Program-made: the position numbers and the translations under genes
From: Psammoneis japonica
Lineage: Eukaryota
Direction: 5' to 3'
Length of the DNA: 64,000 nt
Assembly (NCBI GenBank): GCA_008632985.1
Contig: QPGO01000099.1
Span: 1-64,000, forward strand
Shown here: one piece after another, positions 1-64,000 of the stretch
Numbering within the stretch: the stretch's first letter is position 1
Layout of the letters: every line of letters starts with the position of its first letter
Notes under the pieces: model-generated
Told to the model about the DNA's origin: nothing
What the model saw: the letters and a program-made list of their open reading frames with translations, nothing else
Database searches by the model: none

Positions 1-179
1 TGGTGTGTGTGCCCCTCACCATTCCTTTAGCATCGGCACCAATGCCTCAATCCGAGAAAAAAGCAACACTGTGATGCTGCCAAAAATCCGAGAAAAAAGT
101 GACACTGTGATGCCACCATGGCACAATGGTGTGCTCTCAATGAATTCTTGGTGTGCGCACCCTCACCATTCCTTTGGCA

Positions 180-500
180 TCGGCCAGCCACAGCACTCAA
201 AATTTTTGCACAAATGACACACAGAGATTGTGTTTCCATGTCTGCACATGCAATCTTGATTGTTGATTTAAAAGAGTCATTTTTGCCAAAAAATTGGTGA
301 CAGTTTCAACAAAAAAACTCTGAATTGACGGGAGGCAGAAAATGCCTGAGACGCTGTCGCAATGGACGCCACAAGGACTGCCAAAGCTTGGCATGTCAGG
401 GCCAGCAGCATGAGACAAGAGCCGGGCTCAGTCTCTTTAGGAGGCTTTAAATGCCTGCATGAAGAACTTTGCTTCTCTCTCAGGGATGTTTCACCACGGC
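180..500. repeat. Dispersed repeat module (TpA-depleted), one of several copies
   Basis: The block 'gattgttgatttaaaagagtcatttttgcc...aatgcctgagacgctgtcgcaatggac' recurs at ~4180-4380 (direct), ~6095-6400 (inverted) and ~27441-27534 (partial). Confidence 0.8.
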
Positions 501-596
501 ATCCAGCAACGAAGAAATTGGATGGGGCGCCCCACCGACCCGCCGACCCACCGACCCACCAACCCGCTGACCCGCCGACCCACCGACCCACCGACC
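500..596. repeat. CCGA/CCCA/CCAA low-complexity array with conserved anchor 'catccagcaaYgaagaaattggatggggcgcccc'
   Basis: The same anchor and/or a 4/8-bp degenerate array recurs at ~2690-2925, 5400-5480, 5960-6090, 6460-6810, 9345-9465, 10340-10560, 11080-11275, 22445-22625, 23130-23360, 24235-24355 and 28485-28620. Several N-gaps abut these arrays. Confidence 0.8.
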
Positions 597-2943
597 NNNN
601 NNNNNNNNNNNNNNNNNNNNNNNNNNNNNNNNNNNNNNNNNNNNNNNNNNNNNNNNNNNNNNNNNNNNNNNNNNNNNNNNNNNNNNNNNNNNNNNNNNNN
701 NNNNNNNNNNNNNNNNNNNNNNNNNNNNNNNNNNNNNNNNNNNNNNNNNNNNNNNNNNNNNNNNNNNNNNNNNNNNNNNNNNNNNNNNNNNNNNNNNCAC
801 GACGCTCGCGGAGCGGCCACCGCTGCGTAGAAATGGCATTTTGTACTGTGACGTCATCTTGCACGTAGATTCTACGGCAGTGCTGAAAAGCCGCTCCTTC
901 CTTCTTTTTTTTGGGCCGCAATTCAGATCTGCCTCCCACAATTCCCAGTACAAAAAATGCGTAAAAGTTACGGAACGAAAATGGTGAGTCGCCGTTCATC
1001 GGTAAGAACGTTACTGCTTGCGTTCTTGGGTCAACATTCGCAATGTTTCGATTGTATCTCATCATTTACTTACACGTCTATCGTTCTATGTAAAAACATT
1101 GCGAATCTTGGTACTTACAGAGCGAAAAAAGACTTCATACTGCCGCCCACTTTTTCACCCGTTGTCGCTGCTTCCGACAACTTCAGGCGACGTTCTCGAG
1201 GTCCAACATTGAAGGTGGGGCGTATGATAACGTTCATTCGTCGACATTTATGATTGAGATGAAGGAGAAAATATCCTGACTGTTGTGGGAGGTGATGCTG
1301 AGCTGAAAACAAGAGCTCATCCAAAAGTGCATCCGTCGCCTTGTCCCTGTCGCAACCGCCTGATCGACTCACAATGTCAAGAAATTCTCGAGGATCCGTT
1401 GTTCAACAATTATATAGCACCTTTAGGAAATGAAGGAACCGACTTTGGGCAAGGAAAGGAAACAACAGATCATTTCAAGGACACAAGGACCCGTAGGCTG
1501 GTGGACCCACAATTCTGCGAATACGCCACCGGAGACAATTCGCAAGGTAGGAGACGACTCCTTGTTGTAAATAGCAATTAAAAGCATTAGTAAATGCTAA
1601 TTTATCATATCACGCATGAAAAATCTATTCTTGTCATTGCACTAATGATTTCTAGCGCTTGGAGCCTTTAAGAGAGAACTACTTGCGCTCACCAAGATAC
1701 GGATCAAACCCACTTTGGGTTCTTCAATGGCACTTGTTGTGTATGTTGATTCTTGCCATTGCTCACATTCAATGTCCTTCTATATATTAGATGCTTCCTG
1801 GACTATTGTAAAGCCTTCAATCTATATTATTAACAATCTATGCATCCTTCCGTGTAAGCAAATAATGAAAATGGGTGTCCCTCAGAAGGGTTCCGGCCTG
1901 CTGTCGTCATTTACCTGTCACTGGTAGTATTTTCTACAGTCTGAACCCGATCATAAGAAGCATTGTCCGCATAAAAAGCCTCTTTCAAGTCAACATGAGC
2001 AATTTAAGCCGTGCTCCGAGTCGATTTGGTTGGAGCTGGTGTGTTCAAAGGATCCGAGGTCCAACTGCTTGCGGCTCCTTCAGGAACTCGCATAAATTTT
2101 TGACACCTGATAACTATCCAGACTCGTCTCATACAGTCATAGAGGGTGGCGTTTGAGCCATTGATTGAAACTTTTGGAACGATTAACGTAGACATTGAGT
2201 CGATTGATTGTCGCAAATGATCTTGACAAGCAAGGATTGCCGCGCTTGCTTTTGTTTTTGAACCGGAAACACTGCCAAAGAAAGAGCTTGTGCTTTTCTA
2301 TGTCATCTTTATCGAATATATCGTCCAAGTCATGGGCACCTGCATAATACATTCCACTTTAGACCTTCAAACCATTTGCTGTCGTGTCGGATGGAGAAGA
2401 AACAAAGAAATTGAGTGAAAAGTTCAGATGACGATTAAAGGCATCAAATGAAGATGCCTTGCTTTAGTACCCTTACCTTACGATCATAATGAGGTTTTAA
2501 CATAATATCCAGGTGTTTCTTACACTTGGTGTTAAAGATTGCCGCCGCCGCAACCGATCCCATTGTCGACTTGAGTTGCATCGCGTGCGTGTCTGCGTTT
2601 TGGATGAAGAAACATTGATTTTATGGGTTATGAGCGTTTTGTCGATAATCACAGCGATGGCCGCGCGGACGTGGCCCAAAAGCGTCGTGATCCAGCAATG
2701 AAGAAATTGGATGGGGGAGCCCCGCTGACCTGCCGACTTGCCGACCCACCAACCTGCCGACCCACCAACCCACCGACCCACCGACCNNNNNNNNNNNNNN
2801 NNNNNNNNNNNNNNNNNNCCGACCCACCGACCCGCCGACCTGCCAACCAACTGACCCGCTGACCTGCGGACCCGCTAACCCACTGACCCGCCGACCCACC
2901 AAAACCCAACCCCACAAACCCCAAGCACAATGAACTCCAATCA

Positions 2944-3030
2944 GATGCGCTCTAGCTCCAGGTGGGACCTCGCACTGCTGAACTGTGACATCAACAGTTT
3001 TTTGGATCACGCCGTGTGTCGCGCACGCAG
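2944..3030 (-). mobile_element. MITE family, partial copy (right end), TpA-converted
   Basis: Matches the reverse complement of 39900-39986, e.g. ctcgTAcTActgaac -> ctcgCAcTGctgaac. Confidence 0.8.
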
Positions 3031-5501
3031 ATGGGGAATTGCCAATGCATTGTTTTTTGTCGCAAGCGCCAGTGGATTGTCCCGTGTGAGAGTGTGGTGG
3101 TGTGCCTGCCTCCTCGGGCACTTTGGGATGTCAGGCAGTTGTGCCAATGACAGAGAAACCAAACGGCATCAGAGGGGATGCTGTGTTGCATCTGCATTCG
3201 GGGGAGCGGCGCCGCCATGGTGTCGCATCTCTTTGCATTTTCTTTCCCGATGTCAGCATGTTTTCTGCGTTAAATTCTACGCGATTCAGCAATTTTCCAA
3301 GTCAGTTCTTTCAGCACAAATTCCATGCACAATTCCACGCGTTTGGCCAGAATTTTGTCAGGTTCATGCTCTTTTGTTCTTCTCACCAACGTGCTTCCTT
3401 TGAGTTTTCTTTCCAATGCACTGCAATTCATGATGGATGTTCTGCGGTGTTCCAAAGTGGGTCGCCACAAGTCTTCCAGCTGGTCAGCATTTCCAAGTCT
3501 CGATATTGCTCCTCTTGCTCTTCGACACTGCAGCTTCAGCACACAATTTCTGTGCAATTCTGCGCATGACAGAAATTTCATCCGACAACTCCGATCATCA
3601 TTGCCTTTCCTTCGTTGGGGTCTGTGTTGGACTTTCTTGGGTGTTTTTCATCCCAGGAATTTCTCTCACATTCGCTTCAAGCACATCATCTTCGGAGATG
3701 GACACGTGTTTGGTTTTCTGCAGTGTTCATTTTGGTGTCTAACAAGTGGTGTGGCTGGGCTTGTCCATTCTTCGAGGCACAGCAACTGTGGTTGCCGTGT
3801 GACAAGCATCCGGTCAGTTGCTGTTCTGACTTAAAACAAACAGCCTCTTCATTGCCTTCGGACAATGTGTTGATGGCATTGTCTTTCTGACAATGTTTGA
3901 CAACAGCTCTTCAATTGTCCCTGCCGCCCTTTGTGGGTGCTGGGGAACGTGGGTCCACTGTGGTCGGTGTTGGTGTGGGCGGTGGCGAGGCAGCGGCAAA
4001 ATGGATTTCTAGTTTTGTTTGTTCATGTGTTGAGCACACATGTGACGAAGGGCAATTTGTGGCAATTCCCTGGGAACTCACTCTTTCCTTAGAAAAACAG
4101 GGCAAAAGGTGGCAATCCCGGGGAATTTTGTTCAAAAACACAGGCAAAACCAAACTAAGATGTCTGCACACGAAATCATGATTGTTGATTTAAAAGAGTC
4201 ATTTTTGCCAAGAAATTGGCGACAGTTTCAACAAAAAACTCTGAATTGACGGGAGGCAGAAAATGCCTGAGACGCTGTCGCAATGGACCACACAAGGACC
4301 GCCAAAGCTTGGCATGTCAGGACCGGCAGCATGAGCCAAGAGCCGGGCTCAATCTCTTTAAGAGGCTTTAAATGCCCGCATTTGTCATTTGTGCAAAAAT
4401 TTTGAGTGCTGTGGCTGTCACTTGATTGGAGTTGATTGTGCTTGGGGTTTGTGACAAAATCTGTTGAATGGACAGCCCGGTTTGAAATCCTTTTGAAAAG
4501 TTCCTTGGACAAATGAGTGCAGGAAGAACCAGTGGATCTTGCTGTGAAAATTCTCGCACAATTCTGCAATGCGTGAGAACCCAATGGTGCGCCGCATGGC
4601 TTGCATTTGTGACAAAGAACAAGTCCAACAATCTGTCAACACACCAGTTTTCTGAACGCAGTCTGTCAAGCTTCTGCTCATTTTACATTTTGTGCTGTCA
4701 ATCACAATGTTGTTCACCAGTTTGACTGGTGTCATCATTGTTTGACAAAAGCCGTCATAAATGGGATGCAAGCGCTCCATGGCGTGTTGCCTGTTTTTGT
4801 TGCATTGCTCAATTGATGATGATTTGCACATCTGATGTGTGGTTCCACACTTGCTGGCATGCAGAACACGCACAAATGCATGAGAGGGGAAGCATGGGGA
4901 ATTGCCAATGCATTGTTTTTTATTCGTGTGTTGAGCACACATGTGACGAAGGGCAACTTGTGGCAATTCCCTGGGAACTCACCCTTTCCTTAGAAAAACA
5001 GGGTAGAAGGTGGCAATCCCATGGAATTTTGTTCAAAAACATGGCAAAACCAAACTAAGATGCGCTCCATGTTCTTGAAGACTTTTGTTCTGCACTTGAC
5101 CTTCATTGAGGTGGATTTGGCTTGAAGTGTGCAGGAGATCACATGTCAATGTGTTGGCCAAACAGTGCATTCCGGAATTTCCCAAGTGTTTCCACCATGG
5201 ACAGAAGCTCTTTTTCCATTGTGACGTGAACGCCAAAAATCAGGCATGATGGTGGTGCAGTTTTTGACATGATGCATTCCATGTTTTTGGAGACTTTTGT
5301 TCCGCACTTGACCTTCATTGAGGTGGATTTGGCTTGAAGTGTGCAGGAGATCATTGAGGCTGCATGTCTTGACATCAGTGACGTGTGTTGAGACAAGATC
5401 GGCGGGTCGGCAGGTCAGCAGGTTGGTGGGTCGGCAGGTCAGTGGGGTGCCCCATCCAATTTCTTCATTGCTGGATGCCGTGGCGATGCATTGCTGTGGC
5501 T

Positions 5502-5958
5502 GACGGGTTCCAGTCCTGGGCGGGACTTTTTGTGACATTGGGCCCACAGAATTCTGCGTGCGAGCTCCGTGTTGCGAGAATCTGATCAATGGACATTGCA
5601 ATTGTGGCCATTGCCGCTTGACATTTTTGGCAATCCACCTGCCCTGCGCCATTCTCAAGACATTTGCAAATCCAATCAATGGACATTGTGTCTTCAACAT
5701 CAAACAAACAACCAAGTTTGTGGCACAATTGTGGCCATTGCCGCTTGACATTTTTGGCAATCTGCCTGCCCTGCGCCATTCTCAAGACATTTGCAAATGG
5801 CGCAGAAGCAAAAAATGTCAAAAGTTGTTGGATGGATCGCTCAACAAGTGTGCCACAAAATGACACAAAATTTCAGAAAAGTCACGCACCTTTCTACGTG
5901 TGCGACATGCGGTGCAAACCAAAAAACTGTCACGTCACAGTTCAGCAGCACAAGGTCC
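5502..5958 (+). mobile_element. MITE family, degenerate copy with internal duplication
   Basis: Begins gacgggttccagtcct and is colinear with 39597-39965. About 1 TA remains. Confidence 0.8.
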
Positions 5959-8900
5959 AACCTGCTGACCCACCAACCCACCGACCCGCCGACCCACCGA
6001 CCCACCAACCCACTGACTTGCCGACCCACCAACTCGGGGGTCGGCGGGTCGGTGGGGCGCCCCATCCAATTTCTTCATTGCTGGATGCCATGGCGAAACA
6101 TCCCTGAGAGAGAAGCAAAGTTCTTGATGTGGGCATTAAAAGCCTTTTAAAGAGACTGAGCCCGGCTCTCAGCTCATGCTGCCGGTCCTGACATGCCAAG
6201 CTTTGGCGGTCCTTTTGGTGTCCATTGCAACAGCATCTCAGGAATTTTCTGCCTCCCGTCAATTCAGAGTTTTTTGTTGAAACTGTCACCAATTGTTTGG
6301 CAAAAATGACTCTTTTAAATCAACAATCAAGATTGCATGTGCAGACATGGAAACACAATCTCTGTGTGTCATTTGTGCAACAATTTTGAGTGCTGTGGCT
6401 GTCACTTGATTGGAGTTAATTGTGCTTGGGGTTTGTGGGTTGGGGTTGGGGTTGGGGTTTGATGGGTCAGTGGGTCAGCGGGTTAGCAGGTCAGTGGGTC
6501 AGTTGTTCGGCGGGTCGGCGGGTCGGCAGGTCGGCGGGTCGGCAGGTCGGTGAGTCGGCGGGTCGGTGGGTCGGCGGGTCAACAGGTCGGCGGGGCACCC
6601 CATCCAATTTCTTCATTGCGGGATGCCGTGGCGATGCATTGCTGTGGCTGTCACTTGACTGGAGTTAATTGTGCTTGGGGTTTGTGGGGTTGGGGTTGGG
6701 GTTTGGTGGGTCAGCGGGTTGCTGTGGCTGTCACTTGATTTGAGTCAATTTTGCTTGGGGTTTGTGGGGTCGGCGGGGCGCCCCATCCAATTTCTTCATT
6801 GCTGGATGCCNNNNNNNNNNNNNNNNNNNNNNNNNNNNNNNNNNNNNNNNNNNNNNNNNNNNNNNNNNNNNNNNNNNNNNNNNNNNNNNNNNNNNNNNNN
6901 NNNNNNNNNNNNNNNNNNNNNNNNNNNNNNNNNNNNNNNNNNNNNNNNNNNNNNNNNNNNNNNNNNNNNNNNNNNNNNNNNNNNNNNNNNNNNNNNNNNN
7001 NNNNNNNNNNNNNNNNNNNNNNNNNNNNNNNNNNNNNNNNNNNNNNNNNNNNNNNNNNNNNNNNNNNNNNNNNNNNNNNNNNNNNNNNNNNNNNNNNNNN
7101 NNNNNNNNNNNNNNNNNNNNNNNNNNNNNNNNNNNNNNNNNNNNNNNNNNNNNNNNNNNNNNNNNNNNNNNNNNNNNNNNNNNNNNNNNNNNNNNNNNNN
7201 NNNNNTTCTGTCCATGGTGGAAACACTTGGGAAATTCCGGGGTGCACTGTTTGGCCAACACATTGACATGTGCGCGGTTCACAAGACACAACAAACACAG
7301 TCATGGGTGGGCAAATTGATGCAGCACACAACCAGGGCATGGTGAACGTTGTTGCAGAAGCATTCAGCCAACTTGCTGTGAAGAAAATTGAGCCTTTTGA
7401 AACCCTGCAACAATGTCCTGCCTTTAAAACAAGACAATGACATTTCCTCCAAATTGCCAGACGCAACACATCTTGCCAAAACTTTTTGTGGAGGCAAGCA
7501 AGATCAAAAAGTGATCATGTCACAAGGACAAAATTGTCTTGTCTGAAGACCCTTTGAAAAAATTGGTGACAGATTGGCGCACAATGCGCGCCCACTTCAC
7601 ACTGGAAAAAAGACAGTCTTGCAACACCCGTGCAGCTGCAGTGCAAAATGTGCAAGGCAAGACACAAACAAACAATGTCACTCTCAAAAGACATTTGGAA
7701 ATTGGAGCAGCCCTGTGTGGCCCACACAAAACAACAACAGTCATTGCCGGCGGCACAATGCAGCCAAATGTGGAGACAACATTGATGCTGTCAATGTCTG
7801 TTGAACAACTCAACTTGACAAATGACTCCAATGTTCAATTGGGGAGGCAATTGACAGACAATGTTGCCATTTCATGCATCAATGCCAGTGGTGTTTGGAC
7901 TGTCTGTTGTCATGACCACATTCTCCAAAAGGCCTTTTGTCTGCGGAAGCAATGCAGAAGCTTCAGGCCATTGAGGGCTCATTCCGGGAAACAAAAAATC
8001 ACAGAGCAAAATTTAATCTCACATTTTCCACTTTTTGCAATTTGTTTTGCTTTTCTTTGTGCTCATTCTTTGAGCACAGTGCGCCAGAGCAGATGTTTGA
8101 AAGGTTCCTTTGCACTGAGCAATGTTTTGACGTGTCCCAGAGAAAGAGATGGGTGTTGAGCTCAGGATGCCTTGCAAAGTGCAATGTGTTTTTGCCAAGG
8201 CCTGCAAAACACCAAAAACCAGTTGGGGGAGGCCATTTTGTGAAAGAGTGCGTCCAGGACAGTGAAAACAAGTTTTGGTTTTTTCCCACCTTTTTTGAAG
8301 GAGAAAGGGTGACTTTGCAGTGNNNNNNNNNNNNNNNNNNNNNNNNNNNNNNNNNNNNNNNNNNNNNNNNNNNNNNNNNNNNNNNNNNNNNNNNNNNNNN
8401 NNNNNNNNNNNNNNNNNNNNNNNNNNNNNNNNNNNNNNNNNNNNNNNNNNNNNNNNNNNNNNNNNNNNNNNNNNNNNNNNNNNNNNNNNNNNNNNNNNNN
8501 NNNNNNNNNNNNNNNNNNNNNNNNNNNNNNNNNNNNNNNNNNNNNNNNNNNNNNNNNNNNNNNNNNNNNNNNNNNNNNNNNNNNNNNNNNNNNNNNNNNN
8601 NNNNNNNNNNNNNNNNNNNNNNNNNNNNNNNNNNNNNNNNNNNNNNNNNNNNNNNNNNNNNNNNNNNNNNNNNNNNNNNNNNNNNNNNNNNNNNNNNNNN
8701 NNNNNNNNNNNNNNNCAGAAATGAAGCTGGCTGGCACAGATGAAGACCACAGCAAGGCAAAAAGGACACTTCAGAGAGGATCTGACAAGTGCAAAACAAA
8801 AGAAGAGCAGCCGTTGGCTTCAAGGGTGGCATTGTTTTGCAAATGCAATCGACGGACAATGCTGGCATCTCGCGCATCAATGCCAATGCACTTGGACTGT

Positions 8901-9517
8901 CTGTTGTCACGACCATGTTCCCTTGTGAGCCTTTTGACTGTGGAAGCAGCGCAGAAGCTTCAGGCCACTGAGAACTCATTCAGAGAAACCAAAAATCAAA
9001 GAGCAAATTTCAATCTTGTGATTTAAAATTGTGGTGCTTTGCTCTGCTTTTGTTTGCACTTGTTCTTTGAGCACAGTGCATTGCACACACACACCACAGA
9101 AGGTGAAATGGTGCTGAACTTGTTGGTGCCATTGGGTCTTGTCATTCAGTGCACAACATGCGTGGTCACAGCCACAACTTGTGGCAGCAACTGTGTTCTT
9201 CCCAGGACCAGCTGGCGACAAATTGACTGTCACAGCAGAGTTTGCGTTCAGTGCTGTGAAAGCTGTTGTTGGCAAGCAAGCTGTGGCTCAAGAAGGCCTT
9301 GAGGGAATGGAGCAAAGAGGCAGAACACACGGTCAGTCATTCAGTTGGCAGGTTGGCGGGTTGGCTGGTCGGCTGGTTGGCTGGTCGGCTGGTTGGCTGG
9401 TTGGTTGGTTGGTTGGTCGGTGGGTTGGTTGGTTGGTTGGTTGGTTGGTTGGTCAGTTGGTTGGCGATGAAGGTTCAGCCACTTTGATCACTTCCAAGGC
9501 TCAAAAAAGGTTCAGAG

Positions 9518-9884
9518 GATGCGCTCTGCTCTGGACGGGACCTTGCACTGCTGAACTGTGACATCAACATTTTTTTGGATGATTGTGCTGTGTGTTGTGC
9601 ACATGCATTTCCATGTGACTTTGGTGGAATTGTGCATCATTTTGTGGTGAAATTGCTGGGTGATCCATTCAACAGTTTTTGGCATTTTTTTCTTCTGCGT
9701 CATTTGCAAATGCATTGAGAATGGCGCAGGGCAGGCAGATTGCCAAAAAACTTTGAGTGTGGACAGCCACAAATGCACTTGAAGATGAAAATGTCCATCA
9801 ATGAAATTCTTGCACTGCAGAGCTCGCACATGGAATTCTGCGGGCCGAGTGTCACAAAACATCCCACCAGGACTGGAACCCGTC
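9518..9884 (-). mobile_element. MITE family, degenerate full-length copy (left arm)
   Basis: Both termini are recognisable. Mirror of 23815-24182. Confidence 0.75.
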
Positions 9885-12800
9885 ACTGACAAGGACAATC
9901 AGGGCATGGGATGGAAGGGACTTCAGCGCTGACCCACCGACCGACGCATTCCAGACGCAGGTTGGAATCCGTGTGACATTGGGCCTGTAGAATTCTGCGT
10001 GCGAGCTCCGCAGTAAAATCATTGGGTGATGAAAATGTCAATGATCGCCAACAGAAAATGAGGCAGTTTTGCGAACGCACAAACTCGTCCATGATTGAAG
10101 AACATCATTCATTGCTTGGCTGGGCACATTCTTCAGACATTGAAGAATGCAACTGGTGCATTGTTGTTTTTATAAATTTGTCATGTAAAACGTCTGGGGC
10201 TTTGCAAAACAGCGAGTCTGGACAATTTTTTTGAAATGTCACACGCAGAAATGCACGCGCGAAACATGCGACGGATGACAAAAATTGTTTGTGTCACACG
10301 TCAGTGCTGCGAGCTCCCACCTGGGGCTGCAATGCGTGACCCACTGACCCGCCGACCCACCGACCGCCGACCTTCTGACCTGCCGACCCGCCAACCCACC
10401 AACCTGCCAGCCCGCCGACCCACCGACACGCCAACCAAGCAACCAACCCACCAACCAGCCAGCCAGCCAACCAACCAACCAACCAACCAACCAACCAGCC
10501 AACCAACCAACCAACCAAGAGACATGACTCATTGTCCAGCAATGAAGAAATGAGATGGGGCTCAGCAATTGCCCCATGAAGAATGTCAGTGAACTCTTCG
10601 ACACCAACATTTTCCAGCTGAGTGCCAATCACATTGAAAATGTGGCGCTGTGAATGGAGTCAACAACAGGACCAGCGGCCCTTGGATCACATTGTTGCTC
10701 CATTGAATCCAATCAAGTGACAGCCACAGCAATGCATCCAAACCAAAATGATGCAACCCACTCAATCTTCTTCTTGACAGGTTTGAAATCCTTTTGAAAA
10801 GTTCCTTGGACAAATGAGTGTGGGAAGAACCAGTGGATCTCACCGTGAAAATTCTGATGCAATTCTACAATGCGTGAGAACCCTCTCCCATCACAGGCTT
10901 TGGCAGCATCCATTTGAAAGAAAATTTTCCAATTGCAAAAGATTGAAGTCCAAAACATTGGAATTTGTGTGAATCCATGCTTTTGGTGGTGAAAAACCGT
11001 TCGTAAGTCAGAGACCGCGCAAAAATCTCTCAAATGTCGTTTTTGTGCACAATTTGGGTCATGTGCGGCTGGAACACGTCAGTGGGTTGGTCATTCAGTG
11101 GGTTGGCGGGTTGGTGGGTCAGTTGGTTGGCAGGTTGGCGGGGCGGCGGGTCGGCGGGTCGGCAGGTTGGCAGGTCGGCGGGTTGGCGGGTCGGCAGCTG
11201 GGCAGGTCGGTGGGTCGGTGGGCAACCAACAAGCCGACCAGCCAACCAACCAACCAACCAGCCAACCCGCCAACTGAATGACTGGCTTGCTGGCTGAATG
11301 TGAGACATTGCATTTTGTTTCCAGCTGCAATGTTCTCTCAAGGCAAGCCCAAATTGACCGTGTGTTCTGTCTCTTTGCTCCGTTCCCTTGAGGCCTTCTT
11401 GAGCTTCAGCTCACCTGCCAACAACAGCTTTCACAGCACTGGACGCAAACTCAGCTGTGAAAGTCAATTTGTCACCAGCTGGCCCTGGGAAGACCACAGT
11501 TGTTGCAGCAAGTTGTGGCTGTGATCACGCATGTTGTGCACTGAATGACAAAACCCAATGGCAACCAACAAGTTCAGCACCATTTCACCTTCTGTGGTGT
11601 GTGTGCACAATGCAATGTGCTCATTTTTGGCAAAAACACATTGCACTTTGCAAGGCATCCTGAACTCAACATCAATCTGTTTCTCTGGGGTGCATCAAAA
11701 CATCACTCAGTGCAAAGGAACCTTTCAAACACCTGCTGTGGTGCACTTTGCTCAAAGAACAAGCGCAAAGGAAACCAGAGCAAAGTGCAAAAAGTGGAAA
11801 ATGTGAGAACAAACATTGGAGTCATTTGTCAAGTTGAGTTGTTCAACAGACATTGACAGCATCAATGTTGTCTCCTCGTTGACTGCATTGTGCCGCTGGC
11901 AATGACTGTTGTTGTTTTGTGTGGGCCACACAGGGCCGCTCCAATTTCCAAATGTCTTTTGAGAGCGACATTGCTTGTTTGTGTCTTGCCTTGCAGATTT
12001 TACACTGCAACTGCGCGGGTGTTGCAAGACTTTCTTTTTTTTCAGTGTGAAGTGGGCACGCATTGTGCCAATCTGTCACCAATTTTTCAAAGTGTCTTCA
12101 GACAAGACAATTTTGTCCTTGTGACATGAGCACTTTTTGATCTTGCTCGTCTCCACGAAAAGTGTTGGCAAGATGTGTTGCATCTGGCAATTTGCAGGAA
12201 ATGTCATTGTCTTGTTTCAACTCTTTGTTTGCCACAGCGACATGCGCGAATTTTTTTTTGCGTGCGTTGAAACGGGGCCACCATCAACAACACAACAAAT
12301 GGAACGTCGCGGTTCCGAGTCATTGCAACAGACAGCACCCCAATGCCATGCGGGGTGATCGTCAACATGGCAAGTTGTGTTCTGACAGCTTGGTTTGGTT
12401 TGTTGTTGCCTTGGCGTTGTTTTTTCACGTCGCATCTTACCTGCTGTCGCATCGGCATTTCTTGCATCACGACAGGCACGACCGACCGACATTGACAGAA
12501 ATGGTGTTGTTGTTTTTGGCATCCTGCTGGCAGAATCTGGTGGAACAGCAAACAAATCGGCAAGAATGTGACACAGTGCTGTTGTTCTGTTGCATCAGAG
12601 TGTCCTTTTTCCCATTCGACATTCCCTCAGCTTGCCCTTGCTCTTTTTGCTGCTGTTTTTTTCCTTTTCAGTGCGAGACAACCGTCTTTTGCGGTGTTGG
12701 CAACATGAGCGTCGGCAATGTCATGGACACAATGGACATCTCCATGCTTGCGTTCAGCTCCGATGATTTGTCCATGGAGGACGCTGATTTGGAGTCCGGC

Positions 12801-12904
12801 ATTGCTCCCTTGGCCTCTGACCTGCTGAACCACCTGATGACGTGCCGGTGCCAGCTCGGAGAGTGCCTGGTCAAACAAATTCTGTGGCCCATGATGGTTG
12901 GATT

Positions 12905-13309
12905 GCAGGACGATGTGTGCTTTTTCATGTTGATGTGGAGCATGGAGGGAAGAAGTGTGGCACGCTGCAGCTCTCAGCTGTTGCAGCAGATCCAAATGAC
13001 AAGTCTGCACTCGGCAAATTTGACGAGCACATCAAGCCTCCAGAAGGAACCAAGTGGACCAACGAGATGGAGAGGGCCTCCCAGGAGTCGCACAAACTCA
13101 AGCTCACTGATCCCCGCATGGCCAATGCTGACAAAATGGAATTGGTTTGGCCAAGATTTTGCAAGTTTGTAGAAGACAAGTTGGATGTGGGCTCCAAGGT
13201 TGGGATTCTGGCGGCATGGGGAGGCAAGGGAGGTGATTGCGAGTGCATGTTTTGTCTTGCTGAAGACACCCATCGCAAAACCTTGTCTGTGCTGCAAGGG
13301 CTGAAGCAC
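12905..13309 (+). pseudogene. Truncated DEDDh-type 3'-5' exonuclease domain (probably from a DNA transposon ORF), cut by the Copia junction
   Basis: Translation FHVDVEHGGKKCGTLQLSAV...FDEHIKPP...VWPRF...ILAAWGGKGGD resembles the ExoI (D-x-E) and ExoII motifs. It ends abruptly at 13309. Confidence 0.55.
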
Positions 13310-14419
13310 CCTCATTGCAAATGGCACCACCCTCTCTTCCACCTCCAGAGGCAACTGCGGCAATCGCACGACGATGCACAATCGTCTCTGGAAGGGTGGC
13401 GACTTTGGCAGCAAGATGATTGGCCGCCGTGGTGAATGTGATGCCTCCTCCAAACTCATTCTGTGCCTTCAAGGTCTCAACTGCTGCTTGCAGTGATTGG
13501 TGCTGCGTCTTCTCAAAGAGGATCCGCAACTTCTGGGCCTCCGTTTTTGGTTCTTTGTTCTCCTCAAAAATGTTGAACATTTCTTGGAGCTCGTTTGCAA
13601 AAGACTCAAACGGCACAGCGCGTTCACTCTTGTGATGGAGGGTGTTCTCCATGCACTCGGCTTCCGAGATGCGGTGGGAGGTGTTGCCTTCTCCCTGGCA
13701 ATGGTCGCACAACGCCCTAAAGTCGACTCGTCCGTTCTGTTCATTCTTGTGGTCCTTCAACCATTGCTCGCTGGGTGTGCCCGTGGTCAGGGACTCGACA
13801 AGTAGATGAACCGTACGAGCGTCAGCCTCGAAAGCTGGGCCTTGGAGGGGTGCACATGCAGTGCACTTCTGGACGAAAGCATTGTGGCCTTGAGGTTGGG
13901 TGCATCGTTTTGACGAATGCAACATGCCAACGGCACGCCAGAAACTCCCAGCATGATGCCAAGCATGTTCGTCAAGCCGGTGCACCACTTGACCCAATCC
14001 TTTTTGCTCTCTAACATTCCGGGCGACGCCTCTTTGCTGAGAGAGTCAGCAGCAGTCTTGGTCTGGGAACGGATCTTGGCACGACTGAGTGCCGTCTGGA
14101 GAGCAGCACGGAAAGTGGCCTGATCAAGCCCATCCAGAGCAGGATTCTCACCCACGCGACCGAAGTCCTGCACCCAATGGATGAGAGCTTTGAGTCGACG
14201 ACTGCGGGCCAAACCAAAATGAATGCGCCCTTCAGCAACCGTCCTCCTGGTGCACGAAGACGCAAGAGAATCAATGTCCTCTTCCTTGAGGTCTTCTAAA
14301 TCGTCAAAAGACGCAAAGTCCGCCATGAGTGGGACTCGTTGAGCTGGATCAACAAATCCGATCCATTCGAGTGCTGTCTCGACAGGATCCGGAGGAGCAG
14401 CCGCCATGGTGGCACCCAT
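13310..14419 (-). pseudogene. Copia (CoDi-type) gag, N-terminal part, inverted relative to pol; frameshifted
   Basis: ALEWIGF...RRLKALIHWVQDFGR...GVSGVPLACCIR...ALCDHCQGEG...FTTAANHLAA resembles diatom Copia Gag. It ends at GGAICNE, and the continuation DGSIDTG lies on the + strand at 14924. Confidence 0.8.
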
Positions 14420-14683
14420 GCCAGCAGGAAAACAGAGTCATGTGAGAAATCATAAATTCAAAAGGATGTCTCAGTTTGTGTTGACGACAACACACAGCCA
14501 TCAGAAGCATGGAGACTGGCCATGTCTCCTCACTGCTCGTGCATTCACTGATGCCAGGTGATGACAATCATCGTGCACCCTTCGATCGACCAGCATTCGT
14601 CGTCATGACCCTGCCACAATGGTGCGACCATCTCTTTGCAGTTGTTCAATGCTTTTTGTCAAACCAAACTTGAGTCAACGACT

Positions 14684-14695
14684 TGGCTCTGACAA
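14684..14695 (-). promoter_or_regulatory. Primer-binding site (tRNA-iMet-like), TpA-converted
   Basis: The minus strand reads ttgtcagagcca just after the LTR, versus canonical Copia (tgg)tatcagagcca. Confidence 0.6.
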
Positions 14696-14697
14696 AG

Positions 14698-14920
14698 CGA
14701 GTAAATCTAGCTGCCGAACAGGCTCAGCCACTCACAGTCTTAGCACGACAACGCGAACACAACCGACAAGATGCTTCTAGGCCTGTTGCAACTACAACGG
14801 ATGCAACAAGTGAAACCATTCTGTGGTCACCCGGCATTTTGGTCCGCGCACCAGTCACAGTTTCCCCACAGCATTTCCTGGAGCACACCAAACAGTTCCT
14901 GATGCATCGGATTTTGCTCG
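14698..14920 (-). mobile_element. 5' LTR of the Copia element (inverted)
   Basis: ~223 bp reverse-complement match to 19737-19958, followed on the minus strand by the PBS and gag. Confidence 0.9.
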
Positions 14921-17900
14921 GGGGATGGATCCATTGACACTGGATGCCACAAAAATTGGCACCAGTTGAGCAAGGAGGACAAACAGAAGGTTGTCGACGA
15001 GCGCGTGCGTCTGGGTGTTGCCAAACAACCTAAATCAACCAAATGCCGTGCTGCATCCGTCAAGTTGCTCAAGAAGAATAATCGGAAGCTGTCGTCGCAG
15101 CTTGAAGAAGCGAACCGCAAAATCTCCGCCCTGAACACTAACGCCAGTGCCGATTCTGGCGATGATGACTCAAGGGCTGGTGGCAAAGACGGAGACAATG
15201 CCGGAGATGCATTCGGTGGTCACAGCGAAAAGCGCCAAGGAAAGCAGAAATGACTGCCAAGCTGGACCCTGCTTGGTTGCATCACAAACTTCTTGTTGTG
15301 GTTGCTGCAATGGGGTGGGGGACAGCTGCATCGATCAAAGGAGCAGCATCCACGTGCCTGTGGCAAACGCATCTGTGAGGTTGTTGCCTCGACAAGACGT
15401 GTCTCGGCAACGCGGTCTGACACCACACGAATCACCCACATCAGCGACATGAGCAAGGTGCAGCATGGGCGTCTTGAAATGGACTTGCATGCTGACACCA
15501 CTGTTTTTGGTCAAAACTTTACCCTCTTGGGTTGTTCTGGACGAGAATGTGACGCATCGCATTTTAACGAGGGACACGAGTCCATCAAGAGTGTCCCAAT
15601 TGTCTCGGCAGCCACGGCGTGGACTTCACCGACATCGGGAGCAACTTTTATTCTGGTCTTCCACGAGGGCTTGTGGATGCCGGAGTCCATGGAGCACTCG
15701 CTGGTCAACCCAAACCAGCTGCGGCACTTTGGTGTTAAGGTTCAGGACAACCCCTGCTCCGATTCGCCACTGTGTGTCCTTGCTGAGGATGGATCTTTCA
15801 TGATGCCGCTTGAAGCTGTGGGGACCAATGTCGTTGCGGCAACTCGCACTCCTGCAGAGCAGGAATTGCACGAATGCCCCAAGATCCAGATGACCTCCCA
15901 ACAACCTTGGGATCCACAGACCGTCAAGTTCAAATCTGTTGGAACTCGACGATCTGCGGAGGAGGAAATGGAGCTAGTTCGGTCAATTGCGACGATCCAC
16001 ACCAATCTGACACACAAGTTCAAAGCTTATCCTGCCTGCAGCAACCCTCAATCGGGGACTGTTGTGATGAGCGATTCATTTGTGGAGTCGATCAAGTCCA
16101 ATCAAGGCTCACAGCTGCCGTCAATGTGGAAATGGAGCCAACAGTCCAGATCTCTGCCACGGAAACAATCGGCGAAGGACCTGAAGACTTGGCACTCCCG
16201 AAGATGTTCATGTCTGAGGAGAGACACAGTGATGTGTCGGCTGCTGACTCAAGTGAACGATGGTGCATGGGACTCAAGCAAGCAGCAAGCACGCTCAAGA
16301 AGACTGCACAAAAGCTCATCAGGTCAGCGTTGATGCCTGTGGGTCGACGCTGTCGGGCCGATCGGATGTTCACGAAGCCTGGGTTACGGGGTGAATGGGC
16401 AACCGACACAGCAGACGGCAAAGTGGTTTCGCTGGAGGGCAATCGATATGCCCAGATCTTTGCAAACAAGCAATGCTTGCTGCGATCTATCCCATGGACA
16501 AGAAGAGCAAGGCTGGCGAGGCTCTCAAGATGTTTTGCCAGGAATTTGGCGTGCCAGAGAAACTCCTGATGGACGGATCTAAGGAGCAAACAAAACCTGG
16601 CATGGAGTTCATGAAGACCGTGCGCAAGGAGGGCATAGATTGTCGTGTCATCGAACCTGATCGACACAACCAGAATCCTGCAGAACGAGTTGTGCGCGAG
16701 GTCAGACGCAAGTGGTTCCGTGTCATGGTCAAGAAGCAAGTGCCGCGGCGACTGTGGGACTGCGGATTCACGTGGACATGTGAGACCATGTCTCGCACGT
16801 TCCTTCGAGCACATCATTTGGATGCAGGAGCACCACTGGAGAACGTTCTCGGAGAGACCGTGGACATCTCGGAGTGCCTCGACTTTGGATTTTATGATTG
16901 GGTCTGGCACAGGGAGAATGCCGGTCTGGGGGACGAGAAGCTTGGTGGGTGGCTTGGTGCACCTCACAGAACAGGGAGTCTCATGTCGCACTGCATTCTG
17001 ACACAGACAGGCAGTGTCATTTCGAGAACTTCCGTCCAACGAGTCACCAATTTGGAAGCCGCCACTCAAGAGAAAAAGGCAGAGTTCAACAGTTTTGACG
17101 AGGAGATCAAGCGACGGTTGAAGGAGCAAGATTTCCCCGATGACAAGGATCGCAAGATCAGTCCCGAAGACTGGAAAGACTGCCTTGGATATGACGATGA
17201 ATTCCTTGATGAGCATGATCGTGTCACATCCTCAGAGGAGGCAGCAAATGACGACGACGACAAGAAAAACGAGGAAGCCTCGCCGGAGGCGGCAGACTGG
17301 GGATGCATTGGCATGGAGGTTGCGCTTCCACGAGATGATGATGGTCCTGAGTTTGCTCGTGTCATGAAGAGGTTGAGAGATGCCAATGGTGTTCCGACAG
17401 GAACGGCTGATGACAATCCCATCCTTGATGCAAGGATGCATGAGGCAGAGCACCCTGATGGGCACCATGCTGTGCTCTCTGCTAACTCCATCGCCATGAA
17501 CATGTTTGCTCAGATCGACGAGGACGGAAACCGGCACGTCTCATTCGATGAGATCGTTGATTGCCGCACCAACGGGGACGTTCCTGAATCCGAATTCTTT
17601 GAGACCGAGCAAGGCGTTCGGAAGAGGCGCAAGACTGCCAAAGAATGGGAACTTTTGTTCCAATGGAAGGATGGAAGTGCGACTTGGATCGACTTGAAGA
17701 TTGCGAAGGAGAGCTTCCCAGTCCAAGTTGCCAAGATCGCCATTCAGCGCAAGATCTCGGGTGAGGCAGCGTTTGCTTGGTGGGTTCCTCATGTCATGAA
17801 AACCCGCAAGCGTTCCATTGCGAAGGTCAAGTCAAAGCACTGGCTACGAACACACAAATTTGGCACGCGGATCCCGAAGAGTGTCAGAGGCGATCCAGAT

Positions 17901-19552
17901 CGATCACGCAAATGGCAACACGCTATGGTGGGACGCCATTTGCACGGAGATGAAGAATGTGCGGGTTGCTTTTGACAAGTGTGAAGGGGAGCTTAAGGAC
18001 ATGGCGCCTGGTTTCCAGGAAGTGAAGTGCCACATGATTTTTGACATCAAGTTGGGAGAAAACTTCCGCCGCAAAGCTCGCATGGTGGCTGGAGGCCACA
18101 CCACTGAAACCCCCGCACACATCACTTGCTCCTCTGTCGTCTCTCGGGATTCGGCGAGAATTGCACTGACGCTTGCTGCGCTCAATGACTTGCAAGTCTT
18201 TGCGTGTGACATCCAGAACGCCTGCCTTGCTGCCCCTTGCAGGGAGAAGATTTGGACCAGAGCAGGGTCCGAGTTTGGCAAAGATTAAGGTTGCATCATG
18301 ATTGTGGTCAGGGCCCCACATGGATTGAAGAGCTCCGGAGCAGCGTTCAGGGCTTTTCCAGCGGAGACGCTTTATGATCTAGGGTGCAAACCGAGCAAGG
18401 CTGGTCCGGATGCATGGATGAGACCTGCGGTGAAACCCGACGGATTCGAGTGCCACGAACACGTTCCAGTTTATGTGGACGACGTGCTGTCGATTAGTCA
18501 CAAACCCATGAAGACAATGGATGGCATCAGGTCCAAGTTCAAGCTCAAGGGTGACAAGGCAGCCGAACCGGATTCCTGCCTCGGTGCTGCGCTTTCCAAG
18601 ATGACTTTAGCCGATGGGACCACCTGTTGGGCAATGTCTGCGGAGAAGTGCTGCAAGTCCGCTGTCCAAAATGTGGAGGACAGGCTTGGCAAGGAGGGGA
18701 AACTTCTGCCTGGCAAGGCGACAACCCCATTGAGCAGTGGATGCAAACCCGAGTTAGATGCCACTGGCGAGTTGGACACTGAAGGACTTCACCATTGTCA
18801 AGAGCTGATTGGTGTGCTGGTTTGGGCGGCAGAACTCGGTGGAGTGGACATCCATTTGGAGGTTTCGTTGATGTCTGCTCACCTCGCTCTCCCTCGCATT
18901 GGTCATCTGGAACAGGCATTGCACATCTTTGCATGCCTCAAACAGGTCCCAAAGCGCCAAGCAGCATTTGATCCGGCTCATCCCAGGATCGATGAATCGC
19001 GATTCGTGAAGCACGACTGGCGCGACTTCTGCCGAGATGCAAGAGAAGCCATTCCGACAAATGCACCACCAGCTCGAGGCAATGCAGCATCGACACATTG
19101 TTTTGTGGATGCCAACCATGCCGGAAATGTTGCCGATCGCCGCAGCCATACAGGCATCTTGATGTTCATGTTAACCGGGCACCCATTGTGTGGCACTCGA
19201 AGTGTCAGAATGCCGTGGAGGCTGGCACATTTGGAGCAGAGATCGTTGCACTCAAGAATGCCATCGAGCTCGCAGAGAGTCTACGACACAAGCTTCGAAT
19301 GTTTGGAGCACCGATCGAAGGGCCAACAAATGTCTTCTGTGACAATGAGGCCGTCCACAAGAATTGCTCCATTCCTGAGTCTACACTCAAGAAGAAGCAT
19401 CACTCCATTGCGTGTCACCGTAACCGCGAAGCTGTTGCTGCGGGGACTGTTGGGATTGCAAAGGGGGAACAGAGACAAACCTCAGCGATCTGTTCACGAA
19501 GGTTGTGTTGTCTGTCAGGCGAAATTTTCTGTTAGACAAGTTCGCGCATTGA
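14921..19552 (+). pseudogene. Copia gag C-terminus + pol (protease, integrase, RT, RNase H), decayed
   Basis: PR: LEMDLHADT. IN: ATDT..MDGSKEQ..QNPAERVVRE. RT: CHMIFDIK..RKARMVAGGH, DIQNACL, HGLKSSG, YVDD. RH: FVDANHAG, FGAEIVA, FCDNEAV, KKKHHSIACH. PR-IN-RT-RH order; several frameshifts and a stop at 18286-18288. Confidence 0.95.
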
Positions 19553-19728
19553 GATGGATGTGTGAAGCGGTGGTGAGTTTCTTCCCCAGTGAGGGTTTGC
19601 ACCATGCACAAAGGATTGGCGGCTTTTCCCTGGCAAGGGTTTTACGCCGATCAATGAGTCAAGATGTTTGAGCCAGATCACTGACACAGCATTGGGTTGA
19701 ATTGTGCCTTACGAGTCAGGTGCATTTC

Positions 19729-19736
19729 GAGGGGAC
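19729..19736 (+). promoter_or_regulatory. Polypurine tract
   Basis: gaggggac immediately before the 3' LTR. Confidence 0.65.
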
Positions 19737-19958
19737 CGAGCAAAATCCGATGCATCAGGAACTGTTTGGTGTGCTCTGGGAAATGCTGTGGGGAAACTGT
19801 GACTGGTGCACAGACCAAAATGCCGATGACCACAGAATGGTTTGACTTGTTGCATCCGTTGTAGTTGCAACAGGCCCAGAAGCATCTCATCGGTTGCATT
19901 CGCGTTGTCGCACTAAGACTGTGAGTGGCTGAGCCCATTCGGCAGCTAGATTTACTCG
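19737..19958 (+). mobile_element. 3' LTR of the Copia element
   Basis: 222 bp, follows the PPT, short terminal inverted repeat cgagcaaa...tttactcg, matches 14698-14920. Confidence 0.9.
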
Positions 19959-20368
19959 CTCCAGTGCTTCAGCCCTTGCAGCACAGACAAGGTTTTGCGA
20001 TGGGTGTCTTCAGCAAGACAAAACATGCACTCGCAATCACCTCCCTTGCCTCCCCATGCCGCCAGAATCCCAACCTTGGAGCCCACATCCAACTTGTCTT
20101 CTACAAACTTGCAAAATCTTGGCCAAACCAACTCCATTTTGTCAGCATTGGCCATGCGGGGATCAGTGAGCTTGAGTTTGTGCGACTCCTGGGAGGCCCT
20201 CTCCATCTCGTCGGTCCACTTGGTTCCTTCTGGAGGCTTGATGCACTCGTCAAATTTGCCGAGTGCAGACTTGTCATTTGGATCTGCTGCAACAGCTGAG
20301 AGCTGCAGCGTGCCACACTTCTTCCCTCCATGCTCCACATCAACATGAAAAAGCACACATCGTCCTGC
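19959..20368 (-). pseudogene. Second, inverted copy of the truncated DEDDh exonuclease domain
   Basis: ORF 19952-20356 is nearly identical to the 12905-13309 translation. Confidence 0.55.
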
Positions 20369-23300
20369 TGCAATGCACAGCCGCTGATGAGAGTCAGTGC
20401 ATCACGGCAACGTGTTGCAGCCTTTAAATGTCACAAAGGGCGTGACAAAAACAACCTTTTGTCTGCATGCATCCTGCGTTGTGAATTCACAGCGGAGTGG
20501 TTCATCGCAACCATCAGGCAGGAGGCCAGGGGTTCGAAACCCTGAGTGGGAGTTGTCTGCAGCAACGTTGATCACTGTCGAACGCGCAAAACTCTGTGCA
20601 AATCTGTGTGTCCCTTCGCACGTACCAACACTGTTCCTCCAAAACTGTGCAGTGTCAGCAGACGTTGGTAAAGAGCCGCATGGATGCGCGACACATGGGA
20701 AGGAGTGCAACACACAGCTGCCAATGAGAGTCAATGCATCACGGCGACGTGTTGCAGCCTTTGAATGTCACAAAGGGTGTGACAAAAACAACCTTTTGTC
20801 TGCATGCACACTGCACTGCAATCCAGTCATCATGGGTCACAGAATTTGTTTGACGAGGCGCTCTCCGAGCTGGCGCCGGCACGTCATCAGGTGGTTCAGC
20901 AGGTCAGAGGCCAAGGGAGCAATGCCGGACTCCAAATCAGCGTCCTCCATGGATGCATCATCGGAGCTGAACGCAAGCATGGAGATGTCCATTGTGTCCA
21001 TGACATTGCCGATGCTCATGTTGCCAACACCGCAAAAGACGGTTGTCTCGCACTGAAAAGAAAAAAAACAACAGCAAAAAGAGCAAGGGCAAGCTGAGGG
21101 AATGTCGAATGGGAAAAAGGACACTCTGATGCAACAGAACAACAGCACTGTGTCACATTCTTGCCGATTTGTTTGCTGTTCCACCAGATTCTGCCAGCAG
21201 GATGCCGAAAACAATTGACACCATGTCAGTCGGTCGCGCCTGTCATGATGCAAGAAATGCCGACACGACAGCAGGTGAGACACGATGTGAAAAAACAACG
21301 CCAAGGCAACAACAAACCAAACCAAGCCATCACAGCGCACCTTGCCGTGTTGACAATCACCCCGCATGGCGTTGGGGTGCTGTCTGTTGCAATGGCTTGG
21401 AACCGCGACGTTCCATTTGTTGTGTTGTTGATGGTGGCCCCGTTTCAATGCACGCAAAAAAAAATTCGCGCGTGTCGCTGTGGCAAACAAAGAGTTAAAA
21501 CAAGACAATGACATTTCCTGCAAATTGCCAGATGCAACACATCTTGCCAACACTTTTCGTGGAGACGAGCAAGATCAAAAAGTGCTCATGTCACAAGGAC
21601 AAAATTGTCTTGTCTGAAGACACTTTGAAAAAATTGGTGACAGATTGGCGCACAATGCGTGCCCACTTCACACTGAAAAAAAATGAAAGTCTTGCAACAC
21701 CCGCGCAGTTGCAGTGTAAAATCTGCAAGGCAAGACACAAACAAGCAATGTCACTCTCAAAAGACATTTGGAAATTAAAGCGGCCCTGTGTGGCCCACAC
21801 AAAACAACAACAGTCATTGCCAGCGGCACAATGCAGTCAACGTGGAGACAACATTGATGCTGTCAATGTCTGTTGAACAACTCAACTTGACAAATGACTC
21901 CAATGTTTGTTCTCACATTTTCCACTTTTTGCACTTTGTTCTGGTTTCCTTTGCGCTTGTTCTTTGAGCAAAGTGCACCACAGCAGGTGTTTGAAAGGTT
22001 CCTTTGCACTGAGTGATGTTTTTGATGTATCCCAGAGAAACAGATTGATGTTGAGTTCAGGATGCCTTGCAAAGTGCAATGTGTTTTTGCCAAAAATGAG
22101 CACATTGCATTGTGCACACACACCACAGAAGGTGAAATGGTGCTGAACTTGTTGGCGCCATTGGGTTTTGTCATTCAGTGCACAACATGCGTGATCACAG
22201 CCACAACTTGCTGCAGCAACTGTGGTCTTCCCAGGGCCAGCTGGTGACAAATTGACTTTTGCAGCTGAGTTTGCGTCCAGTGCTGTGAAAGCTGTTGTTG
22301 GCAAGTGAGCTGAAGCTCAAGAAGGCCTTGAGGGAACGGAGCAAAGAGACAGAACACACGGTCAATTTGGGCTTGCCTTGAGAGAACATTGCAGCTGGAA
22401 ACAAAATGCAACGTCTCACATTCAGCCAGCAAGCCAGTCATTCAGTTGGCGGGTTGGCTGGTCGGTTGGTTGGCTGATCGGCTGGTTGGTTGCCCACCGA
22501 CCCACCGACCTGCCCAGCCGCCGACCCGCCAACCCGCCGACCCGCCGACCGGCCAACCTGCCAACCCGCCAACCTGCCAACCAACCGACCCACCAACCCG
22601 CCAACCCACTGACCAACCAACCAGCCGCACATGACCCAAATCGTGCACAAAAACGACATTTGCGCGATTTTTGCGCGGTCTCTGACTTTCAAATGGTTTT
22701 TCACCACCAAAAGCACAGATTCGCACAAGTTCTGATGTTTTGGACTTCAATCTTTTGCAGTTGGAAAATTTTCTTTCAAATGGATGCTGCCAAAGCCTGT
22801 GATGGGAGAGGGTTCTCACGCATTGCAGAACTGCATCAGAGTTTTCACGGTGAGATCCACTGGTTCTTCCCACACTCATTTGTCCAAGGAACTTTTCAAA
22901 AGGATTTCAAACCTGTTGAGAAGAAGATTGAGTGGGTTGCATTATTTTTGTTTGGATGCATTGCTGTGGCTGTCACTTGATTGGATTCAATGGAGCAACA
23001 ATGTGGTCCAAGGGCCGCTGGTCCTGTTGTTGACTCCATTCACAGCGCCACATTTTCAATGTGTTTGGCACTCAGCTGGAAAATGTTGGTGTCGAAGAGT
23101 TCACTGACATTCTTCATGGGGCAATTGCTGAGCCCCATCTCATTTCTTCATTGCTGGACAATGAGTCATGTCTCTTGGTTGGTTGGTTGGTTGGCTGGTT
23201 GGTTGGTTGGTTGGTTGGTTGGTTGGCTGGCTGGCTGGTTGGTGGGTTGGTTGCTTGGTTGGCATGTCGGTGGGTCAGCGGGCTGGCAGGTTGGTGGGTT

Positions 23301-26300
23301 GGCGGGTCGGCAGGTCAGAAAGGTCGGCGGGTCGGTGGGTCGGCGGGTCAGTGGGTCAACGCATTGCAGCCCCAGGTGGGAGCTCGCAGCACTGACGTGT
23401 GACACAAACAATTTTTGTCATCCATCGCATGTTTTTTGCGCGTGCATTTCTGCATGTGACATTTCAAAAAAATTGTCCAGACTCGCTGTTTTGCAAAGCC
23501 CCAGACGTTTTACATGACAAATTTATAAAAACAACAATGCACCAGTTGCATTCTTCAATGTCTGAAGAATGTGCCCAGCCAAGCAATGAATGATGTTCTT
23601 CAATCATGGGCAAGTTTGTGCGTTCGCAAAACTGCCTCATTTTCTGTTGGCGATCATCGACATTTTCATTGCCCAATGATTTTACTGTGGAGCTCGCACG
23701 AAGAATTCTGCAGGCCCGATGTCACACGGATTCCAACCTGCGTCTGGAACGCGTCGGTCTTTGGGTCAGCGCTGAAGTTCCCTTCCATCCCATGCCCTGA
23801 TTGTCCTTGTCAGTGACGGGCTCCAGTCCTGGTGGGATGTTTTGTGACACTCGGCCCGCAGAATTCTGTGTGCGAGCTCTGCAGTGCAAGAATTTCATTG
23901 ATGGACATTTTCATCTTCAAGTGCATTTGTGGCTGTCCACACTCAAAGTTTTTTGGCAATCTGCCTGCCCTGCGCCATTCTCAATGCATTTGCAAATGAT
24001 GCAGAAGAAAAAAATGTCAAAAACTGTTGAACGGATCACCCAGCAATTGCACTGCAAAATGATGCACAGTTCCACCAAAGTCACATTGAAATGCATGTGC
24101 ACAACACACAGCACAATCATCCAAAAAAATGTTGATGTCACAGTTCAGCAGTGCAAGGTCCCGTCCAGAGCTAGAGCGCATCCTCTGAACCTTTTTTGAG
24201 CCTTAGAAGTGATCAAAGTGGCTGAACCTTCATCGCCAACCAACTGACCAACCAACCAACCAACCCACCAACCAACCAACCCACCAACCAACCAACCAAC
24301 CAGCCAACCAACCAGCCGACCAGCCAACCAGCCGACCAGCCAACCCGCCAACTGAATGACTGGCTTGCTGGCTGAATGTGAGACGTTGCATTTTGTTGCC
24401 AGCTGCAACATTCTCTCAAGGCAAGCCCAAATTGACTGTGTGTTCTGCCTCTTTGCTCCATTCCCTCAAGGCCTTCTTGAGCCACAGCTTGCTTGCCAAC
24501 AACAGCTTTCACAGCACTGAATGCAAACTCTGCTGCGACAGTCAATTTGTTGCCAGCTGGCCCTGGGAAGACCACAGTTGCTGCAGCAAGTTGTGGCTGT
24601 GATCACGCATGTTGTGCACTGAATGACAAGACCCAATGGCGCCAACAAGTTCAGCACCATTTCACCTTCTGTGGTGTGTGTGCACAATGCACTGTGCTCA
24701 AAGAACAAGTGCAAACAAAAGCAGAGCAAAGCACCACAATTTCAAATCACAAGATTGAAATTTGCTCTTTGATTTTTGGTTTCTCTGAATGAGTTCTCAG
24801 TGGCCTGAAGCTTCTGCGCTGCTTCCACAGACAAAAGGCTCATCAGGGAACATGATCGTGACAACAGACAGTCCGAGTGCATTGGCATTGATGCACGAGA
24901 TGCCAGCATTGTCTGTCAATTGCATTTGCAAAACAATGCCACCCTTGAAGCCAACGGCTGCTCTTCTTTTGTTTTGCACTTGTCAGATCCTCTCTGAAGT
25001 GTCCTTTTTGCCTTGCTGTGGTCTTCATCTGTGCCAGCAAGCTTCATTTCTGTGTTTCATTTCTCTCTTTCATCTTTTGCAGACATTTTGCAACAGCCAA
25101 GTTTGCGCTGGCATTTTGTCCCCATTTCCCCCTTCCCACTTCCTTTTCCTTTCTTGGGCTTGAATTCCTTTCAGCCTTGCTTTTCAGCCTTTGCCCGCTG
25201 CCCATCACCTGAACCCCAAACCTGTCCATGTGTGCTGTCTGGGTGTGGCAAAGGTTGTGGGTCATGAGCCCAAATGGGCAGGGTCCTTTTTGTTGTCTTG
25301 TCCGTGCACACCGTGTGTGTGTGACATGCCATCAACTGGTTTTTGGTGTTTTGCAGGCCTTGGCAAAAACACCTTGCACTTTGCAAGGCATCCTGAACTC
25401 AACATCCATCTCTTTCTCTGGGACACGTCAAAACATTGCTCAGTGCAAAGGAACCTTTCAAACATCTGCTCTGGTGCACTGTGCTCAAAGAACAAGCGCA
25501 AAGAAAAGCAAAACAAAGTGCAAAAAGTGGAAAATGTGAGATTGAATTTTGCTCTGTGATTTTTTGTTTCCCGGAATGAGCCCTCAATGGCCTGAAGCTT
25601 CTGCACTGCTTCCGCAGACAAAAGGCCTTTTGGAGAATGTGGTCGTGACAACAGACAGTCCAAACACCGCTGGCACTGATGCATGAAATGGCAACATTGT
25701 CCGTCAATTGCCTCCCCCAATTGAACATTGGAGTCATTTGTCAAGTTGAGTTGTTCAACAGACATTGACAGCATCAATGTTGTCTCCACATTGGCTGCAT
25801 TGTGCCGCCGGCAATGACTGTTGTTGGTTTGTGTGGGCCGCACAGGGCTGCTCCAATTTCCAAATGTCTTTTGAGAGCGACATTGTTTGTTTGTGTCTTG
25901 CCTTGCACATTTTGCACTGCAGCTGCGCGGGTGTTGCAAGACTGTCTTTTTTTCCAGTGTGAAGTGGGCATGCATTGTGCGCCAATCTGTCACCAATTTT
26001 TTCAAAGGGTCTTCAGACAAGACAATTTTGTCCTTGTGACATGATCACTTTTTGATCTTGCTTGCCTCCACAAAAAGTTTTGGCAAGATGTGTTGCATCT
26101 GGCAATTTGGAGGAAATGTCATTGTCTTGTTTTAAAGGCAGGACTTTGTTGCAGGATTTTAAAAGGCTCAATTTTCTTCACAGCAAGTTGGCTGAATGCT
26201 TCTGCGACAACGTTCACCATGCCCTCGTTGTGTGCTGCATCAATTTGCCCACCCATGACTCTGTTTGTTGTGTCTTGTGAACCACGCACATGTCAGTGTG

Positions 26301-26353
26301 TTGGCCAAACAGTGCGTTCCGGAATTTCCCAAGTGTTTCCACCATGGACAGAA
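19964..26353. repeat. Right arm of the large inverted duplication
   Basis: Reverse complement of 7206-13309, with an extra ~445 bp at ~20370-20815. Confidence 0.9.
23815..24182 (+). mobile_element. MITE family, degenerate full-length copy (right arm)
   Basis: gacgggctccagtcct...gtcccgtccagagctagagcgcatc, colinear with 39597-39986. One TA counted. Confidence 0.75.
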
Positions 26354-26904
26354 GCTCTTTTTCCGTTCTGATGGTGAGCACCAAATTTCGGGCATGATGG
26401 TGGTGCAGTTTTTGACATGTGATGCACTCCAGGTTGAGGGGGGAGTCACTTTGCCTTTTTGATGGAATTCCAGAAAATGAGGGTGGTTTTTCAGGAAGGA
26501 ATGCCTGAAAGTGCTCAGGGGAGGGGAACAAAAAGCAAATGGAGCGCGGCAATCTGTGGCAATTGTGGTCAGGCGGGTGTGCTTTTATCCCCATGACTGT
26601 CGTGGCACGCACTGTGCAACACATGGACACATCAACACAAATTGCCCCCTGTGGAAGAGCAAGGAAAGAAGAGACATCACCTTTAAATCAGCCGCGTTAA
26701 TGTTGCTTGTGCGAGGCTCTGTTTTTGCCTTGTCCTTTGCTCCAGCGCCATTGTGGCTTGCACCTGTGTCCACGCCACACAAGAAGGAGTGCACGACACA
26801 CTGTGTTCTGCACACAAGACAGGTCAAAGGAAAGAGCGAGCATGACCACTCAATCCGCCATTTTTTTAGCAGCCTTGTGAGGCTCTACTTGTGAGGTTCT
26901 GCTT

Positions 26905-27155
26905 GACGGGTTCCAGTCCTGGGTGGGACTTTTTGTGACATTGGGCCCGCAGAATTCTGCGCACCGTGTTGCGAGAATTCAATCAATGGACATCTTTGTC
27001 TCAAACATCAAATGAATGACCAAGTTTGTGGCACAAGCATGACCATTGCAGCTTGACATTTTTGCAAATGCGCCTGCCCCACACCATTCCCAAGACATCC
27101 ACGAATGGCGCAGAAGAAAGAAATGTCAAAAGTTGTTGGACGGATCGCTCAACAA
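26905..27155 (+). mobile_element. MITE family, partial copy (left ~250 bp), TpA-converted
   Basis: gacgggttccagtcctgggtgggact...aaaagttgttggacggatcgctcaa, colinear with 39597-39850. Confidence 0.8.
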
Positions 27156-28619
27156 GAGCATCTTTGCCAGCGAGTCGTGAACACAAACCTGTGTCCGTGT
27201 GTCTTCTGATGCAAATGAGATTCACAAAAAATCATCATTTTTGGTGCATCGTAAACATGTTTTTTGCGCTGATGACCCTTTTCAGATTTGTGGCTCATGA
27301 AAGTGAATCGCAAATCAGGGAGACGCCTCAAATCTGTTGAAACTTGAACAATGAACATCACATGAGTGAACGAACAAATGCATCAAAAACAACATGCATC
27401 GCGCAGATGTTCAAAATGTGCATGGACGTCAACTGGGCCAGTGCTCAAAATTTGCACAAAATGACACAGAGAGATTGTGCTTCCATGTCTGCACACGCAA
27501 TCTTGATTGTTGATTTAAAAGAGTCACATTTGCCNNNNNNNNNNNNNNNNNNNNNNNNNNNNNNNNNNNNNNNNNNNNNNNNNNNNNNNNNNNNNNNNNN
27601 NNNNNNNNNNNNNNNNNNNNNNNNNNNNNNNNNNNNNNNNNNNNNNNNNNNNNNNNNNNNNNNNNNNNNNNNNNNNNNNNNNNNNNNNNNNNNNNNNNNN
27701 NNNNNNNNNNNNNNNNNNNNNNNNNNNNNNNNNNNNNNNNNNNNNNNNNNNNNNNNNNNNNNNNNNNNNNNNNNNNNNNNNNNNNNNNNNNNNNNNNNNN
27801 NNNNNNNNNNNNNNNNNNNNNNNNNNNNNNNNNNNNNNNNNNNNNNNNNNNNNNNNNNNNNNNNNNNNNNNNNNNNNNNNNNNNNNNNNNNNNNNNNNNN
27901 NNNNNNNNNNNNNNNNNNNNNNNNNNNNNNNNNNNNNNNNNNNNNNNNNNNNNNNNNNNNNNNNNNNNNNNNNNNNNNNNNNNNNNNNNNNNNNNNNNNN
28001 NNNNNNNNNNNNNNNNNNNNNNNNNNNNNNNNNNNNNNNNNNNNNNNNNNNNNNNNNNNNNNNNNNNNNNNNNNNNNNNNNNNNNNNNNNNNNNNNNNNN
28101 NNNNNNNNNNNNNNNNNNNNNNNNNNNNNNNNNNNNNNNNNNNNNNNNNNNNNNNNNNNNNNNNNNNNNNNNNNNNNNNNNNNNNNNNNNNNNNNNNNNN
28201 NNNNNNNNNNNNNNNNNNNNNNNNNNNNNNNNNNNNNNNNNNNNNNNNNNNNNNNNNNNNNNNNNNNNNNNNNNNNNNNNNNNNNNNNNNNNNNNNNNNN
28301 NNNNNNNNNNNNNNNNNNNNNNNNNNNNNNNNNNNNNNNNNNNNNNNNNNNNNNNNNNNNNNNNNNNNNNNNNNNNNNNNNNNNNGACCCACCAAACCCC
28401 AACCCCAGCCGCACAAGCCCCAGGCACAATTGACTCCAATCAAGTGACAGCCACAGCAGTGCATCGCCACGGCATCCTTCAACAGGTCTGCGGGTCGGCG
28501 GGTCGGCGGGTCTGCGGGTCGGGGATCAGCGGGTCGGTGGGTCGGCGGGTTGGTGGGTCGGCGGGTCGGCGGGTCGGTTGGTCAGCAGGTCGGCGGGGCG
28601 CCCCACCCAATTTCCTCAT

Positions 28620-29460
28620 TTGCCATCTGCCATCCACCATCCACCATCCAGCATCTGCCATCCACCATTCACCATTCGCCATCCGCCATCCACCATCCAC
28701 CATCCAGCATCTGCCATCCACCATTCGCCATTCACCATTCACCATTCACCATCTGCCATCCGCCATCCACCATTCGCCATCTGCCATCCGCCATCCACCA
28801 TCCACCATCCAGCATTTGCCATCCGCCATCCACCATCCACCATCCAGCATCTGCCATCCACCATTCGCCATTCACCATCTGCCATCCGCCATCCACCATT
28901 CGCCATCTGCCATCCGCCATCCACCATCCAGCATTTGCCATCCGCCATCCACCATCCACCATCCACCATCCAGCATCTGCCATCCACCATTCACCACTCG
29001 CCATCTGCCATCCACCATCCACCATCCAGCATCTGCCATCCACCATTTGCCATTCACCATTCACCATCTGCCATCCGCCATCCACCATTCGCCATCTGCC
29101 ATCCGCCATCTGCCATCCACCATCCAGCATTTGCCGTCCGCCATCCACCATCCACCATCCACCATCCAGCATCTGCCATCCACCATCCACCATCTGCCAC
29201 CCGCCATCCAACATCCAACATCCACCATCCACCATCCACCATCCACCATCCACCATCCACCATTTGCCATCCACCATTCACCATCCACCATCCACCATTC
29301 AGCATCCGCCATCCGCCATCCACCATCCACCATTCAGCATTTGCCATCCGCCATCCGCCATCCACCATCCACCATCCAGCATCTGCCATCCACCATCCGC
29401 CGTCCACCATTCACCATCCACCATCCACCATTCAGCATCTGCCAACCGCCATCCACCACC
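28620..29460. repeat. Degenerate 7-bp satellite (CCATYYR), block 1
   Basis: Continuous ccatcca/ccatccg/ccatctg/ccattca/ccattcg/gcatctg units. Confidence 0.97.
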
Positions 29461-30726
29461 ACAAGCTGGTGTGCGGGCATGATGTTGAATCTCGAAAGTC
29501 GTCCCAGAGGCAAAAGGTCGAGGTAAAACTGACTGCGATCTACAACAAATGCCAGGAGCATTTGGCGAAAGACAGGGGCGTGCTGCTTGATTCTGTCAAG
29601 GAACACCGTACATTTTCTACGGCGAGGATTCAAAATTGGATTTCAGTGGTTCACCCAAGACTCAGAGACAGTTTGAAAGAAGCCAAACGCCTGGCCAAAA
29701 GTGGCACTCGCACCATTCTTAGCCACTTCCATCAGGCGGAACCGGCGCACACAATTTCTGCCACACATCCTTTTAGGGTGCACTGTTCTCCGTCATCAGG
29801 CATCCAGTCCGGCGCTCATTTCTCACATGAAAGAAAAGTGCAGCTGGTCCGACCAGGCACATGATTCTGTCAACTGGGACGTGCATGCCAAATTGATGTC
29901 TCGAAACATCCGTCAGAAAGTCAGCACCGTCAAGTTAGTGCAATGCCTTCTCCCCACCAACAAAATCGTTCACAGACACAATCCGGTTCGTCCGGACTGT
30001 TGCATTCACTGTCAGGACCCGAACGAAGACAGAGACCACATTCTCCGATGTCCTCATGACGAAGCCTGGCGCAGAAAATTTTTACAAGGCCTGCGCAAGA
30101 AGTGCGATGACATTCATGCATCTCCGTCATTGAGAGATCTGATTATTTCGGCTTTAGAGGCATGGTTCCGAAGTGAGCTTCTGCACTCTGAACAGTTTCA
30201 TCACAGTGTGACGGCTGCCTTCCATTCTCAGGGCGAAATCGGATGGCGTCATTTGTTCAACGGACGATTTTCAGTCCATTGGAATGTTGCACAAACCTCT
30301 CATCTTCTGTCGAGCGGCATTCATCAAACTTCAACTGAGCAACAGCAATGATTGGATTGGGCTGCAACAATCGGGAATTACATGTGGGAACAGTGGTGGG
30401 ACCTGTGGGACTCTCACAACGACGCTGCACACGGGCACGATTCGGAAACCAGGAAATCTTCTCAGAGGAGAGATGCGGAAGCGGAGGTTAAAGCCATTTA
30501 CTCCCGAACGGATGATTGTCTGGCCAGAGACAAAGCGCTCCTCCTGGATTCGGTGGAAGACCACCTGACACACTCAACACACAGGCTTCGAAACTGGCTG
30601 GCTATGTTCAAACCAGTCTTTAAATCGAGCATGCGGGAAGCCAAAAGGTTGGCTGCACGAGGCACAAGAACCATTGCAAGTTGTTTCGGCGCGGAGTTAC
30701 CCTCGGGTGACGCCAATCTTGGCTAA
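29461..30726 (+). mobile_element. 3' remnants of diatom-type non-LTR retrotransposons (zinc-finger C-terminal region), two related ends in tandem
   Basis: VNWDVH..KLVQCLLPTNKIVHR..CCIHCQDPNEDRDHILRCPH..QGEIGWRHLFNGRFSVHW..WDLWDSHNDAAHG resembles a zf-RVT-like C-terminus. In-frame TGA at 30349. The terminal ~90 aa occur twice in diverged form. Confidence 0.7.
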
Positions 30727-30929
30727 TCGCCATTTACTCCTGCCGCACCAACAGTGCACTGGGGGTGTGGGTTAGCTTGTTGCCGGAGTTGCAGGGTGGA
30801 AGCATGGCAGCACTTAAAACACAGATGTTTGGTTTTGCTTTTAGGGTGCACTGCAAGTGTGGGTTAGCCGGCACCGGTGTTGCTGGGCAAAGGTGCAGTG
30901 GCACTTAAAAATTAGAGTTTGGTTTTTTT

Positions 30930-33900
30930 TCATCTGCCATCCACCATCTGCCATTCACCATCCACCATCCGCCATCCACCATCCGCCATCCACCATCTGC
31001 CATCCACCATTCGCCATTCACCATTCACCATTCGCCATCTGCCATCCGCCATCTGCCATCCGCCATCCGCCATCCGCCATCCACCATCCACCATTCAGCA
31101 TCCGCCATCCGCCATCCACCATCCAGCATCTGCCATCAACCATTCACCATTCGTCATCCACCGTTCACCATCCAGCATCTGACATCCACCATCCGCCATT
31201 TGTCATTCGTCATTTGCCATCCACCATCAACCATCCGCCATCCGCCATTCAGCATTTGCCATCTGCCATCCACCATCCGCTGTCCAGCATCTGCCATCCA
31301 CCATCCGCTGTCCAGCATCTGCCATCCACCACTCACCATCCATCATCTGCCATCCACCATCCGCCATTCACCATCCACCATCTGCCATCCACCATCCGCC
31401 ATCCGCCATCCGCCATCTGCCATCCACCATCCACCATCCACCATCTGATTTCCACCATCCGACATTCGCCATTCACCATTGGCCATCTGCCATCCGCCAT
31501 CCGCCACCCGCCATCTGCCATCCACCATCCACAGTCCACCATCCGCCGTCCAACATCCACCTTCCACCGTCCACCATCCACCATCCACCATCCACAATTC
31601 AGCAATTGACGCCCGCCATCCACCATCCAGCATCTGCCATTCACCATCCACCATCCGCCATCCACCATCCGCCATCCACCATCTGCCATCCACCATTCGC
31701 CATTCACCATTCACCATTCGCCATCTGCCATCCGCCATCTGCCATCCGCCATCCGCCATCCACCATCCACCATCCACCATCCACCATTCAGCATCCGCCA
31801 TCCGCCATCCACCATCCAGCATCTGCCATCAACAATTCACCATTCGTCATCCACCGTTCACCATCCAGCATCTGACATCCACCATCCGCCATTTGTCATT
31901 TGTCATTTGCCATCCACCATCAACCATCCGCCATCTGCCATTCAGCATTTGCCATCCGCCATCCACCATCCGCTGTCCAGCATCTGCCATCCACCATCCG
32001 CTGTCCAGCATCTGCCATCCACCACTCACCATCCATCATCTGCCATCCACCATCCGCCATTCACCATCCACCATCTGCCATCCACCATCCGCCATCCGCC
32101 ATCCGCCATCTGCCATCCACCATCTGATGTCCACCATCCGACATTCGCCATTCACCATTGGCCATCTGCCATCCGCCATCCGCCACCCGCCAACCGCCAT
32201 CTGCCATCCACCATCCACAGTCCACCATCCGCCGTCCAACATCCACCTTCCGCCGTCCACCATCCACCATCCACCATCCACAATTCAGCAATTGACGCCC
32301 GCCATCCACCATCCAGCATCTGCCATCCACCATTCACCATTCACCATCCACCATTCACCATTCACCATCTGCAATCCACCATCTGCCATCCACCATGCAG
32401 CATCTGCCATCCACCATCCGCCATCTGCCATCCACCATTCGCCGTTCACCATTCACCATTCGCCATCCACCATTTGCCATCTGCCATCCGCCATCTGCCA
32501 TCCGCCATCCGCCATCCACCATCCACCATCCAACATCCACCATCCACCATCCGCCATCCACCATCCACCATCCAACATCCACCATTCAGAATTTTCCATC
32601 CGCCATCCACCATCCACCATCCAGCATCTGCCATCCACCATTCATCATCCACCATTCACCATCCACCGTCCACTGTTCACCATCCGCCATCCGCCATCCG
32701 CCATCCACCATCCACCATCCACCATCCACCATCCGCCATCCACCATCCACCATCCACCATCCGCCATGCACCATCCGCCATCCGCCATCCACCATCCACC
32801 ATCCGCCATCCAATGTCCGTCATCCGCCATCTGCCATCCGCCATCCAGCATCCACCATTCGCCATTCGCCATCCAGCATCTGCCATCCACAATTCGCCAT
32901 TTGTCATCCACCATTCACCATCTGCCATCCGCCATCCACCATCCGCCATCCGCCATCCACCATCCGCCATCTGCCATCCACCATCCACCATCTGCCATCC
33001 GCCATCCAACATCCACCATCCACCATCCAACATCCACCATTCAGAATTTTCCATCCGCCATCCACCATCCACCATCCAGCATCTGCCATCCACCACTCAT
33101 CATCCACCATTCACCATCCACCATTCACCATCCACCATCCACCATTCACCATCCGCCATCCGCCATCCACCATCCACCATCCACCATCCGCCATGCACCA
33201 TCCGCCATCCGCCATCCACCATCCACCATCCGCCATCCAATGTCCGTCATCCGCCATCTGCCATCCGCCATCCAGCACCCACCATCCACCATTCAGCATT
33301 TGCCATCCGCCATCCACCATCCAGCATCTGCCATCCACCATTTGCCATTTGCCATCCACTGTTCACCATGCAGCATCTGCCGCCCACCATTCCCCATTCG
33401 CCATCCGCCATTTGCCATCCACCATCCACCACCCAGCATCTGCCATCCGCCATCTGCCATCCACCATCCACCATTCAGCATCCGCCATCCGCCATCCACC
33501 ATCCACCATCCAGCATCTTCCATCCAACACTCACCATTCGTCATCCGCCGTTCACCATCCAGCATCTGCCATCCACCATTCACCATTCACCATTCGCTGT
33601 TCACCATCCACCATCCGCAATCCACCATCCGCCATCCGCCATCCGCCATCCGCCATCCACCATCCGCCATCCACCATCCACCATCCGCCATCCACCATCC
33701 ACCATCCACCATCCACCACCCAGCATCCGCCATCTGCCATCCACCATCCGCCATCCACCATCCAGCTTCTGCCATCCACCATCCAGCATCCAGCATCTGC
33801 CATCCACCATTCACCATTCGCCATCCACCATTCACCATCTGCCATCTGCCATCTGCCATCTGCCATCTGCCATCCACCATCCATCATCCACCACCCAGCA

Positions 33901-36268
33901 TCCGCCATCTGCCATCCACCATCCAGCTTCTGCCATCCACCATCCAGCATCCAGCATCTGCCATCCACCATTCACCATTCGCCATCCACCATTCACCATC
34001 TGCCATCCGCCATCTGCCATCCGCCATCCGCCATCCACCATCCACCATTCAGCACCCGCCACCCGCCATCCACCATCCAGCATCTGCCATCCACCATTTG
34101 CCATTCGTCATCCACCGTTCACCATCCAGCATCTGACATCCACCATCCGCCATTTGTCATTCGTCATTTGCCATCCACCATCAACCATCCGCCATCCGCC
34201 ATTCAGCATTTGCCATCCGCCATCCACCATCCGCTGTCCAGCATCTGCCACCCACCATTCACCATTTGCCATCCACCACTCACCATCCATCATCTGCCAT
34301 CCACCATCCGCCATTGACCATCCACCATCTGCCATCCACCATCCGCCATCCGCCATCCGCCATCCGCCATCCGCCATCCGCCATCCACCATCTGATGTCC
34401 ACCATCCGACATTCGCCATTCACCATTGGCCATCTGCCATCCGCCATTCGCCACCCGCCATCTGCCATCCACCATCCACAGTCCACCATCCGCCGTCCAA
34501 CATCCACCTTCCGCCGTCCACCATCCACAATTCAGCAATTGACGCCCGCCATCCACCATCCAGCATCTGCCATCCACCACTCACCATTCACCATCCACCA
34601 TTCACCATTCACCATCTGCAATCCACCATCCGCCATCCACCATGCAGCATCTGCCATCCACCATTCACCATTCGCCATTCACCATCCGCCATTTGCCATC
34701 CACCATCCGCCATTCACCATTCACCATTCACCATCCACCATCTGCCATCAGCCACCCACCATCCACCATCCGCCATCTGCTGTCCACCATCCACCATTCA
34801 GCATCCGCCATCCGCTGTCCACCATCCACCATCCAGCATCTGCCATCCGCCATTCGCCATTCGCCATCCGCCATCCAGCATCTGCCATCCACAATTCGCC
34901 ATTCGTCATCCACCATTCACCATCTGCCATCTGCCATCCGCCATCCGCCATCCGCCATCCGCCATCCACCATCCGCCATCTGCCATCCACCATCCACCAT
35001 CTGCCATCCGCCATCCACCACCCAACATCCACCATCCACCATCCGCCATCCACCATCCAACATCCACCATTCAGAATTTTCCATCCGCCATCCACCATCC
35101 ACCATCCAGCATCTGCCATCCACCATTCATCATCCACCATTCACCATCCACCATCCACCATTCACCATCCACCATCCACCATTCACCATCCGCCATCCGC
35201 CATCCGCCATCCACCATCCACCATCCACCATCCACCATCCGCCATGCACCATCCGCCATCCGCCATCCACCATCCACCATCCGCCATCCAATGTCCGTCA
35301 TCCGCCATCTGCCATCCGCCATCCAGCATCCACCATCCACCATTCAGCATTTGCCATCCGCCATCCACCATCCACCATCCAGCATCTGCCATCCACCATT
35401 TGCCATTTGCCATCCACCGTTCACCATGCAGCATCTGCCGTCCACCATTCCCCATTCGCCATCCGCCATTTGCCATCCACCATCCACCATCCAGCATCTG
35501 CCATCCGCCATCTGCCATCCACCATCCACCATTCAGCATCCGCCATCCGCCATCCACCATCCACCATCCAGCATCTTCCATCCAACACTCGCCATTCGTC
35601 ATCCGCCGTTCACCATCCAGCATCTGCCATCCACCATTCACCATTCACCATTCGCTGTTCACCATCCACCATCCGCAATCCACCATCCGCCATCCGCCAT
35701 CCGCCATCCACCATCTGCCATCCACCATCCACCATCCGCCATCCACCATCCACCATCCACCATCCACCATCCACCACCCAGCATCCGCCATCTGCCATCC
35801 ACCATCCGCCATCCACCATCCACCATCCAGCTTCTGCCACCCACCATCCAGCATCCAGCATCTGCCATCCACCATTCACCATTCGCCATCCACCATTCAC
35901 CATCTGCCATCTGCCATCTGCCATCTGCCATCTGCCATCCACCATCCATCATCCACCATCCAGCATCTGCCATCCACCATTCACCATTCACCATCCGCCA
36001 TCCACCATCCACCATCCGCCATCTGCCATCCACCATCCACCATTCAGCATCCACCATCCACCATCCACCATCAACCATCCAGCATCTGCCATCCACTGTT
36101 CACCATTCGCCATCCAGCATCTGCCATCCACAATTCACCATTTGTCATCCACCATTCACCATCTGCCATCCGCCATCCACCATCCGCCATCTGCCATCCA
36201 CCATCCACCATCCGCCATCCGCCATCCGCCATCAAGCATCCACCATCCAGCATCCATCACCCGCCATC
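30930..36268. repeat. Degenerate 7-bp satellite (CCATYYR), block 2, with higher-order duplications
   Basis: ~5.3 kb of the same heptamer. Rare marker variants recur (acaattcagcaattgacg at ~31594, 32280, 34527; cagaattttcc at ~32587, 33042, 35072). Confidence 0.97.
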
Positions 36269-36926
36269 TGTGTCACTTCCCTCCGTGCAACAACTGAACT
36301 CCGGTGCACATCCGATTCACACACCATTTAAGTTTGTTGCAACTTGAACCACCAGCTCTCACTTTGCCATTTGGGGCAATGGTCCAGGCATTCTTTGCAC
36401 TGAAATTTGTGTCATCTCTTTGTGAAATGATTGTTGCATGTGATTGTGCATCCTTTGTTCAGTGAAAGTGAATGGCATGCATTGCTGCACTTTTTTTTTT
36501 AATGTCACAGAAACAGAATGGCAAATTTTAATGTTTCTCAGCCATGCAAAGATTGGATTTCTACAGATTGTTGATGGAACTCATTGCACTGTCGCCAAAA
36601 CAGAGTTGCCATTTTGGCTCTGTTTCAGTTCATTTGTGATGCATTTCTTTGCACCACAACAAAACCAGGTTGCCAATTTTTTTGCATGTTCGTTTTTCAT
36701 TAATTTGGACCGCAGCGTTACAACAATGTTGCACATCAACACACAACTGTTTTCCCTCCTCTTTGTTGCCCCATTGTGCTCTCTCCTGTCGGCTTCATCT
36801 ACTCCCACATCCCATGTTGTCTTCATGCTCCAATGTTTGCTTAGCGTCTTGTGTCTCTCCCCTTCCGGCAGGGCTTGATTGCAAAAACAACAAACTCTCT
36901 CGGCAACGGGTGCATTTCCAACCCGG

Positions 36927-39073
36927 TCAGTGCGTCAGCAAGAGGACGTTGACATGCAAGAAGGTCTCTTCCATTGGACTGTTGACTCTGAATGAACCCA
37001 TGCAATTGCATTGGAAATGAGCTGTCCATTCCATGTCGGGATGGCAACGAAGGCAGAGCATGCTGCGTCCCTCCTCGGTCTGACCCATCAGGGCAATCGC
37101 AAACAGCTTCCCCATCTTTTGGTCACAGGTCAAACCAGACAAGGTGCAAAAACCGTTGCGCAGCACAACAGGAAGAAAGTCAGATCTCTGACCAGGTCTG
37201 CACCACTGAGATCCAAAAATGTGGTTGGCCAAATCGTTGAGTCTGCCTTTGGCAGAGTCGGGAAGATCGTTGATGAGGACAGATGGCGTCTGAGGGACTG
37301 TGCCACCTTGAACAATGTGCATTGCATTGGGTGACGCAAAACCAAACACACCCTGAGGATTGTCTGCCATCCGCAGGGGAAAGAAAGCATTGTCAACTGT
37401 GTGTTGGCCAAACACCTTGTGAAGCATGGTGGAGCAAACGTTCATGTGCCTGACAACGGCACTGCATGCCTTTGAACGGACAGATTGGGCTTTGGACTTG
37501 GACATCACTGTGTCCATTTGTGATTCAACAAACAGATGCCATGGGCTTTTGGTGGATCCAGGGGGTGGTCCCAGAGCTGCAACGGTTGGACGCTCCATCA
37601 ATTCCTGAGAAAAGAGCTGCAACGTCCAGGAAGTGAGACAAGAATGACCAATGCGACATGCATTTTTGCGTCCTGAAACACGGCCGGTTGCTTGAGCAGC
37701 ATCAACAGCATTGCCCAACAAAGTTACGTTGTGTGCAATCATGCATTTGAAACACTGCTGATCTCCCAGTTGGACTCGGCAGACAGGAGGAGATTCTTTT
37801 GCTTGAATTGCAGACACAAGAAGGACAGATGCAATGCAATGGTAATTTCTGACGTTCATCCCAAATGCGGGATTCTTTGTTTTGTAACCTGTGCATTTCG
37901 GAACAAGTCCAAGAGGGCGCCATGCTCCAAAACAATGGCAGGCCAATGCATTGACAAGAGTTACAGAGAACACACCTGGCTCTGTTGAATGAGGTGCGAC
38001 CTGTCCTTTCCCAGTTTTGTCTGTGTGGTGCGGTGCAAACACATGAAAGGAACCTGACACGACAGGAACGTGACCGCCACGCAAAAAGTTGCAACAGGTT
38101 TCTCCATCCTTCATTTTGGCTTTGTTGCAAAGTTTCCAGTCACCATTCTTGTCAAGCAAGGGAGCGCTGGATGGCTCCTGAGACCAACGTGAATCAGGGT
38201 TCATGTCTAGATGGAAGTTGTCTGCAAAAAATCCTGCAGTTGAAGGGAAAAGTTGCACACGGGGACACCGGGAGAAATCTCCTGGGGTGGGTCATTTTTG
38301 AATTGGTTGATGATGGACACGGACTCAAGTTGGACTTGCTTCAGCACAGGAGCAACAACGCTGGGCAACATCAGCTTGAGCTTCAACATGAAAGTTTGAG
38401 AAGAGGGAATTTGTCGGACAACAGACAACCCACCACTCGAGAATTCCTCTTGCACAGTTCTGAGAAGTTCGTCGGTTGCACTGATTGGGACACCCTTGGA
38501 GTGGCACAGATTCAACATGCAGACCATGGAAATGGTTTTGCTGCTGCAAACTTTGGGCACGAGGAGGTCCTTGTTGGTGGAAAGGCGGCCCACTTGATCC
38601 AGTGCAGCTGATGAGCCTGATGTGGCAACCTCGGTGGCGGCACCCGGGGTGTCAAAAGCGGATGCACCATCATGAAATTGATCAGGAACAAATTCTTCAT
38701 TGTCAGGGAACTGAGTGTCTGAAACATCATCAGGTTGGGGCACAATGGTGTGGGAAACACGCAACTCCAGAGCATGTGAAACGGCACAATTGGAGCGCAA
38801 TGGCCTGTGATTGAGTCCAGTGTAACCTTGTGGAGTTGGCCCAGTGTTGGCATTGGACCCGGTTGCAACAAATTGAATGGGAGGAGAGCCGAGAGCAGAT
38901 GAGGCAGCAACATCCCCCTGGTCTTCGGATTCTGCCATTGCCGGGTGTCTGCCATGAGCATCGTCTGACTGTTGGGAGGAAACGTTTGCCACAAACGGGA
39001 CAATCATTTCCAACAATGGAGGGGGGCACCATTGTTCATTTTCTTGAAAGAATGTTGAGATGAGAATGTGCAA
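36927..39073 (-). pseudogene. Decayed Plavaka-like transposase
   Basis: Motif order HTDKTG..TEPGVFSVTL..WRPLGLVP..RNYH..LLGNAVDAAQATGR..R..HSC..VDNAFF..ASPNAMHIVQGG resembles the diatom Plavaka-type proteins I recall. Frameshift near 38230; nearly Tyr-free. Confidence 0.55.
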
Positions 39074-39596
39074 AAACGGTGCATGGCAGGTGACAAGATT
39101 GTGTTGGATGAGTCAACTCATGTGTCAGCATGCAACATTGTGCCTTGATTTAACGCACAACATCGGTTCTCTGAACGCCAGCACACGGTGCTTGCATCAA
39201 ACAATTGACAATGTAAGCCAAATCCGACTGTCCGCGGTGACAGAAATTTTGCCATGCTGGCACGCATCTCAGATTGTTGCCCTCCCAGATGACACACAAA
39301 ATGACATTCCATTTTGAACACAAATTACATGTCTCTTGTGTGTGAAGCATGTGAATGTAAAATGCTCAGGCAGAAGGGATTTCATGGGTGTTTGGACCAT
39401 GGGGACATGCAAACGGGACATGCATCATAAACTCCCTCTGTGGACTCAGTGCTGGTTGCACGACAGCACAGTGGTTGCAGATTTGCAGAAAGATTGTTTA
39501 ATTTGACATTCAAATGATGGCAACATTTTTGCCAAAAATCATCCATTGTGTTGTGATTCATTCATCACAATGAAAAACATGGACAGCACAAAAACA

Positions 39597-39986
39597 GACG
39601 GGTTCCAGTCCTAGGTGGGACTCCGTGTGACATTGGGCCCGTAGAATTCTACGTGCGAGCTCCGTAGTACGAGAATTTAATTAACGGATATATTTATCTT
39701 CAACATCAAATAAACGGCCAAGTTTGTGGTACAATTATGCCTCTTGCCACTCGACATTTTTGCAAATACGCCCGCCCTACGCGATTCTTAAGACATCATA
39801 GAATCGCGCTGTAACAAAAAATGTCAAAAGTTGTTGGACGGATCGCTCAATGAGTGTACCACAAAATGATACAAAATTTCACAAAAGTCTCGTACAATTC
39901 AGCGTGCGCGACATACGGTGCGATCCAAAAAACTATCGATGTCACAGTTCAGTAGTACGAGGTCCCACCTAGAGCTGGAACGCGTC
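39597..39986 (+). mobile_element. Intact ~390 bp MITE-like element with imperfect ~30 bp TIRs and candidate 4-bp TSD (aaca)
   Basis: Left end gacgggttccagtcctaggtgggactccgt; reverse complement of right end gacgcgttccagctctaggtgggacctcgt. aaca at 39593-39596 and 39987-39990. Non-coding, with at least five other copies in the window. Confidence 0.85.
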
Positions 39987-41104
39987 AACAATGACATTGC
40001 AACACTGACGCAAGTCTTGTCAGTGTTGCAAAACATTCAATTTTGGACAAATCTGTGCTTTTGGTGGTGAAAGCTCACTTTTGTGCACGACTTGGGTCAC
40101 GTGCTGCTGGAACATGTCTTTTCATGGTTGCTGTTTGCAGGTGCTGGAAATGTCCATTGATGACGTGCGGTCATGGGTTCAATCAATGTGGTCATTTTGA
40201 GCAACACAGACAGGCAGCCTTTAAAAGGAAAGTTTTTTAGAATGATTTTTCTCCTTTGTTGATGAATGTCTTTCATGCAATGTCCACCAGCCTTGTGACA
40301 TGGATGCCTTTTTTGTGTGTCAAAGGATTTCAGGCATGATGCACTGCTTGCAGTCTTTGCGTCTTTTGCAGCTGTCACTGCCGCAGACCCTCCCCGTGCC
40401 CAATGTGGGTTGACAGAGACACTGCCGGGCAGAGAAACTCCAGTGCAATCATGTTGACCGCTTTGTGAATTGTGTCAGACCAGAGACACATTGGCTTTCG
40501 ATTGCATGACACTGACAATTCTGACATCAGGCAGCACAGCAAGTTTAAAGTTGCAAATTTGGAGGGAGATGAGGAGTCAGACCCAGATGACAAATTGGCG
40601 CCAAAATGCTGGTGGCACTGCAGCACCAGTGCAATGCTGGGATGGCGGGGAACAAGTGTCATTTGTTCATTGCATTTAAAATCACTTTTGTGGGTAAAAT
40701 GGTCTCCAAATGCCTTCATGGGTTGGACAAACATGCACGTCATTCTTGAATGAGTTGGAAATGAATTTAGAAATCACAGTCATGCAGAGAAAAACAACAA
40801 AGAGTGGCAAAATTGGTGAAAAGATCACATGTTCACAGTTGTGGTTGTTTGCAAATTACACTGCAGTCAAAGAAAGGGAGTCGCCGGTTAGAGCATCAGG
40901 TGTTTGGTGTTGAAAGAGAGGTTTGAAATTTTGCCCCACAATTCACAACAGAAACAGAGGCAGTGGCAAGGGAGAAGAAAAAACAGAGTGGGGAGGTGGC
41001 TGGAGATCAACCAACCAGCCCAAGGCTGGCTGTGGCATTGATGTGGGCAGGAGCCAGCAGAGATTGCCAGCCCACAAAGAGAGAGGCAGAAGAGGTGGCA
41101 TGTG

Positions 41105-43790
41105 GAGAGAGGAGCTGTCCCCAACAGCAAAGTTCCTTGTCAAAGTGGACATGGCAAGCAGTGGGAAAGTGCCACAGCTCATGTGGAAAAAGACAGCCGG
41201 TGGCAATTTCAGCAAGTGAGGCTGGGCAGGATTGTGGCAAGACTGGGCAAAGAAGTGTGCCATGAACGCAAATGATGCAAAAAGGAACACCGCCACACAA
41301 ACAACACAGAAGAGTGCAATGGCTGGCAAGTGTTTTGTGATGAATGGCATGTTGAGTGTGGCGACACTTGCCATGACCCTTCTTTGGTGCAGTTGTTTTG
41401 ACAGAGCAGCAAGCCAAGGAATTGTGCTGTCAGAAAAGAGAGCTGTTGCAAAAAATCAAAGAGGGGAAGGAAAAAGAAGAAGGCTTGATCAGCTGATGAA
41501 GAAATGTTCTTGGTGACTTGGGAGGATGAGGCAGTGGACACCATTGTGGGGGAGAAGCAAAGGAACAAGGAGGCATGTGCACAGTTCTGCAACAATGTCC
41601 TTAAAATCATGAAGAGTGCTGCGGCATGGAGAAAGAAAGCCGGGGTTGGGTGAGACCAAAGCTCCAGATCCAACTGCGGCAAGCTGCAAGGCTCTGGGGC
41701 TGTGGCACAAGGCCCTTCATGACAGTGCTGTTGGAGGGGGAGCAGACACTGGGGAGAAGGAGGAGGAGGAGGAGTTGAAACCAGCACCCAAGTGCATGGA
41801 CCCAACATGACAGCATGACTCATGGGATGATGCGGGAATGTTGTGATTCAACACCCTGCTTGTGCAAGTGAAGGAGGACAATGGTGCAGTGGCAGAAAGA
41901 AGAGGAGGGAAAGCAATGAAAAGGGCAAGGGAGCAAAGAAGAAGATGCCAGTGGAGAAAAAACAGGCAACAACAGGGCTTTTGAGTGACAATGAGGAGGA
42001 CAAGGAAACAGAAAAGGACAAGCGCAACAGGACAGTGAACAAGAGGAAAAAAGGAAGTGAAGATGGAAGCAACGACAAAGAAGAGGCAGAAAAGGAGCAT
42101 GCTCTGGTGCAAAAAGGGAGTGGAGCCTTTTGTCAATGTGAGAATGAAAAACAGCAAAGCAGTGCATTGGTGTTCATTGAAAACAATTTTAAACCAGGCA
42201 TGCAAAAATTCAGCATTCATTGAAAGACGTTTCATGCTGTTGTTTGACAAACAACTGGTGATGTGCATTCCACAAAACCAATCAAATGTGTTTGTTGGTG
42301 CAAATTGGTCTCATCATAAGGCTTTTCAATGTTGCAATGAAGAGGTAAAAAAGGCAGGCACTCTGAAGGGGAAACAGGTGGAATTTTCAAAGTCAAAGGT
42401 TTTGTCTCATGGGACACGGTGGGTGGCCACGGAGAGAGCTGTTCCCAAAGGCAAAGTTCCTTGTCAAAGTGGACATGGCAAGCAGTGGCAAAGTGTCTCT
42501 TGGCTCATTCAGAAAAAGACAGCTGGTGGCAATTTCAGCAAGCAAGACTTGGCAGGATCATGGGAAGACTGGGCAAAGAAGAAGTGCATCATGAGTGCAG
42601 TCAACAGAAGAACACAATGGCTGGCACAAGTGTTTTGTGATGCATGGCATGTCAATTGTGGCAATGCTCAACACTGCCCTTCTTTGGTGAAGTCGTGATG
42701 ACAGAGCAGCAAGCTGAGGAATTGCACGGGGTCAGAAGAAACCCGCCACCAAAAAATGAGGGGACAAGAGAAAGAAGAAGGATCAAGTGGCAGATGAAGA
42801 GCCACTCCTGGCAACTTGGGAGGAGCAGACAGTGAGCACAATTGTGAAGTGGAAGAGTGGCAACAAGGAAGCATGTGCGTGGTTCTACGACAACATCCTA
42901 AAATTCACAAAGAGTGCTGTGGCATGGAGAAAGGGCAAAAGGAGTCAGGAGAGACCAAGGCTCCAGACCTGAGTGCAGCAAGCACCGAGGTTCTGGGGCT
43001 GTTGAAATTGGAAAACTGCTGGAATGATTGGGGGCACAAGGCCAAACATGAGAAGACTGTTGGAGGGGGGGGGGGGGGGGACTCAGGGGACAAGGAGGAG
43101 GAGGAGTCAAAACCAGCACCCAAGCACATGATCCCAACACAACAGCACAACTCACGGAATGACAAAGGAGTGTTGCAATCAATGCCTTGCTTGCAAAAGT
43201 GAAGGAAGCCAGGGCAAGTTAGGAAGGTGTGCAGTTCGACACATGGCACAGCAACAGCAAGAAGAGGGAGAGCAACAAAAGGGGCAGGGGAGCAAAAAGG
43301 AAGAAATTGCCGGTGGAGAAGAAGGCAAGAAAACAGGCAACAATGATGGACCTTTCCAGTGACAGCAAGGTGGACGAGGAAGGGGTGGTGGACAAGAACA
43401 GGAACAACAAGGACAGAGAAGATGAGGAAGAAGGAAGCAAAGGTGGAGGCAACAATGAAGAAGAGGCAGAAAATGGGCAAACTCTGGTGCAAAGAGGGAG
43501 CAGAGCAAGTTGTCAATGCAAGAGTGGAGCACGGCAAAGCAATGCACCAATGTTCATTGAAAACAATTGTGAACTGGGAATGCAGCAATTTGGTGGTCAT
43601 TGAGAGATGTTCATCATCCCATTGATTGACAATGAACCTGTTTGTTGTCACAGATTTTAAACCCCATGAACCTGTTTGTTGGCACAAATTGGTTTTGTCG
43701 AAAAGTTTTTTAATGTCGCAGTAAAAAGGCAACAAAGGCAGGCACTCTGAAGGGGGAACAGAGGTTGCATCCATGAGATCCAAAAAGGAG
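41105..43790 (+). repeat. Tandem ~1.3-1.4 kb duplication of a decayed, probably transposon-associated coding relic
   Basis: gcaaagttccttgtcaaagtggacatggcaagcagtgg at ~41128 and ~42451; aaggcaggcactctgaagggg at ~42351 and ~43735. Residual peptide WFYDNILK..AWRK..STEVLGLLKLENCWNDW. Confidence 0.75.
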
Positions 43791-44438
43791 ATGTACCAGT
43801 GAATGGACCCGGAATTGACTTTGTCAAAAGACCACTGAAAATGTCTCACCTCACACTGTCTGATCCGCCTGTCTCTGAACAAAAAGCAAACCCCACGTGG
43901 CACTGTCGCATCATTTTCACGAAGAATAATTTGATGTGAATCTTAAGAACCGTAATTCTGCTGTACATAGACGCTTCGTTGATTCCTTATCGTCTGTCTT
44001 GGCTGTGCTATGGCAATGGTGTGTTTCTATTGTCCGCGCGTTCATCGTGTTATATAATTGTGCAGGACATGAAACAGAATGAATTCTAATCCTTTCTACT
44101 CTATCCTTAGCCGCCAAAAACTGAACTTCTATTTTATTGGTGTTGAAATGAGTGGAGTGGCAACGCAGTTTTACCAATCTGTCGAGCCAGCCAAATGGCT
44201 GATCAGCAGTGATTATCCAACCCTGCTAGATAGGAGCAGCTAGGAATATTTTCCATGGCGGACCAAACGTGGCAATGGTAAACGGTGTTCTTCTCATGCT
44301 CGGTGGCCTATGGTGCGTGGGTCTTTCATCGTATCGAATCTATCGGATCTTTGCCGTTGTACCGCACACGATTCACCTTGACAATCACACTATGGACAGT
44401 ATATGCATTCATCATTGGAGCTTTTCATTTTCAGCAAA

Positions 44439-47234
44439 CTATTCTGTACCAGGATCCGATGAATTTAAATTTGCCCTTCGTTGGCTCAGGTCGGACGACG
44501 TGAGCTCATGTGACGAGTCGCCTGTATCTTGAGGAGCGTCGCATTCATGCTCCATTCGACTTGCCGAGCTGCGACGATGACTGAATACTTTAACACCGGG
44601 AGCACTGTCATCATCACTGGTGGTGGGACCACTGTCACTGTCGTGACTTGGGGATGGACGACGTATTGGACCATTTTGCGTGTTTCGGAGCAAGCTACCC
44701 GGTCGCATCACTTCCAACCTTTTCTTTTTGTAGGTTGCTTTTGGAACAAAAATCATCAAGAGCAAGGCAACCGAAACAACAAAAATAATGGCAGCCATAA
44801 CAAAAAAGGACGCCGTTGGATTTTCACCGTCCGCAATGATGAGAACAGGAACTCCAATAAAGCAAAAGACAAGAATCGACCCCATGGCTTTAGCAATATA
44901 TTCGCTTTCGGCAAATTCCGTGGAAATGTCGCGAGCGACATAGGCTTCGTAGCATGCAAAGCCAAGTGTCAAGACAAAAACGACTCCGAGCGCAATCATG
45001 TACCCAATCGAGTCGTCATAGGAACAATATCCGTACGATTCTGTCGGTCTTCCGTGTTCGTCCTCGGCGCGGTAATCCCTCTCCCATTGGGGTGGGTCCA
45101 GCGCAGTCCAGAGAGTCAGTATAAATACATTCACTAGCAAGAGATTCCAAGAAAATCAAAAAGGCACAAGAAAGGGACGGGCAAAGCATGTAAGCATACA
45201 CGACATCATTCCTTGGCAACAATACTTCTCGTTGCAGCACTACGCACCTGCCATTAATGTCAACATGGGCTTCATCACGTCACGCGGAGTCACGACTATC
45301 CGTCGAAAATCAGCTCCATGAATAATTTTATTAATGCGATGCGTTTTGGTAAAGAGCGCCGAAAACGCCACGACCCACCCACACGAGACAATCCAAGGAA
45401 AGGCAATACAAGCCACAGTACAACCATCCGTGCTGGCTACTTCATCGTCAATGCCCAGTGGAAAAATCGACGATCCCATGAGAAAGCATCCGGCACAAAT
45501 CATGTAAAGAAAAATGGGTTGCGAGGCTCGAACGACTCGGGTCTTGCGCAACTGTCGTGTCCACAGAGCCCAACCGGTCGCCACGAGCAAAATGACCACC
45601 GCCATGGAAAAGCCAGCCGCCCGCCAACCGGCACCGATATAATTCATGTCGACCGTCAAATCGGCCAAGTCGGGATGCGGTACGGTGCTTCCATCATTGT
45701 AAATGGGTGCACGGATATTGACCCATTCGCCATTGTCATAGACATGAGTTTCCACCACGGCAAATTTGACGGTATCATCCTTTGTGATTATTTCGTCTTG
45801 GACAAAATTCAACAGCGTAAAACGCGCCGACGTGGCGACGCGAGTACCGGTCTCCGGATCCAGCTCAACACGACCCGTGGCTCCATGAAACGAAGTATTT
45901 ACAAAGGCTTCAAAGTGTGCCTTGCCATCAAAATACGTGTCGGGTTGTGCCGCGCTGCATGCGGCCAATCCGAGTGCGACGGTCGAATCATACAAGAATG
46001 CTGCGGTTTCTTCAACTCCTTCAAAATAGTCATCATTAATGGGTAGTGGTTCGTACTCTGGCTCATTTGGATATTGTGGTTGTTTGCTTTTTAAATATGC
46101 AGTGTCCTCTTTATTGTTGAGTTCATTCATGGTTTCGAGAAACAAGTCATAATCCTTCATTCCCACAACACCTCCCACCGCCCCGACCCAAAAGGCTCCA
46201 CGCGTGGCCAAGTGCAACGGAGAATCTTTTGGAAATCGGGATGTTTCAATGCGACCGGTGCTAACGCCATCGGAAAAAAACCACGAATGCCGTCCCGTCC
46301 CGGCAATGCCTTGTTGTAGGCTTCCGTCATGAAGGGTTCATAATGAGCCGTGCTGAAAATAATTCCAAACAAATATCGGTATTTTGTTTCTTTCAAGATG
46401 CGAATGGTTTTTTCCATGATTGCCGGCGTGGCTTCAAATGGCATGTCGACGGAAACTATATAGAAACAAAACGCGCATAAGTCAGCACTCACACACAAAT
46501 TGTGTTTATGCGTACGATACGCACACTGCGTTTTTATCATTTTTTTTTCTTACCAACTTTCATATCGGGCGCATACTCGGCTGCCGCCAATTGCAATCCG
46601 AGCGCATAGGCATTACCGTAGGCATCATTTATATGAACAACTGCCAAATGTTTGACTTGCAATTGATTTCTCAGATACAATATAATGGGAACAGCGGTTC
46701 CCTCGTCGGACGGATGAGTCTTCCAAACAAGGGGTGCTGTGACGTGTCGTCCAACTGTTTGCTGGTACTCTTGTAACTGATTTGAGGAAAATTGCGGAGA
46801 CCTGTAATGATGGACGTCGGAATCGACACGGCCGATCGAGCCGCTCCCAAAAAGGCACACGGCAATAATTGCGGTGGTTGGCGAGACACCAACGTGATTA
46901 CGTGGTCGACGGCCGTCACTTGGGACAGTTCGGTATCGAAAAATTCCGCTGTAAATTTGATATTGCATCTGTTGTGTAATCCTTCAATTTCCTTGACTAG
47001 GCTTCCATTTCCAGTATTCAAATGCTGTGCTGCCAACAAGACGGCGGCTTGTCCTTGAGCGTTCCCGTTCTGCAGCGGGACACGGTCGGGACGGAATTGA
47101 GAATAAGGCATGAGCGCAACAAGGTGACAATAGGCATCGTCTCCAAACACATTGACACTGTTGATTCGAATTGTTGTATTGGAGGAGTTATTTCGAATCA
47201 AATCATGGTCTTGAAGCGACCACAACAGCGACAT
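44439..47234 (-). CDS. Class C (GABA-B-like) GPCR: ANF/Venus-flytrap ligand-binding domain + 7TM
   Basis: LGAARSAVS..PQISYKSTSKQLDD..FGR; VVRASQPIFL, FSALFTKTHRIN, FAESEYI, LMIFVPK. GT-AG introns at 46553-46456 and 45247-45134. Two apparent 1-bp deletions (~46712, ~46315). Start codon uncertain. Confidence 0.88.
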
Positions 47235-47689
47235 GGTGGTAGGTGGTGTGTGCTATATGTGTGTGTCGTTTTTGTGTCGCTCCATCCGTCTCGGCGAGAA
47301 AAGCAGAAGAGGTGGCGCGCGATGAAGATGAGAGTGAGTGACCTTCGTACCGTATGCATACTCAGCATGTACAAATACCGTACCGTATGAAAAGCCTCAT
47401 TCATTATGTAGTGTTATTAAATTTAAAGAGGAATACTTTATGTATGGATATGCTATTGAATTTTCGAAATTTTGCTCTGACGTCATGCGGAAACAGCAAC
47501 GCATTTTTTTTTCATCCATTCAGTCGCATCACCAGCATGTTGATTGAACGTGACAATGTGCATGCTGTTGTTGTCAGAATGATCGCTCTCTATTGTACGA
47601 TAGAGATGTTATACAATACTCTTAATACCGATTATGGAATTTTGATTGCCATTGGAATCAATTTGCGTTGTTGGGGACATTTTGTTCCG

Positions 47690-49060
47690 CAAAACTACCA
47701 GCACGTTGGCGAGAAACATGAGCTGCGTCACGTAGGAAGAACTGCGATGATATGGTCGGTGGTGCCAGAGCATGAGCAAATAATCAATCAAGAAATTTCC
47801 GAGGCGGATAGTGACGTTACGAACAAGGCTTTTCATATATTAGACAATGAGGATAAGGACTCAGCAACCAGTGCGTTTGAACTGCTTGCGGGGAATGTGG
47901 GAAACTGCCTCGTGATGAGTGACTTGAAGCGGCAAGAAGGAAATGATGGAGCCTCGACTGGATGGACTTCTTGGGTGGATGAAGCGTCTTCGTTTCGATT
48001 GAAGTCTTGTATAGATTCTTTGTGCTTATGCACTTTGGTAAGAAAGAATACGGCTCTCGAAAGGCGTAGTAGTTTGCCTGATTATACAACATGTATCCAC
48101 TCACTACAAAAAGTTTTGGTTTATACAGAATAACCCGCAAGATCCTAACTTTGTGGACCTGTTGGAATCTAGAGATGAAACATTGCGTTGGGTTAAATGG
48201 ATGAAGGCTTGTCCATCTCCAATGATTCTGGAACTTGCTCCCGAACTACGAAAAGCGGCGAATGCTACTGTTGGAGATCCCATACTAAAGGTATGTGGCT
48301 ATTCTACAAGTTAACTCTGCCATCTCCCATCGAAATCTAGCTAACAAGATTCGAACCTGTACTGTACGGACTGAATAGACAATAGACTCGTCACGGGATG
48401 AGTTCTTGAACGGATTGGCTGCCGCGTCGTTTTGCTCCATCGGGGCAGAACTACGTCATGCTCTCCAAACAGCCCCGGGAGCCATGGCGTACGGAAACTA
48501 TTGTATGGTGGTGCGAAGCGATATCGATTGCTTGGGAAGCAACACCGACGTGTAGGAGAACGAGTATACAACAATCAAGTCAAATCATGGCTTCAGTACG
48601 GCGGACCCGATCGAAACTACGAGGCGAGTTTGTATCAGTCTTACTCGTGAAAACAAGAAATTGCAAAAATTAATGATTCATACGAATCTTGTTTCTCTGT
48701 CCATTTAGGCGGTGGATATGGGACCCTGTGCCTTGGTAGAAGTGGTTTTGCTGCCAAAAGGTTTATCACTTCCTCTGCTATCGCAACAAGGTGACGAAAT
48801 AATGGCACTTGGCCAAATCAGATGGTGTCCAACTCAAATGTTTGATATTGTTCAAGTGAATGATACGAAACCAGAAATCATACAAGCCAGTGACAACGAT
48901 GATTCTAATCCAAATAACGAGGACCTGTCTCGGAAGGACCATGTCGACCTTCTCGAGTCGTCGTTTACCTCCAACGTGGGCGGCCTCCAAACCCAAATCC
49001 AAGCCATTTTTCGCAGGTTTTTGGTCGGTAGAGTTATCCAGCCGGTATCGGACACTAATG
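47690..49060 (+). pseudogene. Fragmented N-terminal part of an NSF/Sec18-like AAA ATPase gene, truncated before the Walker A motif
   Basis: FTSNVGGLQTQIQAIFRRFLVGRVIQP resembles the (I/V)GGL..(F/V)RR entry into the NSF D1 domain. Upstream exon-like pieces, donor gtaag at ~48038. No P-loop downstream. Confidence 0.4.
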
Positions 49061-49322
49061 CTACCATTGGGGATCCCATACTAAAGGTATGTGGCTATGT
49101 GTGGCTATGTGATAGGACTAGTAGACTGAGCAGCCCCAATCGAAGTACTCACAACTGAGATTCAAACCTTCATTGTACGGACTGAATTTACCGTAGAGGA
49201 TAGACTCGTCACGGAATGAGTTTCTACGCCATGCACTCCAAACCGCCCCGGGAGTCATGGCGTATGGAAAACTGTTGTATGGCGGTGTGAAACGGTTTCG
49301 ATTGCTTGGGAAACAACACAGA
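48261..49322. repeat. Diverged direct repeat (~48261-48550 and ~49057-49322)
   Basis: Shared gatcccatactaaaggtatgtggctat...tagactcgtcacgg...cgattgcttggga. Confidence 0.8.
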
Positions 49323-51140
49323 TGTGCTGTATCTCTGATTACGGGTCACTCCTCGTAGAGATTGTGTACGGAAGCATTGATACGCAACAACGAGAAACGT
49401 AACGCAAGGACAAGGAGGAAAAGGATGAACAAGCGCCAGTGTTGGCTTTTATCGGGATGCGTCGTCGCCACTCATTAAAAATTATTTCGAGCTCTACAAG
49501 AATGCCGTCGTTTCTGGTTTCGCCAAGGCGGGTGTCGGAGTGGTGGCGGCCGGTGCTGTGGGAGGGTTGCTCTTGGGGCCTGTGGGTGTCTTGTTGAATG
49601 TTGCGGCGCTGGAGATTGGTATGGGCGCCATGCAGATTCCAGAAGAACAGCGAGTCAATGTAAAAGAAAAGCAAGCAATGCCGTCTTCACCGCAACGGAC
49701 AAACTCTCGACGAGCTGTGGGACGGCGTGTATACAGTCTGGTATCGTGGATTAACTACATCCCGAGATGACACAGTGTTATACTGGAACGGACGCATAAG
49801 AAAATACAGTCGGTACCGCAGTGCTAGTAGAGCCGGCGCCGTATATTTCGCAATACGCGGAAAAGGTGGTGCGAATGATAGCTTTAACAGCACCGTGCGA
49901 GGGTTGATTCCGGAAACAACGACACCCAAGTCAACGTCTCCATCTCGGAGAGCCGCGTGCTTGCGAGAAGGTAAGGATGGCGTCCAGTAGTGCTTTTGCT
50001 TTTTTTCCCGCTGTAACGCGCTTTTGAAGATGTCTCAAGCACTGTGTTTTCCAAAATCTCACTTGTAGTTACAATAGTTCCAGTTATTCAGATTCATGAT
50101 CTGAATCCATTACAGCAGCTGCATGCATGACTGAATATCATAGTCAGTGCCAATACCACCATCCATTAAAGGAACGAAGCCATGCAGGTGATAGCAATCT
50201 TGGCCTAAGACAAGGTATGTACTTTCTGCTGTGGTATTTAATATCGATTAAACCCAGATAGTGTCTCACGAGCGACACACTTGTATTGATTGTTTAGAAA
50301 CATGCGCGGGTATTTCTTGATTAAGTCAACAACAGCTACCGAGTAATGCTGATCGGATAGACCCGTCGTCTCGCTGCTCACCGTTTCTTCGTCATGTAAA
50401 TTTCATAAGGGAATCTTGGACTCGCTCATGTGGATAATCATGACATATCTGACAAAGCTAGAAACCCTCCGTAACAGTATCTCAAGATGAGACCTTGAAA
50501 TTTAAATTGGCCGCATGTTGCTGCATCACGTTGGACAAGGCTCACTGCGCTCTTGTTCACACCTGCTTCTCGTGAGCAAGTACGACGTGGTAAACTCCAG
50601 AAGATGCTGTATAACACACCTCACCATACGTTTTAAAAAGGTGCGCTTGTGCTAAAACCACTCACCATGGCCCATGCGCAAGAATTGGCTAAGCCTATCA
50701 CGCAGTTAGCCGGCGAAGACGGTGCGGCTGGCAACCCAAGAAGAATTGACTCTGTCGGTTAATATTGAGGTTTTTATCGCGGCAGTTTCTACACGTGAAT
50801 ACCATTATAGATACAATGGAGTAGCATTTGATCTTCTGTGGTTCAGGTGGACAACAAATGATCATCTACAGCGAACCAACAACGATGACAATGTAAATCT
50901 GAACGATTTTGACTACATAAATGCTTCTAAAGGGAACGTATCGTTTGTCATGATATTTATAATTCTAACGTTTCATTTAATTCTGGAAGGTGTCTTTCGC
51001 TCCCTCGTCCCTGCAATTTTTCAGTGTCAACGTGTTAAATCAGCTACTCGATGGCTTTTTGCTTCCTCAGATAGAAGTAGCACCACCACAACGAGTCGGG
51101 TACCAGAAGATACCCGCTGACCTCACGTTCTCCTAAATCT

Positions 51141-52151
51141 TTACAGTTTCAAGGCCTGCATCTTCTGCACGAGCTCAAGCATTTTGGTTTCCATTTCCTT
51201 GGCGTCTTTCTTTGCCTGAACGTGAATCTTTTTCGCTGCGACTTCCCTGAGTCCACGTTGGAGCTTGAGACGATTCACCATTCCTTGAAGAGAAGTGCTG
51301 CCATACTGTCGAAGTTCCTCCTGGAGCTTGAGGTGGCGATTCATTACTTCGATTTTGCGTTCACGTTGGAGCTTGAGACGATTCACCATTCCTTGAAGAG
51401 AAGTGCTGCCATACTGTCGTAGTTCCTCCTGGAGCTTGAGGTGGCGATTCAATGCTTCGATTTTGCGTTCACGTTGGAGCTTGAGACGATTCACCATTCC
51501 TTGAAGAGAAGTGCTGCCATACTGTCGTAGTTCCTCCTGGAGCTTGAGGTGGCGATTCAATACTTCGATTTTGCGTTCACGTTGGAGCTTGAGACGATTC
51601 ACCATTCCTTGAAGAGAAGTGCTGCCATACTGTCGTAGTTCCTCCTGGAGCTTGAGGTGGCGATTCAATATTTCGATTTTGCGTTCACGTTGGAGCTTGA
51701 GACGATTCACCATTCCTTGAAGAGAAGTGCTGCCATACTGTCGTAGTTCCTCCTGAAGCTTGATGTGGCGATTCAATATTTCGATTTTGCGTTCACGTTG
51801 GAGCTTGGTCGCAAGATTCTCTTTCAAAAACCAACCTCGGATGACGGTGTAAATGGTAGAAAGGACGGGAAGGCGAATGGTCGCACTGGTCTTTTTCAAA
51901 AACCAAACTCGGATGACAGCATGAACAGTAGAAAGAACGGGAAGGCGAATGGATAGACCCTTCATGAAGAACGCTTTTACTTTTGAGATTTTCGAAACGA
52001 CGCGTCGGAAAATCAAGAAAACAAGGACGGCCAAGCTCTTCGTCAAAACGAAGACGCAGAACAAATCGAGAGGGATTTCCATGCCAATAGAAGCAACAAG
52101 AACAGCCATAATGGCGAGCTTGAGCATATCGAAGAGAAGGTAAGCAGTCAT
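51141..52151 (-). CDS. Hypothetical membrane-anchored coiled-coil protein with five 36-aa tandem repeats
   Basis: Open frame with hydrophobic N-terminal segments, a 22-aa duplication, then (KLQRERKIExLNRHLKLQEELRQYGSTSLQGMVNRL)x5. Start taken at ATG 52151; the frame is open further upstream. Confidence 0.6.
   Translation of the reverse strand: MTAYLLFDMLKLAIMAVLVASIGMEIPLDLFCVFVLTKSLAVLVFLIFRRVVSKISKVKAFFMKGLSIRLPVLSTVHAVIRVWFLKKTSATIRLPVLSTIYTVIRGWFLKENLATKLQRERKIEILNRHIKLQEELRQYGSTSLQGMVNRLKLQRERKIEILNRHLKLQEELRQYGSTSLQGMVNRLKLQRERKIEVLNRHLKLQEELRQYGSTSLQGMVNRLKLQRERKIEALNRHLKLQEELRQYGSTSLQGMVNRLKLQRERKIEVMNRHLKLQEELRQYGSTSLQGMVNRLKLQRGLREVAAKKIHVQAKKDAKEMETKMLELVQKMQALKL
51255..51806. repeat. 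108-bp near-perfect tandem repeat, ~5 copies
   Basis: cgttggagcttgagacgattcaccattccttgaagagaagtgctgccatactgtcg repeats with period 108. Confidence 0.95.
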
Positions 52152-53644
52152 GGTGACAATACTTGCTCTATCGATCACAACAACAGAGAAAGTGAGACGA
52201 TTTGTGTTATCAGCGTGGATCGAGAGGAGAATCCGTGTTGGTTTGACGTCCGTTCTATTTAAAGAACATATGTCTATGTATATATATATAATTCCAGTGT
52301 CTAAACCATGCTCATTGGCCACGATTGCTCTCAGTTTGCCGAAAATTGAGAATATCAATATCCAAGAACTAATATATATATTTAACACACAAACTACACT
52401 CGTCTGATAGTACTGGGACTGAGTTCCTTCGATTTTGGTCGAATCAGTCAAACGCCCTTTCGTACTGCCTCGCTCGGTTTTGGAGTTCAGAAAAAATCAG
52501 TTCAATCATCGGCCTCACCTTTGCCATTGGATAGTTTCAGCATGCCGTCAGCAAACTTCTTATCATCTGGCAGCAATTCCCATTCCTTTCGTCCCTCGTC
52601 TGCATTGCAGAAGGGGTGTTCCAAGATGAGGCGGTTGCTGCAGAGAAACAATCCTCGGTGTCGAAACGCAGTCGACACATCACTCATCACACTCCTTGTC
52701 TCCGCAACCAAGAAGGCTCACCCCATGTCCATGCAAAGTGACGTCGTAACTGATGAAAGCGCCCAGTCTTTGGCTTCAACTCTGCCAAAGTCGAGGTCCC
52801 TTCGTTCGCCTTGAGTGTCGACGAGTGACCGAGCACTCTTCATGCCGTGATGGCATCCTTTTCATCCGAAGCACAATCAGTGAGCAGCCAATTGGTTTCT
52901 TTCACGAGAACCACACAACATGCTGGATGCATCCAGTCTGAGACCTCTCATTTCTCATTTTTTTTCGCGAGGATGTGATGATGACGAGCGGCGAGAAACA
53001 TGACAATCGACCGCAGAGAATGCTCGACCACTGCTGTTCTTCATCAAAACGAATTGACATCCCTTCCATCCTTTCCATCTTTTCTGTTTGGTGGTGATAA
53101 CTCAACAAATTCTCGATGTTAATGCCACAGCGACGCAGCACCTTTTTCTCCGGATCGAGGCATCGATGGAGACAACTTGCGCCTCCAGCATGCCCGTCCA
53201 ACGAGCATGGTCTTGGGTTGATCTGATCAGAGGATGGCACGTCCGAGCGAGCCAATGACAGATGACCTCTGTCTTTCTGACTGCGACCGGTCAAACGTCG
53301 GTTTTTCACTTTCTCACTTTTCCAGCTATTTTGGCCCGCTATCATTTGATGAAGAGAAGCCCGTGTTCGTTTGACATCCGTTCTGCACGAAACACATTGT
53401 GTGAGACCTTGCCAAGTGGAGCATTCTGTCATTCCCAACGCCAATGGCATTTGATTCCGCCGGGAGTCGATTCTGCGGCACATTTCAATTGCACGATTGC
53501 ACTTCTGTCACCCGGCTTGGAATGAAGTTTTTGCACCGCAATGGGGGTGTGGTCGGGATTTTGTCAGAGTTGGTTGAGGGCGTCCGTCGCGATGGCACAA
53601 ATGTGAGCTTCCTCTGTTATAAGATTTGGCATGCTGGTCATCTT

Positions 53645-55788
53645 CTAGTGCTCCACCGTGCGCTTGTGTAAGTGAAGGTGATGCTCAGCTGCGGCGGAGC
53701 TTGCTGTGTTTTGTGAAATGTCTGCTGAATGTAATTGCTTTAGATAAAAAGCCGAGCTTGCATGGACTGTCCCTCCCCCATTTGGTTGGTGAATCTTGAA
53801 TTCAGCCACATGACACCCAACGCCTCCAAGCGCAGCCGGATTCTCAAGTTTAAATGCCCAATTTCCTTTCTTGTTGACAAATCGCGTGTTGCCGCCCGTC
53901 AAACCAGTGTCCTCGACCTCGTTTCCGTCGCCTGCAAACTTCACGATCCACGCCAACTCAGGCTCCAGTCCACTGCTCAACACAGCATCCGCAACCACTT
54001 CGTTCTTGCAGTCATTCAGAAGAATCTTGAGAAAAAGCCTCGAAGATGTGCTTTTGGCGGCTTTTCTCTTCAGGTTCGATGGGCAAGAGAAATTGTATCT
54101 CGGTTTTGAGCGAGTTCTCACGCTGCCCATGGGTCTCTTTGTTGTGACAACCAGCTGGTTTTGCGGACAAGTGTCACAGGCATCGCCGACACCATTTTTG
54201 TCAAAGTCAGCCTGGTCTGCATTTGGAACCAGCGGGCAGTTGTCCAGGTTGTCGGGCACACCGTCATCATCACTGTCGCCATCGCCTTGCGTCAACTCCA
54301 TCACGAAAAGCTGACGATCTTCTAAATTTCCATTGACTGATGCCGCAAAGAACAGCTTGCCATCCGCCGCCATCAAATCAAATGGACAAGAGCTCCCTGT
54401 GCCCAAATTGACATCCTTTGCAATTTCAGTTGCGCCACTGATGGGATCGTGCATCCACAGCTCAGATCCACGCATTCCATCATCTGCGCTAAAGTGCAGC
54501 TTTCCATTCAACTCCATCAAAGAATCTGGCAGTGAACCTGAAGGACCAGGATTGATGTCCTTTGCCCTTTCCACAGTGTCACTCAATGGATCATAAACCC
54601 ACGGCTCGAAATCATTGAAGTCATCAGCAGCTCTGAAACACAGCTTTCCATCAATTGGAGTGAAACGCGACGGAATTGAACCCCTGCGACGATTGAGATC
54701 CCTTGTCATTTCCGTTGTGTTGCTCACTGGGTCATGTGCCCAGAGCTCCTCTCCATGCCTCTTGTCGTTAGCGCGAAAGTGCAACTTTCCATCCACTGGT
54801 GCAAGTTCCGATGGTTGGGAGAATCCCTTTGACCTGGGTTGATGTCACTTGGCATTTCTGTTGTGCGAGTCAAGGGATCGTGCACCCAAAGCTCTTCTCC
54901 GTGAGTTCTGTCATCTGCTGCAAAGTGCATCTTTCCTTCCATGGGCGTCATTTCGCCTCGACAACAACGTGAAGCACCGGGGCTGATTTCCTTTGTGATC
55001 TCCGTCGTTTGACTCAAGGGATCGTGGATCCAAAGACTTCCGGCATTCTTTCCCTCACCAACTGAGAAATGGAGCATTCCCTCAAAAGGCGTCAAGTCCG
55101 ATGGACGCGAAAATGAATGCCTGCCACCTGGCTGGAGATTGGCTGCCATTTCTGTTGCATCACTTGACGGATCGTGAACCCACAGCTCATTTCCGTGCAT
55201 CCCATCATTGGCGCTGAAAAACAACTTTCCATCCATTTCTGCAAAACTCTGTGGAGATGATCTCTTGGGACCGGGAGCGATGTCCTTTGCAATTTCCGTT
55301 GTCACACTCAATGGATCATGTGCCCAAAGCTCCGAACCATGCTTCTTGTTTTCAGCAGTGAAGCGCAGCTTTCCACTGAATGTTGTCAAGGGGAGTGGGT
55401 GCAAACCTTTGATGCCGGGATTGATGTCCTTCACCATTTCGGTCATGTGGCTCTCTGAGCCATGCACCCACAGCTCCATGCCATGCGTTCCATCATCGCA
55501 ACAAAAGCAAAGCTTTCCCTCCATTGGCGTGGTTCCATCATGCAGTGATGTTGGCGCCACATCAGCTGCTTTGCGGACCGTGTGTGTGTGGGATGAAAGA
55601 CAACGATCCACCCTTGGATGCTTTGCAGTGGCCGTCTCGTTCATCTTGCTGCGCAAAGGAGAGGAGATGTTCAAAGCCGACGATGAAATCGTTTCATCCG
55701 TGTTCAGGTTTCCTCGAAGAATTTGCGTCGTCGCCTCGGCATTGCAGAAGCAAAGGAGAAGATGAGATGACCAGCTCAATCTCATCAT
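53645..55788 (-). pseudogene. Secreted ELWxxDGT-like repeat (beta-propeller) protein with a thrombospondin type-3 repeat; frameshifted and TpA-converted
   Basis: Signal-like MMRLSWSSHLLLCFCNAEA; ~9 repeats GKLxFxADDGxHGxELWxxDP...[41 protein letters not shown]. Frameshift near 54825. Confidence 0.8.
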
Positions 55789-56379
55789 GACTTTCTCTTC
55801 TTGAGTGGTCAAAGCTTTCGGAAATGTTGCTCGGAAAATGTGGTGTTGTGTTGTGACAAAACTTCGAAGGTGCAGTGTTTTGCAAAGCAGCGAGACAGGA
55901 ATGTCGTGAGTGCTGTGCAGCTGTGAATTCTCGTTTTCAGTTTGGAAGTTGAAGTGTGAGTCTTTTGGTGTTTGTGGGCAACAATGACTGGTTGTTCGAT
56001 TCGCTTTTTTTCTAACAGAAAAATGACTGTCACAAAGTGAACAGTTGAATCTTGGTCGTGGGATCTTGTGCGATGCAACATCGGAAATGTCCGCGTCATT
56101 TTTGTTGGTGGCGGAATTCATTGAAAATCTGCTGAATCAGCGGTGTCGTGCTTGGCTCTCCAATCAGTTGTCGTGTCGTTGAGAATGGAGCAACTGACCC
56201 AGCATGTCTCTTGGTCCACTGGCCCCTGGGTCTGTTGCTTGTGAACCATGTTGCCGTGCTTTCAAAGGACAATGAAAACTTGGAAAAACTGGAAACATGC
56301 ATTTTTGCCAACCTGGTCTTTGCGCTGCTGGGGTCAGACATGTGGCAGCGCCCTTTTCATTGCTGCGCACAAAGAAAGC

Positions 56380-56672
56380 TTTCTGGACAGACTTGCAAAG
56401 CAAACTTGTGATCACCTCACTTTGTTCTGACTTGTTGTTGGCTCTCTTTCTGCAGGTGTTTCTTTCATCCCAGATTGCTCACACATCTTGCATCATCTGA
56501 GTTTTCCATTGTTTTTCCTTTGTCTTTGCAGCACAAACAGATGGCTCTCTGGACAGACTTGCAAAGCATGCCACTTGTGATCCTCTCACTTTGTTTTGAT
56601 TTGTTGTTTGCTCTCTTTCTGCACATGTTTCTTTCATCCCAGATTGCGCACACATCTCACATCTGAGTTTTC
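56380..56672. repeat. Local direct repeat, period ~167 bp
   Basis: tctggacagacttgcaaagca...tctttcatcccagattgc occurs twice. Confidence 0.8.
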
Positions 56673-59654
56673 CGCAGCTTGCTTTTTGTTTTCTCTTCTG
56701 CCACTTGGCGGCAATGCAGAAATGCCAGCAACTTTTTTGAGGATTTGTGAAGCTCTTCTAAAGATGCTTTTGAAACACCCCACAAAAAGCACAAGCTGAC
56801 TCAAAGATCATCTTGATCTTGAGATTTGATGAGTCACATGAGACACAGCAGCCACGACAACCTTGCGCGCAGGGAAGCTGTCAAACATCTGTTGCAGGTT
56901 GGGCAGAGCTGAGTGAGCTGGAGGAAAAGGAACCCACCTTGCTGTCATCCAAGTGACAGCCAAATGCACTCCAGCTCTAGAGCGGGCCATGTCCCAGCCC
57001 CCCAAGTGTAGAGCCCAGGAGCTGCTGATTGTGTTTTCACACCATGCCTGGCAGGAACAAGCGAGCAACTTCTTTTTGGCCACCCCAACTTTTGCTCCTG
57101 GCCTGCTCCAGCTCCAGGTGATGTGAACAGGCTCAACTCCCACCACTGGCCCATTTTTGCAGCTCAGCACATTGGACACATTTTCCCATCAAAGGACAAG
57201 TGCTGTGTGCACAAAGCTTTTGTTTTTTTGTGTGCACCCACCTTTCGATTTTCAAAACAACCAAATTTGAAGAAGTTCATGGTGCCAAACTGCGCACAGA
57301 AAAATGGCCTCTTGCATGATGGGGGATTGCACATCATCACCTGCTAGACTGGAGCTGGATGAGGCCTCCTGTCTGTGAGAGCAAAGAATGGGCTGTTGCA
57401 CAACTCTCTGGGTCTCGCAGTCAAGTGGGGAATGTGACAAACCAGCTGCCACTCTGTTGCTGCTCATGTCTTGCCATGGGTGGTGATGTTTGAGAGCCAA
57501 ACTTGTTGCTCTCCCTTGTTTTTTTTGTGGGTGGTGATGAAACAGAGCCAGAAATCTGAGTCATCGAGGCACTGTGTTCATTCTTCCCTGTCTGCAGTGT
57601 CACGACTCAAGACTCAACCCCTTTCCCAAAAGTGTGGAGGACACCACTTGCTTTGTGGTCATTCTGCCAAGAAATGGCTGGCACCACATGGCTCTTGCAT
57701 TGACAGAGGTGTTTCACATGTTCTGCTCAGATTCTTTTGGGAGACTTGCCCCCATCAAACAGACTCAAGTCACAAAGATTCTTGTGCTGAAAGCAGTGTG
57801 ACATGAAAAGCAAAGAGGGGGGCCTTGCTGGGGCAGAAGAGAAGTCACAGCTTGGCCCACTTGCTGGGATGAGCTGGTTGTTTGTTTTGCAATGGGCTCA
57901 ACTTAGACACCCAAGCAGTTGAGAGAAGCAAACTCCAGGTGCAGTTTTGGCATGAAGTGGCCAGCTTCTCAAGGATTTTCATTCACCCAGTTTGTGTTGT
58001 GGCGTGGGTGCTGTGTGGACAGCAGCTGCAGCTTGGGGGGCAGTGCCAGGTGGCAACTGAGACACACCAGCTTGCTCTTAGAAAGAGCTGCAGTTGCAAA
58101 TCAACAAAGCTGGACAGCAGTTCCCAGAAGTGGGCCTCTTGATGCTGGCTGTTGCTGAGCTGTTTTGCACATGAAGAAAAACAACAAGAGAGCTCATTTC
58201 CAGCTGCTGGCAGGGCTGGGTTTGCAAGTGAAAGGAGGGGTCATGCTGCAAACTGGCGTGGGCAAAGTTGCTGGAGATGACTCAAACTGGGGTCATTTGC
58301 ATGATCTTGAAAAAGAGGACAGGAGCACTGGATCAAATGAAGACAAAAAAGGCACTGCAAAGGCAAGGGCACCATGCTCCAGCTGTGCCCCTGCAAATGG
58401 GCTTTGTTGTTGTTGCTGTGTTTCTGTCTTTTGCTTGTCATCAAAGTTTGGCATGCATTGTTGAAGCTGATGATTTGAACAAGGTGCTGAAGCAACACAA
58501 GCATGGAGTGTGTGCATGGAAGTGGGCCACATTGCAAAGGAGTTTTTGGCAATGCAGAGCAGCAGAACCCTGTGCAATTTAAAACCACACACAGATGAGT
58601 CATGGTGAGGTGTTGAAAAGTGTGACAGAACAAACTGGTGGGGTGACAAACTGCAAAGCATGCTCACAGTGTGCAAGCACAAAGTTCTTTTTCTGTGTGC
58701 TGCATTTTTGCGGCACTGGCCAGAGGACCGTGGCCAGGTCTCTTTTTGACCAGGCTCCGGTGCTTCCATCTTGACATCTCAAGCTTTGCTTTTGATGGGG
58801 GGTGGAGGTTCCAACGTTTGTGCCATTGGCTGCAGGCACCCTGTGGCCTGTCATTGTTTTGTCTTTCGCTGGTGCCAACACAGTGGCAGGGATTGTGTTG
58901 ATCATGATCGCAGCACATGCACATGAGTGAATGACAACAAAATTGGCAGAGCTGTTTTGGAGACACCCATGCTTTTGTGCAGTCATGTGGCATGTCACAA
59001 GCTCTTTTCTCAAATTTGGTCTCAATTTCATGATCAGTGTTCTCTGCATTGCTGAAACCATCAATCTCTTGTTCATCTTCATGCTGTGCTGGACTTGGTC
59101 CACAAAAATCAGACCCATCCAACAGGTTTGAAAAATCATTCTCCATTTGCTCCTCCTTTTGCCAACAACCAACAAGCTCCCATTTTCACAAAATTCCAAA
59201 AAACAACATCTTCTGAGAGGCCCTGAATGGCACATTGGACTGGTTCAAAATGCACCTTTCACGTGACTGCAAGATGCCTCTCCGGGTCCCTCCCCGTGAG
59301 GCGAATGACTGCTCAACCACTGGCCAAACCATGAGAACGCACAGCCAGCATCCATTGAGTGTCAGTTTCTCTCTTCAGGTCTCTGCTTTTCTTGCTTGAA
59401 TGCAAGGAGCAACATGAGCAACAACTCACAGCCATGTTCCTTGTTTCCAGCAGAGAGCAGAAGAAAAGAAGCCATGCTTTCAAAGGACAACAAAAACACA
59501 GAACAGCTGGACATGCATTTTGCCAATCTGATCTTTGTGTCAGCCACTGGGCAGTGTCCCTCTTTCTTCATTGCACAACAGAGGTTTTTTGGAGACAGAG
59601 GACTTTTGAAGTGCACTTGCAAGCATCTCATTTGTTGTTGGTGTTCTTTCTGTG

Positions 59655-60012
59655 AGCATTTCTTTCATTGTGGAATGTGCACATCTGAGTTCCATGGCTT
59701 CCTTTGTTTTCACTTTCACACTCACCTGGCAATGCATCAACAACTTTTTTTGGAAGTTTTCACAAAGCTCTTCCAAAAAGGATGCAATTTAGACACCCTG
59801 CCAAAAACACAAGTCTTTGCCAAGATCATCTGTGATGAGCATTTCTTTCATTGTGGAGTGTGCGCACATCTGAGCTCCATGGCTTCCTTTGTTTTCACTT
59901 TCACACTCACCTGGCAATGCATCAACAACTTTTTTTTGGAAGATTTCACAAAGCTCTTCCAAAAAGGATGCATTTGAGACAGCCCACCAAAAACACAAGT
60001 CTTTGCCAAGAT
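59655..60012. repeat. Tandem duplication of ~181 bp
   Basis: gagcatttctttcattgtgga...ccaaaaacacaagtctttgccaagat occurs twice. Confidence 0.9.
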
Positions 60013-61234
60013 TGTTTTGATCTTGCCCAATGACAAATTGTTGCCGCTGGGACCTTGTTTGCAAGGAAGCTCACAAGCATCTGTGTGGGAGGTTGGTGGG
60101 TGCTGGCTGCCAAGCAGCAAGCTGCTGGAGGACAAGGAAACCCACCTTGTCATCATCCAAGTTTGGTGGTGGGTGGGTGGACCCAGCTTCAAACCTCAAA
60201 AATCATGGACTGTGTGCTCTGGCCCCTCAAGTGTGGAGCCCAGAGGAGCTGCACATGCGCTCTTGCTTTGCACTCTTTTGTGTGCCACCTGGCATGTTCT
60301 CAGCTCCTGGTGCCATGGATGATGAGCATGACATCCTGAGATGCAACCCCAGCTTTCATTCCTGTCTGTGGGAATGAAAAAAAGAGTTGGTGCTGCCAGG
60401 TCATGGCAAAGTGGGAATCTGATGAAACGACGGTTTGCTCAACTCAATTGCTCTCAAGCTGCACACCAACAAATGATTCCATCTGTTCTTTTTCTTTGGA
60501 TGACAAAACAGACAAGTTAGAAAACAGGGTGGCTGAGGTGCAACAACTTTTTTCCACTGCCCCCATTGTTCCATTGTGCGATGCAGAGCATCGCCGCTGT
60601 CGATCTCTCTTGCTTCCTGGGCAGTGTTTTTGCAGAGGAAGGTGCCACCTGTGCTTTCTCATCATTCTGCTAAGAATTGACTGGTGTGACATGGCATTGA
60701 TTGAGGATCATGTTGAGGAGAAATTTTCTTGGGGACAAGTGTGCCAAAGGTGAGTTGGCAGCGAGGTGTCACCTGTGCTGAGGAGGAGCTTGTTCTTTTT
60801 GGGCCCCACATTTGCCACTCTCTGCTCCAAAGTTGTTGCCTGAGTTTATTTTAGTTTTGTGTTTGCTGCTCTGCTCCAAAGTCATCACTGCCTAAGTTCA
60901 TTTTAGTTTTGCGCTTGCTGCTCTGCTCCAAAGCCATTGTCACAAACATTTCAAACGAAAAAGCGTGATTGGTCGACAAGGTTCACAACATGTTCTGCGC
61001 GCTCAGATTCATTGGGGGGCCTCACCCCCAACAAACAGACGCAAAGACACACAAAGGTTGCAAGTCAGACGCAGCGATAGCGGCGACAGGCCATGGCGTT
61101 CGGCGCTGGTACTTGCGAGATTGTCTGATTGAGTTCAATCATACTACAGTTAGTCAACCTATAGCAGCTTGTGAAAATCTCCAAGAGGCAAGAGGATTAT
61201 TTCACTGATCCGTTTATAGATATATATCCAAGAC

Positions 61235-63310
61235 ATGTTGCGACACGTTCTCTCATCATCTGTAAAGAAGCGGTGTGTTTTGTTTCTAGACGACTCGTTT
61301 CCTCTTCCAATAAGAGCGTCGGTGACGAGTCTCTGACATCAACACAGTACAAGACAATATCGTGGTATCAAGCAAATAAGTCTCATGTATGGATTGCGGG
61401 TGTTGCTTTACTTACGGGGTATGGATTGGGGCGAGCTCAGTCACGTGATGATAGTCTCGAGTCACATCATGCACACCGTGTGTTACCCGATGGACTGCCC
61501 CGTACGTGTTGTGAAGAACCACAAAAATTAACAAACGCACAAGAAGAGTTACCAACCCAACTTGCAAATATTGTGGGAACCAAAAATGTGTTGGATGGAC
61601 GTACTTCTCTAAAATACCTCAAGGGCGCTCGACTGGGACATGGAGAGGCACTCTGTGTGGTGACGCCCGAAATGTTGGAAGACGTGGTCAAGTGTGTACA
61701 AGCCATTGTGGATGCGGATTGTACATACTTCCTCAGGGTAGTAATACAGGCCTGACGGGAGGATCTGTGCCACGCTCAACGCCATCATCGAGGCCCGTGG
61801 TTGTGGTGAATATGAAGAAACTCGATACGATCTTTCCCATTGACAATGGCAAACGCGTCGTGTGTTTGGGTGGAGCCGGCTTGGCGACACTGGCATCCAA
61901 GATTCAATTGTGGTTTCCAGATCGCGAATCACATTCCGTGTTGGGGAGTACCTTTTGAATCCCACCACGGCGGCTGGCGTTTCGTTCGGCTCTGGTGGGA
62001 CGCAGCTTCGCAAGGGATCGGCTTTTACGGATCGAGCCATGTATATTACCGTGAATCGAAACAAGTGGGGTGAAAATGTTGTATCCGTTGTCAATACGTT
62101 GGGTATTCATGGTATTGAAGATGAAGACTTTCCGTTTAATTGTGGAAAAGCAATTCAGCATTTGGATGCCTACCAACAAGACGTGCGGGAGGGTTACGAA
62201 CGAGCCATGGGGAAAAGTTCCGACAGTATTCACGGTCAAGCCAAGGCTAGTGATGTGGGTTATGCCAAGCGACTTTGTGACAAAAATAAAAGTGATCAAG
62301 TGGCTCGATACAATGCCGATACTCGAGGATGTGATTGCAATCGATCCGAAGGAAAAGTGCTGATTCTAGCCACGGTTCACGATACCTTTCCTCGTCCCGT
62401 CGAAAAGAAATCGTTTTGGATTTCTTTTTGTGATTTAGAAACAGCACTGGCGTTTCGAAGAGAAGTGTGTCTAGAAAATGAAAAGGATTTGCCGATTAGT
62501 TTGGAGTACATGGATCGGGATTCATTTGATGTGATTGATCGTTCTGGCAGAATTGTTGCCAATTTAATAAAGTTGGTTGGCACCGAGAGCCCCGTGGTGA
62601 GCAAATTGTGGGCTCTCAAGTTGTGGTTTGAAGGCTTGCCGATAAGTGGCGCTCCGTTGTTTTGTGATAAAGTCCTACACGGACTCAACCCATGGGTTCC
62701 AGCCGTTTTGCCGTCTCGAATGATGGATGCAGGTCGACAAATGGACCATCACGTGGCCATGACGGTTGGCGAGTTTGGAGACGGCAACATGGAACGTGTG
62801 TTAAATCGATTGCAAACCTTTGCATCTGCTCACGGTAAAGACAAGATTTCCGTTCATGAGTGTCGCTCTGCGGGAGAAGCAGCCAGTTTGACAGCCTTTC
62901 GATTTGTGGCTGCGCCAGCGTTTCGAACATGGTGTGTTGGCGAAGGAGTGCAGGGGTTCAGTGTGGACTATGCACTCCCAAAGAATAATGGAACTGCTCC
63001 AACATTGAATTCATCACTTTCTGCAAAGCCATTAAAGCGTATGCGATACTCGCACTTTGGATGCAATGTTGTTCACGAGGACTTGGCGTACGGACCCGAG
63101 GTTGATGTACAAGAGGCAAAAATGGCACTCAAGGAAACGGTCGAGGCTCAAAATCGAGGAAAGCTTCCCGCGGAACATGGGCATGGGACAGAATACCGTG
63201 CGCCTAAGGCCACACAGGAGCGTTGGAAACGCATGGACCCTCTGAATGTAATGAACCCGGGCATTGGCGGACTCTCTCGTGGATTTCAGTACAAGGACGA
63301 GCATGACTAG
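61235..63310 (+). CDS. dld: FAD/quinone-dependent D-lactate dehydrogenase (bacterial Dld-like) with mitochondrial-type presequence
   Basis: ILPQGSNTGLTGGSVPR, EYMDRDSFD, YSHFGCNVVHED, AEHGHG, DPLNVMNPGIG. N-terminus MLRHVLSSSVKKRC..SRRLVSS followed by a TM segment. Three apparent 1-bp deletions (~61280, ~61724, ~61953). Confidence 0.85.
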
Positions 63311-63574
63311 CTAGTGGTCGATAGCCTACGGTCAGTAGTTTCGACAAGATCATCTTGTAACAAGAACACGGATTCCCTTCAGTACAGTAGTAATGCCGTC
63401 TTCAACTTTGACTGTTGGATGGTGTGGTCTCCTGTGAGGTTTCTTGTAGTGATTGGTGGAACCAAAGATCCGAATCTGACGCCATTCAGCAGCAACACCG
63501 ACGATATCAAAGAACATTATCGAATTATAAAGAGCAAACATACATAGTTAATTTCAAAGAGACTGTTTTCATTT

Positions 63575-64000
63575 TCAAGAACCGAAACACCATGAGACCA
63601 AGATGATTCCCGATTGCAGAGACTGCTTTTTAGCAAAAACAACGCCCAAACCCAGCAGTCGATTCGTGCGGCTATTCTTCAGTCTTCCAGCCTTCCATGC
63701 TTTCTTTTGATAGCTCAACCAAAATCCAAGTCTCTTTCCATTTTCAATGTGGTGACAAGGCACTTTGCAACTTCCCTCGCACTCCGCAAATTGTTCTAGA
63801 GAAGAGAAAACATAGTCTCCCATTGCTCAGCCAAAATGTCCCACTCAACTCCAGCCTTCTCCAGTCGTTCTTGTCTAGAAGCATTAAGTTTTCCTTTCCT
63901 TTTGGCTGTCCGTTGCTTGATCAACCACCTTCCAAGGTTCTCCCCATCCTCTTTGTGACCGTGCAGCACCCTGCAATGGCCCTCACGCACCACAAATCGT
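63575..64000 (-). CDS. 3' end of a protein with helicase-associated (HA) domain repeats, runs off the window
   Basis: EGHCRV..LGRWLIKQR...RQERLEKAGVEW and EGSCKVP..LGFWLSYQK...RLLGLGVVF. Frameshift near 63800. Confidence 0.8.

Follow-up and report, generated by a model that had tools for sequence, protein, structure and literature searches.

Evidence for directed conversion of TpA to TpG and CpA in repeat-rich DNA of the diatom Psammoneis japonica

A directed process has probably turned the A:T pair of TpA dinucleotides into G:C, close to saturation, in repeat-rich and presumably silenced blocks of a Psammoneis japonica scaffold, and its catalyst may be a deaminase. The window analysed here is a stretch of 64,000 nucleotides (GCA_008632985.1, QPGO01000099.1, positions 1-64,000) in which a retrotransposon, DNA-transposon relics and the remnant of a cellular-type gene have all been targeted. 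The change runs from TA to TG or CA, is specific to TpA, affects both strands and strikes each site once.

Results

TA is nearly absent from the repeats and common in the adjoining genes. Pooled repeat DNA (38,815 bp, excluding the satellite and a young MITE) holds 176 TA, or 4.5 per kb, at an observed/expected ratio (o/e) of 0.07, against 596 TA in 13,353 bp of genic DNA (44.6 per kb, o/e 0.61), while both TG (o/e 1.60 vs 1.19) and CA (1.68 vs 1.17) are in excess. Expressed per kb, repeat minus genic DNA amounts to -40 for TA, -24 for CG and +58 for TG and CA together, and the GC content of the depleted DNA is up, not down (0.492 vs 0.461). Counts per kb range from 0 to 12 over nearly all of positions 3,001-39,000, the exception being 30,001-31,000 with 17, and from 26 to 64 in 44,001-53,000. 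A sequence-only reading had described rare TA over some 41 kb of repeats beside genes with normal usage, which these windowed counts bear out; the span that it gave, 2,944-43,920, is depleted, but two further depleted segments (1-596 and 52,600-60,900) lie outside it.

The main depleted domain (2,700-43,800) shows a TA o/e of ~0.0-0.17 per 2 kb together with the TG/CA excess. The second (52,600-60,900), defined on its TA profile, has normal CpG at 52.6-56 kb and very low CpG at 56-61 kb, and the small patch at the left edge of the window (4 TA in 596 bp) has related copies at 4,160-4,381 and 6,034-6,401. Boundaries at ~2,700, 43,700-43,900, 52,600 and 60,900 are each sharp to ~200 bp, and the loss is locally confined to the repeat blocks, adjoining genes having a TA o/e of ~0.6. 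Between the two domains lies a TA-normal gene island (43,900-52,600) with a family-C GPCR-like gene (44,439-47,252, minus strand; 7tm_3 and ANF_receptor) and a repeat-containing ORF (51,141-52,496). A second region of normal TA profile (61,000-64,000) contains a D-lactate dehydrogenase ORF (61,844-63,307, plus strand) whose named closest homologues are all from diatoms.

Independently built short-read contigs of DNA run X1 reproduce both the TA-poor sequence and its normal flanks. They carry the depleted sequence rather than TA, with 0 differences from the window over 41,313-41,747, and only one of the 16 differences listed within 36.5-44.1 kb restores a TA. Since this run may come from the assembly's own sample, the agreement excludes an assembly artefact and not a strain-specific oddity.

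The direction of change can be read from MITE copies of different ages. A TA-rich island within the main domain (39,597-39,986, plus strand) is a young, unmutated MITE of 390 bp that contains 26 TA and has terminal inverted repeats of 30 nt; X1 contigs exist that exactly lack it. The summed k-mer depth of this copy in run X1 is 50,000-100,000, compared to ~55 for single-copy DNA, and from the high depth of its words the family of ~2,000 copies appears to be mostly unmutated. With this high-copy form as reference, three independent old copies were examined: 5,490-5,975 (plus strand; 26 TA sites, 0 kept, 12 TG, 10 CA), the partial copy 26,895-27,165 (plus strand; 19 sites, 0 kept, 7 TG, 9 CA) and 9,520-9,895 (minus strand; 24 sites, 0 kept, 9 TG, 10 CA). 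The mirror duplicate of the last at 23,805-24,195 (plus strand), a product of the inverted duplication discussed below, was left uncounted. None of the 69 TA sites was kept, 28 having become TG, 29 CA and 12 something else; none ended as CG, as expected if the first mutation destroys the TpA target. A>G changes affected 28/69 A in TpA and 16/245 other A, and T>C changes 29/70 T in TpA and 19/188 other T. At 15 of the 26 sites the old copies carry TG and CA at the same position, which requires an ancestral TA.

The same excess is found in a Copia contig from a marine metagenome (L024) compared with five family members. Here A>G reached 51/100 at TpA (51%) vs 39/834 at other A (4.7%), T>C reached 25/98 (26%) vs 42/594 at other T (7.1%), and the ~100 TpA sites show 76 transitions vs 8 transversions. 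As A>G exceeds T>C two to one in this contig, strand symmetry may be imperfect. Polarised in this way, the MITE, Copia and metagenome comparisons uphold the proposal of the sequence-only reading that A:T>G:C transitions are targeted to TpA on both strands in repeat domains, the MITE copies and L024 showing the A>G/T>C excess at TpA.

Within the window, the consequences for coding sequence are clearest in a Copia-like gag-pol remnant (15,341-19,549, plus strand), which is collinear with a 1,368-aa polyprotein and carries frameshifts and one TAA/TAG stop. Aligned with 34 full-length homologues, its 20 Tyr-consensus columns hold 8 Cys, 6 His, 3 Tyr and 3 other residues, while W is kept at 13/13 and G at 38/40; with 68 homologues, 12 such columns hold C 7, H 3, F 1 and Y 1. 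The peptides NACL, PHGLKSSG, HEHVPVYVDD, CQELIG, DFC and SIACH, which had been taken for altered pol motifs, do lie in one frame (18,217-19,404), and homologues have Tyr or Leu at the positions concerned. The primer-binding-site-like word is also present, at 14,686, but belongs to the minus strand. Relatives are not equally TA-poor: at 80 related Copia loci the TA content is ordinary (o/e 0.29-0.94). Six of 150 reverse transcriptase homologue representatives from public data are nearly Tyr-free.

A cellular-type gene remnant with ELWxxDGT repeats and TSP3 (53,648-56,136, minus strand, two overlapping frames) has suffered likewise, with Tyr at 0.0% and 0.8% in the two frames vs 3.0% in homologues and motifs changed from LYF to LHF or LCF and from WVYD to WVHD. 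Other repeats are unclassified. Among 209 frames that are 90 aa or longer (2,879-31,872, 36,444-44,225 and 52,386-60,750), no transposon-family Pfam match was obtained at the thresholds used, so that no such match supports the earlier labels 'LINE' and 'Plavaka'; the sole transposon-family match in the depleted stretches is a weak one to RVT_2 (E 5e-4).

The bases flanking TpA modulate its fate. Surviving TA are in the context YTAR in 90/176 cases in repeats vs 94/596 in genes, and in RTAY in 8/176 vs 213/596; TAY (that is, RTA on the other strand) is preferred and mutated first, and YTAR is relatively resistant. In L024, TA became TG at 22/34 sites followed by C and 23/42 followed by T, vs 2/6 followed by A and 1/8 followed by G, while the CA outcome amounts to 20-33% for all four 5' bases, with no rise for purines. 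The strand skew between TG and CA is below 0.09 in nine of nine segments. AA (o/e 1.30 vs 1.17 genic) and TT (1.32 vs 1.13) are not depleted.

CpG decay forms a separate, patchy layer in some segments, whereas the loss of TA is uniform and independent of it: CG o/e is 0.13-0.6 in parts, CpG is also low at 40-44 kb, and both 12-20 kb and 52.6-56 kb have a CG o/e of 0.7-1.0. The arms of an inverted duplication (7,206-14,921 mirrored by 19,736-26,353; 93.5% identity over 4.3 kb) differ at 204 positions, of which 70 are CpG-type, 12 TA-type and ~21 CA/TG doublets; with the differences mostly CpG-type and few TA-type, much of the TA loss must be older than the duplication. Two (CCATCCA)n satellite arrays, of 119 copies at 28,630-29,462 and 762 copies at 30,937-36,268 (0 TA in 5.3 kb), had been counted among the TA-poor repeats; their unit lacks TA by construction, hence they are uninformative. 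In the larger array, the variants CCATCCG and CCATCTG suggest decay of CpG.

Discussion

TpA>TpG/CpA hypermutation has been reported in integrated giant-virus and virophage DNA of Bigelowiella natans, whose mutation-accumulation lines show de novo changes of this kind ~1000-fold above background (Mettrop et al., bioRxiv 10.64898/2026.01.13.699255). As the preprint describes it, that process resembles the present one in its near-exclusive A:T>G:C change at TpA only, giving TG or CA by strand, in its restriction to foreign or repeat DNA beside a normal genome, with a deficit of TpA and a surplus of CpA+TpG over the long term, in its apparently episodic course, and in the enrichment of TE-type domains among TA-poor genes. 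The host differs (a diatom, thus a stramenopile, vs a chlorarachniophyte, a rhizarian), as do the depth of the footprint (o/e 0.07 over tens of kb here vs, in the preprint, a Rho of 0.45 for the giant-virus insert and of 0.43 as the cluster cut-off) and the targets, which are viral inserts in B. natans and, here, a Copia element, relics of MITEs, unclassified repeats and what is left of a cellular-type gene. The TAY/RTA preference is visible here, whereas the main text of the preprint gives no flank preference; conversely, de novo events are described from the B. natans lines, while the present case is known from its footprint alone. A literature search for reports of TpA hypermutation in diatoms found none, in line with the earlier supposition of novelty, which nevertheless has to be narrowed: the signature has been known since 2026 in one unrelated alga, and the diatom case is apparently new.

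Fungal RIP, which is triggered by sequence duplication in the sexual cycle and needs a RID-type methyltransferase homologue, offers a second comparison. RID/Masc1-dependent RIP likewise produces dinucleotide-specific transitions on both strands, sharply confined to repeats next to normal genes, leaves repeats riddled with missense changes and apparently serves to disable mobile DNA. However, its C:G>T:A changes fall mainly on CpA and give rise to TpA, whereas here TpA is destroyed, CpA and TpG are created and GC content rises; with its direction reversed, RIP is rejected as the process. Decay of 5-methylcytosine at CpG also feeds TG and CA, and constitutes the second layer described above, but it cannot remove TA nor account for the 40 TA lost per kb, and its patchiness contrasts with the uniform TA loss; it is rejected as the cause.

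We propose that the A:T pair of 5'-TpA-3' is converted to G:C on either strand, yielding TG or CA, with DNA rather than RNA as the likely substrate. Our leading candidate for the catalyst, a guess prompted by a similar motif (T at -1 and a pyrimidine at +1), would be a TadA/ADAT2-type nucleic-acid adenine deaminase of the HxE...PCxxC fold acting on DNA; its product, inosine, would be taken for G. A modified adenine that decays may be an alternative source. Edited mRNA adenines lie in UACG in bacteria and, in fungi, follow U and precede A or G (PMC10027721). TadA and ADAT2-ADAT3 target an A after T/U, and as far as these contexts are described TAY comes nearer to the bacterial TadA motif UAC than to the fungal or ADAR ones; these enzymes, however, act on RNA loops, and the heritable change seen here spans tens of kb of duplex genomic DNA and affects both of its strands.

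Since TpA is palindromic, sequence alone is blind to whether the A or its paired T is attacked, and a changed A in TAY is the same base pair as a changed T in RTA. All results would thus fit equally well with a modification of the T of 5'-RTA-3', for instance its oxidation to 5hmU or beyond by a TET/JBP-type enzyme, followed by mispairing or faulty repair that puts C in its place. We regard this as unlikely, though worth keeping in view: 5hmU:A pairs are not known as strong mutagens, and nothing in the window points to a TET/JBP gene. The preprint on B. natans favours adenine deamination, by candidate homology only (bioRxiv 10.64898/2026.01.13.699255). Hyper-editing of repeat transcripts by an ADAR- or ADAT-like enzyme, with A-to-I changes then written into the genome through reverse transcription, would agree with the U at -1 favoured by ADARs and by fungal and bacterial editing, as described for these systems (bioRxiv 10.64898/2026.01.13.699255; PMC10027721), and the Copia element does have an RNA stage. 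Yet the MITE relics and the cellular-type gene remnant, mutated as fully as Copia, argue against it, as do the changes to either strand of the coding region of Copia (Tyr>Cys 8, Tyr>His 6), where such editing would confine A>G to a retroelement's sense strand, the extension of the depletion across non-coding flanks to sharp domain edges, and a 3' preference for pyrimidine instead of G; editing of this kind is very improbable.

Still less credence goes to a TA-poor state native to the repeat families, maintained for instance by selection to escape nucleases that target TA or insertions specific to it, and not acquired after insertion. The trait is common to many unrelated repeats and the few nearly Tyr-free reverse transcriptases in public data would suit such an origin, but a polymerase that carries frameshifts and lacks 17 of 20 conserved Tyr would probably not function, the related Copia loci and the high-copy MITE form retain their TA, and the old MITE copies differ between TG and CA at more than half of the sites. 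Error-prone synthesis at WA by a Y-family polymerase during heterochromatin repair, which the sequence-only reading had entertained, is to be rated just as low. In the somatic hypermutation of vertebrates, Pol eta does cause A>G changes in WA motifs; here, the undepleted AA argues against it, as does the undepleted TT, and A>G outside TpA is infrequent both in the MITE copies (16/245) and in L024 (39/834). A sequencing or assembly artefact, which might be suspected in a scaffold interrupted by five runs of N, has a negligible probability given the matching X1 contigs, the single difference that restores TA and the same signature in an unrelated metagenome contig.

The directed conversion of TpA in DNA that we favour would be aimed by chromatin state or repeat status, and repeat homology or small RNA may also act as the trigger; a MITE family of high copy number that appears to be mostly unmutated is a misfit with a process triggered purely by copy number. 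As a recently inserted MITE sits untouched within the domain, the process would be slow or episodic. Speaking of genome defence means reading a function from where the mutations lie; so read, the process in this diatom would serve to disable mobile DNA, much as fungal RIP does but with reversed chemistry.

Extent of TA depletion

The TA-poor domain described in a sequence-only reading of this DNA is real and has sharp borders. Repeat DNA pooled without the satellite and without one young MITE insertion holds 176 TA in 38,815 bp (4.5/kb; observed/expected [o/e] 0.07), versus 596 in 13,353 bp of genic DNA (44.6/kb; o/e 0.61). In 2-kb windows, TA o/e was 0.00-0.17 at 4-38 kb and 0.02-0.04 at 54-60 kb, versus 0.6-0.8 in the gene-bearing parts, while counts per kilobase were 0-12 across nearly the whole repeat block (17 in 30,001-31,000) and 26-64 at 44-53 kb. 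The edges, at about 2.7, 43.7-43.9, 52.6 and 60.9 kb, are each sharp to about 200 bp. Two depleted stretches lie beyond the domain first described, at 52,600-60,900 and in the first 596 bp of the window. TG and CA are enriched in repeat DNA (o/e 1.60 and 1.68, versus 1.19 and 1.17 in genic DNA), where AA and TT show no depletion; expressed as change per kb relative to genic DNA, repeat DNA has 40 fewer TA, 24 fewer CG and 58 more TG plus CA.

TGA is the only stop codon left in the depleted domain, and because TAA and TAG are gone, all six frames contain long false ORFs. Frames of at least 150 aa number 91 in the window, one of them spanning 1,573 aa at 31,610-36,328 (+). Gene callers would here predict Tyr-free proteins that escape Pfam. 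Pfam scans covered 215 frames that run from stop to stop and are 90 aa or longer, 209 of them in the depleted 2,879-31,872, 36,444-44,225 and 52,386-60,750. None of these 209 frames matched a transposon family, and no family of transposases, LINEs or integrases turned up in the scans; the labels "LINE" and "Plavaka", which had been attached to some of the repeats, thus find no Pfam match behind them.

Read support

A public DNA run (X1) contains 0.86 of the words sampled from 38,001-47,900, and its independently built short-read contigs match depleted sequence and normal flank alike. One contig over 41,313-41,747 shows 0 differences to the window and another, spanning the domain edge at 43,292-45,962, shows 7. 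By reproducing the TA-poor sequence, these contigs rule out an assembly artefact; a strain peculiarity would still be compatible with them, since X1 and the assembly may come from one and the same sample. Among 40 listed of the 211 differences between the window and X1, 16 fall inside 36.5-44.1 kb; of these, one brings a TA back and another takes one away. These differences are a mix of paralogues and alleles and no demonstration of ongoing mutation.

Direction of change in a MITE family

A MITE of 390 bp at 39,597-39,986, bounded by 30-nt terminal inverted repeats, contains 26 TA and forms a TA-rich island. Its words reach a summed depth of 50,000-100,000 in X1 versus about 55 for single-copy sequence (roughly 1,000-2,000x), and this young copy therefore stands for the bulk of a family of about 2,000 copies. 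Some X1 contigs join 39,592 straight to 39,987, exactly without the element. The family looks very abundant and recently active. Three independent old copies are found in depleted DNA, at 5,490-5,975, 26,895-27,165 and 9,520-9,895 (-), while a fourth, the mirror duplicate of the copy at 9,520-9,895, was left out of the counts. At the 69 aligned TA sites of the young copy, the three old copies have TA at 0, TG at 28, CA at 29, CG at 0 and other dinucleotides at 12. Outside TpA, A>G was seen at 16 of 245 other A and T>C at 19 of 188 other T. Two or more old copies cover 26 of the sites, and at 15 of these one copy has TG and another CA, for which an ancestral TA is the sole parsimonious reading. 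Since no TA became CG, the first hit removes the target. The symmetry of the terminal repeats was dropped as a polarising argument, as a TG in one arm reads as CA in the opposite arm.

Loss of tyrosine codons in a Copia remnant

The Copia remnant at 15,341-19,549 (+) aligns collinearly with a polyprotein of 1,368 aa. The peptides previously quoted as examples of converted TA codons are all found in one frame, 18,217-19,404; the PBS-like word cited alongside them is present, but on the minus strand at 14,686. The reverse transcriptase (RT) matches Pfam RVT_2 with an E value of only 5e-4. An exhaustive profile search recovered 11,396 relatives. Among the 68 of the best 150 relatives with a local match of at least 400 residues, 12 columns carry Tyr in at least 60% of homologues; the window has Cys at 7, His at 3, Phe at 1 and Tyr at 1 of them, and its Tyr content is 0.8% versus 4.7% in these homologues. 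In the 34 of the best 150 relatives that exceed 1,200 aa, Tyr defines 20 columns, and the window has Cys at 8 of them, His at 6, Tyr at 3 and another residue at 3; Trp was retained at 13/13, Gly at 38/40 and Asn at 9/9. A polymerase that has lost most of its conserved Tyr is unlikely to be functional, and its TA-poor state is for that reason decay, not native composition. The relatives themselves could have been equally TA-poor, as the sequence-only reading had considered; this is not so in 80 related Copia loci from metagenomes, whose TA o/e ranges from 0.29 to 0.94 and is below 0.1 in none.

RT homologues nearly free of Tyr do occur, in 6 of 150 representatives plus one further relative. The public protein clusters P0160, P0183, P0190, P0235, P0244, P0260 and P0299 are Copia RT proteins with 0-0.9% Tyr and raised His and Cys, reading LCGLK or LHGLK for LYGLK and NAHL for NAYL. 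They resemble hypermutated copies that were annotated as genes. One of them, P0190, consists of a single Logan contig, which may even come from this organism.

An independent occurrence in a metagenome contig

The lowest TA o/e of the 80 Copia loci belongs to a copy on a metagenome contig (L024) with five family members at the DNA level (80-88% identity); ancestral states were taken from sites at which at least three of the five relatives agree. At TpA, A>G was found at 51 of 100 sites and T>C at 25 of 98, versus 39 of 834 other A and 42 of 594 other T elsewhere; C>T at CpG affected 10 of 195 sites, and the five relatives carry almost no private changes. The closest DNA match between the window and the metagenome Copia loci is 73% over 416 bp. 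Because the window and these loci have no close DNA in common, L024 is an independent occurrence of the signature. Three polarised tests (MITE, Copia, L024) thus uphold the core of what had been proposed, namely A:T>G:C change at TpA on both strands in repeats.

Strands and flanking bases

Both strands are used: in none of the nine segments does the TG/CA skew reach 0.09. Surviving TA of type YTAR (TTAA, TTAG, CTAA, CTAG) make up 90/176 in repeats versus 94/596 in genes, and those of type RTAY (ATAT, ATAC, GTAT, GTAC) 8/176 versus 213/596. In the MITE test, YTAY gave TG 10 times and CA 4 times, and RTAR gave CA 7 times and TG 3 times. In L024, TA became TG at 22/34 sites followed by C, 23/42 by T, 2/6 by A and 1/8 by G, and TA was kept at 5/9 YTAR versus 2/40 RTAY sites. 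A purine precedes five of the six Copia Tyr>His codons, and a pyrimidine precedes all three surviving Tyr codons. Consequently, the notation that suits the target best is 5'-TAY-3', equal to 5'-RTA-3' on the opposite strand. L024 agrees less well with this, as CA products were no more frequent there after a 5' purine and A>G was about twice as frequent as T>C; there may be some bias between the strands.

CpG decay, inverted duplication and satellite

CpG decay forms a layer of its own over the TA loss and is patchy, with a CG o/e of 0.13-0.26 at 40-44 and 56-60 kb but 0.7-1.0 at 12-20 and 52.6-56 kb. A large inverted duplication (7,206-14,921 versus 26,353-19,736; 93-99% identity) has the Copia remnant between its arms. 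The 204 differences between the arms comprise 70 of CpG type, 12 of TA type and about 21 CA/TG doublets; much of the TA loss is therefore older than the duplication. A two-state model of these differences was dropped, as CpG- and TpA-derived CA/TG doublets are inseparable without an outgroup. The 226-bp repeat beside Copia (14,696-14,921 versus 19,960-19,736) is inverted, whereas LTRs should be direct.

A (CCATCCA)n satellite with a 7-bp unit occupies about 6 kb (28,630-29,462 and 30,937-36,268). It had been counted among the depleted repeats, but its unit contains no TA and it is hence no evidence for TA loss. The satellite has a strong strand asymmetry (GC skew -0.7), and CCATCCG and CCATCTG are common variants, a pattern that suggests a decaying, CpG-containing ancestral unit.

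Genes within and outside the depleted blocks

Frames of a cellular-type ELWxxDGT-repeat/TSP3 protein remnant (53,648-56,136, -) lie inside a depleted block where CpG is normal. They contain 0.0% and 0.8% Tyr versus 3.0% in 120 homologues, and 6.6% and 3.8% His versus 1.2%. At the variable position of the motif G.L[Y/F]F.A, homologues have Tyr 279 times and Phe 207 times, while the eight matches in the window have H 4, F 2, C 1 and R 1. Hypermutation is therefore not limited to transposons. As its best named homologues are bacterial, the remnant may be a silenced member of a horizontally acquired gene family.

In the TA-normal parts, a D-lactate dehydrogenase ORF (61,844-63,307) has best named homologues solely from diatoms (Thalassiosira, Ditylum, Cylindrotheca, Mayamaea and Bacillariaceae; 58-64% identity), and its best unnamed match reaches 72% identity. 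These matches make a diatom outside the annotated proteomes the most likely source of the window, and exclude Bigelowiella natans. In an ORF at 51,141-52,496, a 108-bp unit is repeated five times in tandem at 51,254-51,807, the copies being 98% alike. A look-up of public runs listed no RNA run carrying the window sequence. Contigs of a run labelled "DNA?" (X2), which covers mainly the genes of the window, lack exactly 45,134-45,247 and 46,456-46,553 on 44,116-47,190 and are transcript-like despite that label; the two skipped segments suggest two short introns in a GPCR-like gene.

Mechanism and relation to known systems

The process is a TpA-specific, two-strand, one-hit A:T>G:C change; it is restricted to repeat blocks and affects sequences never passing through RNA. 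Its substrate would be DNA, its targeting would follow chromatin state or repeat status, and its outcome would be disabled mobile DNA. The pace would be slow or episodic, because the young MITE inside the domain is untouched and a large part of the TA loss is older than the inverted duplication.

To our knowledge, directed hypermutation of repeats is textbook matter only for fungi (RIP, C>T) and for animal APOBEC/ADAR. Fungal RIP follows a similar logic with the opposite chemistry, C>T in place of the A:T>G:C seen here. Error-prone synthesis by a Pol-eta-like enzyme, an option raised in the sequence-only reading, is disfavoured, as AA and TT are not depleted. All known A-to-I editors have T at -1 in common with the TpA target; the contexts of ADAR are unlike the pyrimidine found here at +1. 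In the review PMC10027721, the UACG context of bacterial TadA resembles this pyrimidine, whereas fungal A-to-I editing has A or G at +1. Thymine-directed chemistry may operate instead of an attack on adenine; TpA being palindromic, the sequence alone fits it too. Our leading guess, to which we give about an even chance once the process is accepted, is a TadA/ADAT2-type adenine deaminase working on DNA.

Exactly this signature has appeared as de novo mutations in a single rhizarian alga, B. natans. According to the accessible text of a preprint (bioRxiv 10.64898/2026.01.13.699255), 231 of 302 nuclear mutations in mutation-accumulation lines fell in integrated giant-virus and virophage regions, 230 of these 231 being A>G or T>C, all at TpA and in some lines only; the authors count 124 TA-poor clusters in the genome and put forward an ADAT2 homologue as the candidate. 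That main text does not contain the word "diatom", and no flank preference was found in it. In full-text literature, including terms within the accessible part of PMC2806351 and with most subscription journals outside its coverage, we found no diatom report of TpA hypermutation and no diatom description of TA-dinucleotide depletion with A-to-G changes in transposable elements. The novelty is thus smaller than initially supposed: the signature was first reported in 2026, and the diatom case adds another lineage to that phenomenon, in which the footprint is much deeper.

We tentatively propose, with less confidence than in the deaminase itself, that diatoms, and perhaps the SAR supergroup more widely, possess a RIP-like defence by enzymatic adenine deamination at 5'-TAY-3' in genomic DNA, which would target silenced repeats together with invading DNA and leave hardly any TpA intact. 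If true, the enzyme is a natural DNA adenine deaminase and its footprint, Tyr-free and stop-poor pseudo-ORFs, could allow the system to be mapped throughout eukaryotes and its gene to be traced by presence/absence. Comparative genomics of lineages with and without the footprint is a route to such an enzyme, and a natural DNA adenine deaminase with a defined motif would interest base-editing work. In hypermutated repeats, the loss of TAA/TAG stops and of all Tyr produces long false ORFs that distort both gene and transposon annotation. Given that the signature occurs at saturation in a diatom and again in an unrelated contig from a marine metagenome, many marine protists may share the process, and it may shape transposon control in diatom genomes beside cytosine methylation.

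Follow-up and report, generated by a model that had tools for sequence, protein, structure and literature searches.

Two copies of a repeat that differ by CA on one side and TG on the other raise the question of which dinucleotide their ancestor carried, and which process changed it. A retroelement locus within a 64,000-nucleotide stretch of DNA (the window) from the diatom-like stramenopile Psammoneis japonica poses this question in concentrated form. Alignment of 14696–14921 on the plus strand with the reverse complement of 19736–19960 yields 15 mismatched bases in 225 aligned columns (93.3% identity), among them five CA/TG dinucleotides and a single TA/TG site. At four of these the left copy reads CA and the right copy TG (14719–20/19936–37, 14744–45/19911–12, 14758–59/19897–98 and 14767–68/19888–89), the fifth is TG left and CA right (14879–80/19777–78), and the single-hit site is TA left and TG right (14779/19877). 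All six had been named in an earlier sequence-only reading of this DNA; the alignment also contains differences absent from it, namely G/C at 14812, a 1-nt indel at 14830 and C/T at 14831, 14845 and 14847, the last two being CG/TG. With 15 mismatches placed at random, at least five adjacent mismatch pairs arise with P = 0.0011, and 5/5 of those in the repeats are of one type, CA/TG. Across the whole inverted duplication (5,856 aligned bases), 21 CA/TG pairs compare with 6 double-transition pairs of all other kinds. These CA/TG sites number 5 in 225 nt in the repeats versus 16 in 5,631 nt in the TA-exhausted arms (p = 0.001), an 8-fold higher density at similar CpG density.

The repeats belong to an element that lies between the arms, at the centre, of a 6–7 kb palindrome. 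The left arm (7206–13309) is old, TA-exhausted repeat DNA with a TpA O/E of 0.04, for which Pfam returned no protein domain but low-complexity matches; the right arm spans 19964–26353. Inverted matches pair 7206–8225 with 26353–25333, 8716–12908 with 25052–20816, and 12905–13309 with 20368–19964, the segment 20369–20815 being confined to the right arm and missing from the left. Between the arms, 14696–14921 is a 93% inverted repeat of 19736–19960 that reads as the 5' LTR of a copia-type element on the minus strand, with a gag-like block of 1,386 bp (13310–14695) next to it and inverted with it. Its gag-like character is read from the match of a minus-strand ORF (13107–14045) to aa 190–368 of P0162, a full-length 1,910-aa RVT_2 polyprotein homologous to the element (44% identity, E 7e-50); the block itself has no match in Pfam. 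The plus-strand pol region (14922–19735), encompassing protease, integrase, RT and RNase H, is colinear with aa 496–688 and 888–1375 of P0162, and is decayed by frameshifts, one stop codon and Tyr-to-Cys/His changes. At E ≤ 1e-10 it has 611 homologues, of which those with names come from Fragilaria crotonensis. The window's own RVT_2 match is weak (20.2 bits versus a Pfam cut-off of 31.6); the homologues carry PF07727, and integrase aligns upstream of RT in P0162 (aa 888–1375). By RT type and the integrase-before-RT order, the element belongs to the Ty1/copia (RVT_2) type. The plus-strand 3' LTR (19736–19960) has a purine run, GAGGGGA, immediately upstream, and is separated from the right arm by a 3-nt filler, CCA (19961–19963). 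The same right-arm junction is present in a contig of the X1 set, which carries the joint 13309 to 14696 with three letters between.

The sequence-only reading had taken the repeats for an ordinary LTR pair, which is not borne out. The LTRs are inverted rather than direct, the would-be flanks show no target-site duplication (AGCAC left versus CCAGT right), and the element's flanks are inverted copies of one another. All parts of the element are present, and gag meets pol at the usual boundary between them, but the 5' LTR and gag run on the opposite strand. Projected onto a normal element, the end of the left block and the start of the right block coincide with a 2-nt overlap. In X1 contigs the gag block (13318) is joined to 14923 on opposite strands, and loose ends before 14923/14924 equal the reverse complement of 13311–13340 at 22/30 positions; together, these normal-element joins and the loose-end match indicate that the left block stops exactly where the right block starts. 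This anatomy points to the 226-bp repeats being the two LTRs, 5' and 3', of a single copia-type element with a flipped 5' LTR and gag block (13310–14921). Outside YR steps, the background divergence of LTRs and arms is ~1% in both (2/225 versus 83/5,631; Fisher p = 0.77), which suggests that the palindrome and the LTR pair are coeval in origin. The premise that the two LTRs were identical at integration is therefore not a given at this locus; it is regained, as a probable starting state, from the structure and the equal background divergence.

Palindromes can arise when a broken chromosome end fuses or is capped as a hairpin, and work in yeast has described retrotransposon cDNA being captured at such breaks. 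The locus shares several features with such products: the two arms begin at one and the same base, a 3-nt filler is present, target-site duplication is absent, the junctions use the cDNA termini, and a single break splits the element into pieces of opposite orientation. From its anatomy, the locus may have been made by this broken-end route with cDNA capture; a simple inversion within an element inserted into a pre-existing palindrome could also have produced it.

The LTR sites lie within DNA that has lost nearly all of its TpA. TpA O/E is 0.00–0.17 at 4–44 kb and 54–60 kb, versus 0.59–0.80 at 44–52 kb, and the borders are sharp, falling within 0.5–1 kb. In the TpA-poor stretches (~45 kb in all), CpA and TpG are raised to O/E 1.5–1.9. 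The depleted DNA comprises the copia element and repeat debris, and TA-exhausted non-retroelement DNA surrounds the element, whereas the GPCR gene region at 44–52 kb is spared. One ORF with a TSP_3 repeat is also found inside the depleted DNA. Across the whole window, surviving TpA favours TTAA, CTAA, CTAG and GTAA and avoids ATAC, ATAT and ATAG. Four TpA survive in both LTRs, in GTAA, CTAG, TTAG and CTAC, and a 5' A precedes 3/5 of the CA/TG sites. The four survivors are a misfit to a uniform 94% conversion and would require susceptibility to depend on flanking bases, an argument made after the fact.

The direction of change can be read from the coding sequence. Changes were polarised at 443 conserved pol codons against 120 homologues, and 25 of 80 (with 3 more ambiguous) are TA to CA or TG, comprising 11 TA>CA and 14 TA>TG, versus 3 CG>CA/TG; other transitions number 6–7. 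The CA and TG products interleave along pol (13 runs versus 13.3 expected). Of the 20 conserved Tyr positions, 16 are now Cys (11) or His (5) and one is still Tyr, whereas CGN Arg codons are intact in 21/22 cases. The sequence-only reading had proposed that other copies be used to read the ancestral state. This succeeded for the first base of one of the six sites: 14744, the only LTR site among the 40 of 408 X1 differences listed, is T rather than C in 3,735/4,332 of family depth (86%, 28 contigs). Metagenome scans found no outgroup copies for the LTR sites. Flank context adds a likelihood ratio of only 1.7 nats for TA versus CG ancestry over 21 sites. The earlier preference for TA over CG is thus upheld by the contrast between Tyr and Arg codons, by the T at 14744 and by the low yield expected of CpG decay (below), and a TA ancestor is favoured at the LTR sites. 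For the five particular CA/TG sites, TA ancestry probably holds on the strength of these rates, bar 14744, where the first base was read.

One competitor is decay of 5-methylcytosine, whereby the five sites were CpG at separation and the copies deaminated on opposite strands, leaving TG in one and CA in the other. Double CpG decay classically yields CA/TG pairs, and CpG decay operates in this locus: the arms carry 66 CG/TG or CG/CA single differences at a CpG O/E of 0.38–0.54 (0.69–0.80 in the LTRs), and the LTRs themselves contain two CG/TG differences. Moreover, at the four testable outer-arm CA/TG sites a paralogue has CG at two and TA at none, which makes the CpG route real here. It is nonetheless insufficient for the five LTR sites. 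Ten LTR CpGs survive in each of the two copies and two were hit once, so that a CpG-only model expects 0.05 discordant sites (0.03 at the element's own rate) versus 5 seen (P(≥5) = 2.5e-9). A two-class model of hot and cold CpGs can be fitted to the outer arms, but in the LTRs a fit would require ~12 CpGs at 91% decay beside 10 at none within 226 bp, and the intact Arg codons of adjoining pol, the T at 14744 and the 8-fold enrichment of the LTRs all speak against CpG decay there; we regard this explanation as quite unlikely. Nor need each pair record two independent hits on one palindromic dinucleotide, as the sequence-only reading had held, given the swaps seen within single lineages. In these, an ancestral CA or TG is struck sequentially in one copy, passing through TA or CG (TG>TA>CA or TG>CG>CA). 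Compared with the family majority, the gag block contains three such TG-to-CA swaps in one lineage (13799–800, 13880–81 and 14053–54), with both letters differing in 90–100% of family depth, as well as a single CA>TA change and two changes that create CG. Sequential hits may explain ~3.5 of the 16 outer-arm pairs, where CpG decay and single-lineage swaps together predict ~7.6, a shortfall indicating that site heterogeneity exists. In the 226-bp LTR pair, however, they predict ~0.13 pairs versus 5 seen, and leave the LTR enrichment unexplained, the arms having far more CA and TG steps; as the source of the LTR sites they are very improbable.

A different kind of objection is that the repeats come from two family members set head to head, or from copies mixed in assembly, so that the differences are older variation between copies. 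The inverted orientation and the mismatched flanks (AGCAC, CCAGT) would fit this, as would the high copy number of the family, whose copies a short-read assembly could mix: 716 X1 contigs at ≥80% identity fall on 12850–15200, 17% of positions vary, X1 may represent the very data behind the assembly, and the scaffold contains five N gaps. Yet none of these gaps lies at a junction, and the right-arm junction recurs in an X1 contig. The blocks meet at one point of a normal element with a 2-nt overlap, which is improbable for independent fragments, and the LTRs' background divergence equals that of the flanking arms. The differences would in any case remain TpA- or CpG-type changes in DNA, and we consider this origin unlikely. 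Editing before integration, either A-to-I on the element's RNA by an ADAR-like enzyme that prefers a 5' U or deamination of the cDNA while it is being reverse transcribed, is scarcely credible. ADARs show a similar preference for a 5' T/U neighbour, as the available part of a recent preprint sets out (bioRxiv 10.64898/2026.01.13.699255), and the inverted repeats could form double-stranded RNA. However, both LTRs of a cDNA derive from one template, so earlier changes cannot differ between them; the pol sense strand carries both CA (11) and TG (14), interleaved; an active element could not carry the destruction of 16 conserved Tyr codons; and the surrounding non-retroelement DNA is exhausted of TA as well. 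The claim that the LTR differences arose in DNA after the copies separated, with both strands hit, stands.

Set against the observed sites, structure, regional TpA erasure and TA-over-CG bias in the element, the reading we favour, at a probability of roughly 0.62, is TpA to CpA/TpG hypermutation of both LTRs of one rearranged copia-type element after their separation. The 5' LTR and gag block would have been turned round so that the LTRs face each other, with the palindrome forming at about the same time, and the LTRs would still have carried TpA steps when the copies separated. A host process would then turn TpA into CpA or TpG in repeat DNA, striking most of the susceptible TpA steps in both LTRs. 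Chemically, this would be an A:T-to-G:C transition that can fall on either strand, the simplest route being deamination of adenine to inosine at 5'-TA-3'. Where the two copies were struck on different strands of the element, a CA/TG pair would result (five sites); where one copy only was struck, TA/TG (one site); and the four TpA in less susceptible flanks would survive in both copies. Sites struck in both LTRs outnumber those struck in one by 5 to 1, and same-genomic-strand hits in both arms were tallied at 9:2. It is a long shot that this excess and tally reflect a mutator acting on a duplex between the inverted copies and converting both TpA adenines at once, a duplex that could arise from one DNA strand folding back on itself or involve a double-stranded-RNA guide. 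If true, it would constitute a homology-sensing step resembling repeat-induced point mutation (RIP), with opposite chemistry.

In Neurospora and other ascomycetes, RIP turns CpA into TpA (C>T), thereby making TpA and lowering GC. The process at this locus resembles RIP in its dinucleotide-specific transitions on both strands, made after insertion, aimed at repeats and destructive of coding capacity, but it destroys TpA and raises GC. RIP itself was rejected as the agent: it predicts TpA-enriched repeats, and the repeats here are nearly devoid of TpA. ADAR hyper-editing converts A to G beside a 5' U/T neighbour on double-stranded RNA from inverted repeats. The likeness extends to the A-to-G type, the neighbour and the inverted-repeat substrate, but ADAR acts on RNA and cannot make heritable, both-strand differences between genomic copies. 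Deamination of 5-methylcytosine shares the products TG and CA, with reciprocal CA/TG as the expected late stage between duplicates, but is too slow in this element for five double hits in 226 bp.

The closest counterpart comes from the chlorarachniophyte Bigelowiella natans, in which, according to the available part of the preprint, integrated giant-virus and virophage DNA undergoes TpA-only A:T>G:C hypermutation, and low-TpA genes are enriched in reverse-transcriptase and DDE domains (Mettrop et al., bioRxiv 10.64898/2026.01.13.699255). As far as that text goes, both systems strike TpA in chromosomal DNA to give CpA or TpG by strand, are limited to foreign or repeat regions, and leave lasting TpA depletion with CpA and TpG enrichment. 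By sequence comparison, the locus appears to match B. natans-type hypermutation in its products, regional depletion and targeting of mobile DNA. The targets differ, being here an LTR retrotransposon together with old repeat DNA as opposed to the viral DNA described there, and erasure here is near complete (O/E 0.04–0.13), compared with a Rho of 0.45 for the B. natans NCLDV region in the same text. CpG decay runs alongside in older DNA here, unlike the B. natans case as described there, and the flank preference seen here, for a 5' A and against TTAA, is not reported in that part of the preprint (bioRxiv 10.64898/2026.01.13.699255). The mutational evidence described for B. natans includes de novo changes in mutation-accumulation lines, whereas here the process is read from comparison of sequences.

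For the dating of elements the consequence is direct. LTR divergence is 6.7% raw versus 0.9% outside YR steps, so LTR dating is inflated ~7-fold here, as the sequence-only reading had anticipated. The locus constitutes a natural experiment in which fresh LTRs and old TA-exhausted DNA seem to have been duplicated more or less together; the former gained their 6.7% against a background of ~1%, which measures the failure of LTR dating. The locus also shows that CA/TG pairs can mark a late stage of TpA loss and not of CpG decay alone, which matters wherever CpG-decay signatures are read in such genomes. A process that erases TpA from mobile DNA mirrors what RIP does in fungi. The process has so far been published only in one 2026 preprint, on an unrelated alga, and meeting it in a diatom-like genome suggests that a system of genome defence or mutation extends more widely among SAR lineages.

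When the left LTR of the copia-type element (14696-14921) is aligned to the right LTR (19736-19960) in reverse complement, the 225 columns contain 15 base differences and one 1-nt indel. Five adjacent mismatch pairs occur, a number with P=0.0011 for 15 mismatches placed randomly, and CA/TG is the sole type among them: four read CA on the left and TG on the right (14719-20/19936-37, 14744-45/19911-12, 14758-59/19897-98 and 14767-68/19888-89), and one reads TG/CA (14879-80/19777-78). A further site is TA/TG (14779/19877); the other differences are G/C at 14812, the 1-nt indel at 14830, C/T at 14831, and C/T at 14845 and 14847, both CG/TG. The six sites listed in the sequence-only reading are real, matching the differences in this alignment exactly, and its warning that LTR-divergence dating would be inflated holds, with 6.7% LTR divergence against a 0.9% background.

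Repeat finding and BLAST identify the two LTRs as an inverted repeat, and self-comparison of the window places them as the innermost portion of a large inverted duplication, in which 7206-8225 matches 26353-25333 (96.6%), 8716-12908 matches 25052-20816, and 12905-13309 matches 20368-19964 (99%). Between the 99% segment and the LTR, the right side has only CCA (19961-63) as a spacer, and the left arm carries 1,386 additional bases (13310-14695). By homology, 14922-19735 (+) encodes the protease, integrase, RT and RNase H of a copia-type element, with 611 homologues at E<=1e-10, the named ones from the diatom Fragilaria crotonensis. P0162, a full-length RVT_2 polyprotein homologue of 1,910 aa, is colinear with the element over residues 496-688 and 888-1375, and its residues 190-368 match the gag protein encoded on the minus strand of 13310-14695 (44% identity, E 7e-50). 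In sequencing run X1, contigs connect 13318 with 14923 across opposite strands, which is the normal order in other copies; ahead of 14923/14924, their loose ends agree at 22/30 positions with the reverse complement of 13311-13340. Taken together, the joins, loose ends and P0162 match show that the normal order is LTR-gag-pol-LTR in one direction, and that the 5' LTR and gag block (13310-14921) is turned round in the window.

The end of the left block coincides with the start of the right block (the two overlap by 2 nt), and this favours a single element that broke once. A purine run lies directly upstream of 19736. Target-site duplication is absent (AGCAC vs CCAGT), and the element's two flanks form an inverted repeat that reaches the very junctions. 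The two repeats are thus the LTRs of one element, as originally supposed, but not an ordinary pair: they are inverted, with the 5' LTR and gag flipped, no target-site duplication, and a position at the centre of a palindrome. We infer that the palindrome arose from a broken DNA end and trapped a rearranged element copy at its centre; alternatively, an inversion occurred within an element that had already landed in an older palindrome. Under either origin, the LTRs and the arms seem equally old, with divergence outside YR steps of 2/225 in the LTRs vs 83/5,631 in the arms (p=0.77).

Each arm also has its own inverted repeats (7424-7835, 11812-12220, 21495-21907 and 25724-26135), with further internal repeats at 9068-9335 and 11355-11623 and their partners. 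Their identity is 94% within an arm and 98-99% between arms; the arms are built from an older fold-back-like repeat. The right arm holds 447 additional bases (20369-20815) missing from the left, including a 109-bp direct repeat (20369-20477 and 20706-20814, 90% identical). Within the element, the C-terminal part of the integrase frame (16395-17972, +) has an EF-hand-like match at residues 368-390, scoring 23.7 bits, below the 25.4 cut-off; P0162 conserves this stretch. At >=80% identity, 716 X1 contigs align to 12850-15200, and 339 of 407 variable places there are transitions; the copia family is high-copy, and its copies differ mainly by transitions. Pattern scans of metagenome contigs for further LTR copies gave 0 matches, and a search of sequencing runs gave one run that holds the sequence.

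The LTR differences lie in a window that has lost almost all TpA over most of its length. Across 4-44 kb and 54-60 kb, O/E is 0.00-0.17 for TpA and 1.5-1.9 for CpA and TpG; TpA O/E is 0.59-0.80 at 44-52 kb, which contains a 7tm_3/ANF_receptor gene (44.4-47.3 kb) with named homologues in Thalassiosira and Seminavis. By module, TpA O/E is 0.04 in the old arms, 0.08 in gag, 0.13 in pol and 0.30-0.39 in the LTRs; CpG is lowered too, most strongly in the oldest DNA. The switch from erased (O/E <0.15) to normal (0.4-0.8) sequence takes place within 0.5-1 kb, at about 3.0 kb, 43.5-44.0 kb, 52.0-52.5 kb and 60.5-61.0 kb, which suggests that the process respects domain borders. A sequencing or conversion artefact is rejected because the depletion is regional, its borders are sharp and adjoining genes are normal.

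Several other features of the window were observed. CpG O/E is 0.05-0.26 at 40001-44000 and 56001-60500, vs 0.7-0.8 in the copia element, which is just as poor in TpA; the degree of TpA erasure thus does not track that of CpG decay, perhaps from differences in age or methylation. Within TpA-depleted DNA (O/E 0.06-0.28) there is a 399-aa open frame (53648-54844, -) that carries repeated ELW..D-like motifs and a thrombospondin type-3 repeat (Pfam E 2e-07); it is not obviously a transposon gene, and the process may have caught a foreign gene or one in decay. Immediately after an N gap (27535-28385), a 7-bp satellite, (CCATCCA)n, occupies about 6 kb (28630-29462 and 30937-36268) with units 76-79% identical, GC skew to -0.7 and no TpA at all. 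A 108-bp tandem repeat (51254-51807; 5.1 copies, 98% identity) falls within a long minus-strand open frame whose product has a repeated coiled-coil-like motif.

The direction of change can be read in pol, which was compared by tblastn with the best 120 of the 611 homologues. At least 30 homologues cover 618 codons, 443 of which show a 60% consensus residue; the window matches it at 363 and departs from it at 80. The differences comprise 14 TA>TG and 11 TA>CA changes, 3 that are either TA>TG or a transversion, 2 CG>CA, 1 CG>TG, 6 other transitions (plus 1 ambiguous), 22 transversions and 20 needing two or more changes. Among 20 conserved Tyr positions, one is still TAT, 11 are Cys (TGY), five His (CAY) and three other; among 30 conserved Arg positions, 21 keep CGN, four are AGR, one TGT and four other. 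TpA loss far exceeds CpG loss in this element. Since no active element could have done without these tyrosines, the changes are post-insertion, in DNA, and on both strands. CA and TG products are interleaved along pol (13 runs vs 13.3 expected), leaving no strand-coordinated runs; the 25 polarised events are dominated by Tyr codons, which makes comparison of mutated- and spared-strand flanks uninformative. Genome-strand asymmetry, suspected from the same top-strand dinucleotide in both arms, is unsupported: clean pairs across all arms are balanced (11 CA/TG vs 8 TG/CA), and the LTR tally is 9:2 (p=0.065).

Whether the LTR sites descend from TA, CG or neither was assessed over all 5,856 aligned bases of the inverted duplication, which hold 134 CG/CG, 38 CG/TG, 28 CG/CA, 21 CA/TG, 11 TA/TA, 6 TA/TG, 6 TA/CA and 6 other double-transition pairs. 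A uniform CpG model predicts 0.05 CA/TG sites in the LTRs (0.03 at the element's own rate) and 4.1 in the outer arms, and swaps within one lineage by way of a short-lived TA or CG predict 0.13 and 3.5, vs 5 and 16 observed; for the LTRs, P(>=5) under the CpG model is 2.5e-9. CA/TG density in the LTRs is 8-fold above that of the TA-exhausted arms (p=0.001), the enrichment expected if a newly copied LTR brought in fresh TpA steps. At the Tyr-codon rate, 10-12 starting TpAs predict 4.4-5.3 discordant and 1.1-1.3 single sites; five and one are seen. At 14744, the only site read directly among the differences listed, T is present in 28 X1 contigs (3,735/4,332 depth), so CG cannot be the family state there. 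Single-lineage swaps do occur: among the differences listed, the gag block departs from the family majority by three TG>CA swaps, one CA>TA and two CG-creating changes.

Four TpAs kept in both LTRs are at odds with a uniform rate. Their contexts (GTAA, CTAG, TTAG and CTAC) are the best-surviving flank classes window-wide, whereas ATAC, ATAT and ATAG survive worst and a 5' A stands at three of the five CA/TG sites; this flank preference is a post hoc finding, and its likelihood ratio is weak (1.7 nats). In the outer arms, a paralogue has CG at 2/4 testable CA/TG sites and none has TA at any of them, so the CpG route contributes there; the outgroups are four-copy internal repeats, with 4 sites kept and six simple-repeat columns (52-76 of F3) left out. 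A Pfam scan of 26 arm ORFs >=90 aa, as protein outgroups, gave low-complexity matches only. The observation behind the sequence-only reading is confirmed and its interpretation partly supported: the process it proposed stands, as does TA as the favoured ancestor, but an origin by two hits on an ancestral palindromic dinucleotide is not obligatory, given the single-lineage swaps.

Most likely, a host process would act on both strands of chromosomal DNA and replace the A of 5'-TA-3' with a base that is read as G. It would target mobile or silenced DNA and run until susceptible TpAs are exhausted, with CpG decay concurrent but slower in the copia element. The simplest chemistry would be adenine deamination to inosine; a thymine modification mispairing with G would give the same pattern. 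Deamination to inosine is also proposed in a preprint, with ADAT2/3-like and other deaminases as candidates, for Bigelowiella natans, where integrated giant-virus and virophage DNA undergoes TpA-only hypermutation with the same signature as in the window (bioRxiv 10.64898/2026.01.13.699255). The process is the opposite of RIP. Within limited full-text literature coverage, no TpA-only hypermutation is reported in diatoms or in LTR pairs. The locus contributes the late-stage CA/TG signature of TpA loss, an internally controlled estimate of dating inflation, the flank preference of that loss, and an unusual flipped-LTR palindrome.

Follow-up and report, generated by a model that had tools for sequence, protein, structure and literature searches.

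A TA-rich and probably young MITE copy inside a TA-erased diatom domain: an internal control, and a marker of time, for TpA-directed mutation

In Neurospora and other ascomycetes, RIP introduces C-to-T changes and thereby makes TpA from CpA/TpG. The process that marked the diatom DNA described here resembles RIP in that dense transitions are confined to repeats, with sharp edges and a strong dinucleotide signature, but its chemistry and direction are opposite, i.e. TpA is destroyed by A-to-G change. The fungal mechanism proper, with its C-to-T change at CpA and its excess of TpA, was rejected, as the repeats in question lose TpA and gain CpA/TpG. A targeted A:T-to-G:C mutator of DNA that acts at TpA has, as far as the accessible literature goes, been reported once, in an unrelated alga and in a preprint of 2026. 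According to the accessible text of that preprint, integrated giant-virus and virophage DNA in Bigelowiella natans undergoes hypermutation that is restricted to TpA, at 6e-7 as against 3.5e-10 per site per generation, and an adenine deaminase is proposed as the mutator (Mettrop et al., bioRxiv 10.64898/2026.01.13.699255).

As described in that text, the B. natans system and the diatom locus are alike in several respects. TpA is converted to TpG or CpA depending on the strand, which leaves blocks that are poor in TpA and rich in CpA+TpG; the excess over background is large (about 1000-fold as measured there, about 200-fold as estimated here); and foreign or repeat-derived DNA is affected, with gene regions being spared. 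They differ in the host, which is a chlorarachniophyte in one case and a diatom in the other, and in the kind of evidence, since the B. natans process was measured directly, in mutation-accumulation lines and on two viral insertions that are still TpA-rich, whereas the diatom process is read from sequence. Moreover, in the diatom the erosion has gone almost to completion across tens of kb, with CpG loss alongside it, and the accessible part of the preprint describes no young transposon copy that could serve as an internal control. Among the papers listed by our literature search none deals with TpA loss in diatom repeats, and the accessible preprint text does not contain the word 'diatom'; within these sources, the TpA-to-TpG/CpA signature is published only for B. 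natans.

The copy that provides such a control lies within a stretch of 64,000 nucleotides, which was analysed as a whole and is referred to below as the window (Table 1). Like typical MITEs, the element is short and non-coding, has TIRs and a probable short TSD, occurs in high copy number, has subfamilies that share its ends and forms a strong hairpin; it deviates from them in that its halves are mutual inverted copies over most of its length (122 of 154 aligned bases match), i.e. in being foldback-like. As ssDNA it is predicted to fold into one long hairpin of -65.7 kcal/mol, against a mean of -43.4 for 100 shuffles (z = -5.55). The 25-nt pattern of the TIR ends, with at most 3 mismatches allowed, matches 4 times in the window and 0 times in shuffles, and the end motif is kept in the sister copies. 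With its 390 bp the element is too short to encode a transposase, and an Rfam search of 39300-40300 gave no match. Its TA o/e is 0.89 and its CG o/e 1.43. The initial annotation, which had been made from the letters alone, had described a copy with about 26 TA in 390 bp, intact TIRs and a candidate TSD, placed between TA-poor flanks; counting bears this out, with 26 TA, TIRs of 30 nt that pair at 83%, AACA directly outside both TIR ends, 2 TA in the 200 bp to the left and 0 in the 200 bp to the right.

Table 1. Positions of the features discussed (coordinates within the window), with the observations that define them
Feature	Position	Strand	Basis or remark
Foldback-like MITE, unmutated and probably young	39597..39986	+	390 bp, 26 TA, 28 CG
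5' TIR	39597..39626	+	repeat finding: 30 nt, 83% complementary; 25-nt end pattern matches
3' TIR	39957..39986	-	pairs with 39597-39626 at 83%; end pattern matches
Left TSD copy, AACA	39593..39596	.	adjoins TIR end; joint 39592->39987 in run X1 gives weak support
Right TSD copy, AACA	39987..39990	.	adjoins TIR end; joint in run X1
Old sister copy, TA-erased	5502..5963	+	1 TA; blastn and alignment; 3' end cut off at (GACCCACC)n tract
Old sister copy, 5' 254 bp only	26905..27152	+	0 TA; blastn and alignment
Old sister copy in left arm of inverted duplication	9528..9884	-	0 TA; blastn and alignment
Old sister copy in right arm, duplicate of 9528-9884	23815..24182	+	1 TA; flanks CAGT/CTCT, no TSD
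3' fragment of sister copy, 88 bp	2944..3031	-	1 TA; 5/5 aligned TA sites converted
Second subfamily	9943..10337	+	5 TA; flanks GACC/GACC; blastn
Second subfamily, duplicate in other arm	23359..23755	-	4 TA; flanks GACC/GACC; blastn
Left arm of 4.6-kb inverted duplication	8716..13309	+	95-99% identical to 19964-25052
Right arm of inverted duplication	19964..25052	-	95-99% identical to 8716-13309
TA-erased, CG-poor, CA/TG-rich domain	3001..44000	.	limits from 1-kb bins only

The domain in which the element lies has an altogether different composition. TA is nearly gone from about 3-44 kb and again from 53-61 kb (o/e 0.00-0.28 per kb, the element's own kb excluded), where CA/TG is in excess (1.3-3.5) and CG is lowered too; by comparison, TA (o/e 0.38-0.85) and CG are ordinary at 1-3 kb, 44-53 kb and 61-64 kb. 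Over 39,831 sliding windows of 390 bp between 3001 and 44000, the element being left out, the mean number of TA is 1.67 and the maximum 11, as against the element's 26. The 2-kb flanks, pooled over both sides, contain 21 TA (TA o/e 0.08, CG o/e 0.35; Fisher p = 4e-16 versus the element), and the closest TA beyond the element are found 98 bp leftward and 236 bp rightward.

Genes were found in the islands of ordinary composition, namely a class C GPCR gene (44.4-47.3 kb, minus strand) and a D-lactate dehydrogenase gene (61.8-63.3 kb). The best match of the latter overall is unnamed (72% identity), and its named relatives are all from diatoms (Thalassiosira, Ditylum, Cylindrotheca, Mayamaea, Bacillariaceae; 58-64% identity), from which it follows that the host is a diatom and not Bigelowiella. 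In a protein atlas, the D-lactate dehydrogenase matched bacterial clusters only, which do not help to place the host. Across the 64 kb, 222 stop-to-stop ORFs of at least 100 aa were counted; a Pfam scan of 208 of these, which left out the 14 that lie inside the satellite at 31.3-36.3 kb, yielded no transposase and no reverse transcriptase, and no credible gene family among the ORFs of the eroded domain. ORFs in the eroded DNA are long because the stops TAA and TAG have been lost. As a side effect, 3001-44000 and 53001-61000 are filled with many long spurious ORFs in six frames, which would mislead gene finders.

Sister copies were identified by blastn within the window and compared in an alignment. 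About 5-6 further copies or fragments and 2 copies of a second subfamily were recovered, the eroded sisters being 68-86% identical to the intact element. The sisters at 5502 and 23815 had been said to keep about one TA each, and 1 TA was indeed counted in either; likewise, every substitution that had been listed for the comparison with the 5502 copy is present in the alignment. The second subfamily has only its ends in common with the element (about 70 bp at the 5' side and about 45 bp at the 3' side) and differs inside, which is the expectation for MITE subfamilies that are moved by one and the same transposase. Tracts that resemble (GACCCACC)n were observed at 5964-6020, 9900-9942, 10338-10520 and 23160-23358; they adjoin three of the MITE copies, and a second-subfamily copy sits within such a tract. 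Such tracts may be sites where the elements insert by preference, or they may belong to a composite repeat.

We consider it likely that the element is a young copy of an abundant, non-coding cut-and-paste MITE, which landed in a repeat-derived diatom domain that had already been rewritten; insertion after the erosion of the domain is the most likely order of events. A gene-free, repeat-derived domain would first have been rewritten by TpA-directed A:T-to-G:C change (TA to TG or CA, on either strand), for which an adenine-deaminase-like enzyme may be responsible, on the model of the proposal for B. natans, and CpG decay would also have eroded the domain before the element's arrival. A transposase acting in trans would have moved the foldback-like MITE with its 30-nt TIRs, leaving a 4-bp TSD, and through this later arrival all of the 26 TA and 28 CG would have been kept, where older copies in the domain lost essentially every TA. 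The sequence of the element by itself provides no immunity, as the five sister copies and fragments in the domain keep 0-1 TA.

The initial annotation had allowed both for insertion after the mutagenic episodes and for escape from them, and the former is favoured by the intact CG, the sharp edges and the converted sisters. The same observations make it unlikely that the copy is old and was shielded from the mutator, be it by a chromatin state, by a bound protein or small RNA, or by a need of the mutator for longer or transcribed targets: all five sisters of the family in the same domain are fully converted, the intact stretch stops within 17 bp of the TIR ends, and CG, whose decay follows another chemistry, has been preserved too. 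In addition, run X1 (see below) contains many near-identical pieces, as would be expected of a young cohort. In favour of shielding it can be said that the data do not give the insertion date directly and that erosion was not uniform, since 4-5 TA and 19-21 CG survive in the copies of the second subfamily within the eroded arms of the inverted duplication, and up to 11 TA per 390 bp in a patch at about 30.3-30.9 kb.

The abundance of the family and the integrity of the locus were assessed in run X1 (Logan contigs), which contains 71% of the sampled words of 38800-40800 and may represent the source sample. Its pieces that are at least 90% like the element number 2395, of which 357 reach 99% likeness or more, 749 fall at 95-99% and 1289 at 90-95%; pieces below 90% fall outside this count, so that eroded copies are not included in it. 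Summed word depth in the bins of the element amounts to 55,000-420,000, as compared to 47-50 for contigs of unique flank, which is not a copy number; we read these figures as those of a very abundant family. Furthermore, 26 contigs start at 39597 with unlike 5' flanks, i.e. many different insertion sites are represented. That the family may still be mobile, as had been suggested, is made plausible by the 357 pieces of at least 99% and by these 26 unlike flanks, which fall short of proof. Runs X2-X4, which are small and stem from the same sample as X1, cover only 39604-39877, at low depth.

Two contigs of run X1 join 39592 to 39987 and thereby skip 394 bases, i.e. the element plus one AACA, with 4 letters that fit either side. 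An empty site with a single aaca was what the initial annotation had proposed to look for, and these joints have that form; they are weak, in that the shorter side measures 25-30 letters against a guideline of 30-31 and that for some of them the part between is given as 'not known', and they may derive from paralogous copies of the host repeat instead of from an allele, since the DNA next to the element is repeated over 56 bp on its left and about 140 bp on its right. Other joints in the run have TG between 39594 and 39991, where the window locus has the CA of AACA, so that AATA may have been the original reading of the host repeat, and what the duplication copied may have been a site already mutated. 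A comparison of the 1-kb flanks with the window gave no paralogue beyond matches of 32-44 bp, and hence no empty site within the window.

These joints also bear on the question whether the element is an assembly artefact, the scaffold having received a consensus-like copy of some high-copy repeat by placement or patching, which we regard as quite improbable. The window does contain 5 N gaps, the flanks next to the element are the repeated ones mentioned above, and the unique contigs of run X1 end at 39540 and resume at 40128; among the contigs listed none bridges either junction, which makes the assembly the sole source for both. Nevertheless, a patched copy would hardly come with a perfect 4-bp duplication placed exactly at both TIR ends (chance 1 in 256 at a fixed offset), and the joints skip precisely the element and 4 bp. 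The copy is, moreover, not the consensus of its family, as follows from five positions: it is unlike nearly all depth in run X1 at 39685, 39756, 39768 and 39773, and unlike 92% of it at 39797. Most of the depth has TG at 39731, 39737 and 39768, positions at which the window copy has retained TA; the dominant subfamily seems to descend from a lightly edited master. At 39797-98 the window copy has CA and most pieces have TA or TG, so that the copy may carry one hit of its own.

Ectopic gene conversion, by which an intact copy would have overwritten an old and eroded one and restored TA and CG up to the limits of homology, is very improbable, even though the pool of donors is large and tracts that end at the ends of the element would yield the sharp edges that are observed. 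The eroded sisters, with their identity of 68-86% to the intact copy, are poor partners for recombination, and a partial, mosaic restoration is seen in 0 of the 5 other copies of the window.

Whether TA was lost or gained can be examined at the individual sites. In the case of 15 of the element's 26 TA sites, TG is found in one sister and CA in another; of the others, 4 have TG alone, 4 have CA alone and 3 have neither of the two, so that 11 of the 26 (8 with one outcome, 3 with neither) are uninformative on direction. A derived TA would call for a double change within a single lineage at every one of the 15 split sites, which strongly supports TA as the ancestral state and its loss as derived, as had been proposed on the basis of the letters alone. 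Divergence of the sisters from the element amounts to 49-51% of the bases at TA sites, 17-44% at CG sites and 7-20% elsewhere, and the first of these figures corresponds to one hit per TA; with a divergence of 7-20% at other sites, some columns of the alignment are uncertain. Taking all five sisters together, TA-site bases show 98 changes, of which 73 are A>G or T>C, the signature known from B. natans, which is also found at the sites that differ between the arms of the inverted duplication (15 with CA/TG and 9 with one hit). Both strands were hit about equally, with the hits intermixed; the 5502 copy, for instance, has 11 A>G and 10 T>C. A single counter-example, located in the 3' TIR, has TG in the element and TA in two sisters.

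The composition of the element taken by itself could point the other way, with a TA/AT of 0.90 and a (CA+TG)/(AC+GT) of 0.88 as compared to 0.55-0.61 and 1.23-1.29 in the gene islands. Nevertheless, the classical RIP direction, in which CA/TG would have mutated to TA in the TA-rich copy and the ancestral state would be that of the TA-poor copies, is extremely improbable despite these indices on the RIP side of the gene islands, as it conflicts with the split sites, with the CA-versus-TG differences at one and the same site that occur 15 times between the arms and once within the 5502 copy, and with the absence of TA from the whole domain and not just from the repeats of the element's family. 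We read the element as natively rich in TA and CG, the test on split sites outweighing its RIP-like indices.

The rate of TA loss relative to that of other changes can be approached by means of the inverted duplication, whose arms were compared over 4545 aligned columns. At 15 sites one arm has CA and the other TG, i.e. two independent hits on an ancestral TA; TA in one arm faces TG or CA in the other at 9 sites and is kept in both at 6. For CG, the corresponding numbers are 51 sites with TG or CA in the other arm and 113 sites kept in both, and the remaining 57 substitutions consist of 34 other transitions and 23 transversions. The same kind of difference was found in the 5502 copy, in which the two units of a 73-bp internal tandem duplication differ at one place only, by CA versus TG. 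Such CA-versus-TG differences between duplicates imply that the loss of TA ran both before and after these two local duplications. Per arm, about 0.77 of the TA sites that were present at the time of duplication have been hit, an estimate that allows for invisible double hits on the same strand, and about 0.6% of the other bases have changed. This suggests, as far as it can be read from the arms, a hazard for TA that would be about 200x as high as for an ordinary base and several times as high as for CpG, presuming that the differences between the arms are true independent mutations and not assembly errors or the outcome of gene conversion.

If the process is steady, zero or one hit in 26 TA would place the insertion of the element at less than about 1/10 of the age of the duplication. 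The suggestion that the element might act as a clock thus proved workable by way of the nearby inverted duplication and limited inside the family, where the read-out is binary, every sister being saturated already. As to the duplication itself, its arms enclose a core of 6.6 kb (13.3-20 kb) with long ORFs that have no Pfam matches. A 526-aa ORF in this core (16395-17972) is like unnamed diatom protein clusters (0.91) and provides a weak lead to a Copia-type reverse transcriptase (0.87). Arms and core together possibly represent either the decayed remains of a large element or a rearrangement that formed a palindrome.

The value of the element is that of an internal control and a time marker for a rare and barely described TpA-directed process. 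It constitutes a clean control in a diatom, because one family within one domain is available in an untouched and in a fully rewritten state; with this pair, artefacts of composition or sequencing are ruled out and the direction of change is settled for each site, and together with the nearby duplication it gives a first estimate of the rate. Recent insertions of so abundant a MITE can serve as practical reporters, with which it can be asked if the process runs continuously or in episodes and if it depends on chromatin state.

On a wider view, and rather as a tentative proposal than as something we hold to be probable, the diatom might possess an ongoing, adenine-directed editing of DNA in silent chromatin that erases TpA at about 200x background, with a MITE family that out-runs the editing. 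Within that proposal, which is to be taken with the same reserve throughout, the MITE would need only TA-poor termini, would amplify from lightly edited masters and would re-seed the edited domains. If this were true, dated young insertions would be natural reporters of the editor's rate, its choice of strand and its targeting rule.

The classification of the element was approached through its ends and target sites. The termini of the element are GAC...GTC; those of Ginger elements are TGT...ACA. The complete insertion events in the window (n=3), the other copies being truncated, are flanked by AACA/AACA, GACC/GACC and CAGT/CTCT, i.e. a 4-bp TSD is seen in 2 of 3, and the GACC/GACC flanks of the second-subfamily insertion, which lies inside a (GACCCACC)n tract, are present in both arms. 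Target-site duplications of 4 bp are described, in the accessible text of one paper, for Ginger1, Ginger2 (4-5 bp), AcademX (3-4), PHIS members (0-4) and piggyBac (PMC10045372). PiggyBac and Kolobok were rejected, as both need a TTAA TSD and the family of the element has AACA and GACC. In the case of Chapaev (CMC), the accessible description gives a TSD of 3-4 bp, with which the length fits, and termini that are invariably 5'-CAC...GTG-3' (PMC4079192), on account of which this candidate was rejected too. For Sola2 a 4-bp, AT-rich TSD (AWWT) is given in the corresponding text (PMC3627910); the length fits, and AACA and GACC are not AWWT.

The element is therefore unclassified, a new family of an ordinary kind of transposon, the candidates having been compared by ends and TSD. 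The initial annotation had found no common superfamily for a GAC...GTC terminus combined with a 4-bp non-TTAA TSD. The absence of a class stands; the TSD, which is based here on 2 insertions only, is not by itself a sign of novelty, since several superfamilies make 4-bp non-TTAA TSDs. An autonomous partner with the same ends was not found among the window ORFs (208 of 222 scanned). The TIR pattern had 0 matches in viral contigs, and the subterminal and internal patterns had 0 matches each in metagenome contigs, results that weigh little as these collections are poor in diatoms.

Some further repeats of the window deserve mention. A satellite with the 7-bp unit CCATCCA occupies 28630-29462 (about 119 copies) and 30937-36268 (about 762 copies); it has a strong GC skew of -0.7 and zero TA. 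Directly to the left of its larger block, at 30346-30900, lies the least eroded patch of the domain. In the gene island, a 108-bp tandem repeat at 51254-51807 (5.1 copies, 98% matches) sits within a coiled-coil-like ORF of 451 aa at 51144-52496(-). Finally, a perfect short hairpin with arms of 13 nt is found at 40013-40052, 26 bp beyond the right end of the element; the depth in the bin 40006-40072 is raised to about 19,000, which marks the hairpin as part of a different high-copy repeat.
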